From: Candidatus Poribacteria bacterium
GTDB taxonomy: Bacteria > Poribacteria > WGA-4E > WGA-3G
Length of the DNA: 64,000 bases
Reading direction: 5' to 3'
Assembly: GCA_963663765.2 (NCBI GenBank)
Contig: CAXXUA010000007.1
Location: forward strand, 64,001 to 128,000
In this document: positions 1 to 64,000 of the stretch, piece after piece
How positions within the stretch are numbered: position 1 is the first letter of the stretch
How the letters are laid out: each line of letters opens with the position of its first letter
Notes under the pieces: generated by a model
Databases searched by the model: none
What the model was told of the DNA's origin: nothing
What the model saw: the letters and a program-made list of their open reading frames with translations, nothing else
Program-made: the position numbers and the translations under genes

Positions 1-3000
1 CATCAGTGAATTCAGGGGCACGGTTTTCGTCCACATCAGTGACACTAATAGTGACCTTGATACTATCTCTACCACCATTCCCATCAGACACTGTGATTGT
101 CAAGGAATAAGATGTCTTGGTTTCATAATTTAGGGCTGATCTTGTTAGCAGCTGCCCGTTTGTAGTGTTAATGCTAAATGAGTCAGCATCCGTTCCACCG
201 AGACTATAAGTAAGATCATCGTCATCTGCATCGGTTGCCCCAATCGCACTCCCGATATTCACGCCGGACCCCGTATTCTCCGCAACAGAGCGGGTTGTGC
301 TATCGCCATCAGCGAACACTGGTGCGCGGTTCTCGTCTACATCTGTCACGTTGATTGTAATATCGATTTCGTCTGTGAGCGTTCCATCAGACACAGTGAT
401 TGTGACAGAATAGGAGTCTTTTGTTTCGTAATCCAGAGCGGCTTTCGTTCGCAACTGTCCTGAGCTGCTATCAATGCCAAACGAGGCAGTATCCGTTCCA
501 CCGAGACTATAAGTAAGATCATCGTCATCTGCATCGGTTGCCCCAATCGCACTACCGATATTCACGCCGGACCCCGTATTCTCCGCAACGGAACGCGTTG
601 TGCTATCGCCATCTGTAAACACAGGTGCGCGGTTCTCGTCCACATCCGTTACATTGATTGTAATATCGATATCATCTGTGAGTGTTCCATCAGACACGGT
701 GATTGTGACAGAATAGGAGTCTTTTATTTCATAATCCAGAGCGGCTTTCGTTCGCAGCTGCCCAGAGCTGCTATCAATCCTAAACGCGGCAGCATCGGTG
801 CCACCGAGACTATAAGTGAGATCATCGTCATCTGCATCGGTTGCCCCAATCGCACTCCCGATATTCACACCGGACGCAGTATTCTCCTCAACTTCTCGCG
901 TTGTGCTATCGCCATCTGTAAACACAGGTGCGCGGTTCTCGTCTACATCCGTGATGTTGATGGTAATGTCAATCGTATCCGCGAGTGTATTGTCAGAAAC
1001 CGTGATTTTTACTGAGTAAGAGGTCTTGGATTCATAATTTAATGCTGCTTTGGTTTGCAGCTGCCCACTTGTACTAACAATGTCAAATGACGATGCATCC
1101 GTCCCACCGAGTGAATATGTCAAGGTATCGCCATCGTCCGGGTCGGTTGCGGAAAGTACACCACCGATAGTCACACCTGCTGTCGTATTCTCTGCGATTG
1201 ACAGAGTCGTTTTGGCATCGGCTGCGATGACAGGTGCCTCATTCACATCAGCGACGTTAATCGTGACGGCGATGCTGTCTGTGCCATTGCCATCTGATAC
1301 GGTGACGGTGACCTTATAAGAGGATTTCGCCTCATGATTAAGCGCAGCACTTGTTTTCAACTGCCCGTTAGCACTGTCAATACTAAACGAAGCTGCATCT
1401 GTTCCGCTTAGCAGATACGCAAGCGTGTTTTTATCCACATCTGTAGCACCAATACGTGTGCCGATGTTGGAACCTGCATCAGTATTTTCAGCGACAGAAC
1501 GTGTTGTGCTTGTACCATCAGAGAATACTGGGGGGTTGTTAGAAGTCGATTCGTCTAAGTTCGTGACGCTGATTGTTATCGTGATTATATCTGTCAAACT
1601 ACCATCGGAAACAGAGATTGTCACCGAATAGGCTGTCATTTTTTCATAATCAAGGGTAGATTTTGTTTTCAACTGTCCAGTCTCACCATCAATACTGAAT
1701 GATGCTGCATCCGTTCCACCGAGGGTATATGTCAGGTCGTCCCCATCCGGATCGCTTGCAGAAACAGCACTTCCGATGTTTATGTCTGCAGCAACATTCT
1801 CAGCGATTGAGCGGGTTGTGCTATCGCCATCAGAAAACGCAGGGGCTTCGTTGACATCGGTGACGTTAATGGTAACAGAGATACTATCTGTGTCCGTGCC
1901 ATCTGAGGCAGTGACAGATACCGAGTAGGAGGATTTGCTCTCATAGTCCAACGTTGCGCTCGTTTTCAGTTGTCCTGAATTGCTATTAAAGCTAAAAGAA
2001 GACGCATCAGTGCCACTGAGACTATAAGCCAATTCATCATTGTCCGCATCAGTCGCAGCAAAAGCATCGCCGATGTTTACACCTGAGCTTGTATTCTCTG
2101 CTACAGTGAGGGTCGTGCTACTCCCTCCTGTAAACTCCGGTGAGGAGTTTGCAGGCGTTTCGTCTACATCGGAAACATTTATCGTGACGGTGATACTATC
2201 ACTACCACCGTTGCCATCAGAAACGGTGATTGCTACTGAATACAATGACTTTGTTTCATAGTCAAGGGACGCATCGGTTCGCAGTTGTCCTGTTGTGCTG
2301 TCAATGCTAAACGATCCTTTATCCGTGCCACCCAATGTATAAGTCAATGTATGTCCATCCGCATCGGTGGCAGAAACTGCAGCTCCGATGTCCACACCGG
2401 TACCGGTGTTCTCCGTTACGGAGCGGGTGGTGTTTTCACCTTCGGTGAACTCTGGCGCGTTGTTCGTGGGACTTTCATCTACATCTGTAACGTTAATCGT
2501 CACGTTAATTGTGTCTGTCAGACTGCCATCTGAGACAGTTATCATCACCGAGTATGAGTTTTTAGTTTCATAATCAAGTAACGCTTTTGTTTTCAGCTGT
2601 CCCGTTGCGGTATCAATGGTAAATGATGATGCATCTGCACCCCCAATGCTGTAGGTAAGCGGATCGTCATCCGTATCAGTTGCAGCAACCGGTTCACCAA
2701 TATTTTCTCCTGCAGCCCTATTCTCTGCGATAGACCGAGTTGTACTTGTGCTTTCTGTAAACACCGGCGCGCGGTTTTCATAACTCGTATGCCCTATGAA
2801 GGTGCGGATAGCATCGCTTGTGCTAACATCTATTACTGCAGCGGAAAACTCAGCGAAAATGGTATAGGCACCAGTCGCTGTCGCATAACTTTCTACTTTG
2901 ACGTAATACGTACCTGGTTCCACATCGTGTGCTATGCTGAAATTATAACCGGAATAATCGTCATTCGTTGCCACGGTGTTCCCATCACTATCTTCCAACG

Positions 3001-4162
3001 CACCCACAGTATTAAGAGCTCCTGTTGTCCAGACTGTCAGTTCACCTGCTGTCTCAACTTGGATGCTGAAGTAATCCACATCATCGCCAGGGGCTATATC
3101 TTCAGTGAGGGAGCCACTTATAGGCAGCGGTGTCGCATCTGCTCGCGTGTTGTTAGTTTCATCCGTTGCTGGCGGTGGCGGTTCGTCTGTTGAGGGAACA
3201 TCCCATAGGAGTATCGTCCCGTCCTCACTCGCACTTGCGATTATGGTGCCATCAGGACTAAAAGATACGCTTAAGACCGCACGCGTATGCCCTGATAGTG
3301 TTCGTATGTGTGTGCCTGTGTCTGCCTGCCACAAACGGATCGTGTTGTCATAACTCCCACTGGCGATTGTGCTACCATCAGGACTAAAAGATACGCTTAA
3401 GACCGCACGCGTATGCCCTGATAGTGTTCGTATGAGTGTGCCTGTGTCTGCCTGCCACAAACGGATCGTGTTGTCATAACTCCCACTTGCGATTATGGTG
3501 CCATCAGGACTAAAAGATACACTATAGACCCAATCCGTATGCCCTGATAGTGTTCGTATGAGTGTGCCTGTGTCTGCCTGCCACAAACGGATCGTGTTGT
3601 CATAACTCCCACTGGCGATTGTGCTACCATCAGGACTAAAAGATACGCTATAGACATTCCACGTATGCCCTGATAGTGTTCGTATGTGTCTGCCTGTGTC
3701 TGCCTGCCACAAACGGATCTCTTGCCTACTCCCACTTACGATTGTGCTACCATCAGGACTAAAAGATACGCTATAGACCAAACCCGTATGTCCTGAGAGT
3801 GTTCGTATGTGTGTGCCATCGGTTACATTCCACAAACGGATGGTGGTGTCATAACTCCCACTTGCGATTGTGCTACCATCAGGACTAAAAGACACGCTTC
3901 TGACCGCACGCGTATGCCCTGAGAGGAGGTCAAGTTCTTCACCTGTCTGTGCATCGTAGATCCAAACACCAGTGCTACCTGCTACTGCCAATTTGCTGCC
4001 ATTGGGAGAATAGGCAACATTCCCAATAATCTGTCCTTTCCTGAGACGTGCTTTTGCGCCTTCGCGTAGACTTATTGTTGTGTAGTCTTGGGCGGGGGTG
4101 TTGGAGGTAAAGGTTAGTGTTATAGTCAGTGTTATCAAGATTGAATATAATATGTTTTTCAT
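1..4162 (-). CDS. Large secreted protein (partial, runs off left edge): signal peptide, WD40 propeller, PPC-like domain, about 9 cadherin-like repeats
   Basis: Read by eye; absent from the ORF track, presumably because it has no stop in the window. ATG at 4162 after AGGAG; MKNILYSILITLTITLTF...; GHT..V.SVSFSPDG repeats at 3200-3920; DDVDYFSIQV...PGTYYVKV at about 2830-3150; ~100-aa DVDENRAPVFTDG...LDYE repeats down to base 1, in the same frame as the start codon. Confidence 0.85.
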   Translation of the reverse strand, partial: MKNILYSILITLTITLTFTSNTPAQDYTTISLREGAKARLRKGQIIGNVAYSPNGSKLAVAGSTGVWIYDAQTGEELDLLSGHTRAVRSVSFSPDGSTIASGSYDTTIRLWNVTDGTHIRTLSGHTGLVYSVSFSPDGSTIVSGSRQEIRLWQADTGRHIRTLSGHTWNVYSVSFSPDGSTIASGSYDNTIRLWQADTGTLIRTLSGHTDWVYSVSFSPDGTIIASGSYDNTIRLWQADTGTLIRTLSGHTRAVLSVSFSPDGSTIASGSYDNTIRLWQADTGTHIRTLSGHTRAVLSVSFSPDGTIIASASEDGTILLWDVPSTDEPPPPATDETNNTRADATPLPISGSLTEDIAPGDDVDYFSIQVETAGELTVWTTGALNTVGALEDSDGNTVATNDDYSGYNFSIAHDVEPGTYYVKVESYATATGAYTIFAEFSAAVIDVSTSDAIRTFIGHTSYENRAPVFTESTSTTRSIAENRAAGENIGEPVAATDTDDDPLTYSIGGADASSFTIDTATGQLKTKALLDYETKNSYSVMITVSDGSLTDTINVTINVTDVDESPTNNAPEFTEGENTTRSVTENTGTGVDIGAAVSATDADGHTLTYTLGGTDKGSFSIDSTTGQLRTDASLDYETKSLYSVAITVSDGNGGSDSITVTINVSDVDETPANSSPEFTGGSSTTLTVAENTSSGVNIGDAFAATDADNDELAYSLSGTDASSFSFNSNSGQLKTSATLDYESKSSYSVSVTASDGTDTDSISVTINVTDVNEAPAFSDGDSTTRSIAENVAADINIGSAVSASDPDGDDLTYTLGGTDAASFSIDGETGQLKTKSTLDYEKMTAYSVTISVSDGSLTDIITITISVTNLDESTSNNPPVFSDGTSTTRSVAENTDAGSNIGTRIGATDVDKNTLAYLLSGTDAASFSIDSANGQLKTSAALNHEAKSSYKVTVTVSDGNGTDSIAVTINVADVNEAPVIAADAKTTLSIAENTTAGVTIGGVLSATDPDDGDTLTYSLGGTDASSFDIVSTSGQLQTKAALNYESKTSYSVKITVSDNTLADTIDITINITDVDENRAPVFTDGDSTTREVEENTASGVNIGSAIGATDADDDDLTYSLGGTDAAAFRIDSSSGQLRTKAALDYEIKDSYSVTITVSDGTLTDDIDITINVTDVDENRAPVFTDGDSTTRSVAENTGSGVNIGSAIGATDADDDDLTYSLGGTDTASFGIDSSSGQLRTKAALDYETKDSYSVTITVSDGTLTDEIDITINVTDVDENRAPVFADGDSTTRSVAENTGSGVNIGSAIGATDADDDDLTYSLGGTDADSFSINTTNGQLLTRSALNYETKTSYSLTITVSDGNGGRDSIKVTISVTDVDENRAPEFTD
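3230..3925 (-). repeat. Six near-identical ~126-bp WD40-coding tandem repeats
   Basis: Repeated ccatcaggactaaaaga..cgtatgccctgatagtgttcgtat blocks. Confidence 0.9.
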
Positions 4163-4179
4163 TATTATTCTCCTTATAT

Positions 4180-4520
4180 TGACTGCTATTTCCGTATTTA
4201 CACCTTCCGTGTAGCAGACCTTCCCTGCTGTGAATGTGTAGAATTACACGCCACACGCCACAAGTTCTCCTTGTGCGTTTTTGCCACCCATATGGGCAGC
4301 ACGGCTACGCTGATGATGCATCTCTAAAAGTACTGTTAGGAAACCGCACCTATAGTTACTGAGTATGAGTTCTTAGTATCATAATCAAAGGACACTTTTG
4401 TTTTCAATTGGAGAAGATACGCCACTTATTGCCACTACGATTGCATCAGAACTTGCGAAGTGCGCTCACTGACTGATGCGACATCTGCATAACTGGTAAC
4501 ATGCACGCCAAGCATTACTA
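4180..4520 (-). pseudogene. Degraded mosaic relic of a secreted cadherin/FlgD-Ig-tail protein gene
   Basis: Minus strand gives RSRAAHMGGKNAQGELVACGV*FYTFTAG (C-terminal Ig/sorting-like tail with stops); 4351-4410 resembles the cadherin DNA at 2550-2600; VSERTSQV..DAIV at about 4420-4490. Confidence 0.55.
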
Positions 4521-4546
4521 CAATTCACAAATGATGTATTCTATTG

Positions 4547-4579
4547 AGATAGTGAGTATTCAAGAAATACTCACTATCT
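4547..4579. terminator. 14-bp-stem hairpin, terminator-like
   Basis: agatagtgagtatt-caaga-aatactcactatct followed by T's on the + strand. Confidence 0.45.
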
Positions 4580-4756
4580 TTTGGTAATGTCAAATATAAT
4601 AATTATATTTATATAATCCTAATAAGTCAAGTTATAATATCTATATATTTAAAATATATAATGATTAGTTATTACTCTATTGTCAGCGAATGTATCAATT
4701 CAGATATACAGTCCATCTAGCAGAGCATATCAAAGCGGTAAGTCTTCTATCTCATT

Positions 4757-4826
4757 GTAGCGGTGGTTCTCTATGCCAGCCGTTGTTGTATGTCTGACAT
4801 GGTGTGGCGTAGAGAACCGTTCTACA
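4757..4826. repeat. GTAG-ended REP-like inverted pair
   Basis: gtagcggtggttctctatgcca ... tggcgtagagaaccgttctac. Confidence 0.6.
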
Positions 4827-4840
4827 CTGCGGTGTCTAAA

Positions 4841-5023
4841 GGGTGTGTAAAGTTTTTGTAGAAACACGGATATTAAAAGAAGTCTGTCCAGTTTCTATTA
4901 AAGTTTGCTTGATGTTAGGGAACTGTGGACATCGTAGGGGCGAGGTTTTCTCGCCCGCGTAAAGTTTCTGTTCGGGCGGGGAGACCCCGTCCCTACACAC
5001 AGTAACCAAAACTTTACACACCC
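4841..5023. mobile_element. MITE family H (TIR GGGTGTGTAAAGTTTT) carrying a GTAG REP doublet
   Basis: 16-bp terminal inverted repeats; homologous copies at 40144-40505 and about 46430-46560. Confidence 0.85.
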
Positions 5024-5110
5024 AAGATATTTGTTCATCTTGCTTTTTTTGTACATTCATGCTAATGTATCTAAACTGAATCTTTAATTGGTCTTATTCT
5101 GAGGTTAGAA

Positions 5111-6838
5111 TTGAATTACAAACAAAAAGCACTGATATGTGTTCCATTCAGTTTAGTAATTTGTATTATTTTGATGTGGCAGTTTCCAAATGTAGCATCG
5201 GATGGTGGGGATGTTGTATGGCGGCAAAACGCTATACTTTCGTTGTTTTCTATTCTATTTGATTCGGATGTTGCATGGTGGTATAGCGTATTGCCACCAT
5301 TGATTGCTATCACATTAGCAGTAATTACAACGCGGTTGTTTCTTAGTCTTGGTGTTGCAGTTGGTGTTGGTGTTATACTTGCTTGGGGACAGCAAGGATT
5401 TTCGTTTAATTCTTTCTTCTCTGAGTTAATATGGTTTGCGCGTGCAGTCACCATTACTAATGATGGAATTGATCTGTTCAATTTATGGGTAATTCTGTTT
5501 GTCCTTTTCATGATGTCAATGATTACAGTTGTTATTGCCTCTGGTGGTATTGGGGGTGTCATATCTCTGTTATCTCACTTGGCAAAGGGAGCGCGTTCAA
5601 CGCAGTTCATCACTGCGATAATGGGTACGTTAATTTTCATTGGTGACTATAGCAATGCGATGCTGGTTGGTCCCACGATGCGACCCATCACTGACAAGTT
5701 CAAAGTAAGTCGAGAGAAGTTGGCATATATTGTGGATTCCACGAGTGCGCCTATCGCAGGACTTGCTTTTGTAAGCACATGGATCGGATATGAGGTTGGG
5801 TTATTTAATGACGTAGCTAAAACTATTGGATTAGATAGTGATGGTTATTCAATGTTCTTTGACGCGCTGCCGTTCCGTTTCTATTGCATATTGACGATAT
5901 TGTTCGTTATCATAAACACTATCAGTGGTCGTGATTATGGGATGATGCGGCGAGCACAGATGCGAGCAAGGGAAACGGGTAATGTTTTAGAACCTGATGC
6001 GAAAGTCATGGGAAATATTGCATCGGAGATACAAACAGGAAACATCAAAGCACAAATTCTTTCTGCAGTGATTCCTCTTACCCTTCTTTTTAGTCTGATT
6101 TTGGGTGGTTTATGGATAGATGGTAAGGGTTCAGGCTCAATTTTTTCACTGACATCTTGGCGTGATGCACTTTCAAATGCGAATAATGTAAAAATCCTTG
6201 CGACTGCTGCAATTACTTCATTTCTTGCTGCGATTATTTGTGCAAGATTGTTTTCTCAAATGACGTTTTCAGATATTTGGAAAGCAGTGAAGGAAGGTTT
6301 AACAGGAACGCTTTTACCGATTGCGATAATCCTTTGTGCATGGGGGATTAAAGCGAGTTGTGATAAACTGATGACCGGACAGTTTATCGCATCAATCATC
6401 AGTGATGTTGTTTCACCTTTGTGGTTTCCCGCACTTGTATTCGTAGTTGCTTCAATTACTTCATTTGCGACAGGAACGAGTTGGGGAACGATGGCGATTC
6501 TAATACCGACTGCAATACCGGTTGCTTTTGTACTTGATAATAACATGTATGGCCTCACGACAATTATTTGCTTGGGTGCAGTTCTGGACGGTGCAATTTT
6601 TGGAGACCACTGTTCACCTATATCAGACACAACCATTTTGAGTGCTATTGTCAGTAGTTGTGATCCGATGCATCATGTGCGGACGCAAATGCCGTACGCC
6701 CTCACTGTAGCTGTCATAGCATTAATCTGTGGTTATCTTCCCGCTGCCCTCGGATTGCCATCTTCTATCGGTATATTGATTGGAGTTAGCATCATAATAC
6801 TGTTGTTTTCTATCTTATCTCGATTACGACCAGATTGA
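5111..6838 (+). CDS. Na+/H+ antiporter NhaC-family membrane transporter
   Basis: 575 aa hydrophobic protein; SREKLAYIVDSTSAP, FATGTSWGTMAI and GDHCSPISDTT motifs. Confidence 0.85.
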   Translation: MNYKQKALICVPFSLVICIILMWQFPNVASDGGDVVWRQNAILSLFSILFDSDVAWWYSVLPPLIAITLAVITTRLFLSLGVAVGVGVILAWGQQGFSFNSFFSELIWFARAVTITNDGIDLFNLWVILFVLFMMSMITVVIASGGIGGVISLLSHLAKGARSTQFITAIMGTLIFIGDYSNAMLVGPTMRPITDKFKVSREKLAYIVDSTSAPIAGLAFVSTWIGYEVGLFNDVAKTIGLDSDGYSMFFDALPFRFYCILTILFVIINTISGRDYGMMRRAQMRARETGNVLEPDAKVMGNIASEIQTGNIKAQILSAVIPLTLLFSLILGGLWIDGKGSGSIFSLTSWRDALSNANNVKILATAAITSFLAAIICARLFSQMTFSDIWKAVKEGLTGTLLPIAIILCAWGIKASCDKLMTGQFIASIISDVVSPLWFPALVFVVASITSFATGTSWGTMAILIPTAIPVAFVLDNNMYGLTTIICLGAVLDGAIFGDHCSPISDTTILSAIVSSCDPMHHVRTQMPYALTVAVIALICGYLPAALGLPSSIGILIGVSIIILLFSILSRLRPD

Positions 6839-6876
6839 TTGTTCCGAATTTGTTGTCCGAATAGTAGTAGGGCTAC

Positions 6877-7745
6877 TTAATTCACAGTAGCGAGAACGAC
6901 CCGTTTTATCCCCGCATAATCTTTGATGAACTGAAACTTCTTATATGCGGATTGTTCTTGAATCAATGCTGCAACCTGATCTGCTTGTGTGTCCCCGATT
7001 TCAAAGATGAGTTTTCCTTCTGGTAATAGATAGTGTGGTGTTTCGGCAATTAGATTGCGAATGATGGTTAACCCGTCTTTACCTGCAAACAGTGCGATAT
7101 TGGGTTCATGTTCGAGAATTTCTGCACTCAATTCATTTATTGTCCCGCTATTGACATAAGGCGGGTTGGCAACGATCCAATCAAAGCTTTTCTGTTTTAG
7201 TGTTTTAATTGGTTCAAATAGATCACCATGTAGAAGATGAATACGATCTTCGCAGCCATGATTATCTATGTTTTTTCTCGCCACCACTAATGCATCTTGA
7301 GAGATGTCAGTAGCGGTAATTTTCCATTCCGGTTTGTTTACTGCGATTGTTGTTGCAATAGCGCCACTTCCTGTTCCTATCTCCAACAAATTTTGCGATG
7401 TGTTCTCTTCAGACTTTAGAATAGTTTCTACGATGAATTCTGTTTCTGGTCTCGGAATAAGTACGCGTTCATCACGAAAAAATCAAGTGACATGAACTCT
7501 TTGTTGTTTGTAATATAACTGATAGGTGTCCGTACGATTCGTTTTTTGATTAGTTCTCGGAATACACTTAGGTCGTGTTGGAAAACAGGCATATCAAAAT
7601 GCAGATAGAGTTGCAGTCTGCTTTTTTTAAGAAGGTGTCCGAGTAACACCTCAGCATCTAAACGAGGATTGGGTATGTTATGCTTTTCAAAATAACCTGT
7701 TGTCCACTCAAGGAGTTCAAGCACATGCCAGATTTTAGTAGCCAT
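6877..7745 (-). pseudogene. prmC: Release-factor glutamine methyltransferase, split by a 1-bp deletion near 7474
   Basis: N-terminal RLDAEVLL...PISYI..KEF; second frame DERVLIPRPETE, EIGTGSG, NPPY; directly downstream of prfA. Confidence 0.85.
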
Positions 7746-7881
7746 ATATTGTTATACTATTTCCGTGAACTCTGTAAGAGAGAGAATTTGGTAGGATAAA
7801 TTTTGTGGATGGATTTAAAGCCATAAAACTATAAAGTAGGATTCTTGATTCATTGGCATATATCAATTATTTTTAATGTGA

Positions 7882-8955
7882 TTAGATTCCTTCACTTTTT
7901 AACTTTTCTGCTTGGTCTGCGGTAGTCAATCGTTCAATAAATGCTTCTAAATCACCATCTAAAACGTTATCTAATTGATGTGAGCTAAATTGGATGCGGT
8001 GGTCAGTTACTCTTGATTGCGGGAAATTATATGTGCGAATTTTTTCGCTTCTGTCACCGCTACCGACCATTGATCGTCTTGTTTCAGCGCGTTCGCTATC
8101 CAGTTCTGCCTGTTTTATTTCTTGTAGGCGTGCGCGTAAGATTTTCATGGCTTTTGATCGGTTTTTGTGTTGTGATTTTTCGTCTTGTTGCGTAACGACT
8201 AAACCAGTTGGTAGGTGTGTGATGCGGATTGCAGAATCTGTTGTGTTGACACTTTGACCACCTGGTCCTGATGATCGGTATGTATCGATTCTTAATTCTG
8301 TTGCTTCTTCTATTTCAATATCAACTTCTTCAGCTTCAGGTAGGACAGCGACAGTAACAGCAGATGTGTGAATTCTTCCGCTTGTTTCGGTTGTTGGTAT
8401 TCGTTGAACTCTGTGTATTCCGCCTTCATATTTGAGTAGGCTATATGCGGAATTTCCTTCAATTGAAAAAACCACCTCTTTAAACCCTTTTAACCCAGTT
8501 GCGTTTGCATTGAGCATTTCAACTTTCCAACCATTTCTTTCAGCATATCTGGTATACATACGGAATATCTCTGCGGCAAATAGACTTGCCTCCTCGCCAC
8601 CTGTCCCCGCTCGAATTTCAATGATGACGTTTTTTTCGTCGTTCGGGTCTTTTGGTATCAGCAGCATTTTCAGATTATCTGTGAGTTGTTCTTGTTGATT
8701 TCTTAGAGAGTCCAACTCCTCTTGTGCTAACGCAAGCATGTCTGCATCTAATTCATCTGCTAACAGTGAATGTGTGTCTTCAATAGAAGTTTCTACCTGT
8801 TGATAGTCTTTATATGCAGAAACTATTGGTGACAGTTCGGCATGTGTCTTTGAGAGTTCTTGCAGACGTTTTGGATTAGAAATTTGTTCAAGATCACTCA
8901 AAGATTTTTCGACATTAATAAATTTCTCTTGAATGTCTTTAAGTTTATCTAACAT
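7882..8955 (-). CDS. prfA: Peptide chain release factor 1
   Basis: IRAGTGGEEA, PTT anticodon-mimic motif, GGQ, RSEKIRTYNFPQ. Confidence 0.97.
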   Translation of the reverse strand: MLDKLKDIQEKFINVEKSLSDLEQISNPKRLQELSKTHAELSPIVSAYKDYQQVETSIEDTHSLLADELDADMLALAQEELDSLRNQQEQLTDNLKMLLIPKDPNDEKNVIIEIRAGTGGEEASLFAAEIFRMYTRYAERNGWKVEMLNANATGLKGFKEVVFSIEGNSAYSLLKYEGGIHRVQRIPTTETSGRIHTSAVTVAVLPEAEEVDIEIEEATELRIDTYRSSGPGGQSVNTTDSAIRITHLPTGLVVTQQDEKSQHKNRSKAMKILRARLQEIKQAELDSERAETRRSMVGSGDRSEKIRTYNFPQSRVTDHRIQFSSHQLDNVLDGDLEAFIERLTTADQAEKLKSEGI

Positions 8956-9002
8956 TAGAATTCCCTTCACAGGGCAATATGTGTAATAGTATAAAAAATT
9001 CT

Positions 9003-9029
9003 AATATCTATCATGAACTGATAGATATT
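9003..9029 (-). terminator. Hairpin between rpmE and prfA
   Basis: aatatctatca-tgaac-tgatagatatt with a nearby T-run on the minus strand. Confidence 0.4.
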
Positions 9030-9106
9030 GATACAGCAAACAAAATTGGAGTTTAGCGGTACCAATTTACATTAAGCAAAAGTTTGCATGGTTTAGTTCA
9101 GAAAAC

Positions 9107-9319
9107 TTACGTTTTTTCAGTTATACCGTAACGTTTTCTGAAACTTTCAACGCGTCCAGCAGTGTCAATAAATCTTGTTTGTTGTCCAGTAAAAAAAGGA
9201 TGACATTTTGAACATACGTCAATCCTCATATCTGATTGAACAGAAACCGTCTTGATTGAAGCACCACACACACAACTGATAGTGCATTCCGTTGTTTCTG
9301 GATGGATTTCAGGTTTCAT
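9107..9319 (-). CDS. rpmE: 50S ribosomal protein L31 (zinc-binding type)
   Basis: [30 protein letters not shown]. Confidence 0.95.
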
Positions 9320-9346
9320 ATTTTCACTCCTTTTTAGCATGTTAAT

Positions 9347-10675
9347 TTATTTTCCCGTTCTGATAGCTTTAGGTCGTGGTTTTGTAGTTTGTCCTGCATC
9401 GGTGGTCATCATTTCAAGAAATTCGTCATTTGTTTTGTTCCTACCGAATTCTCGAATTAATAGTTCCATGGATTCAGCCATGCTCATCTGACTGATAAAT
9501 TTCCGTAGCACCCATACCTTGTTAAGTGCATCGCTTTCTAATAAGAGTTCTTCACGTCGTGTTTTGGATTTTTCTAAATTGATTGCGGGGAAAATCCGTA
9601 GTTCTAACAAGGTGCGATCCATGTGGATTTCCATGTTTGCTGTACCTTTGAATTCTTCATAGATGTGTGTATCGGAACGACTTTCTGTATCAACGAGTAC
9701 GGAAGCGAGTATGGTAAGGCTTCCACCTTCTTCAAATTTGCGTGCAGCGCCGCAGAATCTGCGTGGTTCCACAGTAGCCATAGCATCTAATCCGCCAGAT
9801 AGGGTTCTTCCGCTATGGGGTGCAGTCATATTGTGTGCCCTTGCAAGCCGTGTCATACTGTCCAGCAAGATGACAACATCCTGTCCGCATTCAACCATGC
9901 GTTTTGCTTTTTCAATAGCCATTTCAGAAACTTGTATATGTCGTTCTGGTGGTTCATCAAAAGTGGAGCTGATGACTTCTCCTTTGACGGTACGTATGAC
10001 ATCCGTGACCTCTTCAGGCCGTTCATCAATTAGTAAAAAGATCAGGGAAACTTCAGGATGATTAGCTTCGATTCCGAGTGCGATGTTTTTCAGAAGTGTT
10101 GTCTTACCGCTAAATGGTGGAGCAACTATGAGACCACGTTGTCCTTTCCCGATTGGTGCGAAAAGGTCAATCATACGCGTGCCAAATTCTGAAGGGTTAT
10201 GTTCTAATTTTAGTTTTTCATAAGGGAATACAGGTTGAGGTGTGTCAAAGGGTGTTCTTTGCTTTACTAATTCAGGGGGTTCACCGTTGACTTTCTCTAT
10301 TTGTAACAAAGCAAAATAACGTTCAGTCTTGTTTTCCGATTTCTTAGGAGGTCGTACCAAACCTTCTACTATGTGTCCAGTTTGCAGTCCGAACAATCTT
10401 ATCTGTGAAGAAGATACGTAAATATCTTCATCACTTTGTAAGTAATTGGATCGGGGTGATCTTAGAAAACCGAAGTTTTGGTCATTGTCATCTAAGATTT
10501 GTAGTACGCCCTTTCCGTAAAGCGGTATGTTTCTATCTGATACTGCTTTAAGGATTCGCGTTATAAGTTCATCCTTTCGGTATGAATTATAATCATCAAT
10601 ACCATAGGATTGTGCCATGGTATTTAGTGTGGAAATCTCCATATCCTGGAGCTTGCCTATTTCCAAGCTCTCCAT
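9347..10675 (-). CDS. rho: Transcription termination factor Rho
   Basis: FGFLR, PIGKGQRGLIVAPP.SGKT, LIDERPEEVTD, EEFKGTANME. Confidence 0.97.
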   Translation of the reverse strand: MESLEIGKLQDMEISTLNTMAQSYGIDDYNSYRKDELITRILKAVSDRNIPLYGKGVLQILDDNDQNFGFLRSPRSNYLQSDEDIYVSSSQIRLFGLQTGHIVEGLVRPPKKSENKTERYFALLQIEKVNGEPPELVKQRTPFDTPQPVFPYEKLKLEHNPSEFGTRMIDLFAPIGKGQRGLIVAPPFSGKTTLLKNIALGIEANHPEVSLIFLLIDERPEEVTDVIRTVKGEVISSTFDEPPERHIQVSEMAIEKAKRMVECGQDVVILLDSMTRLARAHNMTAPHSGRTLSGGLDAMATVEPRRFCGAARKFEEGGSLTILASVLVDTESRSDTHIYEEFKGTANMEIHMDRTLLELRIFPAINLEKSKTRREELLLESDALNKVWVLRKFISQMSMAESMELLIREFGRNKTNDEFLEMMTTDAGQTTKPRPKAIRTGK

Positions 10676-11111
10676 ATTGACGTTTACTCCTCAGTAATAC
10701 CTGCGTCCCCTTTACAATTCAGCACAGGTTGTTACTGTGTGTTAGAAATCGTGGCAAGGGAATCAGGTGAAAACGAATGAATCAGACAGGACGTATTACA
10801 ATTACGTATGACTGTCGTGAATATATACTAATAATATTTGAAATAATGACTCTTTAGTGTATTCTTAGAATGAATTGTATTGGTATTTTGTTAAGTTACA
10901 TATATATATGTTGTTGGAGAATTATGCGTTGTGTGTCGTGAATAATCACGATCAGCAGCACATCCGGTATTTTTTGGAGGGTTGCTATCTGACAAAAGCA
11001 GAATTTTTGATTTATATTATGGGGTCCGATTTCAAGCGTTGGCAGGAATTAGACATCCTTTTACAGTTGGGACTTTATATTTGCCCGATTGCTTTAACCG
11101 TTCTAATGTAT

Positions 11112-11140
11112 ATTATACATAATTTTCGGTTATTCGTCAA
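11112..11140 (-). promoter_or_regulatory. Sigma-70 promoter for the rho operon
   Basis: Minus strand TTGACG-N17-TATAAT. Confidence 0.7.
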
Positions 11141-11208
11141 GTTTTTTTCATGATAAACATCAGATATTGGTAAATTGATTCATATTTTTGTTTGCAATTG
11201 CATAAAAT

Positions 11209-11242
11209 GTTGTTAGTACATTCCCGTGAATGTACTAACAAC
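11209..11242 (-). terminator. Intrinsic terminator-like hairpin after the TPR gene
   Basis: 15-bp stem gttgttagtacattc/gaatgtactaacaac, 8 bp past the stop codon. Confidence 0.6.
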
Positions 11243-11250
11243 GAAGATTT

Positions 11251-13185
11251 CTATTCACTGTTGCCTTTTAAAGGTTGTAACCTACGTCGGATTTTTGCAT
11301 TGTATTTATCCTTTTCTAAGAATCCTTCCCATAATGCAATGGCTTCATCGTTATATCCTTTTGAGACGTAGTAATCTCCGAGAGCGATAACAGCGATCTC
11401 TGAACGCGGATCTTTCTCAATTGCTTCTTTGAACGCTTCAACTGCTACTTTTTCGTCACCTTTGAGGAGTGCAAATTCTCCTTTTGCATAGGGAAGTAGG
11501 GCATGCTCAGGATATTGACTTGTAATGTCGTCAAGCAGAGTTTGTGCGTCAGCGTCTCGTCCCTGCTTAAAAACTGCTATTGCTGCAAGGATCAAACCAT
11601 ATCCGTGCTGATGCTTTAAAATCTCTTTTTCCACTTTATTATCGGTTTTGTTCAACAGGCGTTCTGCTACCCGTGCGGCTGCTTTATACTTGATTTGTGC
11701 TTTATTATATTGACCGTATTTATAGCACACATCTCCAAGTGTTTTTAAAGCAACGAAAGTGCTGGTATTTTGTTTGGCAAGGTCATCGAAAATGACTGCT
11801 CTCTGACTATCTCTGAGTCTATAGTGTAACACTTCAGCAAGACTTTGCAAAGCGTCTGTGTCTTCAGGATTTAATGCGACTGCATGTTCAAATGCCTCTT
11901 TTTCTTTTTCATACTCACCGAGTTTTTGATAAGTTTTCCCAATATTCCAATAGATCTGTACATCTTTATTACGATTGATTCCAACAATAGATTGGAAAGT
12001 TTCAAGTGCTTTTTCATATTCCTCATTTGTATACTGGTTTTCACCAGTTGCGATAACAGCATCAACAACTTTACTATCTTTACTTGCAGCTTTTTTTAGA
12101 ACATCTGCTGCCTTTTTATGCATTCCAAGTTTTCTGTAGCAGATTGATAGGCTTAAGTAGCTGTATGGGTTTAATTTTGCTTTTTCTGCTTCAGCCCTTG
12201 CGATTGCATCAAAATACAACGCCCCTGCATCACGATAGTTTTCATCTTGGTATAAAAATTTTGCGACCATAAGTTCGGCATCGTAATATGTGCCTTGATC
12301 ATCACCTGCAATAGATGTTCCGCCGCCAAAACTTCCCATGACTTCTTCAGCACTGACTCCGAAACCAGAATCTGCTAAAACGACTTTTGGTTTCAAGACA
12401 GGACTTTGCTCAACATTTCTGGGTCTGTCGCGTTCACGACGTTCTTGTTGCCTCAGGATAGCGCGTCCGATCTGTGTTGATTCAGGATTATCGGGTTCAG
12501 GAATCTGTGCGTTAAGTTCGGTCAGTTCCTGTTTTGCTTTCTCAATATCAGGTTCTGCTCCTTCAAGTTTTCCATATTTCTTTACCATGGATTGAAGTGT
12601 CTGTTTTGCATCATCTTCATTTTTGAGGTAATTACGTTGGATTCGTGCTTTATTCACAAGTGCTTGTGTGGCGCGCGTGCTTTTTGGATTTCGGTGTGCA
12701 AAGTTATCAAAAACTTCGACAGCTTGCTCATATTTTTTGCCATCTTCATAACTTTTTGCTAACATTAATTGTGCTTTGTGGCTCAATTCCAGATGTGGAA
12801 ATTGATTGACAATTGTGTCAAACTGGGTTTGTGCTTCATCATAGTTTTCTAGTCTATAGTTATGCATACCAAGTTCATAATGAGCTTCTGCCGTTTCATC
12901 ACTTTCAGGTGCGTCAACGATGAGAGTTTCATAGATTTGGACACCTTTCGCGGGTTGATTCATGTGTTTGAAGTACAGTGTTCCTATTGCCAGTTGTGCT
13001 TTTCTGGCATCAAGAGTACCGGGTTTTGTGTTAACAACGTTTTGGTATGCCTCTAACGCACCGCGGTAATCTTTCATCTCTACTAATTTATCACCAGCGT
13101 CTAATGCGTTACCGGATATACAACCAGTATATACTGCTGTTAGGACGACTATGGCAGTAAGTATGCAGTAGTTAACATATTTCAT
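11251..13185 (-). CDS. Tetratricopeptide-repeat lipoprotein (BamD/CpoB-like repeats)
   Basis: Lipobox-like YTGC; many TPR-like helices (AHYELG, AQLMLAKSY). Confidence 0.8.
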   Translation of the reverse strand: MKYVNYCILTAIVVLTAVYTGCISGNALDAGDKLVEMKDYRGALEAYQNVVNTKPGTLDARKAQLAIGTLYFKHMNQPAKGVQIYETLIVDAPESDETAEAHYELGMHNYRLENYDEAQTQFDTIVNQFPHLELSHKAQLMLAKSYEDGKKYEQAVEVFDNFAHRNPKSTRATQALVNKARIQRNYLKNEDDAKQTLQSMVKKYGKLEGAEPDIEKAKQELTELNAQIPEPDNPESTQIGRAILRQQERRERDRPRNVEQSPVLKPKVVLADSGFGVSAEEVMGSFGGGTSIAGDDQGTYYDAELMVAKFLYQDENYRDAGALYFDAIARAEAEKAKLNPYSYLSLSICYRKLGMHKKAADVLKKAASKDSKVVDAVIATGENQYTNEEYEKALETFQSIVGINRNKDVQIYWNIGKTYQKLGEYEKEKEAFEHAVALNPEDTDALQSLAEVLHYRLRDSQRAVIFDDLAKQNTSTFVALKTLGDVCYKYGQYNKAQIKYKAAARVAERLLNKTDNKVEKEILKHQHGYGLILAAIAVFKQGRDADAQTLLDDITSQYPEHALLPYAKGEFALLKGDEKVAVEAFKEAIEKDPRSEIAVIALGDYYVSKGYNDEAIALWEGFLEKDKYNAKIRRRLQPLKGNSE

Positions 13186-13314
13186 GATTTTTCTCCTTTC
13201 TATAGAAATTTAAGTATTAGAATGAATTTAGATCGGCACCCAGGAATTCACAAGACTCTGTAAAGAAAATAACTCTTATATCAGTGATGCATATTATCTG
13301 GGTGAAGGTTTGTT

Positions 13315-14448
13315 CTAATACATCTGTCTTGCAGTACATTGGTCAATTAGGTCTAAGACTTCTTGACGATTATATCCTTCTTTTTCAATAAGTTCATCAC
13401 AGTCAACTCTGTTTTTGGCATCCGGACCTTTTCCTGCTTCGAGAATGGAGTTCGTCAACCAACTGGTTCGTATCCCGTTGATGCCTGAGGTATAGTTTGT
13501 ATCATATTCACCTTTAACGAGTCCTACAAGTTGGTCAACTTTGCTACGGGGGTATCCATCAGGACGTGAGTATGAAATTGGTTGAGCTTCACCATCTTTA
13601 TGAATAAAACGGATTCCTTTTTTGATTTCAATTGTTCCTTTGTCACCTTCAAGTATGACCCATTCTTCGAACCCAACACGTGTGTTACCGAGTATTGTGA
13701 TTGTTCCTTCTGCACCGTTGTCAAGTTTGACATCTGAGTAGGAATTGATTTCAACGAATTTTGGGACAATATTCCCATCATTGTCTTCAAATTTCATGTC
13801 GGTAGTACCGTAAACTTCAGCAGGTAAAGCATTTGTCATCCACAGGAAGATGTCTTGTAGATGGCTACCAGAGTCGTTAGGTTGCCCACCACCAGAAAAA
13901 CGAGGGTCGCCACGCCAGCCACCAGCACCCCAACGTTGTGCCATGTATACCTCAAACTTTTTGAGATTCCCGATAAGACCTTCAGCAATAGCATGTCTAC
14001 CGTTAATATATGTATCTTCGTAGTGTCGTTGGTAACCGCCGACAAGATGTAATTCGCTACTGAGTGCTATTTTGGTTATAGTAATTGCATCACCAACAAT
14101 ATTTGCCATAGGTTTTTCTACGATGACATGACAGCCAGCACGGAGAGCGTATTTAACATGTATGTCGTGCAAAGAGTGTGGTGAAAAGACACCGACTATA
14201 TCTAAGTCTTCGTGGTTTAGCATTTCAATAAATTCATGCTCACCGAGATAACGGTTTAGACTATTAGGTTTGTAATCTTCAACCCGTTGCTGCAATGCGT
14301 TTTCTAAAGCGTCTATACTTCCTTCATGAGCATCTGCAGCAGCAACGACTTGGCAATCGGGACGTGTAGCAAAACCCATTGTATTTCCGCGTCCTGCCCC
14401 GCCAGGACCGATTACACCGACTCTTAATATATCGTTCTTGCTTGGCAT
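13315..14448 (-). CDS. Gfo/Idh/MocA-family oxidoreductase
   Basis: VGVIGPGGAG, HVIVEKPMA, GGG..DSGSH. Confidence 0.9.
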   Translation of the reverse strand: MPSKNDILRVGVIGPGGAGRGNTMGFATRPDCQVVAAADAHEGSIDALENALQQRVEDYKPNSLNRYLGEHEFIEMLNHEDLDIVGVFSPHSLHDIHVKYALRAGCHVIVEKPMANIVGDAITITKIALSSELHLVGGYQRHYEDTYINGRHAIAEGLIGNLKKFEVYMAQRWGAGGWRGDPRFSGGGQPNDSGSHLQDIFLWMTNALPAEVYGTTDMKFEDNDGNIVPKFVEINSYSDVKLDNGAEGTITILGNTRVGFEEWVILEGDKGTIEIKKGIRFIHKDGEAQPISYSRPDGYPRSKVDQLVGLVKGEYDTNYTSGINGIRTSWLTNSILEAGKGPDAKNRVDCDELIEKEGYNRQEVLDLIDQCTARQMY

Positions 14449-14729
14449 TGTTTAATGTCTCCGGGATAGGTTAAAAAATATAGTTATGTTAATTTATATA
14501 CTCATATACAAGCAACGTGACAGTTCGGAAGGGTTGCTGCTGATTCCACACATTTTGTTGTAAACGGTCAACAACATTAGGCGAGAAAATTGCTCTCCCG
14601 TTTCAACATTGATACGGGCAGGAACATTCTCAATTAAGAGAAACTTACCGTCCATTTCAAGCGTGTATGTAACCTTCTGATCAATTAAGTGTTCATCCCA
14701 AACTTCTTAGTTAGACATTTTTTCCATAC

Positions 14730-15470
14730 TTATCCAGTAAATACTTTGAATAGTTTTCTGAGCGGATCATAAAATTCATCTACTACACGTTCTTTCAATG
14801 GTATAATTGCGTTATCTGTAATCGTGATGTGTTCTGGACAAACTTTTGTGCAGCACTTAGTGATGTTACAATATCCGATACCGTCAATATCTTTCAATTC
14901 TTCTAACCGATTTTCAGTGTCTATTGGGTGCATCTCTAATGATGCTGCGTAGACGAATAACCGGGGGCCGATGAATTTATCATGCAAATGATGTTCACGC
15001 AAGACGTGACACACATCTTGGCATAGAAAGCACTCAATACACTTTCGGAATTCTTGCACGTGGTCTATGTCTGCTTGCTCCATACGCCATGTGCCATCTT
15101 CTGCATCCGGTGGTCGTGGCGTGAAGGGTTTCATTTTCTCTTTGATCTTATAGTTCCAAGATACGTCAGTAACAAGGTCTTTGATGATAGGAAATGCACG
15201 CATCGGTTCAACGGTGACAGGTTGGTCAAGTGGTAGATCGTTGAGGCGCGTCATACACATTAATTTAGGATTACCGTTCACTTCTGCAGAACAGGAACCG
15301 CACTTCCCTGCTTTGCAGTTCCATCTGACAGCGAGGTCATTTGCCTGTTCAGCTTGGATTCGGTGTACAGCGTCTAACACGACCATCCCTTCGGAGACTT
15401 CTGTTTCGTAATCAACGTATTGTGCCTTGTCGGCATCCCCGCGCCAGATTCTGAAAGTTGCTTTTGCCAT
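14730..15470 (-). CDS. sdhB: Succinate dehydrogenase/fumarate reductase Fe-S subunit
   Basis: CKAGKCGSC..C, CIECFLCQDVC, CNITKCCTKVCP. Confidence 0.92.
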   Translation of the reverse strand: MAKATFRIWRGDADKAQYVDYETEVSEGMVVLDAVHRIQAEQANDLAVRWNCKAGKCGSCSAEVNGNPKLMCMTRLNDLPLDQPVTVEPMRAFPIIKDLVTDVSWNYKIKEKMKPFTPRPPDAEDGTWRMEQADIDHVQEFRKCIECFLCQDVCHVLREHHLHDKFIGPRLFVYAASLEMHPIDTENRLEELKDIDGIGYCNITKCCTKVCPEHITITDNAIIPLKERVVDEFYDPLRKLFKVFTG

Positions 15471-15496
15471 TATAAATTCCTTCCGTTGTGTATTCC

Positions 15497-17314
15497 CTAT
15501 CCGATTTCATCAATAATCTGTTGATATTCTTCGGTCAAATCAGTTACGTTTTCTCGTCGGATTTCCATTGTACCGTCGTCAGCTTTTTTAAGGATAGTGT
15601 TATATTTTCCTGTTCCTTGTTCCTCTTTCTCTGGATAATCATCACGTGAATGTGCACCGATACTTGCTCTACGTTCAAGTGCTGCAAGTGCGATGGCTTC
15701 TGAGACTGTGAGTAGACAGTCAAGTTCAAGAGCAGTATGCCATCCAGAATTATATTCACGATTGCCAATTGCGTGAACATTCTCTGCTTTTTTGCGTAAA
15801 ATCTGTATTTCTTCTAATGCTTGTGTAAGACTGTCTTGGCTGCGTGCGATACCCACTAATTCCTGCATTTTGTCTTGAAGTTGTGCCTGTATTTCGTAAG
15901 GATTATCTCCCTCTTCTGGGTTATCAAAAGGTTTTAGCACATGAATTGCTATTTCTTCTATTTCACTCTCTTCAAGTGGCACATCACCATTTTCCTGAGA
16001 AAATTGTGATGCGAATTCACCTGCTCTTTTTCCAAATACGAGTAAGTCAGACAAAGAGTTACCCCCGAGTCGATTAGCACCGTGTAAACCTGCTGCACAT
16101 TCACCTGCTGCAAAGAGACCTGGTACACAGGTCATTTGCGTATCCGCATCAACCCGAATGCCTCCCATGATATAATGTGTCGTTGGACCTACCTCCATCG
16201 GTTCTTGGGTGATGTCTATGTCAGCAAGTTCCGTAAATTGATGATACATGCTCGGTAGTTTTCTGCGTATATGTTCTGCAGCATTTGGAATTTTCTCCTT
16301 AATCCAAGCAATGTCTAAGAACACACCACCGTGTGGACTTCCTCTGCCTTCCTGAACTTCTCGGACGATGCACCTTGCAATATGGTCACGGGTTAACAAT
16401 TCCGGAGGTCTCCGCGCTTCACGATCACCTTGTGTATAACGCCAACCTTCTTCGGGATTGTCGGCAGTTTGGTTTACATACAGTTCAGGTATATCGTCGA
16501 ACATGAAGCGACGTCCTTCGTTATTTGTCAATATTCCGCCTTCTCCGCGAACACCCTCGGTAACTAATATTCCTCTGACACTGGGTGGCCAGACCATTCC
16601 TGTTGGGTGGAACTGCACAAATTCCATGTCGATTAGTTCGGCACCTGCGTGATATGCAAGAGAATTTCCATCACCTGTATACTCCCAACTGTTGCTTGTG
16701 ATTTTATATGCTTTACCGACGCCACCTGTTGCTAATACAATTGCTTTCGCAGCAAAGATTTTGAAACGACCTTTCTCACGTTCATAACCGAAAGCACCTG
16801 AGACTCTATCCCCTGATTTAAGGAGTGAGACGATTGTATTCTCCATGTGGACTTCAATGCCTTGATGAATACCGTGGTCTTGCAAGGCACGGATCATTTC
16901 CAGACCTGTACGGTCACCGACATGAGCGAGACGTGGATATTGATGTCCTCCAAAGTTTCGTTGCAGGATGCTTCCGTCCTGTGTACGATCAAAGAGTGCC
17001 CCCCATGCTTCAAGTTCTCGGACACGGTCGGGGGATTCCTTTGCGTGAAGTTCAGCCATTCGCGCGTTTGAGAGGTACTGTCCACCACGCATTGTGTCGG
17101 CAAAATGGACTCTCCAACTGTCTCTTTCATCTACATTTGCTAATGCAGCAGCGACTCCACCTTCCGCCATCACAGTGTGTGCTTTTCCAAGCAGTGACTT
17201 ACAAATTAATCCGACTTTCAAGTCATCTGTCGCTGCTTCAATTGCGGCACGTAACCCTGCACCACCAGCACCGATTATCAATACATCATATTCGTGAGTT
17301 TCAATAGATGCCAA
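15497..17314 (-). CDS. sdhA: Succinate dehydrogenase/fumarate reductase flavoprotein subunit
   Basis: GAGGAG, HTVMAEGG, QFHPT, HYIMGGI, HGANRLGGNSL. Confidence 0.93.
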   Translation of the reverse strand: MASIETHEYDVLIIGAGGAGLRAAIEAATDDLKVGLICKSLLGKAHTVMAEGGVAAALANVDERDSWRVHFADTMRGGQYLSNARMAELHAKESPDRVRELEAWGALFDRTQDGSILQRNFGGHQYPRLAHVGDRTGLEMIRALQDHGIHQGIEVHMENTIVSLLKSGDRVSGAFGYEREKGRFKIFAAKAIVLATGGVGKAYKITSNSWEYTGDGNSLAYHAGAELIDMEFVQFHPTGMVWPPSVRGILVTEGVRGEGGILTNNEGRRFMFDDIPELYVNQTADNPEEGWRYTQGDREARRPPELLTRDHIARCIVREVQEGRGSPHGGVFLDIAWIKEKIPNAAEHIRRKLPSMYHQFTELADIDITQEPMEVGPTTHYIMGGIRVDADTQMTCVPGLFAAGECAAGLHGANRLGGNSLSDLLVFGKRAGEFASQFSQENGDVPLEESEIEEIAIHVLKPFDNPEEGDNPYEIQAQLQDKMQELVGIARSQDSLTQALEEIQILRKKAENVHAIGNREYNSGWHTALELDCLLTVSEAIALAALERRASIGAHSRDDYPEKEEQGTGKYNTILKKADDGTMEIRRENVTDLTEEYQQIIDEIG

Positions 17315-17341
17315 ACTAATGTATCCTCTCTAAGACATTGT

Positions 17342-18160
17342 TTAAAATGTTATGTAATCTTGCCATCCTGTAACCGCTATTGTGCGGACATACAAATCAG
17401 ATAAACCGACCCAAATCAGACTCATCCATGCCCAGAGCATGTGTCGTTGGTTGAGACAACTCACACAGTTATACAAACTTCTGCGTACTGGTGCTTTGGA
17501 TAGCAGGTCAACTATTCCACCGACCAAGTGACGTAATGAGTGACATCCAAATGTATATCCACCTAATAATACCACATTTCCTGCTAATATCACAGTACCT
17601 AGACCGATACCAAATGTCTTACCACCGTTCCCATCCTCAAACCAGAGTGCTTTCCAGACATCATAAGCAAGGATTCCAACTATGACAATTGCGACATAAA
17701 GAAAATATCTGTGGATATTCTGGATTATCAATGGAAATGAATGTTCACCTCGGTACCCCTTTCGTGGTTCTGATACTGAACATGATGGCGGGTCTGCCCA
17801 AAATGCTTTATAGTATGCCCCACGGTAATAATAGCAAGTAAAACGAAATCCAAGTGGTGCCCACAAAATAAGGACCGCGGGAGTAATTAACGCAGGCATC
17901 CAACCGGGCATCGCTCCAAACCAACTGTGGCTAATAGAATGTTCAGATGTACCAAAAAGCAGTGGTGAATAAAAAGGTGTCAAATAAGGAGCGTTCTCAG
18001 GTAGAAAATGGTTGCCTTCAAAAACCCGAAAAGTTGCATAGATTATGAATGTACCTAAACCGATAAATACTGCTAAAGGTTGTACCCACCAGGTATCTTT
18101 TCGTTGGGTTTGAAAGGGTCGGTGCTCAGTTAATGTAAGTTCTGGATGTGCCATATACAA
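17342..18160 (-). CDS. Single membrane-anchor subunit of Sdh1/type-F succinate dehydrogenase (Rv0249c-like)
   Basis: PLGFRFTCYYYRGAYY, QNIHRY and GCHSLRH motifs; first gene of the sdh operon. Confidence 0.75.
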   Translation of the reverse strand: MYMAHPELTLTEHRPFQTQRKDTWWVQPLAVFIGLGTFIIYATFRVFEGNHFLPENAPYLTPFYSPLLFGTSEHSISHSWFGAMPGWMPALITPAVLILWAPLGFRFTCYYYRGAYYKAFWADPPSCSVSEPRKGYRGEHSFPLIIQNIHRYFLYVAIVIVGILAYDVWKALWFEDGNGGKTFGIGLGTVILAGNVVLLGGYTFGCHSLRHLVGGIVDLLSKAPVRRSLYNCVSCLNQRHMLWAWMSLIWVGLSDLYVRTIAVTGWQDYITF

Positions 18161-18180
18161 TTTTCCCTTCTATATCTTAC

Positions 18181-18209
18181 AGAATACCACATTTGAAAAC
18201 AAAGTGCAA
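18181..18209 (-). promoter_or_regulatory. Putative sigma-70 promoter of the sdh operon
   Basis: Minus strand TTGCAC-N17-TATTCT; a second TTGACA-N17-TACAAT lies at 18447-18475. Confidence 0.5.
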
Positions 18210-18840
18210 GCAGGAAAGGATTTACGTATCGTATTAAGTTTATCTTTCATTTTAATCTTCATTAATATTTTTGAGGAAATGGTGCATATTTTCAGTCAAG
18301 TTCTTTCCATTCAATTGATTTTTCTCTATAAACTTTACTGATGTGTTTTGCATAGTTGAGATTCTACAACACATTCGTACTTGCTTGTGCTACGAGATAA
18401 GTTCCAACTATTGTTTTCTCATAGTCCCTCGGTTATATTTCAGTATATTGTAGCATGAAGTAATATTTTTGTCAAATATAACGTAAAACGAATTTTATGA
18501 ACGGTTTGTATAGTTTTTTACATGAATTGAGAGGGTGTACGTATTAGTTCATTGTCTGAATTGTGGTGTGAGTCCGGAATCTCGGATTACACGGAGAACC
18601 CGGACTATTGAGTTTTTGCCTGTTAAATCCTTTTCAAACAATATACACAAACTATTGCTGTGATGATTGGAGATCCAAACTTACAAATCCGAGAAATCTG
18701 TGTAATCCACGAATCAAACAGGTTAGGCAAGACTACATCAACACATACGGATGACACATGCGTAAGGTATTCTTCAATCAATACTATCAGTAATGCTTAT
18801 TATCTGACTATTTTTAAAAAATAATCCTTACCAACTCCTC

Positions 18841-19025
18841 AGGGTTGTTTTATGCATATTACACGATACCTGAGAAAATCGCGACCGGCAAAACAAGAAA
18901 TCCAACGGTATGAATGCGCGTATGGCATTCCCCGGGTATGAATGCCTTTTGGCATTCCCCGGTTCGTTACTACCGCGGGATTTCATTTTTTAGAAATCCG
19001 AACATTAGGCAAACTGAATAACCCT
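18841..19025. mobile_element. MITE family D (GGGTT...GAATAACCC ends) with an inserted micro-element C at 18889-18960
   Basis: Interior matches 58520-58604, which lacks the insertion. Confidence 0.65.
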
Positions 19026-19028
19026 ACC

Positions 19029-19074
19029 AATTCCCAAAACTTCTTGACATAAATTCCCAAAACTTCTTGACATA
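19029..19074 (+). repeat. Exact 23-bp tandem duplication containing a TTGACA -35 box
   Basis: aattcccaaaacttcttgacata x2, upstream of the glycogen synthase gene. Confidence 0.85.
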
Positions 19075-19133
19075 TTCATGTTTTGCGTGGTATTTTAAAC
19101 AATCTAAAGTTATTGTATAGGTGAGGTGAGAAC

Positions 19134-20882
19134 TTGAGTATTGTTGTTCACGTTACACACGAAGCAATCCAAAAAATGGGTGGAATCGGTGCAGTATTGG
19201 AAGGGTTGCTAACAACACGTAGCTACAACGAAGGGATTGAGCGTACGTTTCTTGTCGGACCGCTTTTTTCTGGTGCCGATTTAGGAGCATTGGATTCAGT
19301 GTTGTATCATGCAGTCGAAGGTATTAGGACAACACCACACGCTGACGCACTGAGTGATATTGAAAAGACTTTTCATGTTGAAATTGTCTATGGACTAAGG
19401 CGTTTTGAAGGTAAAGATCACGAGGTCGTTACACTGACAGATGTATTGTTGATTGATGTATCTAATGGTAATGTAGACTTAGTGGGTCAGTTCAAGTGGC
19501 AACTCTACGAACATTTTGGCATTGAATCAAGCCGTTACGAGAATCAATGGGAGTTTGAGGAATATGTCCGTCTTGCTGAACCTGCTTATGATGCGTTACG
19601 GGTACTCATGGGTGAAGAAACCAGTACGCCAGTGTATGTTATATCACATGAGTTTATGGGGATGCCGCTTGCACTCAAAACGCAGATTGAACGGAAAAAC
19701 GGTAATGGTGCATCAAATATGCGGACTGTCTTTTATGCTCATGAAGTTGCGACAATACGACCTATCGTTGAAGGACATCCCGGTCATGATGTTCGTTTTT
19801 ACAATGCTTTAGAACAGGCTAAGAATGAAGGTAAGTTAATCCGTGACGTGTTTGGGGATCCGTTCTGGTATTACAAGCACGCATTGATTGACAAAGCGCA
19901 TCTCTGTGATACGATCTTTGCTGTTGGTGATCTTGTTGTAGATGAACTCCGCTTTCTGTCACAACCGTTTGAATCGTATCCTATCAATCTTGTTTACAAT
20001 GGAATACCTGCTTTTGAGACGAGTATGGAGGATAAGTTAGAGTCAAAATCTCGTCTTCAAAAGTATACCAGAACGCTTCTTGACTATCGTCCTGATTATG
20101 TATTTACACATGTCACACGTCTTGTCAAAAGCAAAGGATTGTGGCGTGATCTACAAGTGTTAACACATTTGGATTCACTGCTTGCATCTAATGACAAGAC
20201 TGCGGTGTTGTTTATTCTATCAACAGAGATTGCAACGGGTCGTCCACACGAGGATATTCGTGAAATGGAACGTGAATATGGTTGGCCTGTCCACCATAAA
20301 ATCGGTTATCCTGATTTGGTAGGTGCGGAGATAGAATTGAACAATGGTATCTCCGCGTTTAATTTACAGTCTAAAGCAATTAAGGTCGTTTTTGTCAATC
20401 AATTTGGTTGGGATCAAGCGTCTTGTGGCACACGAATGCCAATGGATATGGAGTTTATGGACATTCGTAAAGGGAGTGATGCAGAATTTGGACAGTCAAT
20501 CTATGAACCTTTTGGTATTGCGCAAGTAGAACCACTTAGTTTTGGTGCGATCTGTGTTGTCAGCAATGTATGCGGATGTTGCGGTTTCATCCAACGTGCT
20601 ACTGATAACAACGAGGTGCCGAATGTTGTTATTGCTGACTATACGCACCTGAATTCGCCTCCGAAGTCTTTAGAAAATGTCTTGGACATCGGTTTAGCGG
20701 AACGGACACAGATTGAAGTTGAGAATAGCCGTGACATTGCAGCGAAACTTCTTGGTCGTCTACCAAGAAAACAACGTGACGTTGAGGATATGATTAGAGA
20801 AGGTTATGAGATTGCCTCTCGAATGAGTTGGGAAGTTGTCGTTAGGGATTATTTCTTGCCTGGGTTGAAACAGGCGTTATGA
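19134..20882 (+). CDS. Glycogen synthase-like glycosyltransferase (GT3-like)
   Basis: N-terminal HEAIQKMGGIGAV, SHEFM, SIYEPFG; glgB nearby. Confidence 0.7.
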   Translation: MSIVVHVTHEAIQKMGGIGAVLEGLLTTRSYNEGIERTFLVGPLFSGADLGALDSVLYHAVEGIRTTPHADALSDIEKTFHVEIVYGLRRFEGKDHEVVTLTDVLLIDVSNGNVDLVGQFKWQLYEHFGIESSRYENQWEFEEYVRLAEPAYDALRVLMGEETSTPVYVISHEFMGMPLALKTQIERKNGNGASNMRTVFYAHEVATIRPIVEGHPGHDVRFYNALEQAKNEGKLIRDVFGDPFWYYKHALIDKAHLCDTIFAVGDLVVDELRFLSQPFESYPINLVYNGIPAFETSMEDKLESKSRLQKYTRTLLDYRPDYVFTHVTRLVKSKGLWRDLQVLTHLDSLLASNDKTAVLFILSTEIATGRPHEDIREMEREYGWPVHHKIGYPDLVGAEIELNNGISAFNLQSKAIKVVFVNQFGWDQASCGTRMPMDMEFMDIRKGSDAEFGQSIYEPFGIAQVEPLSFGAICVVSNVCGCCGFIQRATDNNEVPNVVIADYTHLNSPPKSLENVLDIGLAERTQIEVENSRDIAAKLLGRLPRKQRDVEDMIREGYEIASRMSWEVVVRDYFLPGLKQAL

Positions 20883-20920
20883 TGACTTAGTAAATTTTAG
20901 CACAAAAGGATATTATCATT

Positions 20921-21781
20921 ATGCAAAATGTTCGTAATTCTCATGAGCCTATGCCGTTGGCTCCTGCTGAGAAGTTGATGGCTCCGGAACAGAAGTTCTT
21001 CTTTGATCTTCGTGGTTGGATTTTATTACCATCGGTCTTATCGGAATCGGAAATAGAAGTGATGAAAACGGAAGTGTATGCTGGTGCCAAACATTGTTAT
21101 CAAGGTGCACTTCAGAATTTACTTGATCATCCTGCAATTGTTGGAATTCTAAATGAAATTGTTGCGGATGAACGTTTTATATTTGATGATTGCTACGGTT
21201 TTCGGTGTGAGAATTCGTTTACTACGGTCAGGCAGCCTGGGTGGAAAACTCCATCTGAAAGAGGTACTGCAGTACCACATGTCGTGCGTCCGCCTCAACA
21301 AGCGAATGCAGTGCGGTATCAGGTGTCAGGTGGTAAGATATTTGCTGGACTCACCCGTGTGGTTTGGGAACTGGAGGAGGTGAAAGCAGGACAAGGAGGT
21401 ACTACTTTTCTCACAGGTTCGCACAAGGCTCACTTCAACTATGGTGGGCCGGATCCAAATCGTCCGAATATTAGTGAATCACCTTGGGAAGAAAAAATAA
21501 AGGATCTGATGGATGACTATAGTTGTCCGGCAGGGTCTGCGCTTATATTCACTGAAAGTCTGATACATGCGACCAACAACTGGACGAATCCTGACAATCC
21601 GCGTTGTGCTGTGTTTAATTGTTACAACTCAATCTGGGCTCAATGGTATCGGTTGAATCTAAGTCATGAAATAATAGAAAAGATGCCTACAAAACGTCAA
21701 TCCTTATTCCGTGGGACGTGGGCGATAGGCGGTGGTCCTGGTGGAAACCGTCAGTATTCGTTGGATAATACGACCAAATAA
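20921..21781 (+). CDS. Phytanoyl-CoA dioxygenase (PhyH)-family protein
   Basis: QKFFFDLRGW, GSHKAHF, FTESLIH. Confidence 0.75.
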   Translation: MQNVRNSHEPMPLAPAEKLMAPEQKFFFDLRGWILLPSVLSESEIEVMKTEVYAGAKHCYQGALQNLLDHPAIVGILNEIVADERFIFDDCYGFRCENSFTTVRQPGWKTPSERGTAVPHVVRPPQQANAVRYQVSGGKIFAGLTRVVWELEEVKAGQGGTTFLTGSHKAHFNYGGPDPNRPNISESPWEEKIKDLMDDYSCPAGSALIFTESLIHATNNWTNPDNPRCAVFNCYNSIWAQWYRLNLSHEIIEKMPTKRQSLFRGTWAIGGGPGGNRQYSLDNTTK

Positions 21782-21806
21782 TTCCAAGACTATTAAGGAG
21801 ATATAA

Positions 21807-22646
21807 ATGTCAAAAGAAACGTTAAATGATGTACCTGTGCCAATGACTGAAGAACAGAAGTTTTTCTTTGATTTGCGCGGTTGGATTTTATTACCATCAT
21901 TATTGTCTGACTCGGAAATAGAAGATATGAAAGCAGAAGTGTATGCAGGGGCAAGGCAATGTTATCAAGGTGCACTTCAATCGCTACTTGACCATCCTGG
22001 GATTGTCGGTATTCTGAATGAGATTCTGTCCGAAAACCCTTTCGTCCATGATGATTGCTACGGATTTAGATGTGAAGGATCATTCACGACTGTCCGAGAA
22101 TCTGGTTGGAGCAAGTCTTCACGAGGTGACAACGGTTTACCACACGTCGTGCGACCTCCACAACAAGCAAATGCAATGCGGTATCAGGTCGCAGGTGGAA
22201 AGATATTTGCCGGATTAACACGTGTTGTGTGGGAACTTGAGGAGGTAAAAGCAGGACAAGGTGGCACCTCTTTTCTAAGCGGTTCTCATAAAGCACATTT
22301 CAACTATGGAGGCCCCGATCCCTATCGTCCGAATATCGGTGAATCTCCTTGGGAGGATAGCATGCGGGAGATGATGGAGGACTATAGCTGCCCACCCGGT
22401 TCAGTGGTTATTTTCACCGAAAGCCTTGTGCATGCTGCGAATGATTGGACGAATCCTTCTAATCCTCGGTGTGCGGTGTTCAATTGCTATAACTCTATTT
22501 GGGCACAGTGGCATCGGTTGAATTTGGGTCATGAGATTATTGAAACAATGCCGACGAGAAGACAATCGTTGTTCCGCGGGACGTGGGCGATTGGTGGTGG
22601 TCCTGGTGGTAATCGTGCGTATTCACTGGATAATAGCACGATGTAA
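21807..22646 (+). CDS. PhyH-family protein, tandem paralogue of the previous gene
   Basis: Long identical stretches shared with 20921..21781. Confidence 0.75.
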   Translation: MSKETLNDVPVPMTEEQKFFFDLRGWILLPSLLSDSEIEDMKAEVYAGARQCYQGALQSLLDHPGIVGILNEILSENPFVHDDCYGFRCEGSFTTVRESGWSKSSRGDNGLPHVVRPPQQANAMRYQVAGGKIFAGLTRVVWELEEVKAGQGGTSFLSGSHKAHFNYGGPDPYRPNIGESPWEDSMREMMEDYSCPPGSVVIFTESLVHAANDWTNPSNPRCAVFNCYNSIWAQWHRLNLGHEIIETMPTRRQSLFRGTWAIGGGPGGNRAYSLDNSTM

Positions 22647-22825
22647 AAGAGTTTTGCGTGCTGCTATATCTTATAGTAAAATCCATAATTTTTTGGACAC
22701 GACGGTAGGTTCGGTTTCCTAACCGAACCTAGACGTCAATTTAAGTTAGAAGTTCTCTATTCTTGTGTAAGTGAAACCTTGGATGTTCTAATTCCTTCAG
22801 ATGGCACCTTTATCGTAGGTCTTTC

Positions 22826-23063
22826 TTTTACCCATAAGTTTTTGGGTATTGTCCGTTAAGTCTTTTGTGGGTGCCTATTGCTCAAAAACACCTGAAAACT
22901 GACCAATATTTTAGATGGTAGAATACCGTTATAGGCTTTTTAGACAAGTTTCACAAGATTTTTTAGTTCTTATGACCAGTTTTCTGTAATCTATCGGGGT
23001 TAGAAACCCCTCCTACAGCAGCATGTCGTGCCTTTGTACCTCCAATTTGACTTATGGGTAAAA
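22826..23063. mobile_element. MITE family F (TIR TTTTACCCATAAGT)
   Basis: 14-bp inverted ends; internal REP cggggttagaaacccctcctac. Confidence 0.65.
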
Positions 23064-23070
23064 GTAAGAT

Positions 23071-23138
23071 CGTAGGGGCGGGGTTTCCCCGCCCGATTGG
23101 TAGTTTGTTTACACGGGCGAGGAGACCTCGCCCCTACG
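23071..23138. repeat. GTAG REP doublet (REPIN-like)
   Basis: cgtaggggcggggtttccccgccc ... gggcgaggagacctcgcccctacg. Confidence 0.8.
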
Positions 23139-23188
23139 ATGTGTGCGAGGATTAGCGGACTTAAATAGACGTCTATGGTGCGGTGTTG

Positions 23189-25249
23189 TTAATTCTGGTC
23201 TGCGGCTAATACCAATGCACTTCGGGCAGGGACGTAGAGTTGGATAGATTGAGTATGTCCCTCTATTGCTACGTCTTGCCAAGGATAATGGACTCCTTCA
23301 ACTGCACCGAAACCACCAAAATTGGTGTCATCTGTATTGAGAATGAGAAGGTAATCCCTTTGTTCAGGAACGGGTATACGCCAATCTTTGACAGAATTTG
23401 TCGGATGGAAGTTGAAGGCGAACACAAGATTACCGCGCGTATAGATTATCTGCTTTGCGTCCTCATGAATGAACAGCAAATGTATGTCATCATCAGAGAG
23501 TAAATGGCACTCTGTATCAAGTAGTTGCATGGCGATATCAAAAGCGTTTAAGTGTTTGTAATAGAGTGTATCATCATCAACGAGAAGCCACTGTCTGCGT
23601 GCATACCAGTAGGAGTTGTTGTTACCAGCACGAGGGAAGTCTATCCATTCCGGATGACCGAATTCATTACCCATAAAGTTGAGATACCCCTCTCCACCTA
23701 AGCTAAATGTGAGAAGTCGAATCAGTTTATGCAGTGCTACGCCACGTGCAATGCGAAGACTCGGTGTGATCACACTCATATTCGTATAGAGTTCGGCATC
23801 CATCAACTGCATTGCAAGCGTTTTGTCTCCGACAATACTTTGGTCGTGACTCTCAACATAAGCGATGTGTTTTTCGTCCCTACGGCGATTGCGTAACATA
23901 CCGTATATTTCACCGATGTGCCACTCTTCGTCCATTTTCTCCTTCAACAACCGGATCCAATAATCTGGTATCCCCATGGCTAATCGATAATCAAAACCGA
24001 GTCCGCCTTCATTGATGGGGCGCGCGAGACCGGGCATGCCACTCATATCTTCAGCAACGGAAATTGCGTTTGGGTTAACAGCATGGACGACATCGTTTGC
24101 TAACATCAGATATGTAAACGCATCTAACTCGACATTGTCATCAAAATATGCATCGTAGTGGGAGAACTTTTTGCCAAGTCCGTGATCCTTATAGAGCATG
24201 CTTGTAACACCATCAAATCTAAAGCCGTCAAACCTATAGGTTTCTAACCAATAACGGATATTACTGAGTAGGAACCGCTGTACTTCGTATTTACTATAAT
24301 CAAAACAGAGTGAATCCCAAGCTACATGTTCTCCTTTTGCACCTGCGTGAAAGTATTGATGATCTGTGCCGTCAAAGCGGTTCAATCCTTCGTTGATGTT
24401 TTTCACAGCATGACTATGCACCAGATCCATAATGACTAGCAACCCCATACCGTGTGCAGTATCAATGAGTTCTTTCAGTTCTTCAGGTGTTCCAAAACGG
24501 CTTGATACAGCGAAGAAATTACTTACGTGATACCCGAAACTTGCATAATATGGATGCTCCATAATTGCCATCAGTTGTATGGTGTTGTATCCTAAATTGG
24601 CGATTCTGGGTAGTACGTTTTGTGTGAATTCAACGAATGTACCGACCTTTTCATCCTCCTGTGCCATACCGATGTGTGTTTCGTATATGCGTATTCCTTC
24701 TTTGTTGAAGTCTAAGTTTGGAACTTGATTTTTCCATTGATAGGGATTGGTAGGATGCCAATATTGTCCTGTGAAATCGGTATCATTTTCTTGAATGACG
24801 CGCTGGATATATGCCGGGATTCTATCATGCTGACCTTGATCAGATCTGACATGTACCTTCACGCGACTTTCGTGCGTGAAGCGATTCGCATAGTGTGTAT
24901 CGGGTAGAAACAGATGCCAAATACCCCATTTATCCACGGACATGGGGTGCGTATCACGGTTCCACTCGTTGAAGTCTCCAATAAGTGATAGGTATTTTGC
25001 ACCTGGTGCCCACTCGCGATACCACACACCGCTTTCGTCATCATTTTCCCCACGGTTGAATCCGAAATAATGATGACCTTGGCTGATTTCACCTAAGATG
25101 CCGTCAGTTTTCTCAATTTTTGCTTTGAAACTTTGGTAGTGCTTATGCCTTTCACGCAATGGTGTTATATAGGGTTTTAGAAGTGGATCAAGTTCAATAA
25201 GGTGTGTACCGTCAGATCGCAGTTTTGTCATAGTGGTGATAAGTGACAT
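23189..25249 (-). CDS. glgB: 1,4-alpha-glucan branching enzyme (GH13_8-like)
   Basis: MEHPYYASFGY, SSRFGTPEELK, FDGFRFDGVTSM, AEDMSG, YVESHDQ, EFGHPEWIDFPR. Confidence 0.93.
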   Translation of the reverse strand: MSLITTMTKLRSDGTHLIELDPLLKPYITPLRERHKHYQSFKAKIEKTDGILGEISQGHHYFGFNRGENDDESGVWYREWAPGAKYLSLIGDFNEWNRDTHPMSVDKWGIWHLFLPDTHYANRFTHESRVKVHVRSDQGQHDRIPAYIQRVIQENDTDFTGQYWHPTNPYQWKNQVPNLDFNKEGIRIYETHIGMAQEDEKVGTFVEFTQNVLPRIANLGYNTIQLMAIMEHPYYASFGYHVSNFFAVSSRFGTPEELKELIDTAHGMGLLVIMDLVHSHAVKNINEGLNRFDGTDHQYFHAGAKGEHVAWDSLCFDYSKYEVQRFLLSNIRYWLETYRFDGFRFDGVTSMLYKDHGLGKKFSHYDAYFDDNVELDAFTYLMLANDVVHAVNPNAISVAEDMSGMPGLARPINEGGLGFDYRLAMGIPDYWIRLLKEKMDEEWHIGEIYGMLRNRRRDEKHIAYVESHDQSIVGDKTLAMQLMDAELYTNMSVITPSLRIARGVALHKLIRLLTFSLGGEGYLNFMGNEFGHPEWIDFPRAGNNNSYWYARRQWLLVDDDTLYYKHLNAFDIAMQLLDTECHLLSDDDIHLLFIHEDAKQIIYTRGNLVFAFNFHPTNSVKDWRIPVPEQRDYLLILNTDDTNFGGFGAVEGVHYPWQDVAIEGHTQSIQLYVPARSALVLAADQN

Positions 25250-25281
25250 TGTGTTCTGACTATATTTTGAAAGGTGTTCTT

Positions 25282-26124
25282 CTATTCTAACGAAATCAAC
25301 TTGTCGATTTCTGCATCTAATTCTGTTTTACTGAGTTTTGAAAGTCTTTGGAATTCCGTGTCTGTGAGATGGTCAAACAATTGATCAATTTCGGTATACA
25401 ATTCATTTGTATCTTCTGTCATGCTAATATCTTCATTTGAATCAAGGTCTATTGTATACTTATTACCATATACATCGGTTATATTAATTATACCACGTTT
25501 GTGTTCCTCTGGAATCTTAACAGAACCATCTTCCTGAAAGATAGGTTGCGATGCACCGCTATCTGTATACGATTCTACACCAAATACATTAATTGGAAAC
25601 TTTGTGGATGTACCATCTTCATTCTCTTTAAGTTTTACGATTGCAGATTCGACGCTGTTCATTACCAATCTTTTGTTGAGTGTATCAAGGTGTTGAAACA
25701 GTTTTGAACGACTATCCGCTGGAAAATCAGCTAATTTTGTTTTTGCAGTTAAGGCGCGGATGCCGCAATTTCTTTGGAGGGGTTTGACTTCTGTGTCCGT
25801 TGAGAAGGTCCCTTCGGGAATGAAGAACAGTTCAGGATTATTTTGGTACAACGACATGGAATGTGCTTCCAATTTTAGGCTTTCTCGTTTAGGGAGTACA
25901 AGTTTTTTTGCTAATTTAGGGTCGACTTTTTCTATTGATACTGCAAATTCTGAATAACTTTTTAGCTCCTCTGGTGTCAATCTACCAGAATAATCATAAA
26001 CGGGTGCAACTATTTCACGAGCCTGTGCGTAGATTTCTTCTCGTTGTTTGTTCCAGATAAAAAGACCAACACATATTACAATCACACTCAAAACAACAAC
26101 AATAAGAATGCCTTTTTTATTCAT
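25282..26124 (-). CDS. Hypothetical protein with an N-terminal membrane anchor
   Basis: 280-aa ORF with a hydrophobic N-terminus. Confidence 0.65.
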   Translation of the reverse strand: MNKKGILIVVVLSVIVICVGLFIWNKQREEIYAQAREIVAPVYDYSGRLTPEELKSYSEFAVSIEKVDPKLAKKLVLPKRESLKLEAHSMSLYQNNPELFFIPEGTFSTDTEVKPLQRNCGIRALTAKTKLADFPADSRSKLFQHLDTLNKRLVMNSVESAIVKLKENEDGTSTKFPINVFGVESYTDSGASQPIFQEDGSVKIPEEHKRGIINITDVYGNKYTIDLDSNEDISMTEDTNELYTEIDQLFDHLTDTEFQRLSKLSKTELDAEIDKLISLE

Positions 26125-26297
26125 ATAAAAGATCTTTCTTCAGGATATTGTATTTAGTAAATTCATTTTACAATTAGTACTATACCTTTGTCAATATAGT
26201 TTTAGGGTTATTCAGTTCTAATAATCTATCGTTATGCTAGTTAACTTTGGGTTAAAATTAGTGATATATATAGGAATGTTTGTGGTATTCTTGTTTG

Positions 26298-26446
26298 TTG
26301 TCTGAACTAGGACTTTCAGGATTAGTAGATTTACAAGATTTACCTCATCAAGGGTTATTTATATGCGTTTATACTCTATTTTGGAATTGGATTGGATGAG
26401 AAAAATCCTGATAATCTACTAATCCTGAAAATCCTTGTTCAGACAA
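26298..26446. repeat. Repeat family E (TTGTCTGAAC...GTTCAGACAA ends; 9-bp-periodic GGATT/AATCC arms)
   Basis: Related copies at about 18552-18720, 39843, 41172-41305, 42641-42935 and 43979-44129. Confidence 0.75.
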
Positions 26447-26576
26447 AGAATGAGTTAACTCCCCAAAAATTAGCATACTCAAGGACTGGTGACTGTGATA
26501 GAATTTACTCAATAAAAGGTATGTACTGCGTTGATGCTGTATTGAAATATAACTTGGTTATTTTATGGAAATCAGT

Positions 26577-26618
26577 CAAGATCATGTCTGTTATATCAAA
26601 TTAACAGACATGATCTTG
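26577..26618. terminator. 17-bp-stem hairpin downstream of the activator gene
   Basis: caagatcatgtctgtta ... taacagacatgatcttg. Confidence 0.5.
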
Positions 26619-26682
26619 TTTTGTTGAAGACAAATGCGGTTAGGAAACCGCACCTACCGTTATAAATCGCGTTAATTTGGTA

Positions 26683-27786
26683 TTAGTTGGAATTTCGTTT
26701 CCATTGTGCATATCGTTGTAGTGTTCGGATATCAATTTCTAACGATTTTGCAGCTTCACGTAATGATGTATGATTATCTATACGCAAAGTTGCAACTTCA
26801 GAAAGAATTTGGTTCTGATTCATATTTTGAATATCTATAGATTCACTATGCACATCCGATTGATTATCTATCGAATTCCTATCGCTATACCAGGGTTGTG
26901 GTAATTGTGTTGAGAATTCATGCGTGATGATATGTTGCATTTCTGGATGAAGTGCATCCCATATTGCATGTTGTGTTTCGTTAGAGAGTTCACCCCATAG
27001 CGTTATTAGTGTTTGTAGGTAATCTGGATAGATATTTGGAAAATCCTTGAGTTCAAGTTTTTCTGCTGTTGTTAGTGCGATAGCTGTTTGTATTGTACTT
27101 CTCAGCTGCCGTATGTTACCTTTCCATGCCGCTTGTTTCAGACGTTTTAGTGCCTCTATAGTGATTCCAGACACATCTTTATCATATTCAGCACTAAATT
27201 CATTGATAAAAGCATCTATTAATGGAGAAATATCTTCTGTTCGTTCGCGGAGTGGTGGTAGATGAATCCTCATACCTTTCAGACGGTAGTATAGGTCTTC
27301 TCTAAAGTGTTTTTCAGCGACGTCCTTTTCAATGTCTCTGTTCGTTGCGGTGAGTATATGAACATCTACAGTTAATATTTGATTTCCCCCAAGTCTGGTG
27401 AATTTTGATGTGTCTAAGACGCGTAGTAGCATTTTCTGTGCATCCATTGACATTTCAGGCACTTCATCTAAAAAGAGAATACCTCCATTTGCGAGTTCAA
27501 ATGCCCCTTGTCTTTGTCGTATTGCACTTGTAAATGCGCCAGCTTCATGACCGAATAATTCACTTTGTAGGAGTTCTGTTGAATATCTTCCGCAATTGAT
27601 TGCTACAAAAGGTTTTTCCTTCCGCTGACTATTTTCATAAATATACTTTGCAATTCCTTCTTTACCTACTCCTGTATCACCTGTAATTAAGAATGGAATA
27701 TTTGAATTTACAACCTGTTTTATTTTCGTATATATCATTTGCATCTGTTTAGATGGCAATTCGATGTAAGTTGGTTGCATGTTCAT
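26683..27786 (-). CDS. Sigma-54-dependent transcriptional activator (AAA+ and HTH, no N-terminal sensor)
   Basis: GDTGVGKE, SELFGHEAGAFTSA, LFLDEV, FREDLYYRL, GNIRQL, C-terminal HTH. Confidence 0.88.
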   Translation of the reverse strand: MNMQPTYIELPSKQMQMIYTKIKQVVNSNIPFLITGDTGVGKEGIAKYIYENSQRKEKPFVAINCGRYSTELLQSELFGHEAGAFTSAIRQRQGAFELANGGILFLDEVPEMSMDAQKMLLRVLDTSKFTRLGGNQILTVDVHILTATNRDIEKDVAEKHFREDLYYRLKGMRIHLPPLRERTEDISPLIDAFINEFSAEYDKDVSGITIEALKRLKQAAWKGNIRQLRSTIQTAIALTTAEKLELKDFPNIYPDYLQTLITLWGELSNETQHAIWDALHPEMQHIITHEFSTQLPQPWYSDRNSIDNQSDVHSESIDIQNMNQNQILSEVATLRIDNHTSLREAAKSLEIDIRTLQRYAQWKRNSN

Positions 27787-28318
27787 GATGAATGTGCTCC
27801 TGTCGTTATTTTTTCGACGAAGTATTTTTTAGGTTTAAGCTATTACATTCCTAAAAGTCAGGTTTCGGTGTGATGCGTCATTACCATGACCGAATCCTTC
27901 CTTTCTTTGCGGATATATAATGCAGCACATTTTATTTTTTACAATAAACGATATATATAGGTTTTGGGTTGACTAAAAAATCAATCATTAGTAAACTATT
28001 TTTACAGTTAGGTTTACAGTCAAGAATTCTCATCATGCATATTTTGTATTGAATAGCATTAATTGTCGTTTCTGTGTATAATATCCTACATTTACCGACA
28101 TTATTAGTGTCTTACGGATGCAATAAATGTGAAATGATATATTCTCAGTTAAGAAATTCGCTTAACATAATTTATTCAGCAAAAAATATAATTAGTTAAT
28201 CGTTAACATTTTCCACTGATTAAACCCATTGTACACGCAAATTCTTGATATATCACAGATTTGTGTAGCATGTAAATTAGAATTGTTGTAACATATTATT
28301 GCGGTTTTATTTAAAGAA

Positions 28319-28334
28319 TGGCATAAAACTTGCT
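28319..28334 (+). promoter_or_regulatory. Sigma-54 -24/-12 promoter divergent from the activator gene
   Basis: TGGCATAAAACTTGCT with correct GG-N10-GC spacing. Confidence 0.6.
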
Positions 28335-28576
28335 AATAATGTTCCTGTCAATAACTAAAATATAAAACTCAAAAGTATAAAATCTTGGATGTTGATTTTT
28401 ACTACATCTACAATAAAAAATACTCATTTTGAGTTAACATAATAACATAAAATAGGTATGTGCGTAATTGCTTAGTAATGCATCCCAGTGAGTAGATTGC
28501 TCCAAGCGATGTTTTATTAGCAGAAGTTGGTTTATAGTCGCGCAATTCAAAACCAAAACAAATTTTAAATATGTTT

Positions 28577-28742
28577 CAAGACTTACGTAGTTTTCTTGAT
28601 TTAATCAAGAATTATGATGAAAATGATGTAATTATCAGCAATCTTATAGGTTTCCAGCGCGCTTACAAAGCGGCAAATCAAGAAATCAACGGCAAGAATG
28701 CCATTTAGGCATTCACCGCCTAACGTTTTTGCGTAAGTCCTG
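28577..28742. mobile_element. MITE family A (IS701-type ends) containing micro-element C
   Basis: caagacttacgta...tgcgtaagtcctg; flanked by ATGTTT on both sides. Confidence 0.85.
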
Positions 28743-29090
28743 ATGTTTATAGTGTTAGTATCACTGATGTTTGTGTTTAACACAATAAGGTGTCTAATGC
28801 TTACATGTATATTAAAATAGATATAACTTATGCGCACTTCTATGAAAATAAAATAGGAAAAAGATAAGATGAATAAATAGATATTAGGCACTATGTATGT
28901 GCCATTTGGTTGTAAGTGCGCTTGTCCCTCTCCCCTTAAGGGCGTGCTTACAACAGATCGCGATTTGGGTAGGCGCGCTAACCAAATCGCGATTAAAAGG
29001 TAGTGGTCTTCGGATCACTACCTTAGTTTTTTATAATAGCTTGAGTTTCTACCTACAAGCTTTTAAGCAGATAGTTACTGGTCATTACTA

Positions 29091-29967
29091 GAGCGTATCT
29101 CATAAATATTTTAGTGACATACGTATGCAAGCAAGAAGTACAAAACCTAAATAATTTTCAGCGTAGTATTCCCAACGAACAACTAAACGCCGATAATCCT
29201 CTAACCAACTGAAAAATCTTTCTACTTTGAAACGACGCTTATACCGTCGTAAACGCCGACCATCCTGTGTAGCCTGTTTTTTACGATTCTTTTTATGAGG
29301 TGCTACCATTTCAATACCACGTTCCCTCAAAGAAGCATCTAAAGGATCAGAGTCATAAGCTTTGTCCCCAATCAACACTGCGGGGTTTTCGGATGTCCAA
29401 CACGCATCCAATGCCGGTTCAACCAAGCGCACTTCATGACAAGAAGCCTTTGTAATCAGAACACTCACAGGTCTACCAGACTTTTCTGTAATCGCTACCA
29501 GTTTTGTCCCTTTGCCGCACTTCGTTGGACCAACACAAATGCCTCCTTTCTTGGCAGGAACGAATTTCGCATCAATACAACACTCACTCATATTTATTTT
29601 TTTTCGTTTTTCAAGCATTTCTGTGAGTACCATTTGAACTTTTTCAAGCGTTCCATCCGATGACCATTGCTGAAAACGACGATGACAGGTTTGATAGGGT
29701 GGATACTTTTCTGGTAAATCCCGCCAGGGAGCTCCTGTTCGCAACACCCACAGTATCCCATCTAACACTTCTCTATTACCACGCCAAGGTCTCCCCGGTT
29801 TATCCGATGGTGGTTCTGGCATTAGGGGTTCAATAATTTCCCATTCCTTATCACTAAGTTCCATTCAAATCATCCCCTTACTTATAGTAGAAATAGATAT
29901 AGTTTAGCAGAGATGATGAGAAATTAAAAGAAAAAATCAAACCATTTAATATTTATGAGATACGCTC
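29091..29967 (-). mobile_element. IS5-family insertion sequence
   Basis: 20-bp TIR gagcgtatctcataaatatt; TA on both sides. Confidence 0.9.
29100..29864 (-). CDS. IS5-family transposase
   Basis: WVLRTGAPWRDLP, GDKAYDS, YKRRFKVERFFSWL...RRL. Confidence 0.93.
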   Translation of the reverse strand: MELSDKEWEIIEPLMPEPPSDKPGRPWRGNREVLDGILWVLRTGAPWRDLPEKYPPYQTCHRRFQQWSSDGTLEKVQMVLTEMLEKRKKINMSECCIDAKFVPAKKGGICVGPTKCGKGTKLVAITEKSGRPVSVLITKASCHEVRLVEPALDACWTSENPAVLIGDKAYDSDPLDASLRERGIEMVAPHKKNRKKQATQDGRRLRRYKRRFKVERFFSWLEDYRRLVVRWEYYAENYLGFVLLACIRMSLKYL

Positions 29968-30130
29968 TAATATAACAACGATTTTCCATCTATTTTGATG
30001 ATATTTATTCTAAATCAGGGTTAGAAACCCTTCCTACAAGAGTATTCCGATGTAGGTAGTAACTTGACGACTTGTGCCAGTTAACCCATTGTTTTCAAAG
30101 TTTTTACATATATTAGGTTTATAATGCGCA

Positions 30131-30346
30131 CATATCGTCCCTACCAAATCAACGCCAAATGCGCCAAATCAACGGTATGAATGCCATTAAGGCATTCCCC
30201 GTATGGCATTTGTCGGGACTAAAGAGGATGTACTATGACGTTTTTCTATAAACATATCGTCCCTACCAAATCAACGCCAAATGCGCCAAATCAACGGTAT
30301 GAATGCCATTAAGGCATTCCCCGTATGGCATTTGGCGGGACTGAAG
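30131..30346 (+). repeat. Two-unit 122-bp tandem repeat; each unit is a GTCCCTACGGGAC palindrome split by nested element C
   Basis: Uninterrupted units are at 40640-40821. Confidence 0.85.
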
Positions 30347-30527
30347 ATCGTTTCAAACTATGAAGGACACCTGCAAAACGTCATGCTTATGTGAAACAAT
30401 GATTAACATATAGTTATTTAGCACAACTCGTTAACTTGGGTTATAATAAAATCATTATATTTTGAAATATCAAGATAATAATGTCTATAGAACTATGGTT
30501 TAAATGTTGTGAATCTATATAGAGATG

Positions 30528-31238
30528 TTAGATGACTTCACAGGTGCATGCGTTTACTGGACAGGTTCCAGCAGTACATAGTTTTGGCATTGGGACGACA
30601 ACATTGGGGAAGGGTATGTCAGTATCTGGTAGTCGTAGTTCTTTGTATGATGCTTTTAATATAGAGATTGCTGACTTTAGGAAAATTGTTGTGATGAGCA
30701 AACCTACAATGATATCTGGCAGTTTGGATTGTGTTACAGCAACAAATGCGGCAGCCAAAAAGACGCTTGTATTTGCAATGATGTCATTACGCGAACACAC
30801 CCAAGTAGAATGCATGTTTATATCGTCTGTTTTGTGACTGGATAGGAGAAACAGACAACTTGCATTTGCAATCAAGGCGATGACACTCATTATAATCATG
30901 AAGTGAGATTCTGGGATACCACCAGCGAGAAATCTATATATACTCTGGATCAAGACACCGATACCAAAGATAGCCATGATGCTACCTTTAAGCATTGCCG
31001 AACCTACCCGCCAACGATGACTCTTACCAATAGCATAAAGACTGAATCCATAGACCAGCGTATCACTCAGCATGTCAAGCGAATCGGCTTGCAGCGCAAC
31101 GGAACCTGCCATTATACCAACGATTAATTCCAAGCAGAACATTGCACCGTTGATTCCAAGTACAATCCATAAAGTTTTGGACTGTTTTTCACGGAGTTCT
31201 TCAAGTTCATCTGCTTTATCGTGACAGCAATTATCCAT
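30528..31238 (-). CDS. Cation diffusion facilitator-type metal transporter
   Basis: MDNCCH N-terminus, ALQADSLDML.D, WVCSRNDIIAN, PDIIVG. Confidence 0.85.
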   Translation of the reverse strand: MDNCCHDKADELEELREKQSKTLWIVLGINGAMFCLELIVGIMAGSVALQADSLDMLSDTLVYGFSLYAIGKSHRWRVGSAMLKGSIMAIFGIGVLIQSIYRFLAGGIPESHFMIIMSVIALIANASCLFLLSSHKTDDINMHSTWVCSRNDIIANTSVFLAAAFVAVTQSKLPDIIVGLLITTIFLKSAISILKASYKELRLPDTDIPFPNVVVPMPKLCTAGTCPVNACTCEVI

Positions 31239-31326
31239 AATAATCTCAATATCTCACATCACACTATGTAATGGTGTATTCTGGTTTATTATGTTACCAT
31301 TTTTATGAGTAAAACACCAGTTTACT

Positions 31327-32547
31327 TCAAAAATATATCCATAAAGAGGTAAAGAAAAGGTTAGGATATGTCCCAAATTCTGATTGGAATTGCGTTGGGT
31401 CATTATTCTTTGGAGGTTTTCCGATGCTTAACATACCACCAACAGATATGTGAATATCCTCAACAATATTATAACCAATCTGAGAGACAAGCCATGCAGA
31501 TGTATCATTTAGATTTAACAGCAATTGACCACTGAAACTGATTAGTGGTGTGAGTTGGTGTGTGACACCAGGAGCAAGATAGTGAACTCCGAGTAAATAA
31601 ACGGCACCACGGGTGTATGCAGATTGTTCAATATTTTCCAGAAAATCTTCAGGTATGGTTACACCTGCGCCATTAAAGTGGTATTCAATAAATGCATAAG
31701 TCTCTCCACCGAAACTATAGTCAAAACCGATAGAGGAACGTAGATAGTTGTCAGATACATTTGTATCGTCTGCAAAAACTTCCGGTAAGACATAAGCAGT
31801 TTCCAACCAGAAACCTGCACCACCGATTCCGCGAGTTATATCCAGACCTATAAGCAGATCCCTCTGATATTCCAGAAGTAAGATAGAATAATCGGTTTCA
31901 GCTGCATTTAATTGTGTACGTAGAAAAAATGCACTCTTGTCTAAGTTGAAATTGCTTCCAATTACATATCCAGTGTCTATTTCACCGAGTATACCGACTG
32001 GAATTCGTATTCGGATCGCATCTACTCCCACTCTGTCCTCTGTGTCCAGTTGGTCATACGTATAAGGTGCTATAACATCCGTTGGATTTATTGTCCTTGC
32101 ACTCCCCCAAGCAATTGCATCTCGACCGATAGCGATGTCAGCAAAACTTGTGCTGTACTGCATTGAGGCACGGTCAAGATTATGGTAAATGCCAACATTA
32201 CCAACCTGTTCATTTTCACTTGGATAAAATCGAGAATCAAAATCTGATATGCGATATTTTGAAGATGCAACACCGATAGCAAAAGGAGATTGAGAGAAAA
32301 GAGAAGGATCTTGAACACGCGGTGCAAAATCGTAAGCTAAGTATAGAGAAAAAGCGTCTGTTGGAGCATAAGATAAGTTGAAACGCAATCGGTTGACCAC
32401 AGTACTCATTAAAGGTTCGTTTGTGTATGTGGATTTGTATGTTGTAAAGAAGTTTTTGTAGTAACCGCCAGCGTTTAAATCCGCTTGAGCAGAATTAAAT
32501 AGATTCGTTAATAATATGCAGAAAAGTATAGAAATTATTCTTTTCAT
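31327..32547 (-). CDS. Putative outer-membrane beta-barrel protein
   Basis: Signal peptide, GRDAIAWG and R.GVDA motifs, C-terminal WIYF. Confidence 0.7.
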   Translation of the reverse strand: MKRIISILFCILLTNLFNSAQADLNAGGYYKNFFTTYKSTYTNEPLMSTVVNRLRFNLSYAPTDAFSLYLAYDFAPRVQDPSLFSQSPFAIGVASSKYRISDFDSRFYPSENEQVGNVGIYHNLDRASMQYSTSFADIAIGRDAIAWGSARTINPTDVIAPYTYDQLDTEDRVGVDAIRIRIPVGILGEIDTGYVIGSNFNLDKSAFFLRTQLNAAETDYSILLLEYQRDLLIGLDITRGIGGAGFWLETAYVLPEVFADDTNVSDNYLRSSIGFDYSFGGETYAFIEYHFNGAGVTIPEDFLENIEQSAYTRGAVYLLGVHYLAPGVTHQLTPLISFSGQLLLNLNDTSAWLVSQIGYNIVEDIHISVGGMLSIGKPPKNNDPTQFQSEFGTYPNLFFTSLWIYF

Positions 32548-32558
32548 CTGCTTCGATG

Positions 32559-33260
32559 TTATTTTGTTTCATCAGTGTCTACTTGACCGTCTCTGAGCGT
32601 GATTAAGCGTCTTGCACTATCCATAACCATTGGGTCATGCGTTGAAAAGATGAAAGTCATATCGGTTTCATCATTGAGTCGACGCATCATTTCAAGTAGG
32701 TCACTGCCAGTTTTTGAATCAAGGTTTGCGGTTGGTTCATCTGCAAGAATGATAGTAGGTTCAGAGACCATTGCGCGTGCAATTGCAACCCGTTGTTGCT
32801 GTCCTCCTGATAGCTGGGTAGGTAGTCTGTCCTCCACCCCCTCAAGTCCAACAGCCTCAAGCATTTTCTTGACTCTTTCGTGACGTTCCCCTTTTGACAC
32901 ACCGGCTAAAAGCATAATGTATTCCACATTTTCTTCAACTGTCAAGACTGGAATTAGGTTATATGCTTGGAAGATAAACCCGATGTTGTCGCGTCGAAAA
33001 TCGGACAGTTCATTTCCGTTCATTTCAGATATGACTTTTCCAGAAAGCCAAACTTTACCTTCAGTGGGTGAATCTAAACCCGAAATGATATTTAGGAAGG
33101 TCGTTTTTCCAGACCCGGAGGGACCGACGAGTGCTGTAAATTCTCCTGATGTGATAGTTAGATCTATACCGTTTAAGGCATTAACGGGAATGCCATCCGG
33201 ATCAAATATTTTTATTACACTATCAGTAACAATTACTTCATGATTTTGTGTTTGTTCCAT
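32559..33260 (-). CDS. ABC transporter ATP-binding protein (LolD/MacB-like)
   Basis: GPSGSGKT, LSGGQQQRVAIARA, ILADEPTANLD. Confidence 0.93.
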   Translation of the reverse strand: MEQTQNHEVIVTDSVIKIFDPDGIPVNALNGIDLTITSGEFTALVGPSGSGKTTFLNIISGLDSPTEGKVWLSGKVISEMNGNELSDFRRDNIGFIFQAYNLIPVLTVEENVEYIMLLAGVSKGERHERVKKMLEAVGLEGVEDRLPTQLSGGQQQRVAIARAMVSEPTIILADEPTANLDSKTGSDLLEMMRRLNDETDMTFIFSTHDPMVMDSARRLITLRDGQVDTDETK

Positions 33261-33271
33261 AATGTTTCCTA

Positions 33272-33636
33272 CAGGACTTATGCAGTTTTCTTGATTTAAT
33301 CAAGAATTATGATGAAAATGATGTAATTATCAGCATTTTTAGAGGTTTCCAGTGCGCTTACATGAAGATTAAAAAAATAATTAGGTAATTTTATCTAACC
33401 TACCCTGGTAGGCGTGCTTTGTAAGCGCGCTGGTACATCAAGTCCCAAGAGTGCGCTTACAAAGCACCAAATCAAGAAATCAACGGTATGAATGCCATTT
33501 AGGCATTCCCCGGGTATGAATGCCATTTAGGCATTCCCCGCCTACCGTATGAGAAATATTTATTACCCAATTAATAAATTAATCTAATAAATTAATCTTC
33601 ATCAAAGCGCGCATACCGTTCGGTGCGTAAGTCCTG
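33272..33636. mobile_element. MITE A containing MITE B (33362-33602), which contains element C (33468-33539)
   Basis: caggactta...taagtcctg with a 5-bp TCCTA duplication; inner atgaagattaa...ttaatcttcat. Confidence 0.9.
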
Positions 33637-33638
33637 TC

Positions 33639-34868
33639 CTAAAAACTACGTCGCATAGCATCAACAGGTGCTATCTTTGCAGCGTGCCATGCAGGATATA
33701 AACCTGCGATGATTGTAAACAAGAATACCGCTATAGGATAAAGTATAAATTGTTGGATGTTAAGAACAGGATAAATGTACTCTTGTATTGTAACCCCCAT
33801 CATCTCAATACCGGTATAGTTTATACCGAGATGTGCAAACAGTGTGGTTAATCCAAAACCGATGATACCTCCCAAGATAATGCTAACTATTGCTAAAGTA
33901 CCCGCTTCAAATAAGAGGATTCGTGCCATGCCAAAAGGTCGTGTTCCAACTGCGCGTAACACACCAAACTCAAACATACGTTCATAGAGCGACATAAAAA
34001 GCGTGTTGATAATCCCAAAGATAACGACTCCAAATAACACCACTCCCATTATGTACTTGCTATATTTCGACATGTCCAGAATTGTCTTTAATTGTGGCAG
34101 TATTTCAGCCCAACTTAACGCTTCATTACCATATTGGGAATATGTATTCCAAAAAGTTAATTCTTGGTTATGCGCGTAAGTTGTTGATGTGAATTTGATT
34201 GCAATTTCATGAACATTGTTACCAATTGCAAGCATCTGTTGTGCTTTTGAGATTCGAACGAATGCCATACCAGTGTTCATTGCTTCGTCAACAAAGTGGA
34301 ATATACCAGAAACACGAAACCTTTCTTGTGAAAGTTCACCGCTTTCGGATTGTGTTATGGTTACGACCACACGGTCCCCGATACCAATTTCCAAGTTTTC
34401 TGCAAGTTTCGTTCCGATGATGATATCCCGGCTATCATTGCCTTCAAAGTATCTACCTTCCGTAATTGCATCGTCTATTTGTGATAAGTATCTTTCTGTA
34501 GATGGCTGAACGCCAACAAGGTTAATCGCGCTCACATTTGCTGGTGATGTAATCATACCTAAGGAAAAGGTTCTACGCGTAAAATAGTGTACATTGGCTT
34601 CCTTTGCCAATTTTGCGGTAACTTTCTCAAGTTCTTGAATAGTCAATGATACTTCTTGTTCGTCTTGGTAACCTTTGCGATGTATTTGTGCGTCGCCGAG
34701 GAAAGACGCGGTAGCAGTTTTAATCATATTTTCTGTCATCCCAATCATGAGTGCGTCAACAAAGATTAGGGCAGCCAGACCGATACCGATAGCAATGGAT
34801 GCGATGATGGTGCGGCGTTTGTTTCGTAAAAGGTTTCTCCAAGCGAGTTTGAATAGGATGAAGAACAT
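33639..34868 (-). CDS. ABC transporter permease (LolE/FtsX-like)
   Basis: LAWRNLLRNKRRT, ERMFEFGVLRAVG. Confidence 0.9.
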   Translation of the reverse strand: MFFILFKLAWRNLLRNKRRTIIASIAIGIGLAALIFVDALMIGMTENMIKTATASFLGDAQIHRKGYQDEQEVSLTIQELEKVTAKLAKEANVHYFTRRTFSLGMITSPANVSAINLVGVQPSTERYLSQIDDAITEGRYFEGNDSRDIIIGTKLAENLEIGIGDRVVVTITQSESGELSQERFRVSGIFHFVDEAMNTGMAFVRISKAQQMLAIGNNVHEIAIKFTSTTYAHNQELTFWNTYSQYGNEALSWAEILPQLKTILDMSKYSKYIMGVVLFGVVIFGIINTLFMSLYERMFEFGVLRAVGTRPFGMARILLFEAGTLAIVSIILGGIIGFGLTTLFAHLGINYTGIEMMGVTIQEYIYPVLNIQQFILYPIAVFLFTIIAGLYPAWHAAKIAPVDAMRRSF

Positions 34869-34880
34869 AGAATTGACCTA

Positions 34881-36095
34881 TCAGTGTGTTCGCATTGCTT
34901 TTGCGGGTAATATACGTGCTGCTTTTATCGCTGGAAAAAGACTGACTATGATTGCTGACAGCATAACTGTAATTGCGGGAATGATTAGACTTCGCATATT
35001 CACTTCTGTATACATTGTGCCAAATTTCATTCCACCATAAGTGAATTCTTGTGGTAGTTTTATACCGTTAATAGAGAGCAAATAATTGATTGTTATACCG
35101 AGTATCGCGCCGATACAAATGCTTCCGATGGCTATGATTACTACCTCTGAGATGACCAACGAGAAGATTTGCATCGGTTTTGTGCCGACAGCTTTCAGTA
35201 CACCGTATTCACGCGTTCTCTCCAACACTGACATCAGGACTGTATTGAGAACCCCGATAGCAACAATCAACATAATAATTACTCGACCTATTGCATCCCC
35301 TTGCTGATCAGCTTTCATAGCTTTATAGAAGGATTTCGCAACTACCTGCCATGGGGACACCTCAAGCGAGGAATCATTGATACGTGTTCGCATATCCTCT
35401 GTTACCATAGCGACCTTATTGATTTTAGTCACAGTGACAACAATCTCGTGTACACGTCCCTCCAGCACAAAAAGTTCCTGTGCGTCTGCTATGTGCAAGT
35501 AGCATGCAACCCTATCTGTTATTGCATCCCCGCTTTCCAAAATGCCGACTATTTCGTACAGCTCATTTGCAATGGAACCGTCTGCGGCTTGTGAAAAAAG
35601 AACGATCTCACTACCAGTCGTTGCAGCAAGTATTTTGGCAAGACCTTTCCCTATGACGGCTTGACCTGAAGCTATATTGGCTAAAGTTGTTCCTTCAATC
35701 ACCTTCTTGTCAAATTGGGTTGCTTTGGTTTCACGTGGTACATCAATTCCAATGATCTGAACGGCGGTGCTTTTCTCGTTTACTGAACCGATCCCTGATG
35801 CGAACAAACGTGGAGACCATGCTTCAACGTCTGTGATACTTTGTATTGTGTCACCGACAATAGAAACACCATTTATTGTATTGTAGATCGATGGTTTATC
35901 AAGATAACCTTTACTATGTACCTGAATGTGTCCGATTCGGTTACCTGTAAATGTTGAAATCATGTTGGAATATGTGCCGTCAGACCAACCAATGAATAAA
36001 GATGAGAGCGTAAACCCAACAATCATTGCAAGTGCGGTTAAGATGGTCCGACGTTTTTGTCGGAAGATGTTACGAAATGCGATTTTCAGTATCAT
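34881..36095 (-). CDS. ABC transporter permease (LolE/FtsX-like)
   Basis: IAFRNIFRQKRRT, ERTREYGVLKAVG. Confidence 0.9.
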   Translation of the reverse strand: MILKIAFRNIFRQKRRTILTALAMIVGFTLSSLFIGWSDGTYSNMISTFTGNRIGHIQVHSKGYLDKPSIYNTINGVSIVGDTIQSITDVEAWSPRLFASGIGSVNEKSTAVQIIGIDVPRETKATQFDKKVIEGTTLANIASGQAVIGKGLAKILAATTGSEIVLFSQAADGSIANELYEIVGILESGDAITDRVACYLHIADAQELFVLEGRVHEIVVTVTKINKVAMVTEDMRTRINDSSLEVSPWQVVAKSFYKAMKADQQGDAIGRVIIMLIVAIGVLNTVLMSVLERTREYGVLKAVGTKPMQIFSLVISEVVIIAIGSICIGAILGITINYLLSINGIKLPQEFTYGGMKFGTMYTEVNMRSLIIPAITVMLSAIIVSLFPAIKAARILPAKAMRTH

Positions 36096-36155
36096 AAAAA
36101 CTGTTGAATTTCGTTCTAAGCTAGATATTAGAAATTTAAATTGAGGGTTGATTAC

Positions 36156-37796
36156 TTATTTTGAAATCAACATTGACACCTGATGCGGGTCGATATTAGA
36201 ACGGTGATAGGTGAGAATGTCTTTCTTGTTATCCCGATTTATGTCAACCAGTTTGATATTTTGCTCATCTTCAGGCATATTGATTTTCACTTTTTGTGGT
36301 CGCTTCATAAATAGATGGTTTCCTTGTACACCAAGGAAGACGTGCATTTCATTCCAGTTTTTCCCTATAAGTAAATCCAAACGTCTATCCCCGTTTACAT
36401 CACCCAATAGTACTGCTGGGAAGAAGACTCTTTCTGTTTCAAAGATGTCAAGCTTAGGTCTAATTTTGCGTCTGGTTGCGGGCTGGTCTGGGAATTTTCC
36501 ATCTTCCATACGATAAAACTCAAGGTCTATTGCGATGGATTTGCCAACCATTGCGCGAGTCATCCCACCGATAGCGGTTTTCACATCATTGAACATAACA
36601 TCAATCTCACCATTACCATCAAAATCCAGCATTATTACAGATGAATAACCCCATGGCATCAACGCGCCTGCTATGCCTCGTGGTTTGATTATCATCCCAA
36701 TATCTTTGTCAAATGATATTCCGTTTTGGTTTGATGATCCGAAATGTACCTCGTACATACTGCGGTGTTTGCCGATACTACGTCCGTTTAATGAGTGAAT
36801 TATCATGTCAGTTACACCATCACCGTTCATATCACGGAAAGTGTGTAATACTCTTCGTTTGGTATTTTCTCTAAATCCGAAGATAAGTGAGAACATGTTC
36901 TCACCACTGAATCCAAATGCAATTGAATATGCACCGTCAGTGTCAAATGGCACGTCTGGGGTGAAAGCGACAGGTGTTGTTGAAAACCTTCCATCAGTAT
37001 TTTGTAGAAATACATCAAAATGATCTCTGTTCCAGAATACAATATCTTTTCGTTCATCTTGGTTGTAATCCATTTGATGAACACGACTGAGATACCATAG
37101 AACAGTCAACCGGTTTATCCCTACTTCTCGGTAAATAATCCCATCTTCCATTGAGATCTCATCAAGGAACGGATCGGGTGGACCGAGTTTTATCGGTGCA
37201 GTGAAGGAACCATTGTTTAATTGAGTGGAAACCCTAAATCCATCAACATCTGGTAAAATGAAGTCTTCCATTCCATCGCCGTTCAAGTCACGAGTGATGT
37301 CAATATGGGGTATTTCATTCTCATGGATAGGATTAAAATTAGTTGTGACGTTCATCAGCTTGCGTTCCACCAATGAATCAGTATCAAACCAACTTAGACG
37401 CCCGGGTTGATATGTGATGAGTCTATCACGTCCATCAATTGGTGCAATGTCAACGAACAACACTTTTTGCTTTAGTTTGGTGTCAATACTCAGTGTCCAC
37501 TGCTCATCTCTGAAAGTATAGATATGTAATTTGTGTGCCTTGTTCTTGCCAGTACTCACTGTCTTGCCAGTACTCACTGTAACAAGATTCGCGAAATCTT
37601 CTCCCAGAAGAAAACCGGTCAAAGTGGTTTGCTGGTGTTTTGCAGTTCCGATGCTGATTTTATGCTGTTCATAAGAAAATGGTTTGACGTTCTCTGGTTG
37701 GACATCTTCACGAACAGTCTTTGCACAACCTGAGAAGCACACGCAAAGTATCGCTATAGAAAGCATGCGTAGAGAAAGTGAACTAAAAATATGCAT
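36156..37796 (-). CDS. FG-GAP/VCBS-repeat lipoprotein
   Basis: Lipobox FSGC; DLNGDG, DMNGDG, DFDGNG and DVNGD repeats. Confidence 0.8.
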   Translation of the reverse strand: MHIFSSLSLRMLSIAILCVCFSGCAKTVREDVQPENVKPFSYEQHKISIGTAKHQQTTLTGFLLGEDFANLVTVSTGKTVSTGKNKAHKLHIYTFRDEQWTLSIDTKLKQKVLFVDIAPIDGRDRLITYQPGRLSWFDTDSLVERKLMNVTTNFNPIHENEIPHIDITRDLNGDGMEDFILPDVDGFRVSTQLNNGSFTAPIKLGPPDPFLDEISMEDGIIYREVGINRLTVLWYLSRVHQMDYNQDERKDIVFWNRDHFDVFLQNTDGRFSTTPVAFTPDVPFDTDGAYSIAFGFSGENMFSLIFGFRENTKRRVLHTFRDMNGDGVTDMIIHSLNGRSIGKHRSMYEVHFGSSNQNGISFDKDIGMIIKPRGIAGALMPWGYSSVIMLDFDGNGEIDVMFNDVKTAIGGMTRAMVGKSIAIDLEFYRMEDGKFPDQPATRRKIRPKLDIFETERVFFPAVLLGDVNGDRRLDLLIGKNWNEMHVFLGVQGNHLFMKRPQKVKINMPEDEQNIKLVDINRDNKKDILTYHRSNIDPHQVSMLISK

Positions 37797-38334
37797 GTAT
37801 ACCCGCACTGACATAAACGCCAGCAAGACCTTCAGATTGAGAATTACTGTTTTCTCTACCAATACCTTGACCAATACCCACGTTCAAGCCAAGTGGAATT
37901 CCACCCAGCGAAAACACAAGCTCACCACCAAAAGCTATTCCAGCAGCCAGTGTTGATATATTAACAGTTTCATTCTGCATATTCACCTCAGATTGAAATC
38001 GCCACCCACCTTCCAACGTGAAATATAACCGTGCTTGGTTCCATTTACCTTGATGCTCATATATTGCATAGGAAACCCCAGCACCTAACATGTGGTCACC
38101 AATCTGATCGTTTAGAATAAAACGTCCGACCGCTTGTAGGTATACAGGTTTCAGTCCATTGTATTTGAAACTAATGCCACCATATGCGGGTGTAGCACCA
38201 TGAGAACCGATACCGAAGTTCTTGGTTAAGTTTGATTCTTGTGCTTGAGCAGAGAAAACAAGAAATAGACTCATTATGAATATAAGTCGTGAAACGGAAA
38301 CTATCTGTTTTTTTTGTGTTGTATTGTATATCAT
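37783..38334 (-). CDS. Small putative outer-membrane beta-barrel protein
   Basis: Signal peptide AQA, Gly/aromatic strands, C-terminal HAYF. Confidence 0.65.
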   Translation of the reverse strand: MIYNTTQKKQIVSVSRLIFIMSLFLVFSAQAQESNLTKNFGIGSHGATPAYGGISFKYNGLKPVYLQAVGRFILNDQIGDHMLGAGVSYAIYEHQGKWNQARLYFTLEGGWRFQSEVNMQNETVNISTLAAGIAFGGELVFSLGGIPLGLNVGIGQGIGRENSNSQSEGLAGVYVSAGIHAYF

Positions 38335-38370
38335 TGTTACCTATATTTAATAATCTGATGTGAAAATTTG

Positions 38371-39195
38371 TCATCTTCGTTTCTGCAGATTTCTACGTGT
38401 GAAGATATTATCGTCAACCTTTGAATTGAATGTAGCATTTAACCATTTGACAACCGTTTTGTGTCCCTCTTTGTTTTGTGGAATCATTTCCATGACCGTT
38501 GGGATGGTTTTCTTGTTAAAAGTTTTGATTTCTTTGTAGTTCAACACACGCATTAAATTATCTTTTTCGTCGTAGAAATGCTGCCAAACCGGTAAGTAGT
38601 CGCTTTTTCTGACAGCAGTTTCAATCTTACCCCATACAATTGCAGTGTCCTCTTTTGGAATAAGTTCTACATATAGCAATTTTGGGGATGCATCTTCTGG
38701 TGTTATCATACGGTAGGTATAGTCGTCCAGCATAGATGATTCTTTGACTAAATCATCATTGGTGAAATCGGACCCCATCCATGAACCCATCATCATTGAT
38801 GGTGAAATCTTTATTACCTTGTTGACTTTTGGGAGATAATTCCACATCTGTTTTCCGATGCGTAATGTAGTGACATTTTCCTCTTTTTTTGGTGCAGTAA
38901 TTCGTATGAAGGTTTTGTCCATCCCCTTTGTCCAAATCAACATTTTCAATGTGCGTTCGTAATTTGGTGTGACGATGTGCATCTCCATGTCAGCATGACT
39001 TGTATTACTGCGGTAAAGTTGATCTATGTGTTTGATTATGTCTTCAACTTTGGAATCTGCTGATACATTCGCTGTCAATAAAGATGATAAAGAAGTCAAG
39101 AGCACAAATAGTAATATTAACCATGTGAAGTGTTTTGGATGACTTTTTATATAAGTGAAATAATGAGACCACACCGTTTTTTCCTCTATTACCAC
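38371..39195 (-). CDS. Outer-membrane lipoprotein-sorting (LolA-like) protein
   Basis: MWNYLPKVN, SWMGSDFTNDDL, FTRRNL. Confidence 0.85.
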   Translation of the reverse strand: MVIEEKTVWSHYFTYIKSHPKHFTWLILLFVLLTSLSSLLTANVSADSKVEDIIKHIDQLYRSNTSHADMEMHIVTPNYERTLKMLIWTKGMDKTFIRITAPKKEENVTTLRIGKQMWNYLPKVNKVIKISPSMMMGSWMGSDFTNDDLVKESSMLDDYTYRMITPEDASPKLLYVELIPKEDTAIVWGKIETAVRKSDYLPVWQHFYDEKDNLMRVLNYKEIKTFNKKTIPTVMEMIPQNKEGHKTVVKWLNATFNSKVDDNIFTRRNLQKRR

Positions 39196-39334
39196 AAAGC
39201 TTATTTACATATCTGATTATACAATTATAATACTTCAAAATGATATACAGTGCAAGGTATAATCTGAGTGTCGTATGTATAGAGTTTTGTACAATAATTA
39301 TTTTTGCGCGTAATTTGCGCCGCTGAAATACAAT

Positions 39335-39456
39335 CAGGACTTACGCAGTTTTCATGATTTAATCAAGAATTGTGATGAAAATGATGTAATTTTCAACATT
39401 ATTTGTGCTTCCAGCGCGCTTACAAAGCAAACCTACCGTTGGGTGCGTAAGTCCTG
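39335..39456. mobile_element. MITE family A, uninterrupted 122-bp copy
   Basis: caggacttacgca...tgcgtaagtcctg, identical to the IS701 TIR. Confidence 0.88.
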
Positions 39457-40143
39457 CTATGTAAGGAATCACTGCAAATTGTATGTGCATTTCTTGAGAT
39501 TTCCTAAGAATTTTCTACTACTAAAACCGTACCGTACGGTACGGTTTTTTCGGTTTGTGGTACGGTTTTGAAAACATGTAATGCGTCCAGTGCTTATAAG
39601 GCGTTATCGGGGTATTTGTTGTGTTTTTTTCTAAATTATTTTCAATTTTTGGTACGGTTTTTTGTTTATGTGTTTTTTTGTGTTTGGGTGTTGGTTTTGC
39701 ATAGTGTTTTTGTTGTGTGCTTTTCTTTTGTTTATATTATATGTGATTTTTTATGGGTTTTGTAGTTTTTTGGGTGTCTGTTTATTGGGATTTCCAATAG
39801 ATAAGCAATAGATATCAATTAGGTTCTTGTTAGTAGTATATTTTGTCTGAACCAGGATTCTCAAATCAAGAAAAGAAGAAATCAACGGTGTGATTGCCCT
39901 ATGGCATTCCTCGAGTCTTTGTGTTCCCGCTTTTGTTTCCACTCATCAGAGATGGCGGGGAATGCCATATGAAGATTAATAAATTGATCTTCATACAGGT
40001 TGTGCTACAACACAAGCAGTCGTTTAGGTTTGTTAAACATATAGATCAAAGTGTTCAGGTAATTCTAAAATCTACTATAACTTTCAGTAAATCTCAATAT
40101 TATACCATTTTCATGTAATAATGTCTCATTAGCAGCGGAAATC

Positions 40144-40505
40144 GGGTGTGTAAAGTTTTGGTTACTGAGCGTAGGGGCGGGGTCTCCACGCCCGAACAGA
40201 AACTTTACGCAAGCGAGGAAATGAAGATTAAAAAATACTTTGGGTAATTCTCCTAATCCCGCCACGGTAGACGAACTATTCCACCCTGGTATGCGTGCTT
40301 TGTAAGCGCGTTGTTAGAACTTGACATCCAGCGCGCTTACAAAGCACGCATATCAACTGAGAAATATTTGATTACCCAATTTAATAAATTAATCTTCATA
40401 ACCTCGCCCCTACGATGTCCACAGTTCCCTAACGTCAAGCAAGCTTTATAGCAACTGGACGGACTTCTTTTAATATCAGGGTTTCTACAAAAATTTTACA
40501 CACCC
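40144..40505. mobile_element. MITE H with nested MITE B (40221-40399); 9-bp flanking duplication GCGGAAATC
   Basis: Inverted copy of 4841-5023, interrupted in its REP loop. Confidence 0.9.
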
Positions 40506-40639
40506 GCGGAAATCGGGTGTGTAAAGTTTTTGCACAGAGGTACTAACTTTTGTTCTCTTTAGTCCCGTAGGGACGCAATGTTTATAGAAAGACGTTATCA
40601 CATCCCCTCTCTTTAGTTCCGTAGGAACGACATAGAAGG

Positions 40640-40821
40640 ATAAACATATCGTCCCTACGGGACTAAAAAGACGTGGGGATATGTCTTTCTATAAACATAT
40701 CGTCCCTACGGGACTAAAAAGACGTGGGGATATGTCTTTCTATAAACATATCGTCCCTACGGGACTAAAAAGACGTGGGGATATGTCTTTCTATAAACAT
40801 ATCGTCCCTACGGGACTGAAG
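40640..40821 (+). repeat. 3.5 x 51-bp exact tandem repeat with palindromic core GTCCCTACGGGAC
   Basis: Units start at 40640, 40691, 40742 and 40793; inverted related copies at about 40555-40635. Confidence 0.92.
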
Positions 40822-40859
40822 AATATGGTTAATATTAACAATATTTCTTTATATTGACA

Positions 40860-41003
40860 CCTAATGAAGTTTGACAATCAAAATCGGTAGTTGAATTCGT
40901 AGGGGTTGGGTTCCCCAACCCGTTTGGTTTCTGGGTTTGCGTAGATCATGTGTGGAAACCATGCCCCTACGAATACACAACTTGAACGTCAAACTTCATT
41001 AGG
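40860..41003. mobile_element. MITE (TIR CCTAATGAAGTTTGAC) with an internal GTAG REP doublet
   Basis: 16-bp perfect inverted ends. Confidence 0.75.
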
Positions 41004-41525
41004 ACTCTGTGTCCGCAATCTCTCATTTAATCAGTTGCGGCGGGGCACAGAGACCCGGGGAATGCCAAAAGGCATTCATACCGTTGATTTCTTGATTTAC
41101 CGGTCGCGACTGTGTTGAATACGGTTGCGACTACCAGCATGCGATGGACATAATCAGAGTAATCTGGGATTGTGTCTGAACCAGGATTCACAGGATTATC
41201 GGATTTGCAGGATTAGAGTTTTGTTCGTTATCCTCCTATCCAAAAGTAAGCATAAATACACATCAAACACCCGTGCCAGGGTAAATCTGTAAATCTGTAA
41301 ATCCCGCGGAATGCCCTTTGGCGAATGCGCTTGGTAGAATACGCGTATGGTATTCTACCAAGCGCATTCGCCATGATTCATACCGTTGATTACTTGATTT
41401 GGTCATTCCGTACACACCGACTCGACAACAGCAGAGATTGACACACAGTGTTTAGATAATGAACACTGCTGATCAAATTGTGACACAATTTGGTTGAAAT
41501 TTGCTGAATTTCCAATGATTCACTT

Positions 41526-41541
41526 TGGCACGATATTTGCT
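41526..41541 (+). promoter_or_regulatory. Consensus sigma-54 promoter
   Basis: TGGCACGATATTTGCT, 34 bp upstream of the ATG at 41576. Confidence 0.8.
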
Positions 41542-41575
41542 CATAGTTTTGTTATATTTTCAAAAGGGGTTTATT

Positions 41576-42574
41576 ATGAATAAAGGATTTTTGATACTTA
41601 GCATACTGCTCTCCATGATGTTCGTTGCGTGTGGCGACGATGAGGATACGACTGTCAATCAAATGGATATGGAAACCCCAACTGTCAAAACTTATGATAC
41701 AGAGATACTCGTAGGGCATACGGATTTTGTCAGAAGTGTTGCGTTCAGTCCGGATGGCAACACACTTGTCAGTGGCGGGGATGACCACACCCTCCGCTTG
41801 TGGGACACAAGCAATCGCGCGCTTATCCAGACCCTCACTGGACATACGGATGCTGTTGAATACATCGCGTTTAGTCCGAATGGTCGTACTATCGCCAGTG
41901 GCAGTAGCGACAAGACCGTCCGGTTGTGGAACGCAAACGATGGCATGCATCTCCACACCCTCACTGGGGAAATGTACCAAATCTTTTGCGTTACGTTTAG
42001 TCCGGATGGTCGCACTATCGCCAGTGGCAGTTGGGGCGGCACCATTCGTTTGTGGAACGCAAGCGACGGCATGCTTCTCTACACCATTGACGCGCATAGG
42101 AGAGTTACCTTGAGCGTAACGTACAGCCCGGATGGCAACACACTTGTCAGTGGCGGTCTTGATGGAGCCATCCGGTTATGGCACCCACGTATTGGCACCC
42201 GGCTCGATCTCCTATATAAGCAGCAGGGGAGTGTCATGAGTATCGCATACAGTCCGGATGGCAATACTATCGCTAGTGCCGGTAGTGACAATACCATCCG
42301 TTTGTGGAACCTATATTACAACATCAATATCAGCACGTTGAAGGGGCATACAAGTTGGGTCAACAGCGTTGCGTTCAGTCCGGATGGTCGCCTACTCGCC
42401 AGTGGCAGTCGGGACGGCACCATTCGTTTGTGGAACGGAAGAAACGGCATGTATCTCGACACCCTCACTGGGCATGAGGCGATTGTTTTGAGTGTTGCGT
42501 TCAGTCCTGATAGTCGCACGCTTGCTAGTTGCGGTGAAGACAACACCGTCCGATTGTGGGATGTGAGTGAGTGA
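41576..42574 (+). CDS. Seven-bladed WD40-repeat lipoprotein
   Basis: Lipobox FVAC; seven GH...V.SVAFSPDG..LASG..D.T.RLW-type repeats. Confidence 0.9.
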   Translation: MNKGFLILSILLSMMFVACGDDEDTTVNQMDMETPTVKTYDTEILVGHTDFVRSVAFSPDGNTLVSGGDDHTLRLWDTSNRALIQTLTGHTDAVEYIAFSPNGRTIASGSSDKTVRLWNANDGMHLHTLTGEMYQIFCVTFSPDGRTIASGSWGGTIRLWNASDGMLLYTIDAHRRVTLSVTYSPDGNTLVSGGLDGAIRLWHPRIGTRLDLLYKQQGSVMSIAYSPDGNTIASAGSDNTIRLWNLYYNINISTLKGHTSWVNSVAFSPDGRLLASGSRDGTIRLWNGRNGMYLDTLTGHEAIVLSVAFSPDSRTLASCGEDNTVRLWDVSE

Positions 42575-43067
42575 TGCTGGTACCACCACAACCCAATGTA
42601 GGGCGAAATCAAAGGTATGAATGGGCGCATGGCATTCCCCGGATTTCGCGGATTGGTGTACGGAATCACGGATTACGCGGAGGATGTCTCACGTGTTGGT
42701 AGGAGCGACCTCCTGGTCGCGACTGTGTTGAAGCCGGTCGCGACCAGGAGGTCGCTTCTACCAACGTGTAAGTTCCATCTGCGTAATCCGCGATTCAGAA
42801 CGTCCAATCTGCGTCCTCTGCGATTCTGCCCGATATTTTTCTGCTTAGGATATGTATTTTCTACGCAATCCGCCCTCATGGGGGTATCTTCTCCGCGTTT
42901 TCCGTGAAATCTGCGTAATCCGTGATTCCGTACCCCAGAGTAGCGGAGTACATTCCCCTGCGTTGGTAGGAGCGACCCGGGGAATGCCCGAAGGCATTCA
43001 TACCGTTGATTTCTTGATTTACTGGTTTCGACCGTGTATCTTTCTTGTGGGAGGGGTTATCAACCCC

Positions 43068-43875
43068 GACCCTCTACAGCAATTCAAACAACACACACGA
43101 TTATCGCAGCTACCAGACGACCTCTTTGATGCCACCTACAACGCCATCATTCAGATACCGATTCAAACCCGTGCTGCACTCCAGCAACTCAACCGCGACA
43201 CTGCCGTGCAACTTGCTGAAATCCACAACTCGCACATCCTCAGCGCACAACAAAAAACTGACCAGATACAACGGATTGAACAGCAAGCCGCCCAACGTCG
43301 CATCCAAATAGAGCATCAAGCCAACCGAGCCAAAATACAGAGTTTCCAGAAAGTCGTCCAAAACTTCATCACAGGCATTGGTCGCATGATAGCCGAGCAG
43401 CTCAAACTCCGCGCCGCAGCCGCAATCACCAACACCCTCGTCGGGACACAGACAACCGCAACCCGTCCCGACACCAGCGACAATCCCATTAGTAGCATCA
43501 TCAGTACGTTTGTCCCCGTGCTTGCCAGCAAAGCAAAACCCCGCACTCGCCATCGGTAGCGGATTAGCACTTGGTGCAGCCAAACTCTACGCCGACAGCT
43601 TCGACGACCCCATCAACGATGCAATCGCACGACAAGCCGGCATCAACCAAGCACATCACCCTGCAACGGAACTCGGCAGACGTTCCGCACTTGACCTCAC
43701 AAAACACTTCGTTGACGGCTTCACCACAGAAACAACGAACCCAACCAGCACAGACACCGCACCTGTCGTCCGCAACGAAATCAAACTTATCATCGGCACC
43801 CAAGAACTCAAAGCCATATACGAGGAGACCCAACGTCAAATCAAAACAGGCACCATCACACCCACCTCATCGTAG
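43068..43875 (+). pseudogene. Frameshifted fragment resembling a phage tail tape-measure C-terminus
   Basis: Q/A/I-rich helical ORF with no credible start; frameshift near 43530 (gcaaa-gcaaaa); strongly C/A-rich composition. Confidence 0.4.
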
Positions 43876-43905
43876 GGCGGGGTCGCCGTGGAATGCCATT
43901 CTTTC

Positions 43906-43972
43906 CGTGTATACGTGTATACATTTATACGTGTATACATTTATACGTGTATACATTTATACGTGTATACAT
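43906..43972. repeat. Short tandem repeat, 16-bp unit CGTGTATACATTTATA
   Basis: About 3.5-4 units visible. Confidence 0.85.
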
Positions 43973-44505
43973 TATTTATTGAACCAGGATTCATAGGATT
44001 ATCGGATTACCAAGATTTACCTCATCCAGGTATTTTGCTGCGCGTTTATGCTTACTTTTGAATAGCGTCAGACCGCACCAGGCTCTAATCCTGAAAATCT
44101 GTAAATCCTGAAAATCCTGGTTCAGACAATAGGAGCGACCCCTCTTGTGGTAGGGGTTTTCAACCTTATAGGTGTCAACTTAAGAAAATATTGTTTGCAT
44201 TTTCTCTTGTGATAGGGGTTTTCAACCCCGATTTGAGCGGAAAAGCACTAAAAAGTAGGGGTTGAAAACCCCTACCACAAGAGGTTATAGTGAAATCTAA
44301 AAATACTTATACACTTTTGTAATTTCATCAATAGACAAATCGGGATTGTATTCGTGTTTTACGTTTAATATTAGCAAAATCTTTCTCACGCGGAACACCT
44401 TGCCAATAAAATTTGCTTAGTTTGTTATTTTCCTGCGTTTTTCACCAAATTTTAGATAAAATTCAAATATTTTTTACCTTATGCACCCTTTCGGTCTAAA
44501 ACTGT

Positions 44506-45596
44506 CAGGACTTACGCAGTCTCAAAGATTATCGATGGATTTGAGAGTTGATATCGCATATAATCATCCAATAAACTTTGTTTAAGTTCATAAATTGTTT
44601 TGCCAAGTTTACGCGCAACACGTTTCAAACAGACCCATATTTGAAAACAACAGGCAATATGATTTCTTTGGGCACGCAACTTGCGACATTGACATTTGCC
44701 AATACCCGTGACTTGTTTGATCTCACGATGGAGTTGTTCAATCTTCCAACGTATACGACATTCTTGGTGTGCCGCATCCGCATCCGATTGAGATAAATCG
44801 TTTGTCACAATATATTCCGTGCGCCCGGTAGAGGAGGCTATCCGGAACAACTTGACTTGATACCCTTTTGGAAACTTCTTGATGTGCACGCTTTTCCCTT
44901 GCCGGATTTCTGTCCGGGTCCAAGATAGGTCTTGGACTTGTTGGTGCGGTTGCTCGCCATCCGTATCGTTTACAAGACGATTTCGTTTCAGGGGCACGTA
45001 GTAAATCTTAGAAAGTTTTTCAATCGCTTTCATAACTTGCATGGAGGCATACCAAGTATCCATTAGCACCGTCCGAAACGGTATCTGTTTTTTAGAGTAA
45101 GCGTTGTGCAACATTTCCAGTAAATGGTCTATTTTGGTTTTACCATCATGATCTATGTCATAAATACGGTAATCAATAATCCAATACTCTTCTGTCTTTG
45201 GATTGACATAGATACACGTCACAATACCAATGCCTTTAACGACTTTTTTGTCGCTACCACTCCACTGAGAACGGAGGACCTCAATCTCTTTCGCATAGAG
45301 TTTAGGTAGCACAACATCGTCAAAAACAATGTAGCCATCATCATCAAACTCAATGTCGTTTTTGACCGAGTTCCAAAGTTCATTCGCGGGGATGTTTTCA
45401 CCGCTCAGAAACCGATTGATTTGATCGTGGCTCCACTTATCAGTATGGTCTGCCATATAGGTTTGTGTAAAGTTTGTAAAACTTGATAACAAAAATTGAC
45501 AATAATCTGAATATAAACTTTGTTTCTTTTCGGAAAGTGTAAATGTAATCATAATGGAATAGTATAGCACAAATCTATTATAGTGCGTAAGTCCTG
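44506..45596 (-). mobile_element. IS701-family insertion sequence
   Basis: TIR CAGGACTTACGCA; 5-bp target duplication ACTGT (44501-44505 and 45597-45601). Confidence 0.9.
44512..45570 (-). CDS. IS701-family DDE transposase
   Basis: SHDQINRFL, IVFDD, VLMDTWYA, RWKIEQLHREIKQVTGI.KCQCR. Confidence 0.9.
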   Translation of the reverse strand: MLYYSIMITFTLSEKKQSLYSDYCQFLLSSFTNFTQTYMADHTDKWSHDQINRFLSGENIPANELWNSVKNDIEFDDDGYIVFDDVVLPKLYAKEIEVLRSQWSGSDKKVVKGIGIVTCIYVNPKTEEYWIIDYRIYDIDHDGKTKIDHLLEMLHNAYSKKQIPFRTVLMDTWYASMQVMKAIEKLSKIYYVPLKRNRLVNDTDGEQPHQQVQDLSWTRTEIRQGKSVHIKKFPKGYQVKLFRIASSTGRTEYIVTNDLSQSDADAAHQECRIRWKIEQLHREIKQVTGIGKCQCRKLRAQRNHIACCFQIWVCLKRVARKLGKTIYELKQSLLDDYMRYQLSNPSIIFETA

Positions 45597-45671
45597 ACTG
45601 TGTCTTTAATATATGAAGTGTGGACCTATTTCACAAACATATATTTGAATATTCAACAAACAAAAAATCAA

Positions 45672-46217
45672 ATGAATAATCAACACAAAGTATTTATCAA
45701 CTTCTGCCATACTGAAGACCGGCACTATCAGGAACGATTTGAAGAATTGTTTTTAGATGTCTACGGCGTCATAGTGTCAAGGTCTATCAAAATAGGAGAC
45801 TTTGATAGTACGACATTCTCAACAGAACGCATTCGTCAGCACATACGTGATAAATATCTCCGGGATTCTACAGTGACTGTCGTGTTGATCGGTGCTAATA
45901 CATGGCAACAGAAATCGGTGGATTGGGGGATAAGCTCCAGTATACGTCAGACAGAATACAACACCCGCTCTGGACTTTTAGGTATTTTGTTACCAACATA
46001 TCCAAGACCCCCCGGTAAACACTACGATCCCCGCACAATCCCGCCAAGACTATACGATAACGTCGCATGTGGATTTTCCAAAATTTACAGTTGGAACGAG
46101 GCACCTTATATCGTCCAGTCCTGGATACATTATGCTCACATACGGAGAACAGAGATACTGCCTAACAACTCACGTGCTCCGTTAACAAATAACTTGTCGG
46201 GCGTAAGGTGGAACTAA
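45672..46217 (+). CDS. TIR-like domain protein (Thoeris ThsB/DUF1863-like)
   Basis: KVFINFCH, YLRDSTVTVVLIG..TW..K.VDWGI..S, GLLGILLP, IPPRLYDN. Confidence 0.75.
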   Translation: MNNQHKVFINFCHTEDRHYQERFEELFLDVYGVIVSRSIKIGDFDSTTFSTERIRQHIRDKYLRDSTVTVVLIGANTWQQKSVDWGISSSIRQTEYNTRSGLLGILLPTYPRPPGKHYDPRTIPPRLYDNVACGFSKIYSWNEAPYIVQSWIHYAHIRRTEILPNNSRAPLTNNLSGVRWN

Positions 46218-46278
46218 ATGTTTGTCAAAATATCATCAGTGTAACTCATAAATATTTATTTGTTTGAATTTTTCTTTT

Positions 46279-46413
46279 ATAGTGGATTTTAGAATTATTC
46301 TTACACTTTCAGGTGTAGGAGGGAACTCCGATTCCCGACTATCAAGACGTTCAGTCGCGATTCGGAGATCGCTCCTATAGAACAAGTGTAAACTTAATTA
46401 TATATTTCACTAT
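46279..46413. mobile_element. Small MITE-like element (TATAGTG...CACTATA) with a GTAG REP doublet
   Basis: Left end resembles 44285-44316. Confidence 0.5.
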
Positions 46414-46429
46414 AAAAAAAGTATCTAAA

Positions 46430-46560
46430 GTTTCTATCAAGCTTGCTTGACGTTAGGGAACTGTGGACATCGTAGGGGCGAGGTTTCCTCGCCTGCGTAA
46501 AACCTCTTTTCGGGCGGGAAACCCTGCCCCTACGCACAGTAACCAAAACTTTACACACCC
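46430..46560. mobile_element. Truncated MITE H followed by GCGGAAATC and a GGTAGGAGCGACC palindrome
   Basis: Matches 4890-5023. Confidence 0.8.
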
Positions 46561-46724
46561 GCGGAAATCTGGTAGGAGCGACCTCACGGTCGCGACCGGG
46601 AGGTCGCTCCTACCGTAGAGAGTAACCCCCTGCCAGTAAACAGTAGAATTCCTTAATGAGACAAGATTTATTTGAATTGGTATTAGAAGACTCCTAAGGA
46701 CTGAATATCCCTGGATGTTTTTGT

Positions 46725-46754
46725 TTGACATATCTTATAATTTGCGGTTAGAAT
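46725..46754 (+). promoter_or_regulatory. Sigma-70 promoter
   Basis: TTGACA-N18-TAGAAT upstream of 46810. Confidence 0.55.
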
Positions 46755-46809
46755 GCAATGAATAAGATGTAACAATATTCCATTTGAAAATCATATTGGA
46801 GAAAAACAA

Positions 46810-47421
46810 ATGTTCAATCAGAGTTCCCATCAGATTTCGCAAAAACCATATAGAACTTTCACCTTTGTATTATTTATACTTATGGTTGTGCTTGTATATG
46901 GTTGTAAACAAAACCAAAGTGGTGACTTCATCAAATTGGAGGAACCGCTAAAAGATGTCTTACCGAAAATAAGACTTATCCCGCCTGAACAAAAGGGCAT
47001 AGATGGTAAACCGTTGGTAATTACTTTGGCGAGTGAGTTTAGTGGTGAAGGTGAATATTCAATCGGTGGTGGTGAAACCCACAAATTTCAGTATGCTTTC
47101 CTAAATCAGTATGCTGTTGAAGGGAATAAGTATATTTATGCTGTAGTTTCCTATAATTGGGGTGGAAGCGGAAGTTTCTATTACATGACAGCAATTGATA
47201 AGACTTCACTAAAAAGTGTAAGTCAATTTCTACTTGGGGATCGGGTAAAGATTGAAAGCGTAGGTTTCAAAATGGATCCGTCCGACATTGTTTCTGTCAG
47301 TTTCAAGGAAAGAGGAGAAGGTACAGCAATGGCTGCACCACCTGACAAACTTGTAGAAATGGACTTTAAAATGCATGAAAATAAGTTAGTGGATTTCAAA
47401 TTTGTTGAAGATAAAGAATAA
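46810..47421 (+). CDS. Hypothetical lipoprotein
   Basis: Lipobox-like VYGC; GGSGSFYY and LGDRVKI motifs; GGAG RBS. Confidence 0.7.
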   Translation: MFNQSSHQISQKPYRTFTFVLFILMVVLVYGCKQNQSGDFIKLEEPLKDVLPKIRLIPPEQKGIDGKPLVITLASEFSGEGEYSIGGGETHKFQYAFLNQYAVEGNKYIYAVVSYNWGGSGSFYYMTAIDKTSLKSVSQFLLGDRVKIESVGFKMDPSDIVSVSFKERGEGTAMAAPPDKLVEMDFKMHENKLVDFKFVEDKE

Positions 47422-47523
47422 TAAATTTAATGCAACGTTATGTCCGTATTCTTGTTGCAATTGGATGGTGTAGATCTGTTGACTCACTGATGGTAAAAAT
47501 CAATTTCAGATAGGCTGTGATTC

Positions 47524-48375
47524 CTATTCTGGAATTGGTATAATATCATGTTCTATTTGGTCAACTTTACCGGGGTAGGTCTTTCCACGTATCCACATCA
47601 TGGGTCGTTTTGACATGTCAATATTAGGTCTTGCCCATTCTGCTGTTGCAGTCATATAGTGTGCGACATTCGCGCGTCGGAATCGTTGACTCTCGTTGTC
47701 GGCACTTTTGTGAAGGAGTCCATTGTCGAACCATATAACAGCACCTGCGGGTACTTCTACGGCAACACCATCTTCGTCACGGGCGCCGCGAGCAAGTTTG
47801 AACTCACCCTGTTGTGGACCTTCCAGATCATAATGGTCATATATCTTTCCTTTATGACTGCCGGGAATAACAAATAGGCAACCATTGTCGAGATCTGCAT
47901 CATCAATAGCAGTCCACGTTCCAACTGTCTTATCTGTCTTAAACTGATGGTTAAAATACCATCTATCTTGATGCCAAGGAAAACCTAAACCAATCTCAGG
48001 AGCCTTCCAAATATAGAGATTATTAAGTCCGACAATGTCTGGACCGATTAAGTCAATGACTGGACCCACTAAACGCGGATCACGTGTTCTGGCAAGGAAA
48101 TCCCGATTATAACAACTTGCATGATGAATCTTGTGCATTGCATGGATACCAGTTTTTTCTATTTCTCCTTCCGTAACCAGTGCATTCTGATTAATATGTG
48201 ATGCTGGAAAAGGGATATTTCCAACAGCAATGTCATCAGCAATTTGACGTAACACATCGTTTTCTTCTCTTGTGAATACATCAAGACGGACAAAGTATCC
48301 ATTGTCGTTCCAATGGTCAAGTTCTTCTGCTGTCAGTTTATATTTACTGTCCTCACCAGTTGTTTTTGTGTTCAT
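47524..48375 (-). CDS. PhyH-family Fe(II)/2-oxoglutarate dioxygenase
   Basis: WHQD, WTAIDDA..NGCL.VIPGSH, LLHKS..N.S..FRR. Confidence 0.9.
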   Translation of the reverse strand: MNTKTTGEDSKYKLTAEELDHWNDNGYFVRLDVFTREENDVLRQIADDIAVGNIPFPASHINQNALVTEGEIEKTGIHAMHKIHHASCYNRDFLARTRDPRLVGPVIDLIGPDIVGLNNLYIWKAPEIGLGFPWHQDRWYFNHQFKTDKTVGTWTAIDDADLDNGCLFVIPGSHKGKIYDHYDLEGPQQGEFKLARGARDEDGVAVEVPAGAVIWFDNGLLHKSADNESQRFRRANVAHYMTATAEWARPNIDMSKRPMMWIRGKTYPGKVDQIEHDIIPIPE

Positions 48376-48544
48376 AGAATCTCCATTCATGTAAGTCAGC
48401 GTGTCGTTTTGATAGTCTGACTAATACTAACAAGAAAGAAGAATAAAGTCAAATATTTTACACAGCAAAACAGAATTATGATATAATTTATATAGGTATT
48501 GTATAGGAAGCCCATGAAAATGTTTATGACAAAGGAGAATACGG

Positions 48545-49012
48545 ATGTCAAATGAGAGTAGACGTTCTTTTTTGCAAATTGCTACCGCTTTTCTTGGTGG
48601 GTTGGTAGGTTTAGCTGCCGGCATTCCACTGATAGGTTTTGCAATCTCCCCAGCGTGGAAAAAAGGCGAATCCCAGTGGGTTGACTTGGGTTTGGTAGAT
48701 CGTCTTATAAACAGCCGTTTCAAGAAGGTAAATTATACATTCACAGCGAAAGATGGTTGGGTGAAAGCCACCAAAAAACGTTCTGTATATGTAACAGATC
48801 TTGGTAATGGAGAGTGGAATGTTTTTTCACGGACATGTTCGCATCTGGGTTGCCTTGTACGTTGGGACAAGAATAAGGAGTCCTTCCTTTGTCCTTGCCA
48901 CGGTGCTGTGTTTGACAAAGATGGAGCAGTTGTTGAAGGTCCTCCACCAGAACCGTTGCAGAAACTCGAAACCAAAGTAGAAGCGGGTATTTTGTATGTT
49001 AAGGAGGTGTAA
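48545..49012 (+). CDS. Rieske 2Fe-2S subunit of a Rieske/cytochrome b complex
   Basis: Tat motif SRRSFL; CSHLGC and CPCHG; GPP. Confidence 0.92.
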   Translation: MSNESRRSFLQIATAFLGGLVGLAAGIPLIGFAISPAWKKGESQWVDLGLVDRLINSRFKKVNYTFTAKDGWVKATKKRSVYVTDLGNGEWNVFSRTCSHLGCLVRWDKNKESFLCPCHGAVFDKDGAVVEGPPPEPLQKLETKVEAGILYVKEV

Positions 49013-50230
49013 GTGAAACAGTTTCTAAATGATCGTCTCCCGTTAGATGGGATGATGTCGCATTTACGCAAACCATTGCCGAAGCATATAAACCTTCTTT
49101 TTTCATTAGGCAGTTTGGCAATGTTTCTCCTTTTACTACAAGCGGCAACGGGTGCTTTCTTAGCATTATACTATTCTCCATCTCCTGATCATGCGCATAA
49201 TGCAGTTCAGTATATCTCTAAAGAGGTGCCATTCGGTGGTTTTGTACGTGGTTTGCATCATTGGGGTGCAAGTGCAATGGTTATCATCGTCTTTTTGCAT
49301 CTGCTCCGCGTTGTTCTTTATGGGTCATATAAGAAGCCTCGTGAACTCACATGGGTTGTCGGTGTTTTCTTGCTATTGGTAGTACTCGGGTTTGGATTTA
49401 CAGGTTATCTGCTGCCGTGGGACGAAAAGGCGTATTGGGCAACGGTAGTCGGTGTGGAAATAGCGAGTACTGCACCTGTGTTGGGAGAATTTGTTGCAAA
49501 AGTTTTACGTGGTGGCTCAGAAATCGGTGCTGTGACACTCTCACGATTCTATGCACTTCATACCATTTGGTTGCCATGGTTGGTATTTGGATTAGTTGCT
49601 ATTCATCTATTTTTGGTCAGATATTACGGGTCTTCTGGTACAACAAAGAATATTCCGGAAGATATGAAAACAGGTAAACCATTCTTTCCGGATCAAGTCT
49701 TTGAGGATGTCGTCGGAATGCTGATTCTTTTCGTCATCCTTGCTTGTGCAGCACTATTTGCTGATGTGCCGCTTGAAGATGTTGCTGATCCGACGAACGC
49801 AGATTACGATCCACGTCCTGAATGGTACTTTTTATTCCTCTTTCAATTACTAAAATACTTTCAAGGTCCATTTGAAATTCTTGGTACCTTTATCATTCCA
49901 ACAGTCGGAATGTTGTTACTATTGTTCCTGCCTTTTTTAGACAGAAAAGATCGAGAAGTACTTTGGAAACGTCCTATTGCATTGACAGTGACAAGCGTCT
50001 GTGTTATTGGAATAGTGGGGTTGACGATTCTTGGTGCTAAATCACCGAAACTTGAGACTCAAGATACGACTCCGACTGAAAATGAAACGCAACAAATTAC
50101 TCCACAGGATAATACTCCGATAGAAACGGATGTAGAGGAAGATGTGTTTGATTTTCAGCTAACAGAAGATGAATTAGATCTTGAGGAAGACGTATTTGAT
50201 TTTAATTTAACAGAAGAAGAATTGGATTAA
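49013..50230 (+). CDS. Cytochrome b (b6 and subunit IV unsplit) with an acidic tail
   Basis: HHWGAS...LH, GYLLPWD, LH...IH, PEWY. Confidence 0.9.
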   Translation: MKQFLNDRLPLDGMMSHLRKPLPKHINLLFSLGSLAMFLLLLQAATGAFLALYYSPSPDHAHNAVQYISKEVPFGGFVRGLHHWGASAMVIIVFLHLLRVVLYGSYKKPRELTWVVGVFLLLVVLGFGFTGYLLPWDEKAYWATVVGVEIASTAPVLGEFVAKVLRGGSEIGAVTLSRFYALHTIWLPWLVFGLVAIHLFLVRYYGSSGTTKNIPEDMKTGKPFFPDQVFEDVVGMLILFVILACAALFADVPLEDVADPTNADYDPRPEWYFLFLFQLLKYFQGPFEILGTFIIPTVGMLLLLFLPFLDRKDREVLWKRPIALTVTSVCVIGIVGLTILGAKSPKLETQDTTPTENETQQITPQDNTPIETDVEEDVFDFQLTEDELDLEEDVFDFNLTEEELD

Positions 50231-51222
50231 ACTTCTGCAGTTTCTTCTGTAATAAAGAGTGCATCAACGAAATCTTCTGCAGCGAAGTCTCGTAAATCAT
50301 CAAGTTTTTCACCAATTCCAATAAGTTTGACAGGAGCACCGAGTTCTGCTTTGACAGCTAGGACAATTCCACCTTTTGCTGTTCCATCCAGTTTTGTCAC
50401 TACGACACCCGTAATTGGTACTGCATCGTTGAAAACCTTTGCTTGCATCAATGCATTCTGTCCGACTGTGCCATCAATGACGAGTAACACTTCATGGGGG
50501 GCATCTTCATGTGCTTGTCGCATCACACGTCCGATTTTTGATAGTTCATCCATTAATGGTTTTTTTGTATGGAGTCTGCCAGCAGTATCAACGATAAGGA
50601 CATCAACTTCGCGGTTTTTTGCTGCATGAACTGCGTCATAAACGACTGAAGCGGGTTCAGCACCTTCTCCACCACGAATTAAGTCCGCACCTGCCCTTTC
50701 ACACCAAATAGCTAATTGGTCTTCGGCAGCGGCACGGAACGTATCTCCTGCAGCAACAAGAACTCGCTTGCCATCCGTTTTGAAACGGCTTGCAAGTTTA
50801 CCGATAGTGGTCGTTTTTCCAGCTCCGTTCACACCAAGAACTAAAATTGTATAGGGAGAATCACCATCAAGTTTCAATGGAGTATCTTTACCGAGTAAAT
50901 TCTGGATTTCATCTTTGATGACGCCGCCGAGTTCAGAAGAATCACCCAGACCTTTCGTTTTGACAGTGTCTCTGACATTATCCATGAGTGTCAAGGTGGT
51001 TTCTACACCTACATCTGCTTGGATGAGTATTTCTTCAATTTCTTCCATGAGGTCTTCGTCAATTTTTCTACCGACGCGAAGCAGACTTGACAGTTGAGAG
51101 ACGAACTGGTGGCGTGTCTTTGCTAAACTGGACTTTAGACGATTAAACCAACTCTCTTTTTCCGTTGTATCCTTTGGTTCAACAGGTTTCTTTTCACCAC
51201 CTTTGAATAGGTTTCTGAGCAT
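50227..51222 (-). CDS. ftsY: SRP receptor FtsY
   Basis: GVNGAGKTT, DTFRAAA, DTAGR, TKLDGTAKGG. Confidence 0.96.
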   Translation of the reverse strand: MLRNLFKGGEKKPVEPKDTTEKESWFNRLKSSLAKTRHQFVSQLSSLLRVGRKIDEDLMEEIEEILIQADVGVETTLTLMDNVRDTVKTKGLGDSSELGGVIKDEIQNLLGKDTPLKLDGDSPYTILVLGVNGAGKTTTIGKLASRFKTDGKRVLVAAGDTFRAAAEDQLAIWCERAGADLIRGGEGAEPASVVYDAVHAAKNREVDVLIVDTAGRLHTKKPLMDELSKIGRVMRQAHEDAPHEVLLVIDGTVGQNALMQAKVFNDAVPITGVVVTKLDGTAKGGIVLAVKAELGAPVKLIGIGEKLDDLRDFAAEDFVDALFITEETAEV

Positions 51223-51331
51223 TTAATTCTCCTAAGTTACAAATGTGTTTACACCTTTTCTGGTTTGATTCTCGGAATTTTTGGTAAGTATTTTTTCACT
51301 GCGTAACACTTAAATATAGTGTTACCGCTTT

Positions 51332-51907
51332 TCATTCCAATAAAGTAACGCGGGTATACATATCCTGCAGTGGTAACCCGCATTCAATGGACTTGAACTT
51401 CAGGACATCTTCTGGTGCTTCAAATGTCTTTCCTGCCCACTGCGTTTCAACCAAACGATAGTGTTCAACGTGCATTCTATCTTGTGATACAAGGATATAT
51501 TCTTGTAAGGACATAAGTTCTTGATAATGTGCGAACTTTTCGCCTCTGTCAAACGCCTCGGTTGATGGCGAAAGCACTTCTACGATAAGGATGGGGTTCA
51601 AGAGGGTGTCGAAAACATTATCTTCAAAACGGGGTTTTTCGCACACAACAACGACATCTGGGTAGAAATAAGAACCTGTCAGCTTCGTTTTAACGCGCAT
51701 ATCGTTACTGTAAACTAAACAACCGCTTCCCCTTAATTGAATGTTTAGTTCAGTGGCTATATCTAAAGTAATGAGATTATGCGCATTACTCGCTCCGGAC
51801 ATTGCGAATATCTCACCGTAGATGTATTCGCTTTTATATTTTGCTCTGCGTTCTGCAGTGAGGTATTCCTCAGGTGAAATGTATTTTTTGGCTGCTACAG
51901 ATGACAT
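51332..51907 (-). CDS. Uma2-family (PD-(D/E)XK) endonuclease-like protein
   Basis: AMSGAS.AHN, YPDVVV, IVEVLSPSTE.FDRGEK. Confidence 0.88.
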   Translation of the reverse strand: MSSVAAKKYISPEEYLTAERRAKYKSEYIYGEIFAMSGASNAHNLITLDIATELNIQLRGSGCLVYSNDMRVKTKLTGSYFYPDVVVVCEKPRFEDNVFDTLLNPILIVEVLSPSTEAFDRGEKFAHYQELMSLQEYILVSQDRMHVEHYRLVETQWAGKTFEAPEDVLKFKSIECGLPLQDMYTRVTLLE

Positions 51908-52209
51908 GCTTTCCTCCATGTATGATGGTTATGTTTTTAATGCATTTTATCATAAAACATGTATAACATCAACTTTCGCGAATTGCAGAAGTGGGTAAAG
52001 TTTTTGGCATTAACCATGTATTTTCTTGTAGGAGGGGTTTTCAATCCCAATACACTTGTTTGAATCTTGAAACATTGGGTTTACAAAGTCCTGACACAAG
52101 AGAGAATCCAACCATTATTTTCATAAAATTTATGGCTATAGGTATCGCACGTTCAACCCGATCTATAAAGCTACAAATTCATTCGCATACGAGTATTATT
52201 TACAGAATT

Positions 52210-53994
52210 CTATTTATCAACAAATTCTTGTATTTTGTTCCAGATTTGATCTAATGTATTATCATTTTGAAATGTCTGAAATTCATTGATTCCATGTTTT
52301 AGTTTTTCTCCATTAGCATAAGTTTCGGATTCATCTAATTTTTTCTTTTCGGCATTTGGTAAAAGTCTTATCTCTTTCTCGTTTCGCTCAATGAATTTTA
52401 ATTCCTCAAAAATTGTGATTCCTGTCTCAAATCCTTCTATTGGTAAATTCAATTCATCATTAACTTTATCAAGATTCACTAAAATGTTTTCTGACCCTGT
52501 ACTGTTCTTCAATCCTTTGTATAGTTTAGTTAATTTTTCGTAATTTAAATACTTTTTGCCAAGTTCACTTATAATCTCTTGAAAATCTTGCGTTTTGTCA
52601 TAGATTAAATGGAGAAACGCTGGTTTAGCGGATGCAAAAGCAGGTTGACATCGTTGATAGAAATCATCTATACCCACAACCGGGTGACAAAAAGCAAAAT
52701 GTCCTATACAGTGATCTTTCGTAAAATTAGTGAATATTGTATCAGTTACAATAGCACTTAAGTCTCCATTTTCAAGTTTCTTCAACATATCTTTCGTCTC
52801 CGATTTGGAGGTATGTTCATTATGTGTTCCAATTGATTTGGCTTTCTCATTCCCAACAAGATTTAAGAACTGTTTGATTTTTGCTTGATTGAAAACATAG
52901 ATAAGTGAGGGTTGTTTTAATTCCAATAGTTTTAGCAGATAGTTCTTTTTATCTATGTTTCGTCTATCCAGTAGACGCACTGATGAAATCGTTTCAACAT
53001 CAGGATAGTAATTATTTACTGTTGAGTTAGCAATTGTTGTTACAGCAAACAGATTGCTAAAATCTGAAAGTTTATCCTGAGTTTCTTTCTTTTCTATATT
53101 CTCTTTTTTTAGTTCGTTTCTTGTGGATGCAAGTTGTTTCTTCTGTTCTTTTATCTCTTTTTCTTTATCTTTGAACTGTTTTTGTAGGGTGGTAAGTTCT
53201 TCTTCTAAATCGTATTTCGTCTCTTTTTCTTGATTAAGATGTTTTCTGGTAATCGTCAAATCCTTATCACACTCACTCCATAAATCTGTAATTTCTTTCA
53301 ATTCTTTAGTTTTCTCAGCGAGTTGCTCATCAAGTTTTTCTTTTTCCTCTTGCGTTTTAGTGATATGCTCTTTTGTTTTAGTAAGTTTATGTTGATCCGC
53401 TTGTTGCTGACGCTGTAATTCTTTCAGTTGTTCTTCTAATTCGTTATGATGTCTTTTGTATTCTTTCTTCTCAATAGTTTCTTTTTCCAATTGTTCAGTA
53501 ACAGCTGCAATCTCCTTTTCTGATACATCAGACATAAATTTATTTTTTATTCTATCAATCTCCTTTTGTTTATCTTGTCTATTGACTTTTTCAAGTACAC
53601 TTGAGATTAAATATAGATGTGTACGTGCGAATTCGTGGTCTAAATCCTTTGTTGATCTGTGTTCACTACTGTTACGTCCATTTCTAATTAACCATAACAT
53701 ACTCTGCACTACCAAATCCCATCCAAATTTCGCACCAAAGGCTATGTTCCAATTCCATTTTATAATTTGAGGGATATGATTGAAATCTATAGCAGATTCA
53801 ACGTCATTATGTTCATCTACCATCTGACGAAAAATATCTAATTGTTCATCTTTCAAAGATTCTTGAATTAAATCTTCAACTTTTTCTCCTTTGACTTGTT
53901 TTAACTGATGATATATGAAGGAACGCATGACATCAAGATAAATATCATTTGCATCACGAATAGCATCTCGATTTGGATAGTTATTTGATTTCAT
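52210..53994 (-). CDS. Swt1-like HEPN domain, coiled coil and RecJ C-terminal-like domain fusion
   Basis: RNSSEH (R-X4-H) near residue 107; long K/E heptads; LDRRN...TIFEELKFI...KKKLDESETY tail. Confidence 0.6.
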   Translation of the reverse strand: MKSNNYPNRDAIRDANDIYLDVMRSFIYHQLKQVKGEKVEDLIQESLKDEQLDIFRQMVDEHNDVESAIDFNHIPQIIKWNWNIAFGAKFGWDLVVQSMLWLIRNGRNSSEHRSTKDLDHEFARTHLYLISSVLEKVNRQDKQKEIDRIKNKFMSDVSEKEIAAVTEQLEKETIEKKEYKRHHNELEEQLKELQRQQQADQHKLTKTKEHITKTQEEKEKLDEQLAEKTKELKEITDLWSECDKDLTITRKHLNQEKETKYDLEEELTTLQKQFKDKEKEIKEQKKQLASTRNELKKENIEKKETQDKLSDFSNLFAVTTIANSTVNNYYPDVETISSVRLLDRRNIDKKNYLLKLLELKQPSLIYVFNQAKIKQFLNLVGNEKAKSIGTHNEHTSKSETKDMLKKLENGDLSAIVTDTIFTNFTKDHCIGHFAFCHPVVGIDDFYQRCQPAFASAKPAFLHLIYDKTQDFQEIISELGKKYLNYEKLTKLYKGLKNSTGSENILVNLDKVNDELNLPIEGFETGITIFEELKFIERNEKEIRLLPNAEKKKLDESETYANGEKLKHGINEFQTFQNDNTLDQIWNKIQEFVDK

Positions 53995-54077
53995 AGTTCT
54001 CTCACAAAGTTGTATCTTTCATTTACGTTTCTTTTGTAAATCAATCAAGGTAAGGGAATACATGATAATCGAACTTT

Positions 54078-55241
54078 CTATTCTCTAATCAAAACATACA
54101 CTTGAATGTGTTCCCATTTTCGTTTTGAGCGATGCGTTGCGACACGTCTCTTAAATATGTCATTACAGATAAAACCAGATTCATCAATAATAGACTCCAG
54201 GCTTGCAATGGCTTTTGGACCTGAAGCATCTGCATATCCCAATAGAATGATTCCATTTGGATTCAAAAAGTTTTTCACATTTTCAAAGAAGCGTGTCAAT
54301 GTCTGTTGTCTTTCATCATGGATAGCCAGTTCTGCTCTGTTTCGGACACGCGCAACAACCCAAGGCGCATTGAAAATGATTAAATCATAAGTGTGTGAAG
54401 AAAACGGATCAAACAGATCACCCGGTGGCATTACATGGATATTGCTTGCATTTGGAATTATCCGTTGTATGTTCATCCTTGTAGATGCGGTTGCTTCTGG
54501 TAGTATATCAGATGTGTAAACCTCTGCATTTTCTCCAAATTCTTGTTGTGCAAGTAATGTTAAACATCCGCTTCCACAACCAACATCTGCAATCATAGTT
54601 TTTTGGTCAACGAATTCTTTCCGCACACCTTGTAATGCTTCTTGAAAACATTCAGTTGTTTCCTGAGAACGTGGGGCAAGTACATTTTCTGATGCAACAA
54701 GGGAATTACCTAATGCATTGATTGGATAGGTTTTTTCAAGAGAACTTTGTATCCGTTGTAAAGTAACAAGAGGAACAAGAAACGGACAATCTTCGTTTGC
54801 ATTTGGGTTTTCACCAATCAGTTCTAATAGATATGGTATGTCTGGATTAGGGTTAACTTGTAAGATTCCATCCTTATTTACCCAACACATCAACTTTAAG
54901 AGTGCTGCTTCCCGTGCTTGCTTGTGATTGTTCCGTTGTGTGTACGACCTGCTTTTTTTATTACGCGAGGTATTTGATGGAGTCAATTCCGATTTATGTT
55001 TCTGAATATATTCATTCATGGTGAGAATTTGTGACCATTTGCCTTGAACAATAGCAACCCCACCTCGCTGAATGTGTGTAAAAATACGTCCGAGATGTTC
55101 TAATTCTTGATCTACAAATAACTTTACACTCCCTCGTGCAAAGACTGCTTCACGATATTCAGCAGGTACATAGACTTCTCCGATAGGATTGACGGAATAA
55201 AACGCATCAATCTCAGTGTTGGGTTTATTGAACTGCAACAA
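54078..55241 (-). CDS. Class I SAM-dependent methyltransferase
   Basis: DVGCGSG, GDLF, FNAPW. Confidence 0.8.
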   Translation of the reverse strand: MLQFNKPNTEIDAFYSVNPIGEVYVPAEYREAVFARGSVKLFVDQELEHLGRIFTHIQRGGVAIVQGKWSQILTMNEYIQKHKSELTPSNTSRNKKSRSYTQRNNHKQAREAALLKLMCWVNKDGILQVNPNPDIPYLLELIGENPNANEDCPFLVPLVTLQRIQSSLEKTYPINALGNSLVASENVLAPRSQETTECFQEALQGVRKEFVDQKTMIADVGCGSGCLTLLAQQEFGENAEVYTSDILPEATASTRMNIQRIIPNASNIHVMPPGDLFDPFSSHTYDLIIFNAPWVVARVRNRAELAIHDERQQTLTRFFENVKNFLNPNGIILLGYADASGPKAIASLESIIDESGFICNDIFKRRVATHRSKRKWEHIQVYVLIRE

Positions 55242-56274
55242 TTTCTCCAGTTTTTACAGATTCCGCTTCTTTATAGCAAAGTAGGAGTGCGTCTCTTGCA
55301 CCGACACCTGACAAAGCCGTGGGTTCTTCCTCCCAATCAATAGCATCAACAGCATATTGTATTTCAGCGGTAAATGCGTCAATAGGGTCAACTTCTCCCA
55401 AATCTACTTGTTCAACGGTGCCATCTTCAGTAATGCATGTGAGGGGTACTGCGGTGGTAGGTTCACCAGCAAGCGTGGAGAAATCAAACAGTAGTGTAGC
55501 TTTTTCAAGATACATTTCAAACCCGTGTGAAAAAGCTCTCCCTTTTTGAGAAATAGCACCAGACGAACAACTCACCGTAAGTTCTTTATCGTTGTAAATA
55601 TATTGTGTGGTCAAATAATCAATGAAATTACCACCAACTAACTTACCCTGCGAAAAGACAGCATCGGGAACGCCGCATAGCAGTTGAATAAAATGTGTGT
55701 CATGAATATGCAAATCTATACCTGGTCCACCACTCTTTTCTATATCTGCAATATCACGTGACCAACTGGGTTTAGCAATCACTCTCTTAAAATGTGCGCC
55801 TAAGAGTTCACCATATTTACCAGATTCTACAAGTTGCTTTGCATAAGCGTATTCAGCAAAAAAAGGTAAAACATGTGCTACCATAAACTCTTTGTCTGTT
55901 TGGTCAGCAATATCAACAATTTCGTTTGCATCGTCAATATCAATAGAGATCGGTTTTTCAACGAGTGTGTGTTTTCCTGCCTTTAAAGATGCAATGCTGA
56001 CGGATTTGTGCAAATGTGTCGGTAAACATATATCAACAAGATCAATATTATCATCAGCGAGTAGATCCTCAATCTCGCTATATTTGTTGATGTTTGATAG
56101 GTCTTCCATACTACCGCGAGGTCCGAAATTGCCTTGTATTTCTGTCCAATCGCCTTCCAATTTCTTCGGGTTACGAGTACAGATTGCAGTCACTTCCGCA
56201 CCTGTTCCTCGTTGGATTCCATAGTAGTGTATCATACCCATGAATCCAATACCGATTATACCAATATTTATCAT
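55225..56274 (-). CDS. Gfo/Idh/MocA-family oxidoreductase
   Basis: IGIIGIGFMG, LVEKP, DLHIHD. Confidence 0.9.
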   Translation of the reverse strand: MINIGIIGIGFMGMIHYYGIQRGTGAEVTAICTRNPKKLEGDWTEIQGNFGPRGSMEDLSNINKYSEIEDLLADDNIDLVDICLPTHLHKSVSIASLKAGKHTLVEKPISIDIDDANEIVDIADQTDKEFMVAHVLPFFAEYAYAKQLVESGKYGELLGAHFKRVIAKPSWSRDIADIEKSGGPGIDLHIHDTHFIQLLCGVPDAVFSQGKLVGGNFIDYLTTQYIYNDKELTVSCSSGAISQKGRAFSHGFEMYLEKATLLFDFSTLAGEPTTAVPLTCITEDGTVEQVDLGEVDPIDAFTAEIQYAVDAIDWEEEPTALSGVGARDALLLCYKEAESVKTGEIVAVQ

Positions 56275-56367
56275 ATTTACAAATCCTTATTTATTACGTA
56301 AGAATGCACAAATGCCTAACTAACGTAGACCGACATTTGTGCAGGTTAAAAACTATGATGACTTATA

Positions 56368-57156
56368 CTAATATTCAGCAAATTTTTGTTTGATCTCACC
56401 CCAAGTAGTTGCTGCTTTATTTTTTGGTGTAACTTCAAGGAGTCCACCATTCATAACTTCTTTGATTTCAGCTTCAGTGAGTGCACGACTCCAAATAGCA
56501 GCATCGTCAATTACACCGTTGTCGAAGGTATATTGTGACCTGTCTTTAGCGCAACCGATTCGTAGGTCTTGGTCATTTGTTCCAGTAAAATTGAATGCCT
56601 CGGCATGCTCAAGTGCGAATTCACCATCAATATATACTTTCATTGCGTTGCCATCGTAAGTGCCAACGACGTGATGCCACGTTTTCTCTGTCAGCGTATG
56701 TGGTTTATCTAAACGTGGTCGTGCACTACCTGTGCCTAAGAGCATATGTATGTTCTTACCATTCTCAAAAACACCAATACCGTAAGAAGTTTTCTCACCA
56801 CCATTATGGCAGTTCTTATCAAACCACTGTCCATCGGTAGACCATGAATCTTGGTAAATCCATGCTGCCATGGTAATCTCGTCGCTGATTTTTAGTTTCT
56901 CATCGGCAGGAACGTTCACGCAATCTGTACCTTCAGCGGTGATTCTGACTCCTTTGCCATTCTTACCAGTTACAATCAGAGCATTTGCTACGATATTTGC
57001 ATTTAGTCCATTAGGTGAACTATCATGAATTGTGTTACCGCTAACATTGTCAAAGGTGTAGTACAGGACCAGATCGTCTTCAAGTGCCCCCATTACGTAA
57101 CCAACAGTCAAAAAAATTAACATAACCAAGAAAGGATAAAAAATTGCGAATTTCAT
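56368..57156 (-). CDS. Secreted LamG-like jellyroll protein
   Basis: Signal peptide, LVLYYTFD, WHHVVGTYDG, IDDAAIWSRAL, KAATTWGEIK tail; AGGAGG RBS. Confidence 0.88.
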   Translation of the reverse strand: MKFAIFYPFLVMLIFLTVGYVMGALEDDLVLYYTFDNVSGNTIHDSSPNGLNANIVANALIVTGKNGKGVRITAEGTDCVNVPADEKLKISDEITMAAWIYQDSWSTDGQWFDKNCHNGGEKTSYGIGVFENGKNIHMLLGTGSARPRLDKPHTLTEKTWHHVVGTYDGNAMKVYIDGEFALEHAEAFNFTGTNDQDLRIGCAKDRSQYTFDNGVIDDAAIWSRALTEAEIKEVMNGGLLEVTPKNKAATTWGEIKQKFAEY

Positions 57157-57348
57157 CGGAATTGTCCTCCTAATATAAGTACAACTGATTTTCATAATAT
57201 TGTTCAAACTACTGACAATCAACATAAAGAATGAAATCCGTTAGGGAACCTAATTCTGTTCTCTGTTTATGCGATAATCTCATAGGGCACCATCATATCA
57301 TATCTACCATTTTTTTTCAATAATTTACTCTAATTGCACAGGGTTATA

Positions 57349-58489
57349 CCATTTCCAATAGATTTATTCTCATTATTATTGTATAATATTTGACAAATTT
57401 TATTTAGAGAAAGGTAGTTTTCTATGAACAAAAAAGTTCCTGATATTACAGAAAGTGTTAAAGAACTAAAATCCCTCATGAGCACCGCTAAGGATACGAC
57501 TGAAAAAGACAAAATTCGTATGCTCTATCTACTAAAAAGCGGTGAAGCGAAAAATCGTATAGGTGTAGCCGCTTTGCTCGGTATGTGCCGAGAAACGATT
57601 GGCCAATGGTTATCCAAGTATGAAGCAAGGGGACTTGAGCAGTTGTTAGAACGCCGTTATGCTCCGGGACGCAAACCCTTTATGACACCCGATCAACTTG
57701 AGACACTCCGAGAAAAATTGAACGAACCAGAAGGTTTTAGCAGTTATGTTGAGATCCACCGATATGTCATTGAGACGTTTGGAGTTGAGATAAGTTATCA
57801 GGCGATTTATGCACTGGTGCATGATAGATGGCATGCGAAACTCAAAGTGCCACGCAAAAGTCATATAAAAAAAACGCCGATGCAGCAGATGAGTTCGTAA
57901 AGAACTTTTCATCAGAAGTATTCTCTGCTATTTCAGAAAAGCGTTCCACTGGTCAGCGTGTTCGCCTTTTCTGTGAAGATGAAACCAGATATGGCACTTT
58001 ATCGGACACTCATAGACGGATTACCGCACGGGGTGTCAAACCTGTTGCCAAAATAGATTATACTTATGAGGCAGTTTATCTATATGGAGCTGTTGAACCC
58101 CTTACGGGCAAAGGGTGTTTTCTTGAACTCCCTTATCTGAATGCAGCCTGTTTCCAGATCTTTATAGACCATCTCAGTGAGACTTTTCCCGATACCCTAA
58201 ATGTGGTGATCCTTGATAATGGTCGGTTCCATCACGCAAAAGCGTTGAAAGTGCCTGAAAACGTTGTCCTACACTTTCTACCTCCTTATTGTCCGGAATT
58301 GAACCCGATTGAGCGTCTGTGGCAAGATATCAAAGCAAAGTTATTTAGCAAAACATATCAAACCTTGAAACACATGCAAGAAAGCATCACACACATACTA
58401 TCTGATTATTCTAACGATGTCATCGCAAAAATCACAGGGTTCTCGTATTTTATAAAAACTGCTAATGAGATATAATCAATTAGAATTGG
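57349..58489 (+). mobile_element. IS630-family insertion sequence inserted in the left end of a family D MITE
   Basis: Imperfect TIR ccatttccaatagatt / aatcaattagaattgg; TA on both sides. Confidence 0.8.
57424..58475 (+). CDS. IS630 transposase in two ORFs, probably joined by a -1 frameshift at the A8 run 57867-57874
   Basis: HTH orfA; orfB has CEDETRYG, ILDNGRFH and LPPYCPELNPIE. Confidence 0.88.
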
Positions 58490-59165
58490 TATTATTTATA
58501 TTTAAGCATTTTAGTTGTTTCCTGAGAAAATCGCGACCAGGAGGTCGCTCCTACCGCGGGGTTTCTTTTTTGAAAAATCCAAAAGTCAGGAAAACTGAAT
58601 AACCTGATAAATGTTACAGAGACATTCAATTGTCAAAATGTACTTTTGTAGGAGATGTATTCAACCTTGATTTTCGCTTCTTTTGTAGGTAGATAATTCC
58701 TCAAGTTGTGAACTTTGTTACTATCGTGGAAATTTTTAGTTGTTTTTTTTGTGATTTTCGCATTTTTTTCATAAGTGTTTTCGATCGTGTCGTAGTATGG
58801 GTTTATGTCGGTTTTGTGAATTTACGAAATTTTGAAAAAACAACTAAATGGATTTTTTATCGTTTTTTTGCTGTGTATTTTGTTTTGAATTTGTTAGTTG
58901 CTTTTGTGTTTTTTGATTTTTCTGTCTGTCATTTTGATGCACCTTGTTTGTAAAACCAAAAGTTTGGAATTCATTTGTGCCTACGGGAAATATTATACCA
59001 TACGGTTGTGTAAATGTGTTGCAATCATGTTTTTAGATCAATAGATAGCATGTATAATCTATTGGGATTCTATTGTTAGCATGTCCTCTTTTATGTGTGA
59101 ATCAACACCTAATGAAATTCATATATCTATAATCAAAATCACGTTTTCATTGACTAATTTCTTAT

Positions 59166-61190
59166 TTACTTTATTGCATTTGCAGTAATTTTGTCCCAAT
59201 CCCAAAGCAGAATAGTACCATCAGCACTCCCACTGGCAAGTAGTTTCCCATCGTGTGAGATTGCTAAAGCATGAATCCACTGCTTATGACCATTAAGAGA
59301 GTTTATCTTTTTGCCATCTTCTACATTCCATATTTGGATTGGATATTCCAACCACGAGGTAGTTGCTTCAAGAAGATACTTACCGTCTGGTGAGAACAGA
59401 ATTACATTTTGATAATACAGATGATTTTGCGTGTGGAATTTGACTGTTTTCAGTTGTTTTATTTCAGTTTCCATTACACTCCAGAGCTCAATTCCGTCTG
59501 TATGATACAGTGCTAACTGTTTACTATCAGGAGAAAAAGCTAATGCATTTGCATTATCCATTTGTGGAGGTGAAATCTCCTTCAGAGTGTCGGTATACCA
59601 TATCCGTGTACTCACGCGTTTCCCATAAGTAGCGATTAACTTACCGTTAGGTGAGAATACTACTTTTCTATCAAAAGCCTTATCTACTTCTATACTATGT
59701 AGAAGATCACCAGAGTTGACATCAAAGAAAACTATTAGACTTTCACGAAGACCAAATGCAGCTAACTTGTTGTCAGGAGAAAATGCTATATCTATGGCAT
59801 CGCCTTTAAAGGTCGTGAGTTCATCCCCTGTCGGCATCATCCAAAATTGCGTTTTACCATAATTCATCCAAGATGTCATAGTTGCTTTTCCTTCTGAATT
59901 GACTTTTGTCTCTATTCCATTACTTGCAAAAAGTGTCGCATCGGAGGAAAATCCAATAACTGTTGTTGTGTCTTGATGTGGAAAGGAAGGTGAAGGAAAC
60001 TCTTTCCCAGTATTGACATCCCAAATTTGCACTGTACCATTAGATGCACCACTACATAGCATTGCATTGTCTGCTGTGAATGCTAATGCTTTGACAGATG
60101 AAGTGTGACCGGTTGAAATGATAGCAAGTTCTTTTCCAGTGGTTGAATTCCACATACGGACAGTCCCATCAGAACTACCACTTACCAGTAGTTCTTTATC
60201 AACTGGTGAAAACGTTATAGCTTTAATATTGTCCTTGTGTCCGATTAGTTTGGATTGTTGTTTTCTTTTTTTAACATCCCACACGATGATTGTCTCATCA
60301 GTGCTACAACTGGCTAATCTTGTGTTGTCTGATGAAAAGCTGAGTTTGTTAATCACTTCAGTATGTCCTTTAAAGCCTACAAGTTCTGATTCAGTTTCAG
60401 TATCCCATATTTTTACCGAGTTATCATCGTGTGCACTTCCAACAATTAATCCATTGGGTGAGATAGCTAATTCTTGAACACCCAGTTTTTCTTTCTTTTC
60501 CTTTTTAGGTGGATTTCTCCCAAGTATCCTTGAGACAAACTCATTAATAGACGGGTTGGGTTTCAACTTATAATTTTCACTAAAACCTGTTGTCTTAGCA
60601 TCCCATAAACGTATTAAGCATTCTGCTTGATCACTGCAGACAATTGTTTTACCATCATCTGATAATGCAGTCTCTGGGTCCGTTTCATGAAATTTCGTCT
60701 TTGATATGACTTTTCCTGAGTTCATATCCCATTCAATTATAAATTCGTTGTAATCAATACTAACTAAAGTCTCGTCGTTATCAATAAAAGTTAATTCTGT
60801 AACATCAAAATATTTGTGGGGTAATGTGAAGGAGTTAACATTCGTACTGGTTTCCAAATCCCATATCTGAATGATAGAATTTGCCCTTCCACCGCATGCA
60901 AGAGTTTTCCCATCTGATGAGAACGCCAGAGATCTGATGGGTTGATGTGGAATTGAAATAAGCAGTTTTTCTTTATTATCAACTATCGGATATAACCACA
61001 CACCAATTTCTGTAGCTACAGCAATTTGTTTTCCATCTGGAGAAAACTGAATAGCGTTAATTTCTCCCTTACCCAACCGCGCAATTGCACCTTCAGGTAA
61101 TCCTGCCTGAGTGTTGTCTTGTCCGAAACAAACTGACTGCAATACAACAACAAGCAAAAAAGCAAAAATGAGTTTATATTTTGTTTTCAT
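59166..61190 (-). CDS. Secreted WD40-repeat protein
   Basis: Signal peptide, LPEGAIARLGKG, many GH/WD repeats. Confidence 0.9.
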   Translation of the reverse strand: MKTKYKLIFAFLLVVVLQSVCFGQDNTQAGLPEGAIARLGKGEINAIQFSPDGKQIAVATEIGVWLYPIVDNKEKLLISIPHQPIRSLAFSSDGKTLACGGRANSIIQIWDLETSTNVNSFTLPHKYFDVTELTFIDNDETLVSIDYNEFIIEWDMNSGKVISKTKFHETDPETALSDDGKTIVCSDQAECLIRLWDAKTTGFSENYKLKPNPSINEFVSRILGRNPPKKEKKEKLGVQELAISPNGLIVGSAHDDNSVKIWDTETESELVGFKGHTEVINKLSFSSDNTRLASCSTDETIIVWDVKKRKQQSKLIGHKDNIKAITFSPVDKELLVSGSSDGTVRMWNSTTGKELAIISTGHTSSVKALAFTADNAMLCSGASNGTVQIWDVNTGKEFPSPSFPHQDTTTVIGFSSDATLFASNGIETKVNSEGKATMTSWMNYGKTQFWMMPTGDELTTFKGDAIDIAFSPDNKLAAFGLRESLIVFFDVNSGDLLHSIEVDKAFDRKVVFSPNGKLIATYGKRVSTRIWYTDTLKEISPPQMDNANALAFSPDSKQLALYHTDGIELWSVMETEIKQLKTVKFHTQNHLYYQNVILFSPDGKYLLEATTSWLEYPIQIWNVEDGKKINSLNGHKQWIHALAISHDGKLLASGSADGTILLWDWDKITANAIK

Positions 61191-61211
61191 AGTTACTTCC
61201 TATCGATAATG

Positions 61212-63488
61212 TTATCTGTTTTGGTTTCTTTTTTTGTGATTTAGATTACCTTCCTCGTCAACTGTGAATGTTGCCAAACCAACATCTTTAACTTGCATTT
61301 GAAGAACACCCACAGATTCAAAATTTATTTTTAGGTCGCCTGTATTATACGTGCTTCCAATTTCACCTTGTAGTCCGGAGGAACTACCTTGATGGCTAAC
61401 CCTATATAAATTATGTGATTTCTTAATCACATATCCATTAATCCGCAGCCAATTTTTCACTGCATCCGCTTCAGTTGTTGAGTCATTGTATTTCACTGCA
61501 CTTTTAGGCGGTAATAAGAACACATCATTGTTTTCACCTATATTTTTTAATATCAGTTTTGAGAGAGTCTGCTCCCAATCCCATAATAATATTGTTCCAT
61601 CCAGACTTCCACATGCAAGAATTTTACCATCATTTGCAAAATCCAACGTTGTAATCTTATCTGTATGACCAACTATTTTACCAAATTTCCATCCTGTGTC
61701 TATCCCCCATACTTGAGTATAAGGTTCCAAACTATATCCATCTATGCCATCTATGATGGAGAGAAGGAATTTTCCATCAGGAGAAAATACCAATCCATTT
61801 ACAATGTTGTTGTCTATAATTCTTCCGCGTTGTTTGATACCTGATGGAGTTACATCCCATAGGATGATTTCCTTATTTACAAGCGTGGCAAGGATTGTAC
61901 TATCTGGAGAAAACACCAACGTTTTAATATCTTTGATGTTAATTTCAGCTATATCTTCCATCGTCTTGGCATTTAACATATATGATTCGGCATAACCTCC
62001 ATAAATAAAGACATAATTCCCGTCAGGGGAGAAAGTGATTTTCCTATACCTAGAATACTCTATTTTGAAATTAAATATTTCCATTTTTGCGTTTATGTGC
62101 CAAAAGAACACCCCTTTTCGTTCATAATTTACAACAAGAATGTTGCTGTCAGGTGAGAAATTAACTGTATTCACAGTACCCTGAAAATCTGACCAAGGTC
62201 CTTGAAGTTCCAAACCAGAAAATAAATTCCATACTTTGAGATTGTTATTGCTAATGAACCGATTATTGTAAATAACTGCTATATGGGTATTATCTGAAGA
62301 TAATTCAACGGATCTTATTCTGTTTTCATCATTATCAGAAAACGTCAAAGTTTCTTTTAATGTATTTTCCTCCCAAACTTCAACAGAACCACTATGAGTA
62401 AGGCTTAATAGGTCGTTGTCAATATCAGAAAAGGTGACCGTTTTGACTGCGTCTATATGTCCTGCTGTGAAAGTAGAAATTGCTTTACCAGTGTGTGGAT
62501 TCCAAAATCTGATTGTACCATCGTAACATCCACTTGCCAATGTGTTTCCATCAGGTGAAAACGCGAGTGCACAGATTTCATCTGTATGCCCGTGAAGGGT
62601 CCAAATTTCTCTTGGATTTTCTGTATCCCAAATCTTAATGATACGATTAGTATCACCGCTGGCGAGAATTCTTCCATCCTTTGAAAAAGCGAGCGAACTA
62701 ATTTTTGATTCATGACCACTAAACTTTGCAAGATTCATCCTTTTATCAATATTCCATAGTCTGACAGTCCTATCATATCCGCCACTTGCAAGCATTTTCA
62801 CATCATTAGAGAAAGCCACTACGGAAATATCATAATCGGAAGATTGGAGTAATCCACTATGTCCTAAAAGTTTTGCGAGCTGTCTGTCAGTTGAAGCATT
62901 GAATATACGGATTCTCCCAGAACTTTCACCAATAGCATAAAAATTGTTTTTTTCAGAAAAAGTTGCGACATTATGGTAAGAGTAAATTCTGTTGTGAAGA
63001 TTTGGTAGTTTATCACCAGTATCAATGTTCCAACCTGCTATTCTTCCTTGCTTATCCAAACGCATGATTGTTTTCCCATTCTTTGAGAATGACAACGATG
63101 ATGCTCCGTTCCTATTTTTAATTAATGTTTTTATTAAGATTTTCCTATCATTCCCTATATCCCATAGTTGAATTTCTGGATTTGCATATCCTCCACTTGC
63201 GATCATCTTGCCATCTGTAGAAAAAGCTAAAGCGTTCACTTGTGCAGGATCTTCTGTAAACAATGCTGTCTCTTTTCCAGTAGCGACATCATGCAACCAC
63301 AAACCGATATCTGTCCCAACTGCAAGATGTTTACCATCTGGCGAAAATCGCAGGGTATTAATCCCACCTTTACCAAGTCGTGCGATTGCACCTTCAGGTA
63401 ATCCAACTTGTGTATTGTCTTGTCCGAAACAAACTGACTGCAATACAACAAACATAAAAGAAAAAATGAGTTTATACTTTGTTTTCAT
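61212..63488 (-). CDS. Secreted WD40-repeat protein with an extra C-terminal domain
   Basis: Same N-terminus as its neighbour; about 120 aa after the final LLWDW. Confidence 0.9.
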   Translation of the reverse strand: MKTKYKLIFSFMFVVLQSVCFGQDNTQVGLPEGAIARLGKGGINTLRFSPDGKHLAVGTDIGLWLHDVATGKETALFTEDPAQVNALAFSTDGKMIASGGYANPEIQLWDIGNDRKILIKTLIKNRNGASSLSFSKNGKTIMRLDKQGRIAGWNIDTGDKLPNLHNRIYSYHNVATFSEKNNFYAIGESSGRIRIFNASTDRQLAKLLGHSGLLQSSDYDISVVAFSNDVKMLASGGYDRTVRLWNIDKRMNLAKFSGHESKISSLAFSKDGRILASGDTNRIIKIWDTENPREIWTLHGHTDEICALAFSPDGNTLASGCYDGTIRFWNPHTGKAISTFTAGHIDAVKTVTFSDIDNDLLSLTHSGSVEVWEENTLKETLTFSDNDENRIRSVELSSDNTHIAVIYNNRFISNNNLKVWNLFSGLELQGPWSDFQGTVNTVNFSPDSNILVVNYERKGVFFWHINAKMEIFNFKIEYSRYRKITFSPDGNYVFIYGGYAESYMLNAKTMEDIAEINIKDIKTLVFSPDSTILATLVNKEIILWDVTPSGIKQRGRIIDNNIVNGLVFSPDGKFLLSIIDGIDGYSLEPYTQVWGIDTGWKFGKIVGHTDKITTLDFANDGKILACGSLDGTILLWDWEQTLSKLILKNIGENNDVFLLPPKSAVKYNDSTTEADAVKNWLRINGYVIKKSHNLYRVSHQGSSSGLQGEIGSTYNTGDLKINFESVGVLQMQVKDVGLATFTVDEEGNLNHKKRNQNR

Positions 63489-63491
63489 AAT

Positions 63492-64000
63492 TTAATTTCC
63501 TCTGTTTATTTTGTTTTTTGAAGTGATTTCTTCCCAATCCCATAGCATGATCGTTCCATCCCAACTTGCACTGGCAAGTATTTTCCCATCGTGAGAAAAT
63601 GATAATGACGTGATTCTTTCAGTATGTCCAGACAAAGTACAAATCTCATTACCAGATTGTACATCTAACAGTTGTATATATTCTTGAAAATCTATCAGCG
63701 ATAAATAAACCAATGTCTTATTATCGCGAGAAAAATTTAAAAACTTTACAAGTATGTCTGTTTCAAGTGTATTTCCCTCATCCAGCCCATCTGGAGTAAT
63801 ATGCCAGAGAACAATACTTTTTTGGAAGCCAATTGCCAATAGAGTTCCATCCGATGAAAATGCTACAGTTCTTGGATACTCCAACACAGGAAGAATTATC
63901 TCCTGTTGTGTTGTCAAGTTCCAAACTATAATATTTTTTATATTTTGGCACAAGACGAGAAGGTTACCATTTGGTGAAATCTTCAATTCATTCATAGGTG
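63492..64000 (-). CDS. WD40-repeat protein, C-terminal part (truncated by the window edge)
   Basis: GHTERITSLSFSHDGKILASASWDGTIMLWDW. Confidence 0.85.
   Translation of the reverse strand, partial: PMNELKISPNGNLLVLCQNIKNIIVWNLTTQQEIILPVLEYPRTVAFSSDGTLLAIGFQKSIVLWHITPDGLDEGNTLETDILVKFLNFSRDNKTLVYLSLIDFQEYIQLLDVQSGNEICTLSGHTERITSLSFSHDGKILASASWDGTIMLWDWEEITSKNKINRGN

Follow-up and report, generated by a model that had tools for sequence, protein, structure and literature searches.

A 35-nucleotide non-coding hairpin inserted into REP-type palindromes of sponge-associated Poribacteria

Copies in the window and architecture of the unit

The window, a 64-kb stretch of a Candidatus Poribacteria MAG, holds a dispersed set of short hairpins, which we placed by direct reading combined with a genome-wide regular-expression search; all ten copies listed in a first-pass annotation of this DNA were present. 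Against an expectation of zero, the 29-nt consensus (three mismatches or fewer; 100 shuffles) matched the window four times, and the stem pattern GAATGCC-N3-7-GGCATTC matched it eight times, again with none expected by chance. The array at 18889..18960 lies upstream of a glycosyltransferase gene, and the copy at 42606-42640 directly follows the stop codon of a WD40 gene. The copies and their host repeats are:

18889/18899-18960, + strand: array of two hairpin modules with a degenerate head (CAAAACAAGAAATCCAACGG), within a GCGACC-type REP
28674-28717, + strand: type A copy with two-octamer head and two mismatches, occupying site B in a repeat derived from REP_A
30145-30214, + strand: element of the sister 'type B', with head CAAATCAACG and stem GCCAAATGC/GCATTTGtC, occupying the site GTCCCTAC^GGGAC
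30165-30200, + strand: type A copy nested in the type B loop, junction GCGC^GTATGG
30267-30336 (or 30337), + strand: second type B element, in the next unit of the GTCCCTAC repeat that holds 30145-30214
30287-30322, + strand: type A copy nested in the second type B loop (direct reading and regular expression)
33405-33467, + strand: inverted REP_A pair (GTAG-tagged REP: GGTAGGCGTGCTTTGTAAGCGCGC ... GTGCGCTTACAAAGCAC)
33468-33539, + strand: type A array, two-octamer head, two hairpin modules joined by GGG
39862-39912, + strand: degenerate type A copy, stem GATTGCC/GGCATTC, in GGATT-repeat context
40560-40820, + strand: GTCCCTACGGGAC repeat units without an insert; this repeat hosts type B elements
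41057-41099, - strand: type A copy, two-octamer head; left flank GCGACC REP, right flank another MITE
41306-41401, - strand: type A copy that has, in place of its own loop, a foreign hairpin (24-bp stem)
42606-42640, + strand: diverged type A copy that lacks the leading C (AAATCAAAGG.., loop GGGCGCATGG)
42700-42770, + strand: empty GCGACC-type REP doublet (GGTAGGAGCGACC..GGTCGCGAC..GGTCGCGACC..GGTCGCTTCTACC)
42979-43021, - strand: type A copy, two-octamer head, inside a GCGACC-type REP, ..AACCAGT^..^GGGTCGCTCCTACC

The array at 33468-33539 (hairpin dG -6.9, z -3.1) interrupts AAAGCAC^GCCTACC within the 3' arm of the inverted REP_A pair, the opposite arm of which (33405-33430) is empty, and the copy at 28674-28717 has the insertion context ..CTTACAAAGCGG^..^GCCTAAC. 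As had been proposed, the GCGACC-type REP, seen empty in the doublet at 42700-42770, hosts the copies at 18889, 41099 and 43021, in the second case on the left flank only; the flanks of this copy (41057-41099) are chimeric, and those of the copy at 42606-42640 derive from two different repeats. The composite at about 30267-30336 folds as nested hairpins (dG -19.1, z -4.95), and the copy with the foreign hairpin at 41306-41401 reaches dG -32.7 (z -10.2). Two right-end fragments had also been listed, each limited to about 10-12 nt of the right arm: the one near 39957 adjoins another repeat and so probably represents a copy that was split in two, whereas the one at 43888 found no confirmation.

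The unit can be written as [C]AAATCA(AGAAATCA)n-ACGG + TATGAATGCC-loop-GGCATTC-CCC. Its core measures 35-36 nt rather than the approximately 44 bp first assigned to it, although a 44-nt form does exist, namely that with two of the 8-nt head repeats, whose number varies. The unstructured head of 9-10 nt, (C)AAATCAAC(G), extendable by these repeats, is followed by a 7-9-bp hairpin which constitutes the element's end; in the DNA fold a single 7-bp hairpin forms at the 3' end and the 5' 20 nt remain unpaired. The genome contains about 500-600 hairpin modules in 518 arrays, with a head of 10 nt in 263 arrays, 18 nt in 162, 26 nt in 30, 34 nt in 12 and a longer one in two, while 49 are headless. Single units make up 411 of the arrays and direct tandems the remainder, in which CCCC is joined head-to-tail directly to CAAATCA and the duplication periods are 36 nt and 27 nt. 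The ends are fixed, information content falling at both of them (508 copies), and asymmetric, with one variable base at the 5' end (leading C present or absent) and no terminal inverted repeats; the consensus carries neither a GTAG nor a CGTC tag on either strand. These observations support the earlier description of a discrete, non-coding unit lacking terminal inverted repeats, with asymmetric ends and one hairpin near the 3' end. Our search found no coding version and no long element carrying head and hairpin apart; any mobilisation must therefore occur in trans, in agreement with the non-autonomous character assumed from the start.

Sister families have the head in common and differ in their stems, which still pair via compensatory changes: GAATGCC/GGCATTC (293), GAATGCT/AGCATTC (21), GAATACC/GGTATTC (9), CAAATGC/GCATTTG (49+17), CAGAAGC/GCTTCTG (13) and CGAATGC/GCATTCG (12). 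Changes on both sides occurred at seven of nine stem pairs, in rows pre-selected for having a hairpin; compensatory changes thus conserve the hairpin. Collectively, we show a REP-like, single-hairpin micro-element family with units of about 35 nt.

Insertion sites, host repeats and distribution

Defining an empty site as the exact 12+12-nt flanks with nothing in between, we found an empty counterpart elsewhere in the genome for 189 of the 469 headed arrays. These matches fall into 55 flank classes from at least eight parent repeat families, not at one homologous position of a single parent repeat, and show no target duplication and always the same orientation. The junction is mostly C^G, with the general form ..C^G(G/C)..; the left flank is conserved at its last base alone (C in 131 of 191 flank classes), and the right flank begins with G in 153 of 191. 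Genome-wide, the site in REP_A, a GTAG-type REP and the element's main host repeat here, is filled 195 times and empty 1080 times, the GTCCCTAC repeat 119 and 595 times, and the sister-hairpin loop 62 and 113 times, with no reverse orientation at any of the three. The precise empty sites first proposed were borne out for AAAGCAC^GCCTAC and GTCCCTAC^GGGAC, to which the sister-hairpin loop GCGC^GTATGG adds a third. GGATT as the empty counterpart of the copy at 42606 was rejected, as the two flanks of that copy come from different repeats; GGATT..CAC^GGATT is a real target in other species. Hence, the micro-element is inserted precisely into other REP-type palindromes and into the loops of its own relatives, in one orientation and without duplication.

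The proposal that it targets hairpin DNA holds in a loose sense only: the sites are located within or next to REP-type palindromes, yet no more than 35 of 195 distinct contexts have the junction inside a hairpin loop. At least one flank is repeated five times or more in 436 of the 469 arrays. Open frames of 300 codons or longer contain 12 of the 518 arrays, of which six are loose headless regular-expression matches and the others lie 44-149 nt from the frame end, consistent with the earlier statement that no intact gene is interrupted.

Searching related genomes for the same 20-mer with up to two mismatches, we detected the element in all 31 sampled genomes of one genus (g1) and in 40 of 45 of a second (g9), with single two-mismatch matches at most beyond them; an earlier genus sample gave 18 of 18. 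The family is therefore confined to two genera of sponge-associated Poribacteria, in which the shared 20-mer indicates long vertical persistence. The REP_A host repeat, in turn, is essentially private to this genome, its empty site occurring 915 times here against counts of 0-5 in each of 39 further genomes from the genus, and in other species the element occupies at least 15 further contexts, mostly palindromic. Since exact filled/empty pairs, many parent families and a two-genus spread coincide, the element is a discrete, insertion-capable unit, and such a 35-nt non-coding hairpin ranks with the smallest mobile elements observed in bacterial DNA, although its moving enzyme is one that we can only infer.

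Copy number, however, exaggerates activity, given the tight link between loop variant and context (Cramér's V 0.62): TTTT accounts for 30 of 31 copies in P2, TATT for 18 of 18 in REP_B, GCGTAT for 27 of 36 in REP_A-GCCTGC and ATTAA for 43 of 60 in the sister loop. True insertions are therefore few, perhaps a few dozen; hitch-hiking on host repeats, together with tandem duplication, probably produced most of the copies. The same linkage would fit an element that is itself immobile, a module of composite repeats spread by recombination or gene conversion and then passively amplified. Such a module would also explain the chimeric flanks at 41057 and 42606, the host families that are always filled (for GAAAATCGCGACCGG.. 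and others, a search for the empty site found none) and the filled units that recur with the same spacer in arrays of a related genome (G051). Yet the same ends adjoin unrelated parent families, at least eight in this genome and a minimum of 15 others in further species, every such junction is base-precise with exact empty sites, copies are nested in sister-element loops, and the element reaches across two genera, unlike its main parent REP, which is private to the present genome. We consider this explanation rather improbable.

Array orientation agrees weakly and inconsistently with GC skew: 181 of 295 arrays are concordant (61%, p=1e-4), and the turning points of the two coincide on four large contigs, contig C15 being discordant. 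The genome G001 shows long same-strand runs (contig C3, 15+/1-; first 1.05 Mb of contig C4, 1+/18-), for the orienting of which its GC skew is too weak, and in the closed genome G017 a two-replichore pattern is absent.

Candidate routes of mobility

Both IS110 and HUH chemistry had been put forward in the first-pass annotation. The former finds no footing here: neither IS110 domain (PF01548, PF02371) matched in this genome (97.8% complete), while positive controls matched. IS110-family elements such as ISPpu9 are known for insertion into REPs, according to the accessible part of the source; nevertheless, given the missing domains, together with the absence of terminal inverted repeats and of target duplication, an IS110/IS1111-type or classical MITE-type non-autonomous element is highly improbable, the last two features speaking against a MITE identity.

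HUH chemistry remains something that we infer. It is represented in this genome by a 1.75-kb tnpA+tnpB IS605 element (three full copies and one partial), whose end hairpins are unlike those of the micro-element, and by two RAYT genes, each with its own REP arrays; a search for a long element with the same two ends as the micro-element found none. Among RAYT/Y1 genes at 30 + 18 loci, none was flanked by the element, save as an insert in flanking REPs, the flanks being REP_B, the GTCCCTAC repeat or nothing. In the relative G051, the GTCCCTACGGGAC repeat stands on both sides of a Y1 (RAYT-like) gene, and the REPtron of this relative is the GTCCCTAC repeat, some units of which bear a type B insert; this Y1 type is absent from the present genome.

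These data leave room for mobility by a non-HUH route, whether by an enzyme that both genera have kept or by a process based on RNA or repair, which we regard as possible though unlikely. Four of 40 genus genomes gave no match to PF01797 (Y1) and still hold copies (G001, 144; G010, 145; G044, 201; G032, 55), many of them exact: 81 copies in G001 and 89 in G044 are exact 20-mers, and G044, a single contig, has tandem 35-nt arrays. Copy number is uncorrelated with Y1 matches (rho -0.07, n=37) and weakly related to RAYT-type matches (rho 0.26, p 0.12). Moreover, no cognate gene was found near copies in 88 loci or in two hot spots, IS200/IS605 rules accommodate neither the target, C^G with a right flank rich in G/C, nor a lone hairpin, and the identity of the element sequence between two genera suggests a partner that is likewise conserved. 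On the other hand, the search yielded no candidate enzyme for such a route, single-copy genes may be missed in MAGs (marker-gene completeness 97% for G001, 92% for G044), and precise, duplication-free, one-orientation insertion, head-to-tail arrays and REP proximity are HUH behaviour.

As a whole, the best explanation, to which we give about even chances, is that of an inserted REP-like micro-element, passively amplified and moved in trans by an HUH-type enzyme on single-stranded DNA. Such an enzyme would cut and join the element in single-stranded form, the likeliest candidates being REP-associated tyrosine transposases which, bound to neighbouring REPs, might cleave near them with low sequence specificity. 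The insertions themselves are at C^G(G/C) sites in or beside REP-type palindromes, sister loops included, and after insertion most copies probably multiplied passively, either along with the host repeat (REP, REPIN or MITE) or as head-to-tail tandem duplicates. According to the accessible part of the report on E. coli TnpA-REP (PMC3333891), that enzyme acts on single-stranded DNA only, requires a REP in cis, needs no more than a dinucleotide, to the left or right of the REP, for cleavage, and transfers strands, and has been proposed as the maker of tandem copies. The micro-element would then be a hyperparasite of REP/RAYT systems. Tentatively, we speculate that this 35-nt DNA exploits selfish repeats in this manner, moved either by the transposases that bind its host REPs or by an undescribed mechanism; the latter option gains weight because the four Y1-less genomes carry 55-201 largely identical copies. 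If it were true, some 75 genomes would offer natural replicates for finding the mechanism by gene association.

Comparison with known systems

By comparison of features, the closest analogues appear to be the cyanobacterial SDR elements and the REP/RAYT systems. The very small non-coding repeats SDR1-8 of Nostoc punctiforme and relatives (Elhai et al. 2008, Genome Res 18:1484) reportedly measure 21-27 nt, have a hairpin conserved with compensatory changes, and lie nested in each other, in palindromic targets and in short tandem repeats; we know of no established mechanism for their mobility. Compared by description only, the present element shares with them the conserved, compensated hairpin, the nested insertion and the palindromic targets, but its 35-36 nt exceed the size reported for SDRs. 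In the accessible parts of the respective reports, SDR5 splits the HIP1 palindrome precisely between its nucleotides 3 and 4 (PMC4390886) and SDRs are reported in Nostocaceae only (PMC5861425), whereas here the host belongs to Poribacteria, HIP1 is under-represented in the genome, and the host repeats are GTAG-type REPs linked to RAYT genes.

With IS200/IS605 elements and PATEs, the micro-element shares the absence of inverted terminal repeats and of target duplication, hairpin-bearing ends and strand-specific insertion; a bias to one replication strand, in that family the lagging-strand template, may be a further common trait, but the signal here is weak and inconsistent (181/295 concordant; no pattern in G017). 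It differs in having one hairpin instead of two subterminal ones, no conserved target tetra- or pentanucleotide and a length of about 35 nt, where those elements have at least 100 nt; moreover, the IS605 copies of this genome have other ends.

Like REPs and REPINs, it consists of a short hairpin with a conserved single-stranded tag, occurs in hundreds of extragenic copies, amplifies in tandem and persists vertically over long times in its lineage, and REPs inserted within other palindromes are on record (PMC3733652). Its tag, however, is CAAATCAAC in place of the GTAG or CGTC of REPs (the host REP_A does bear GTAG), it stands singly or in direct arrays and not in inverted doublets, and it flanks no RAYT gene at the 30 + 18 loci; unlike these repeats, it is itself a guest inside bona fide GTAG REPs.

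Anatomy of the micro-element and its sister families

The short hairpin repeat of the window is real: a discrete micro-element, capable of insertion and housed within other repeats. The consensus proposed in the first-pass annotation proved genuine, since its 29-nt left part (up to three mismatches) matched the window four times vs. none in 100 shuffles, and the proposed hairpin GAATGCC-N3-7-GGCATTC matched eight times with zero expected. Direct site reading together with a genome-wide scan bore out every copy listed there; in the copy at 41306-41401, a foreign hairpin with a 24-bp stem sits within the loop. Across the source assembly (G000; 6.35 Mb, 15 contigs), in which the window spans C7:64001-128000, we counted 589 hairpin modules at no more than one mismatch per arm, while two mismatches per arm gave 518 arrays with 660 modules, the head being present in 469. 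The unit reads [C]AAATCA(AGAAATCA)n-ACGG, followed by TATGAATGCC, a 4-5-nt loop and GGCATTC-CCC; ACGGTATGAATGCC is present in 508 copies, in which the information content drops at about -15 and about +29. Heads contain one to six 8-nt steps (263, 162, 30, 12, 1 and 1 arrays, respectively), and arrays contain one module (411), two (93) or three to eleven (14). Two array types occur: either the whole 36-nt unit is repeated with the joint CCCC|CAAATCA, or a 27-nt hairpin module is repeated and joined by GGG.

The element hairpin folds at -6.9 kcal/mol (z about -3). Sister families combine a common head with different stems, so that AAATCAACG is followed by GTATGAATG in 409 cases, CCAAATGCG in 126, TCAGAAGCG in 14 and CCGAATGCG in 12, with a hairpin inserted into the loop in another 43 copies; stems are kept complementary via double changes. 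When 64 distinct variants drawn from many genomes were aligned, both sides had changed in seven of nine pairs. Pairing cells amounted to 89.5% vs. 23-53% in slid controls, a percentage that is partly built in because the rows were pre-selected by script for having a hairpin; the stem diversity is not. No Rfam family matched within the window, and an integron attC-like reading was dropped by inspection, the GTTRRRY core being absent. Another repeat, ending in ..TTAATAAATTAATCTTCAT, lies within element hairpin loops and splits them at about 39957 of the window and at C11:178755 and C4:101340 of G000, and at window 43900-43975 GTGTATACATTTATAC-like tandem units directly follow a GGAATGCC fragment.

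Filled and empty sites and the target rule

An exact empty counterpart, i.e., the 12 nt of left flank directly joined to the 12 nt of right flank, exists elsewhere in G000 for 189 of the 469 headed arrays, in 55 flank classes. The most abundant hosts are occupied in a single orientation.

Host sites in G000 with filled and empty states
AAAGCAC^GCCT(A/G)C (site B of REP_A, the GTAG-tagged host REP): filled 195, empty 1080, reverse orientation 0
GTCCCTAC^GGGAC (type B, the sister element): filled 119, empty 595, reverse orientation 0
Sister hairpin loop AATGCGC^GTATGG: filled 62, empty 113, reverse orientation 0

Both states are also seen at CAGCGC^GCYTACAAAG, the GCGACC REP, a MITE (GTAGGGCG^GGGTCT) and CGTAGGTC^GGGTAGAG. 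What is inserted reads C+AAATCA..CCCC, except in the MITE, where the target is G^G and the first C is absent, so the 5' end of the piece varies by one base. One refuting outcome named in the first-pass annotation, with every copy at the homologous spot of one parent repeat, is contradicted by the 55 flank classes and by at least 15 further contexts in other species, mostly palindromes, such as GGCGAGGTTAGGAAG^GCCTCGCC, ACCCAT^GGGT, GTTCCTAC^GGAAC, GGGGCACC^GGGACCCC, GGATT..CAC^GGATT and sister hairpin loops.

Among 191 flank classes, C precedes the element in 131, G follows it in 153 and T stands at +4 in 144. At least one flank is itself repeated five times or more in 436 of the 469 arrays; the 33 in which neither flank is repeated look like diverged repeats. 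The earlier proposal that the element targets hairpin DNA stood only in part: junctions fall within the loop of a hairpin of at least 5 bp in 35 of 195 contexts vs. 36 of 390 displaced positions (9%) and 149 of 2000 random CG dinucleotides (7.5%), a twofold enrichment, but insertion into loops is not a general rule. A fixed position relative to GTAG was likewise rejected, as by reading it varies between hosts. C^G within or beside REP-type palindromes is the most fitting description of the sites.

Public data and orthologous loci were also consulted for locus-specific alleles. The stretch is present as Logan contigs in 9 of the 12 public runs listed, with no RNA run listed among those that contain it, and in the four examined these contigs end at repeats, so that they reveal neither a filled nor an empty allele at any one locus. 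A contig joint from 30266 to 30338 in the public reads, which skips a 71-nt composite, has just 25-26 nt per side and probably derives from other copies of the repeat. At window 33261-33638, the 365-bp repeat-filled spacer that separates an ABC ATPase gene from an FtsX permease gene is wholly absent in the two nearest species, G016 and G036, in which these genes adjoin or share a few bases; therefore, orthologous comparison yields no element-level allele there. A metagenome scan with a unique left flank gave no matches.

Distribution, strand polarity and the number of insertions

The element was found in all 18 genus genomes first sampled and in none of 12 that represent other families within the order; a broader sample had it in 31/31 genomes of genus g1 and 40/45 of its sister genus g9, and beyond these two genera there were just single two-mismatch matches, comparable to a reversed-pattern control. 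All but one of the records listed as sharing the element are titled Candidatus Poribacteria, and neither viral contigs nor plasmids gave a match. REP_A, by comparison, is almost private to G000: its empty site occurs 915 times there vs. 0-5 times in 39 other genus genomes (present at all in 11), and its filled junction occurs 167 times there and 1-10 times in six of the 39. Some 31 REP_A units form an array with a regular 32-nt period at G000:C2:50450-51427.

Local hot spots were seen in G044 (C1:4.32-4.47 Mb, 33 exact copies in 150 kb) and G001 (C2:17-41 kb, eight in 24 kb), both in accessory islands with many WD40, TPR, collagen-like, Uma2 and AAA/DUF4276 genes. A WD40 gene also neighbors the element cluster of the window. 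The repeat-rich stretch of the window contains two DDE transposase genes (IS4/IS5-type; 29100-29864 and 44512-45570). In G000, a sigma-54 activator is present and HIP1 is under-represented, so the genome is not cyanobacterial.

Once thinned to one per 3 kb, 181 of 295 arrays in G000 are oriented in agreement with GC skew sign (p=1e-4), as are 127 of 205 outside REP_A and 99 of 171 empty REP_A sites. Per 100-kb window, orientation correlates with skew (Spearman 0.34) and hardly with gene-strand bias (0.02). On contigs C3, C4 and C6, cumulative skew and cumulative orientation turn within 15-40 kb of each other; on C5 both curves fall throughout, with minima 90 kb apart, on C13 the turning points are not coincident, and C15 is discordant. 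G001 contains long same-strand runs (C3, 15+/1-; first 1.05 Mb of C4, 1+/18-), which cannot be oriented given the weak GC skew sampled there, and the closed genome G017 has no clean orientation pattern. We read this as a real but modest chromosome-scale polarity, compatible with, and no proof of, insertion into one replication strand.

Copy number overstates activity, as the loop variant is strongly associated with context (Cramér's V 0.62).

Prevailing loop variant by insertion context
CAGCGC^ sites: TTTT in 30 of 31
REP_B sites (another host REP): TATT in 18 of 18
REP_A-GCCTGC sites: GCGTAT in 27 of 36
Sister-loop sites: ATTAA in 43 of 60
REP_A-GCCTAC sites: ATTTA in 70 of 96

Moreover, some host families in G000 are always filled, and in arrays of the related genome G051 filled units recur with an identical spacer. 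Most copies were therefore probably amplified along with their host repeat; real insertions are far fewer than copies, and true activity is much below what copy number suggests. The window copies at 41057-41099 and 42606-42640 each have left and right flanks from two different parent repeats, which suggests recombination between element copies.

Candidate enzymes and relation to known systems

Of the earlier interpretation, the discrete insertion-capable unit inside other repeats stands, and the chemistry is unproven. We favor an HUH-like single-strand reaction, given the precise duplication-free insertion, the single orientation, the head-to-tail arrays and the sites beside REPs. The E. coli RAYT requires a REP in cis, cuts on either side of this REP as well as in linkers, a dinucleotide being sufficient, and transfers strands; tandem copies from excised circles have been proposed (PMC3333891). 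A RAYT bound at the host REP and preferring C^G rather than C^T would explain the sites.

IS110 chemistry, also suggested at first, found no counterpart, as neither IS110 domain was detected in G000; a search for IS91 Y2 gave no match, with its control also silent. Six Y1 HUH matches were found in G000. Four of them lie in copies of a 1.75-kb tnpA+tnpB element, the end hairpins of which are unlike the small element. The fifth is a RAYT on C4 with REP_B arrays ahead of the gene; REP_B flanks recur in 5 of 30 loci of its orthologues, none of which is flanked by the element as such. The sixth is a RAYT-like gene (G000:C10:24550-25277, locus L026) that the contig end truncates and that may carry a frameshift; about ten REP_A units lie ahead of it, one with the element. 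Eighteen loci of other Y1 genes included one clear REPtron (a Y1 gene between its REPs), that of the GTCCCTACGGGAC repeat in G051 (L165, C21:2454000-2462400), where a 157-aa Y1 gene has unit arrays on both sides, some units with type B inserts. The GTCCCTACGGGAC unit also occurs at window 40560-40820 and 595+119 times in G000, in which no orthologue of this Y1 gene was found.

PF01797 was found in 36 of 40 genus genomes. The four without a match, G001, G010, G044 and G032, still contain 144, 145, 201 and 55 copies, respectively, including exact 20-mers in G001 (81) and G044 (89), along with a seven-unit 35-nt array in G044. Copy number does not follow Y1 matches (rho -0.07, p 0.69, n=37) and only weakly follows RAYT-type matches (rho 0.26, p 0.12). 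Both the Y1-less genomes and the missing correlation speak against an HUH-like reaction, unless the copies are relics or genes were missed. ORFs within 1.5 kb of copies at 88 loci belonged to metabolic families alone, with no recurring transposase, and the G001 and G044 hot spots contained neither HUH genes nor a recurring transposase. The long element with the same two ends that the first-pass annotation envisaged was not found in G000; orphan heads and headless hairpins were array continuations, nested inserts or chance matches.

Insertion of REPs within other palindromes is on record (PMC3733652). The element in a REP in a MITE reveals layered parasitism among bacterial repeats, and the finding also explains short-read assembly breaks in intergenic regions of these symbiont genomes. 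Among the best matches in the literature on repeats, we found no Poribacteria work, a weak sign that the element is so far undescribed. Natural contrasts are at hand (from 1 to more than 500 copies, genomes with vs. without HUH genes, several closed genomes), and together with abundance, sharp ends and the many genomes they open the question of what moves elements this small to comparative genomics and simple oligonucleotide biochemistry.

To our knowledge, there is hardly any record of mobile DNA below 40 nt, the sole described case being the cyanobacterial SDR elements (2008), which still lack a mechanistic explanation. The nearest analogue is thus formed by the SDR families of Nostoc, likened here by description. 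As Elhai reportedly described in 2008, SDRs are 21-27 nt long, form a hairpin with compensatory changes, and occur inside one another as well as within short tandem repeats. SDR5 is placed exactly between nt 3 and 4 of HIP1 (PMC4390886), a motif under-represented in G000, and a further study states that SDR-like repeats were not seen outside Nostocaceae (PMC5861425). The Poribacteria element, not obviously related to SDR on this descriptive comparison, represents a second such tiny mobile system, in another phylum.
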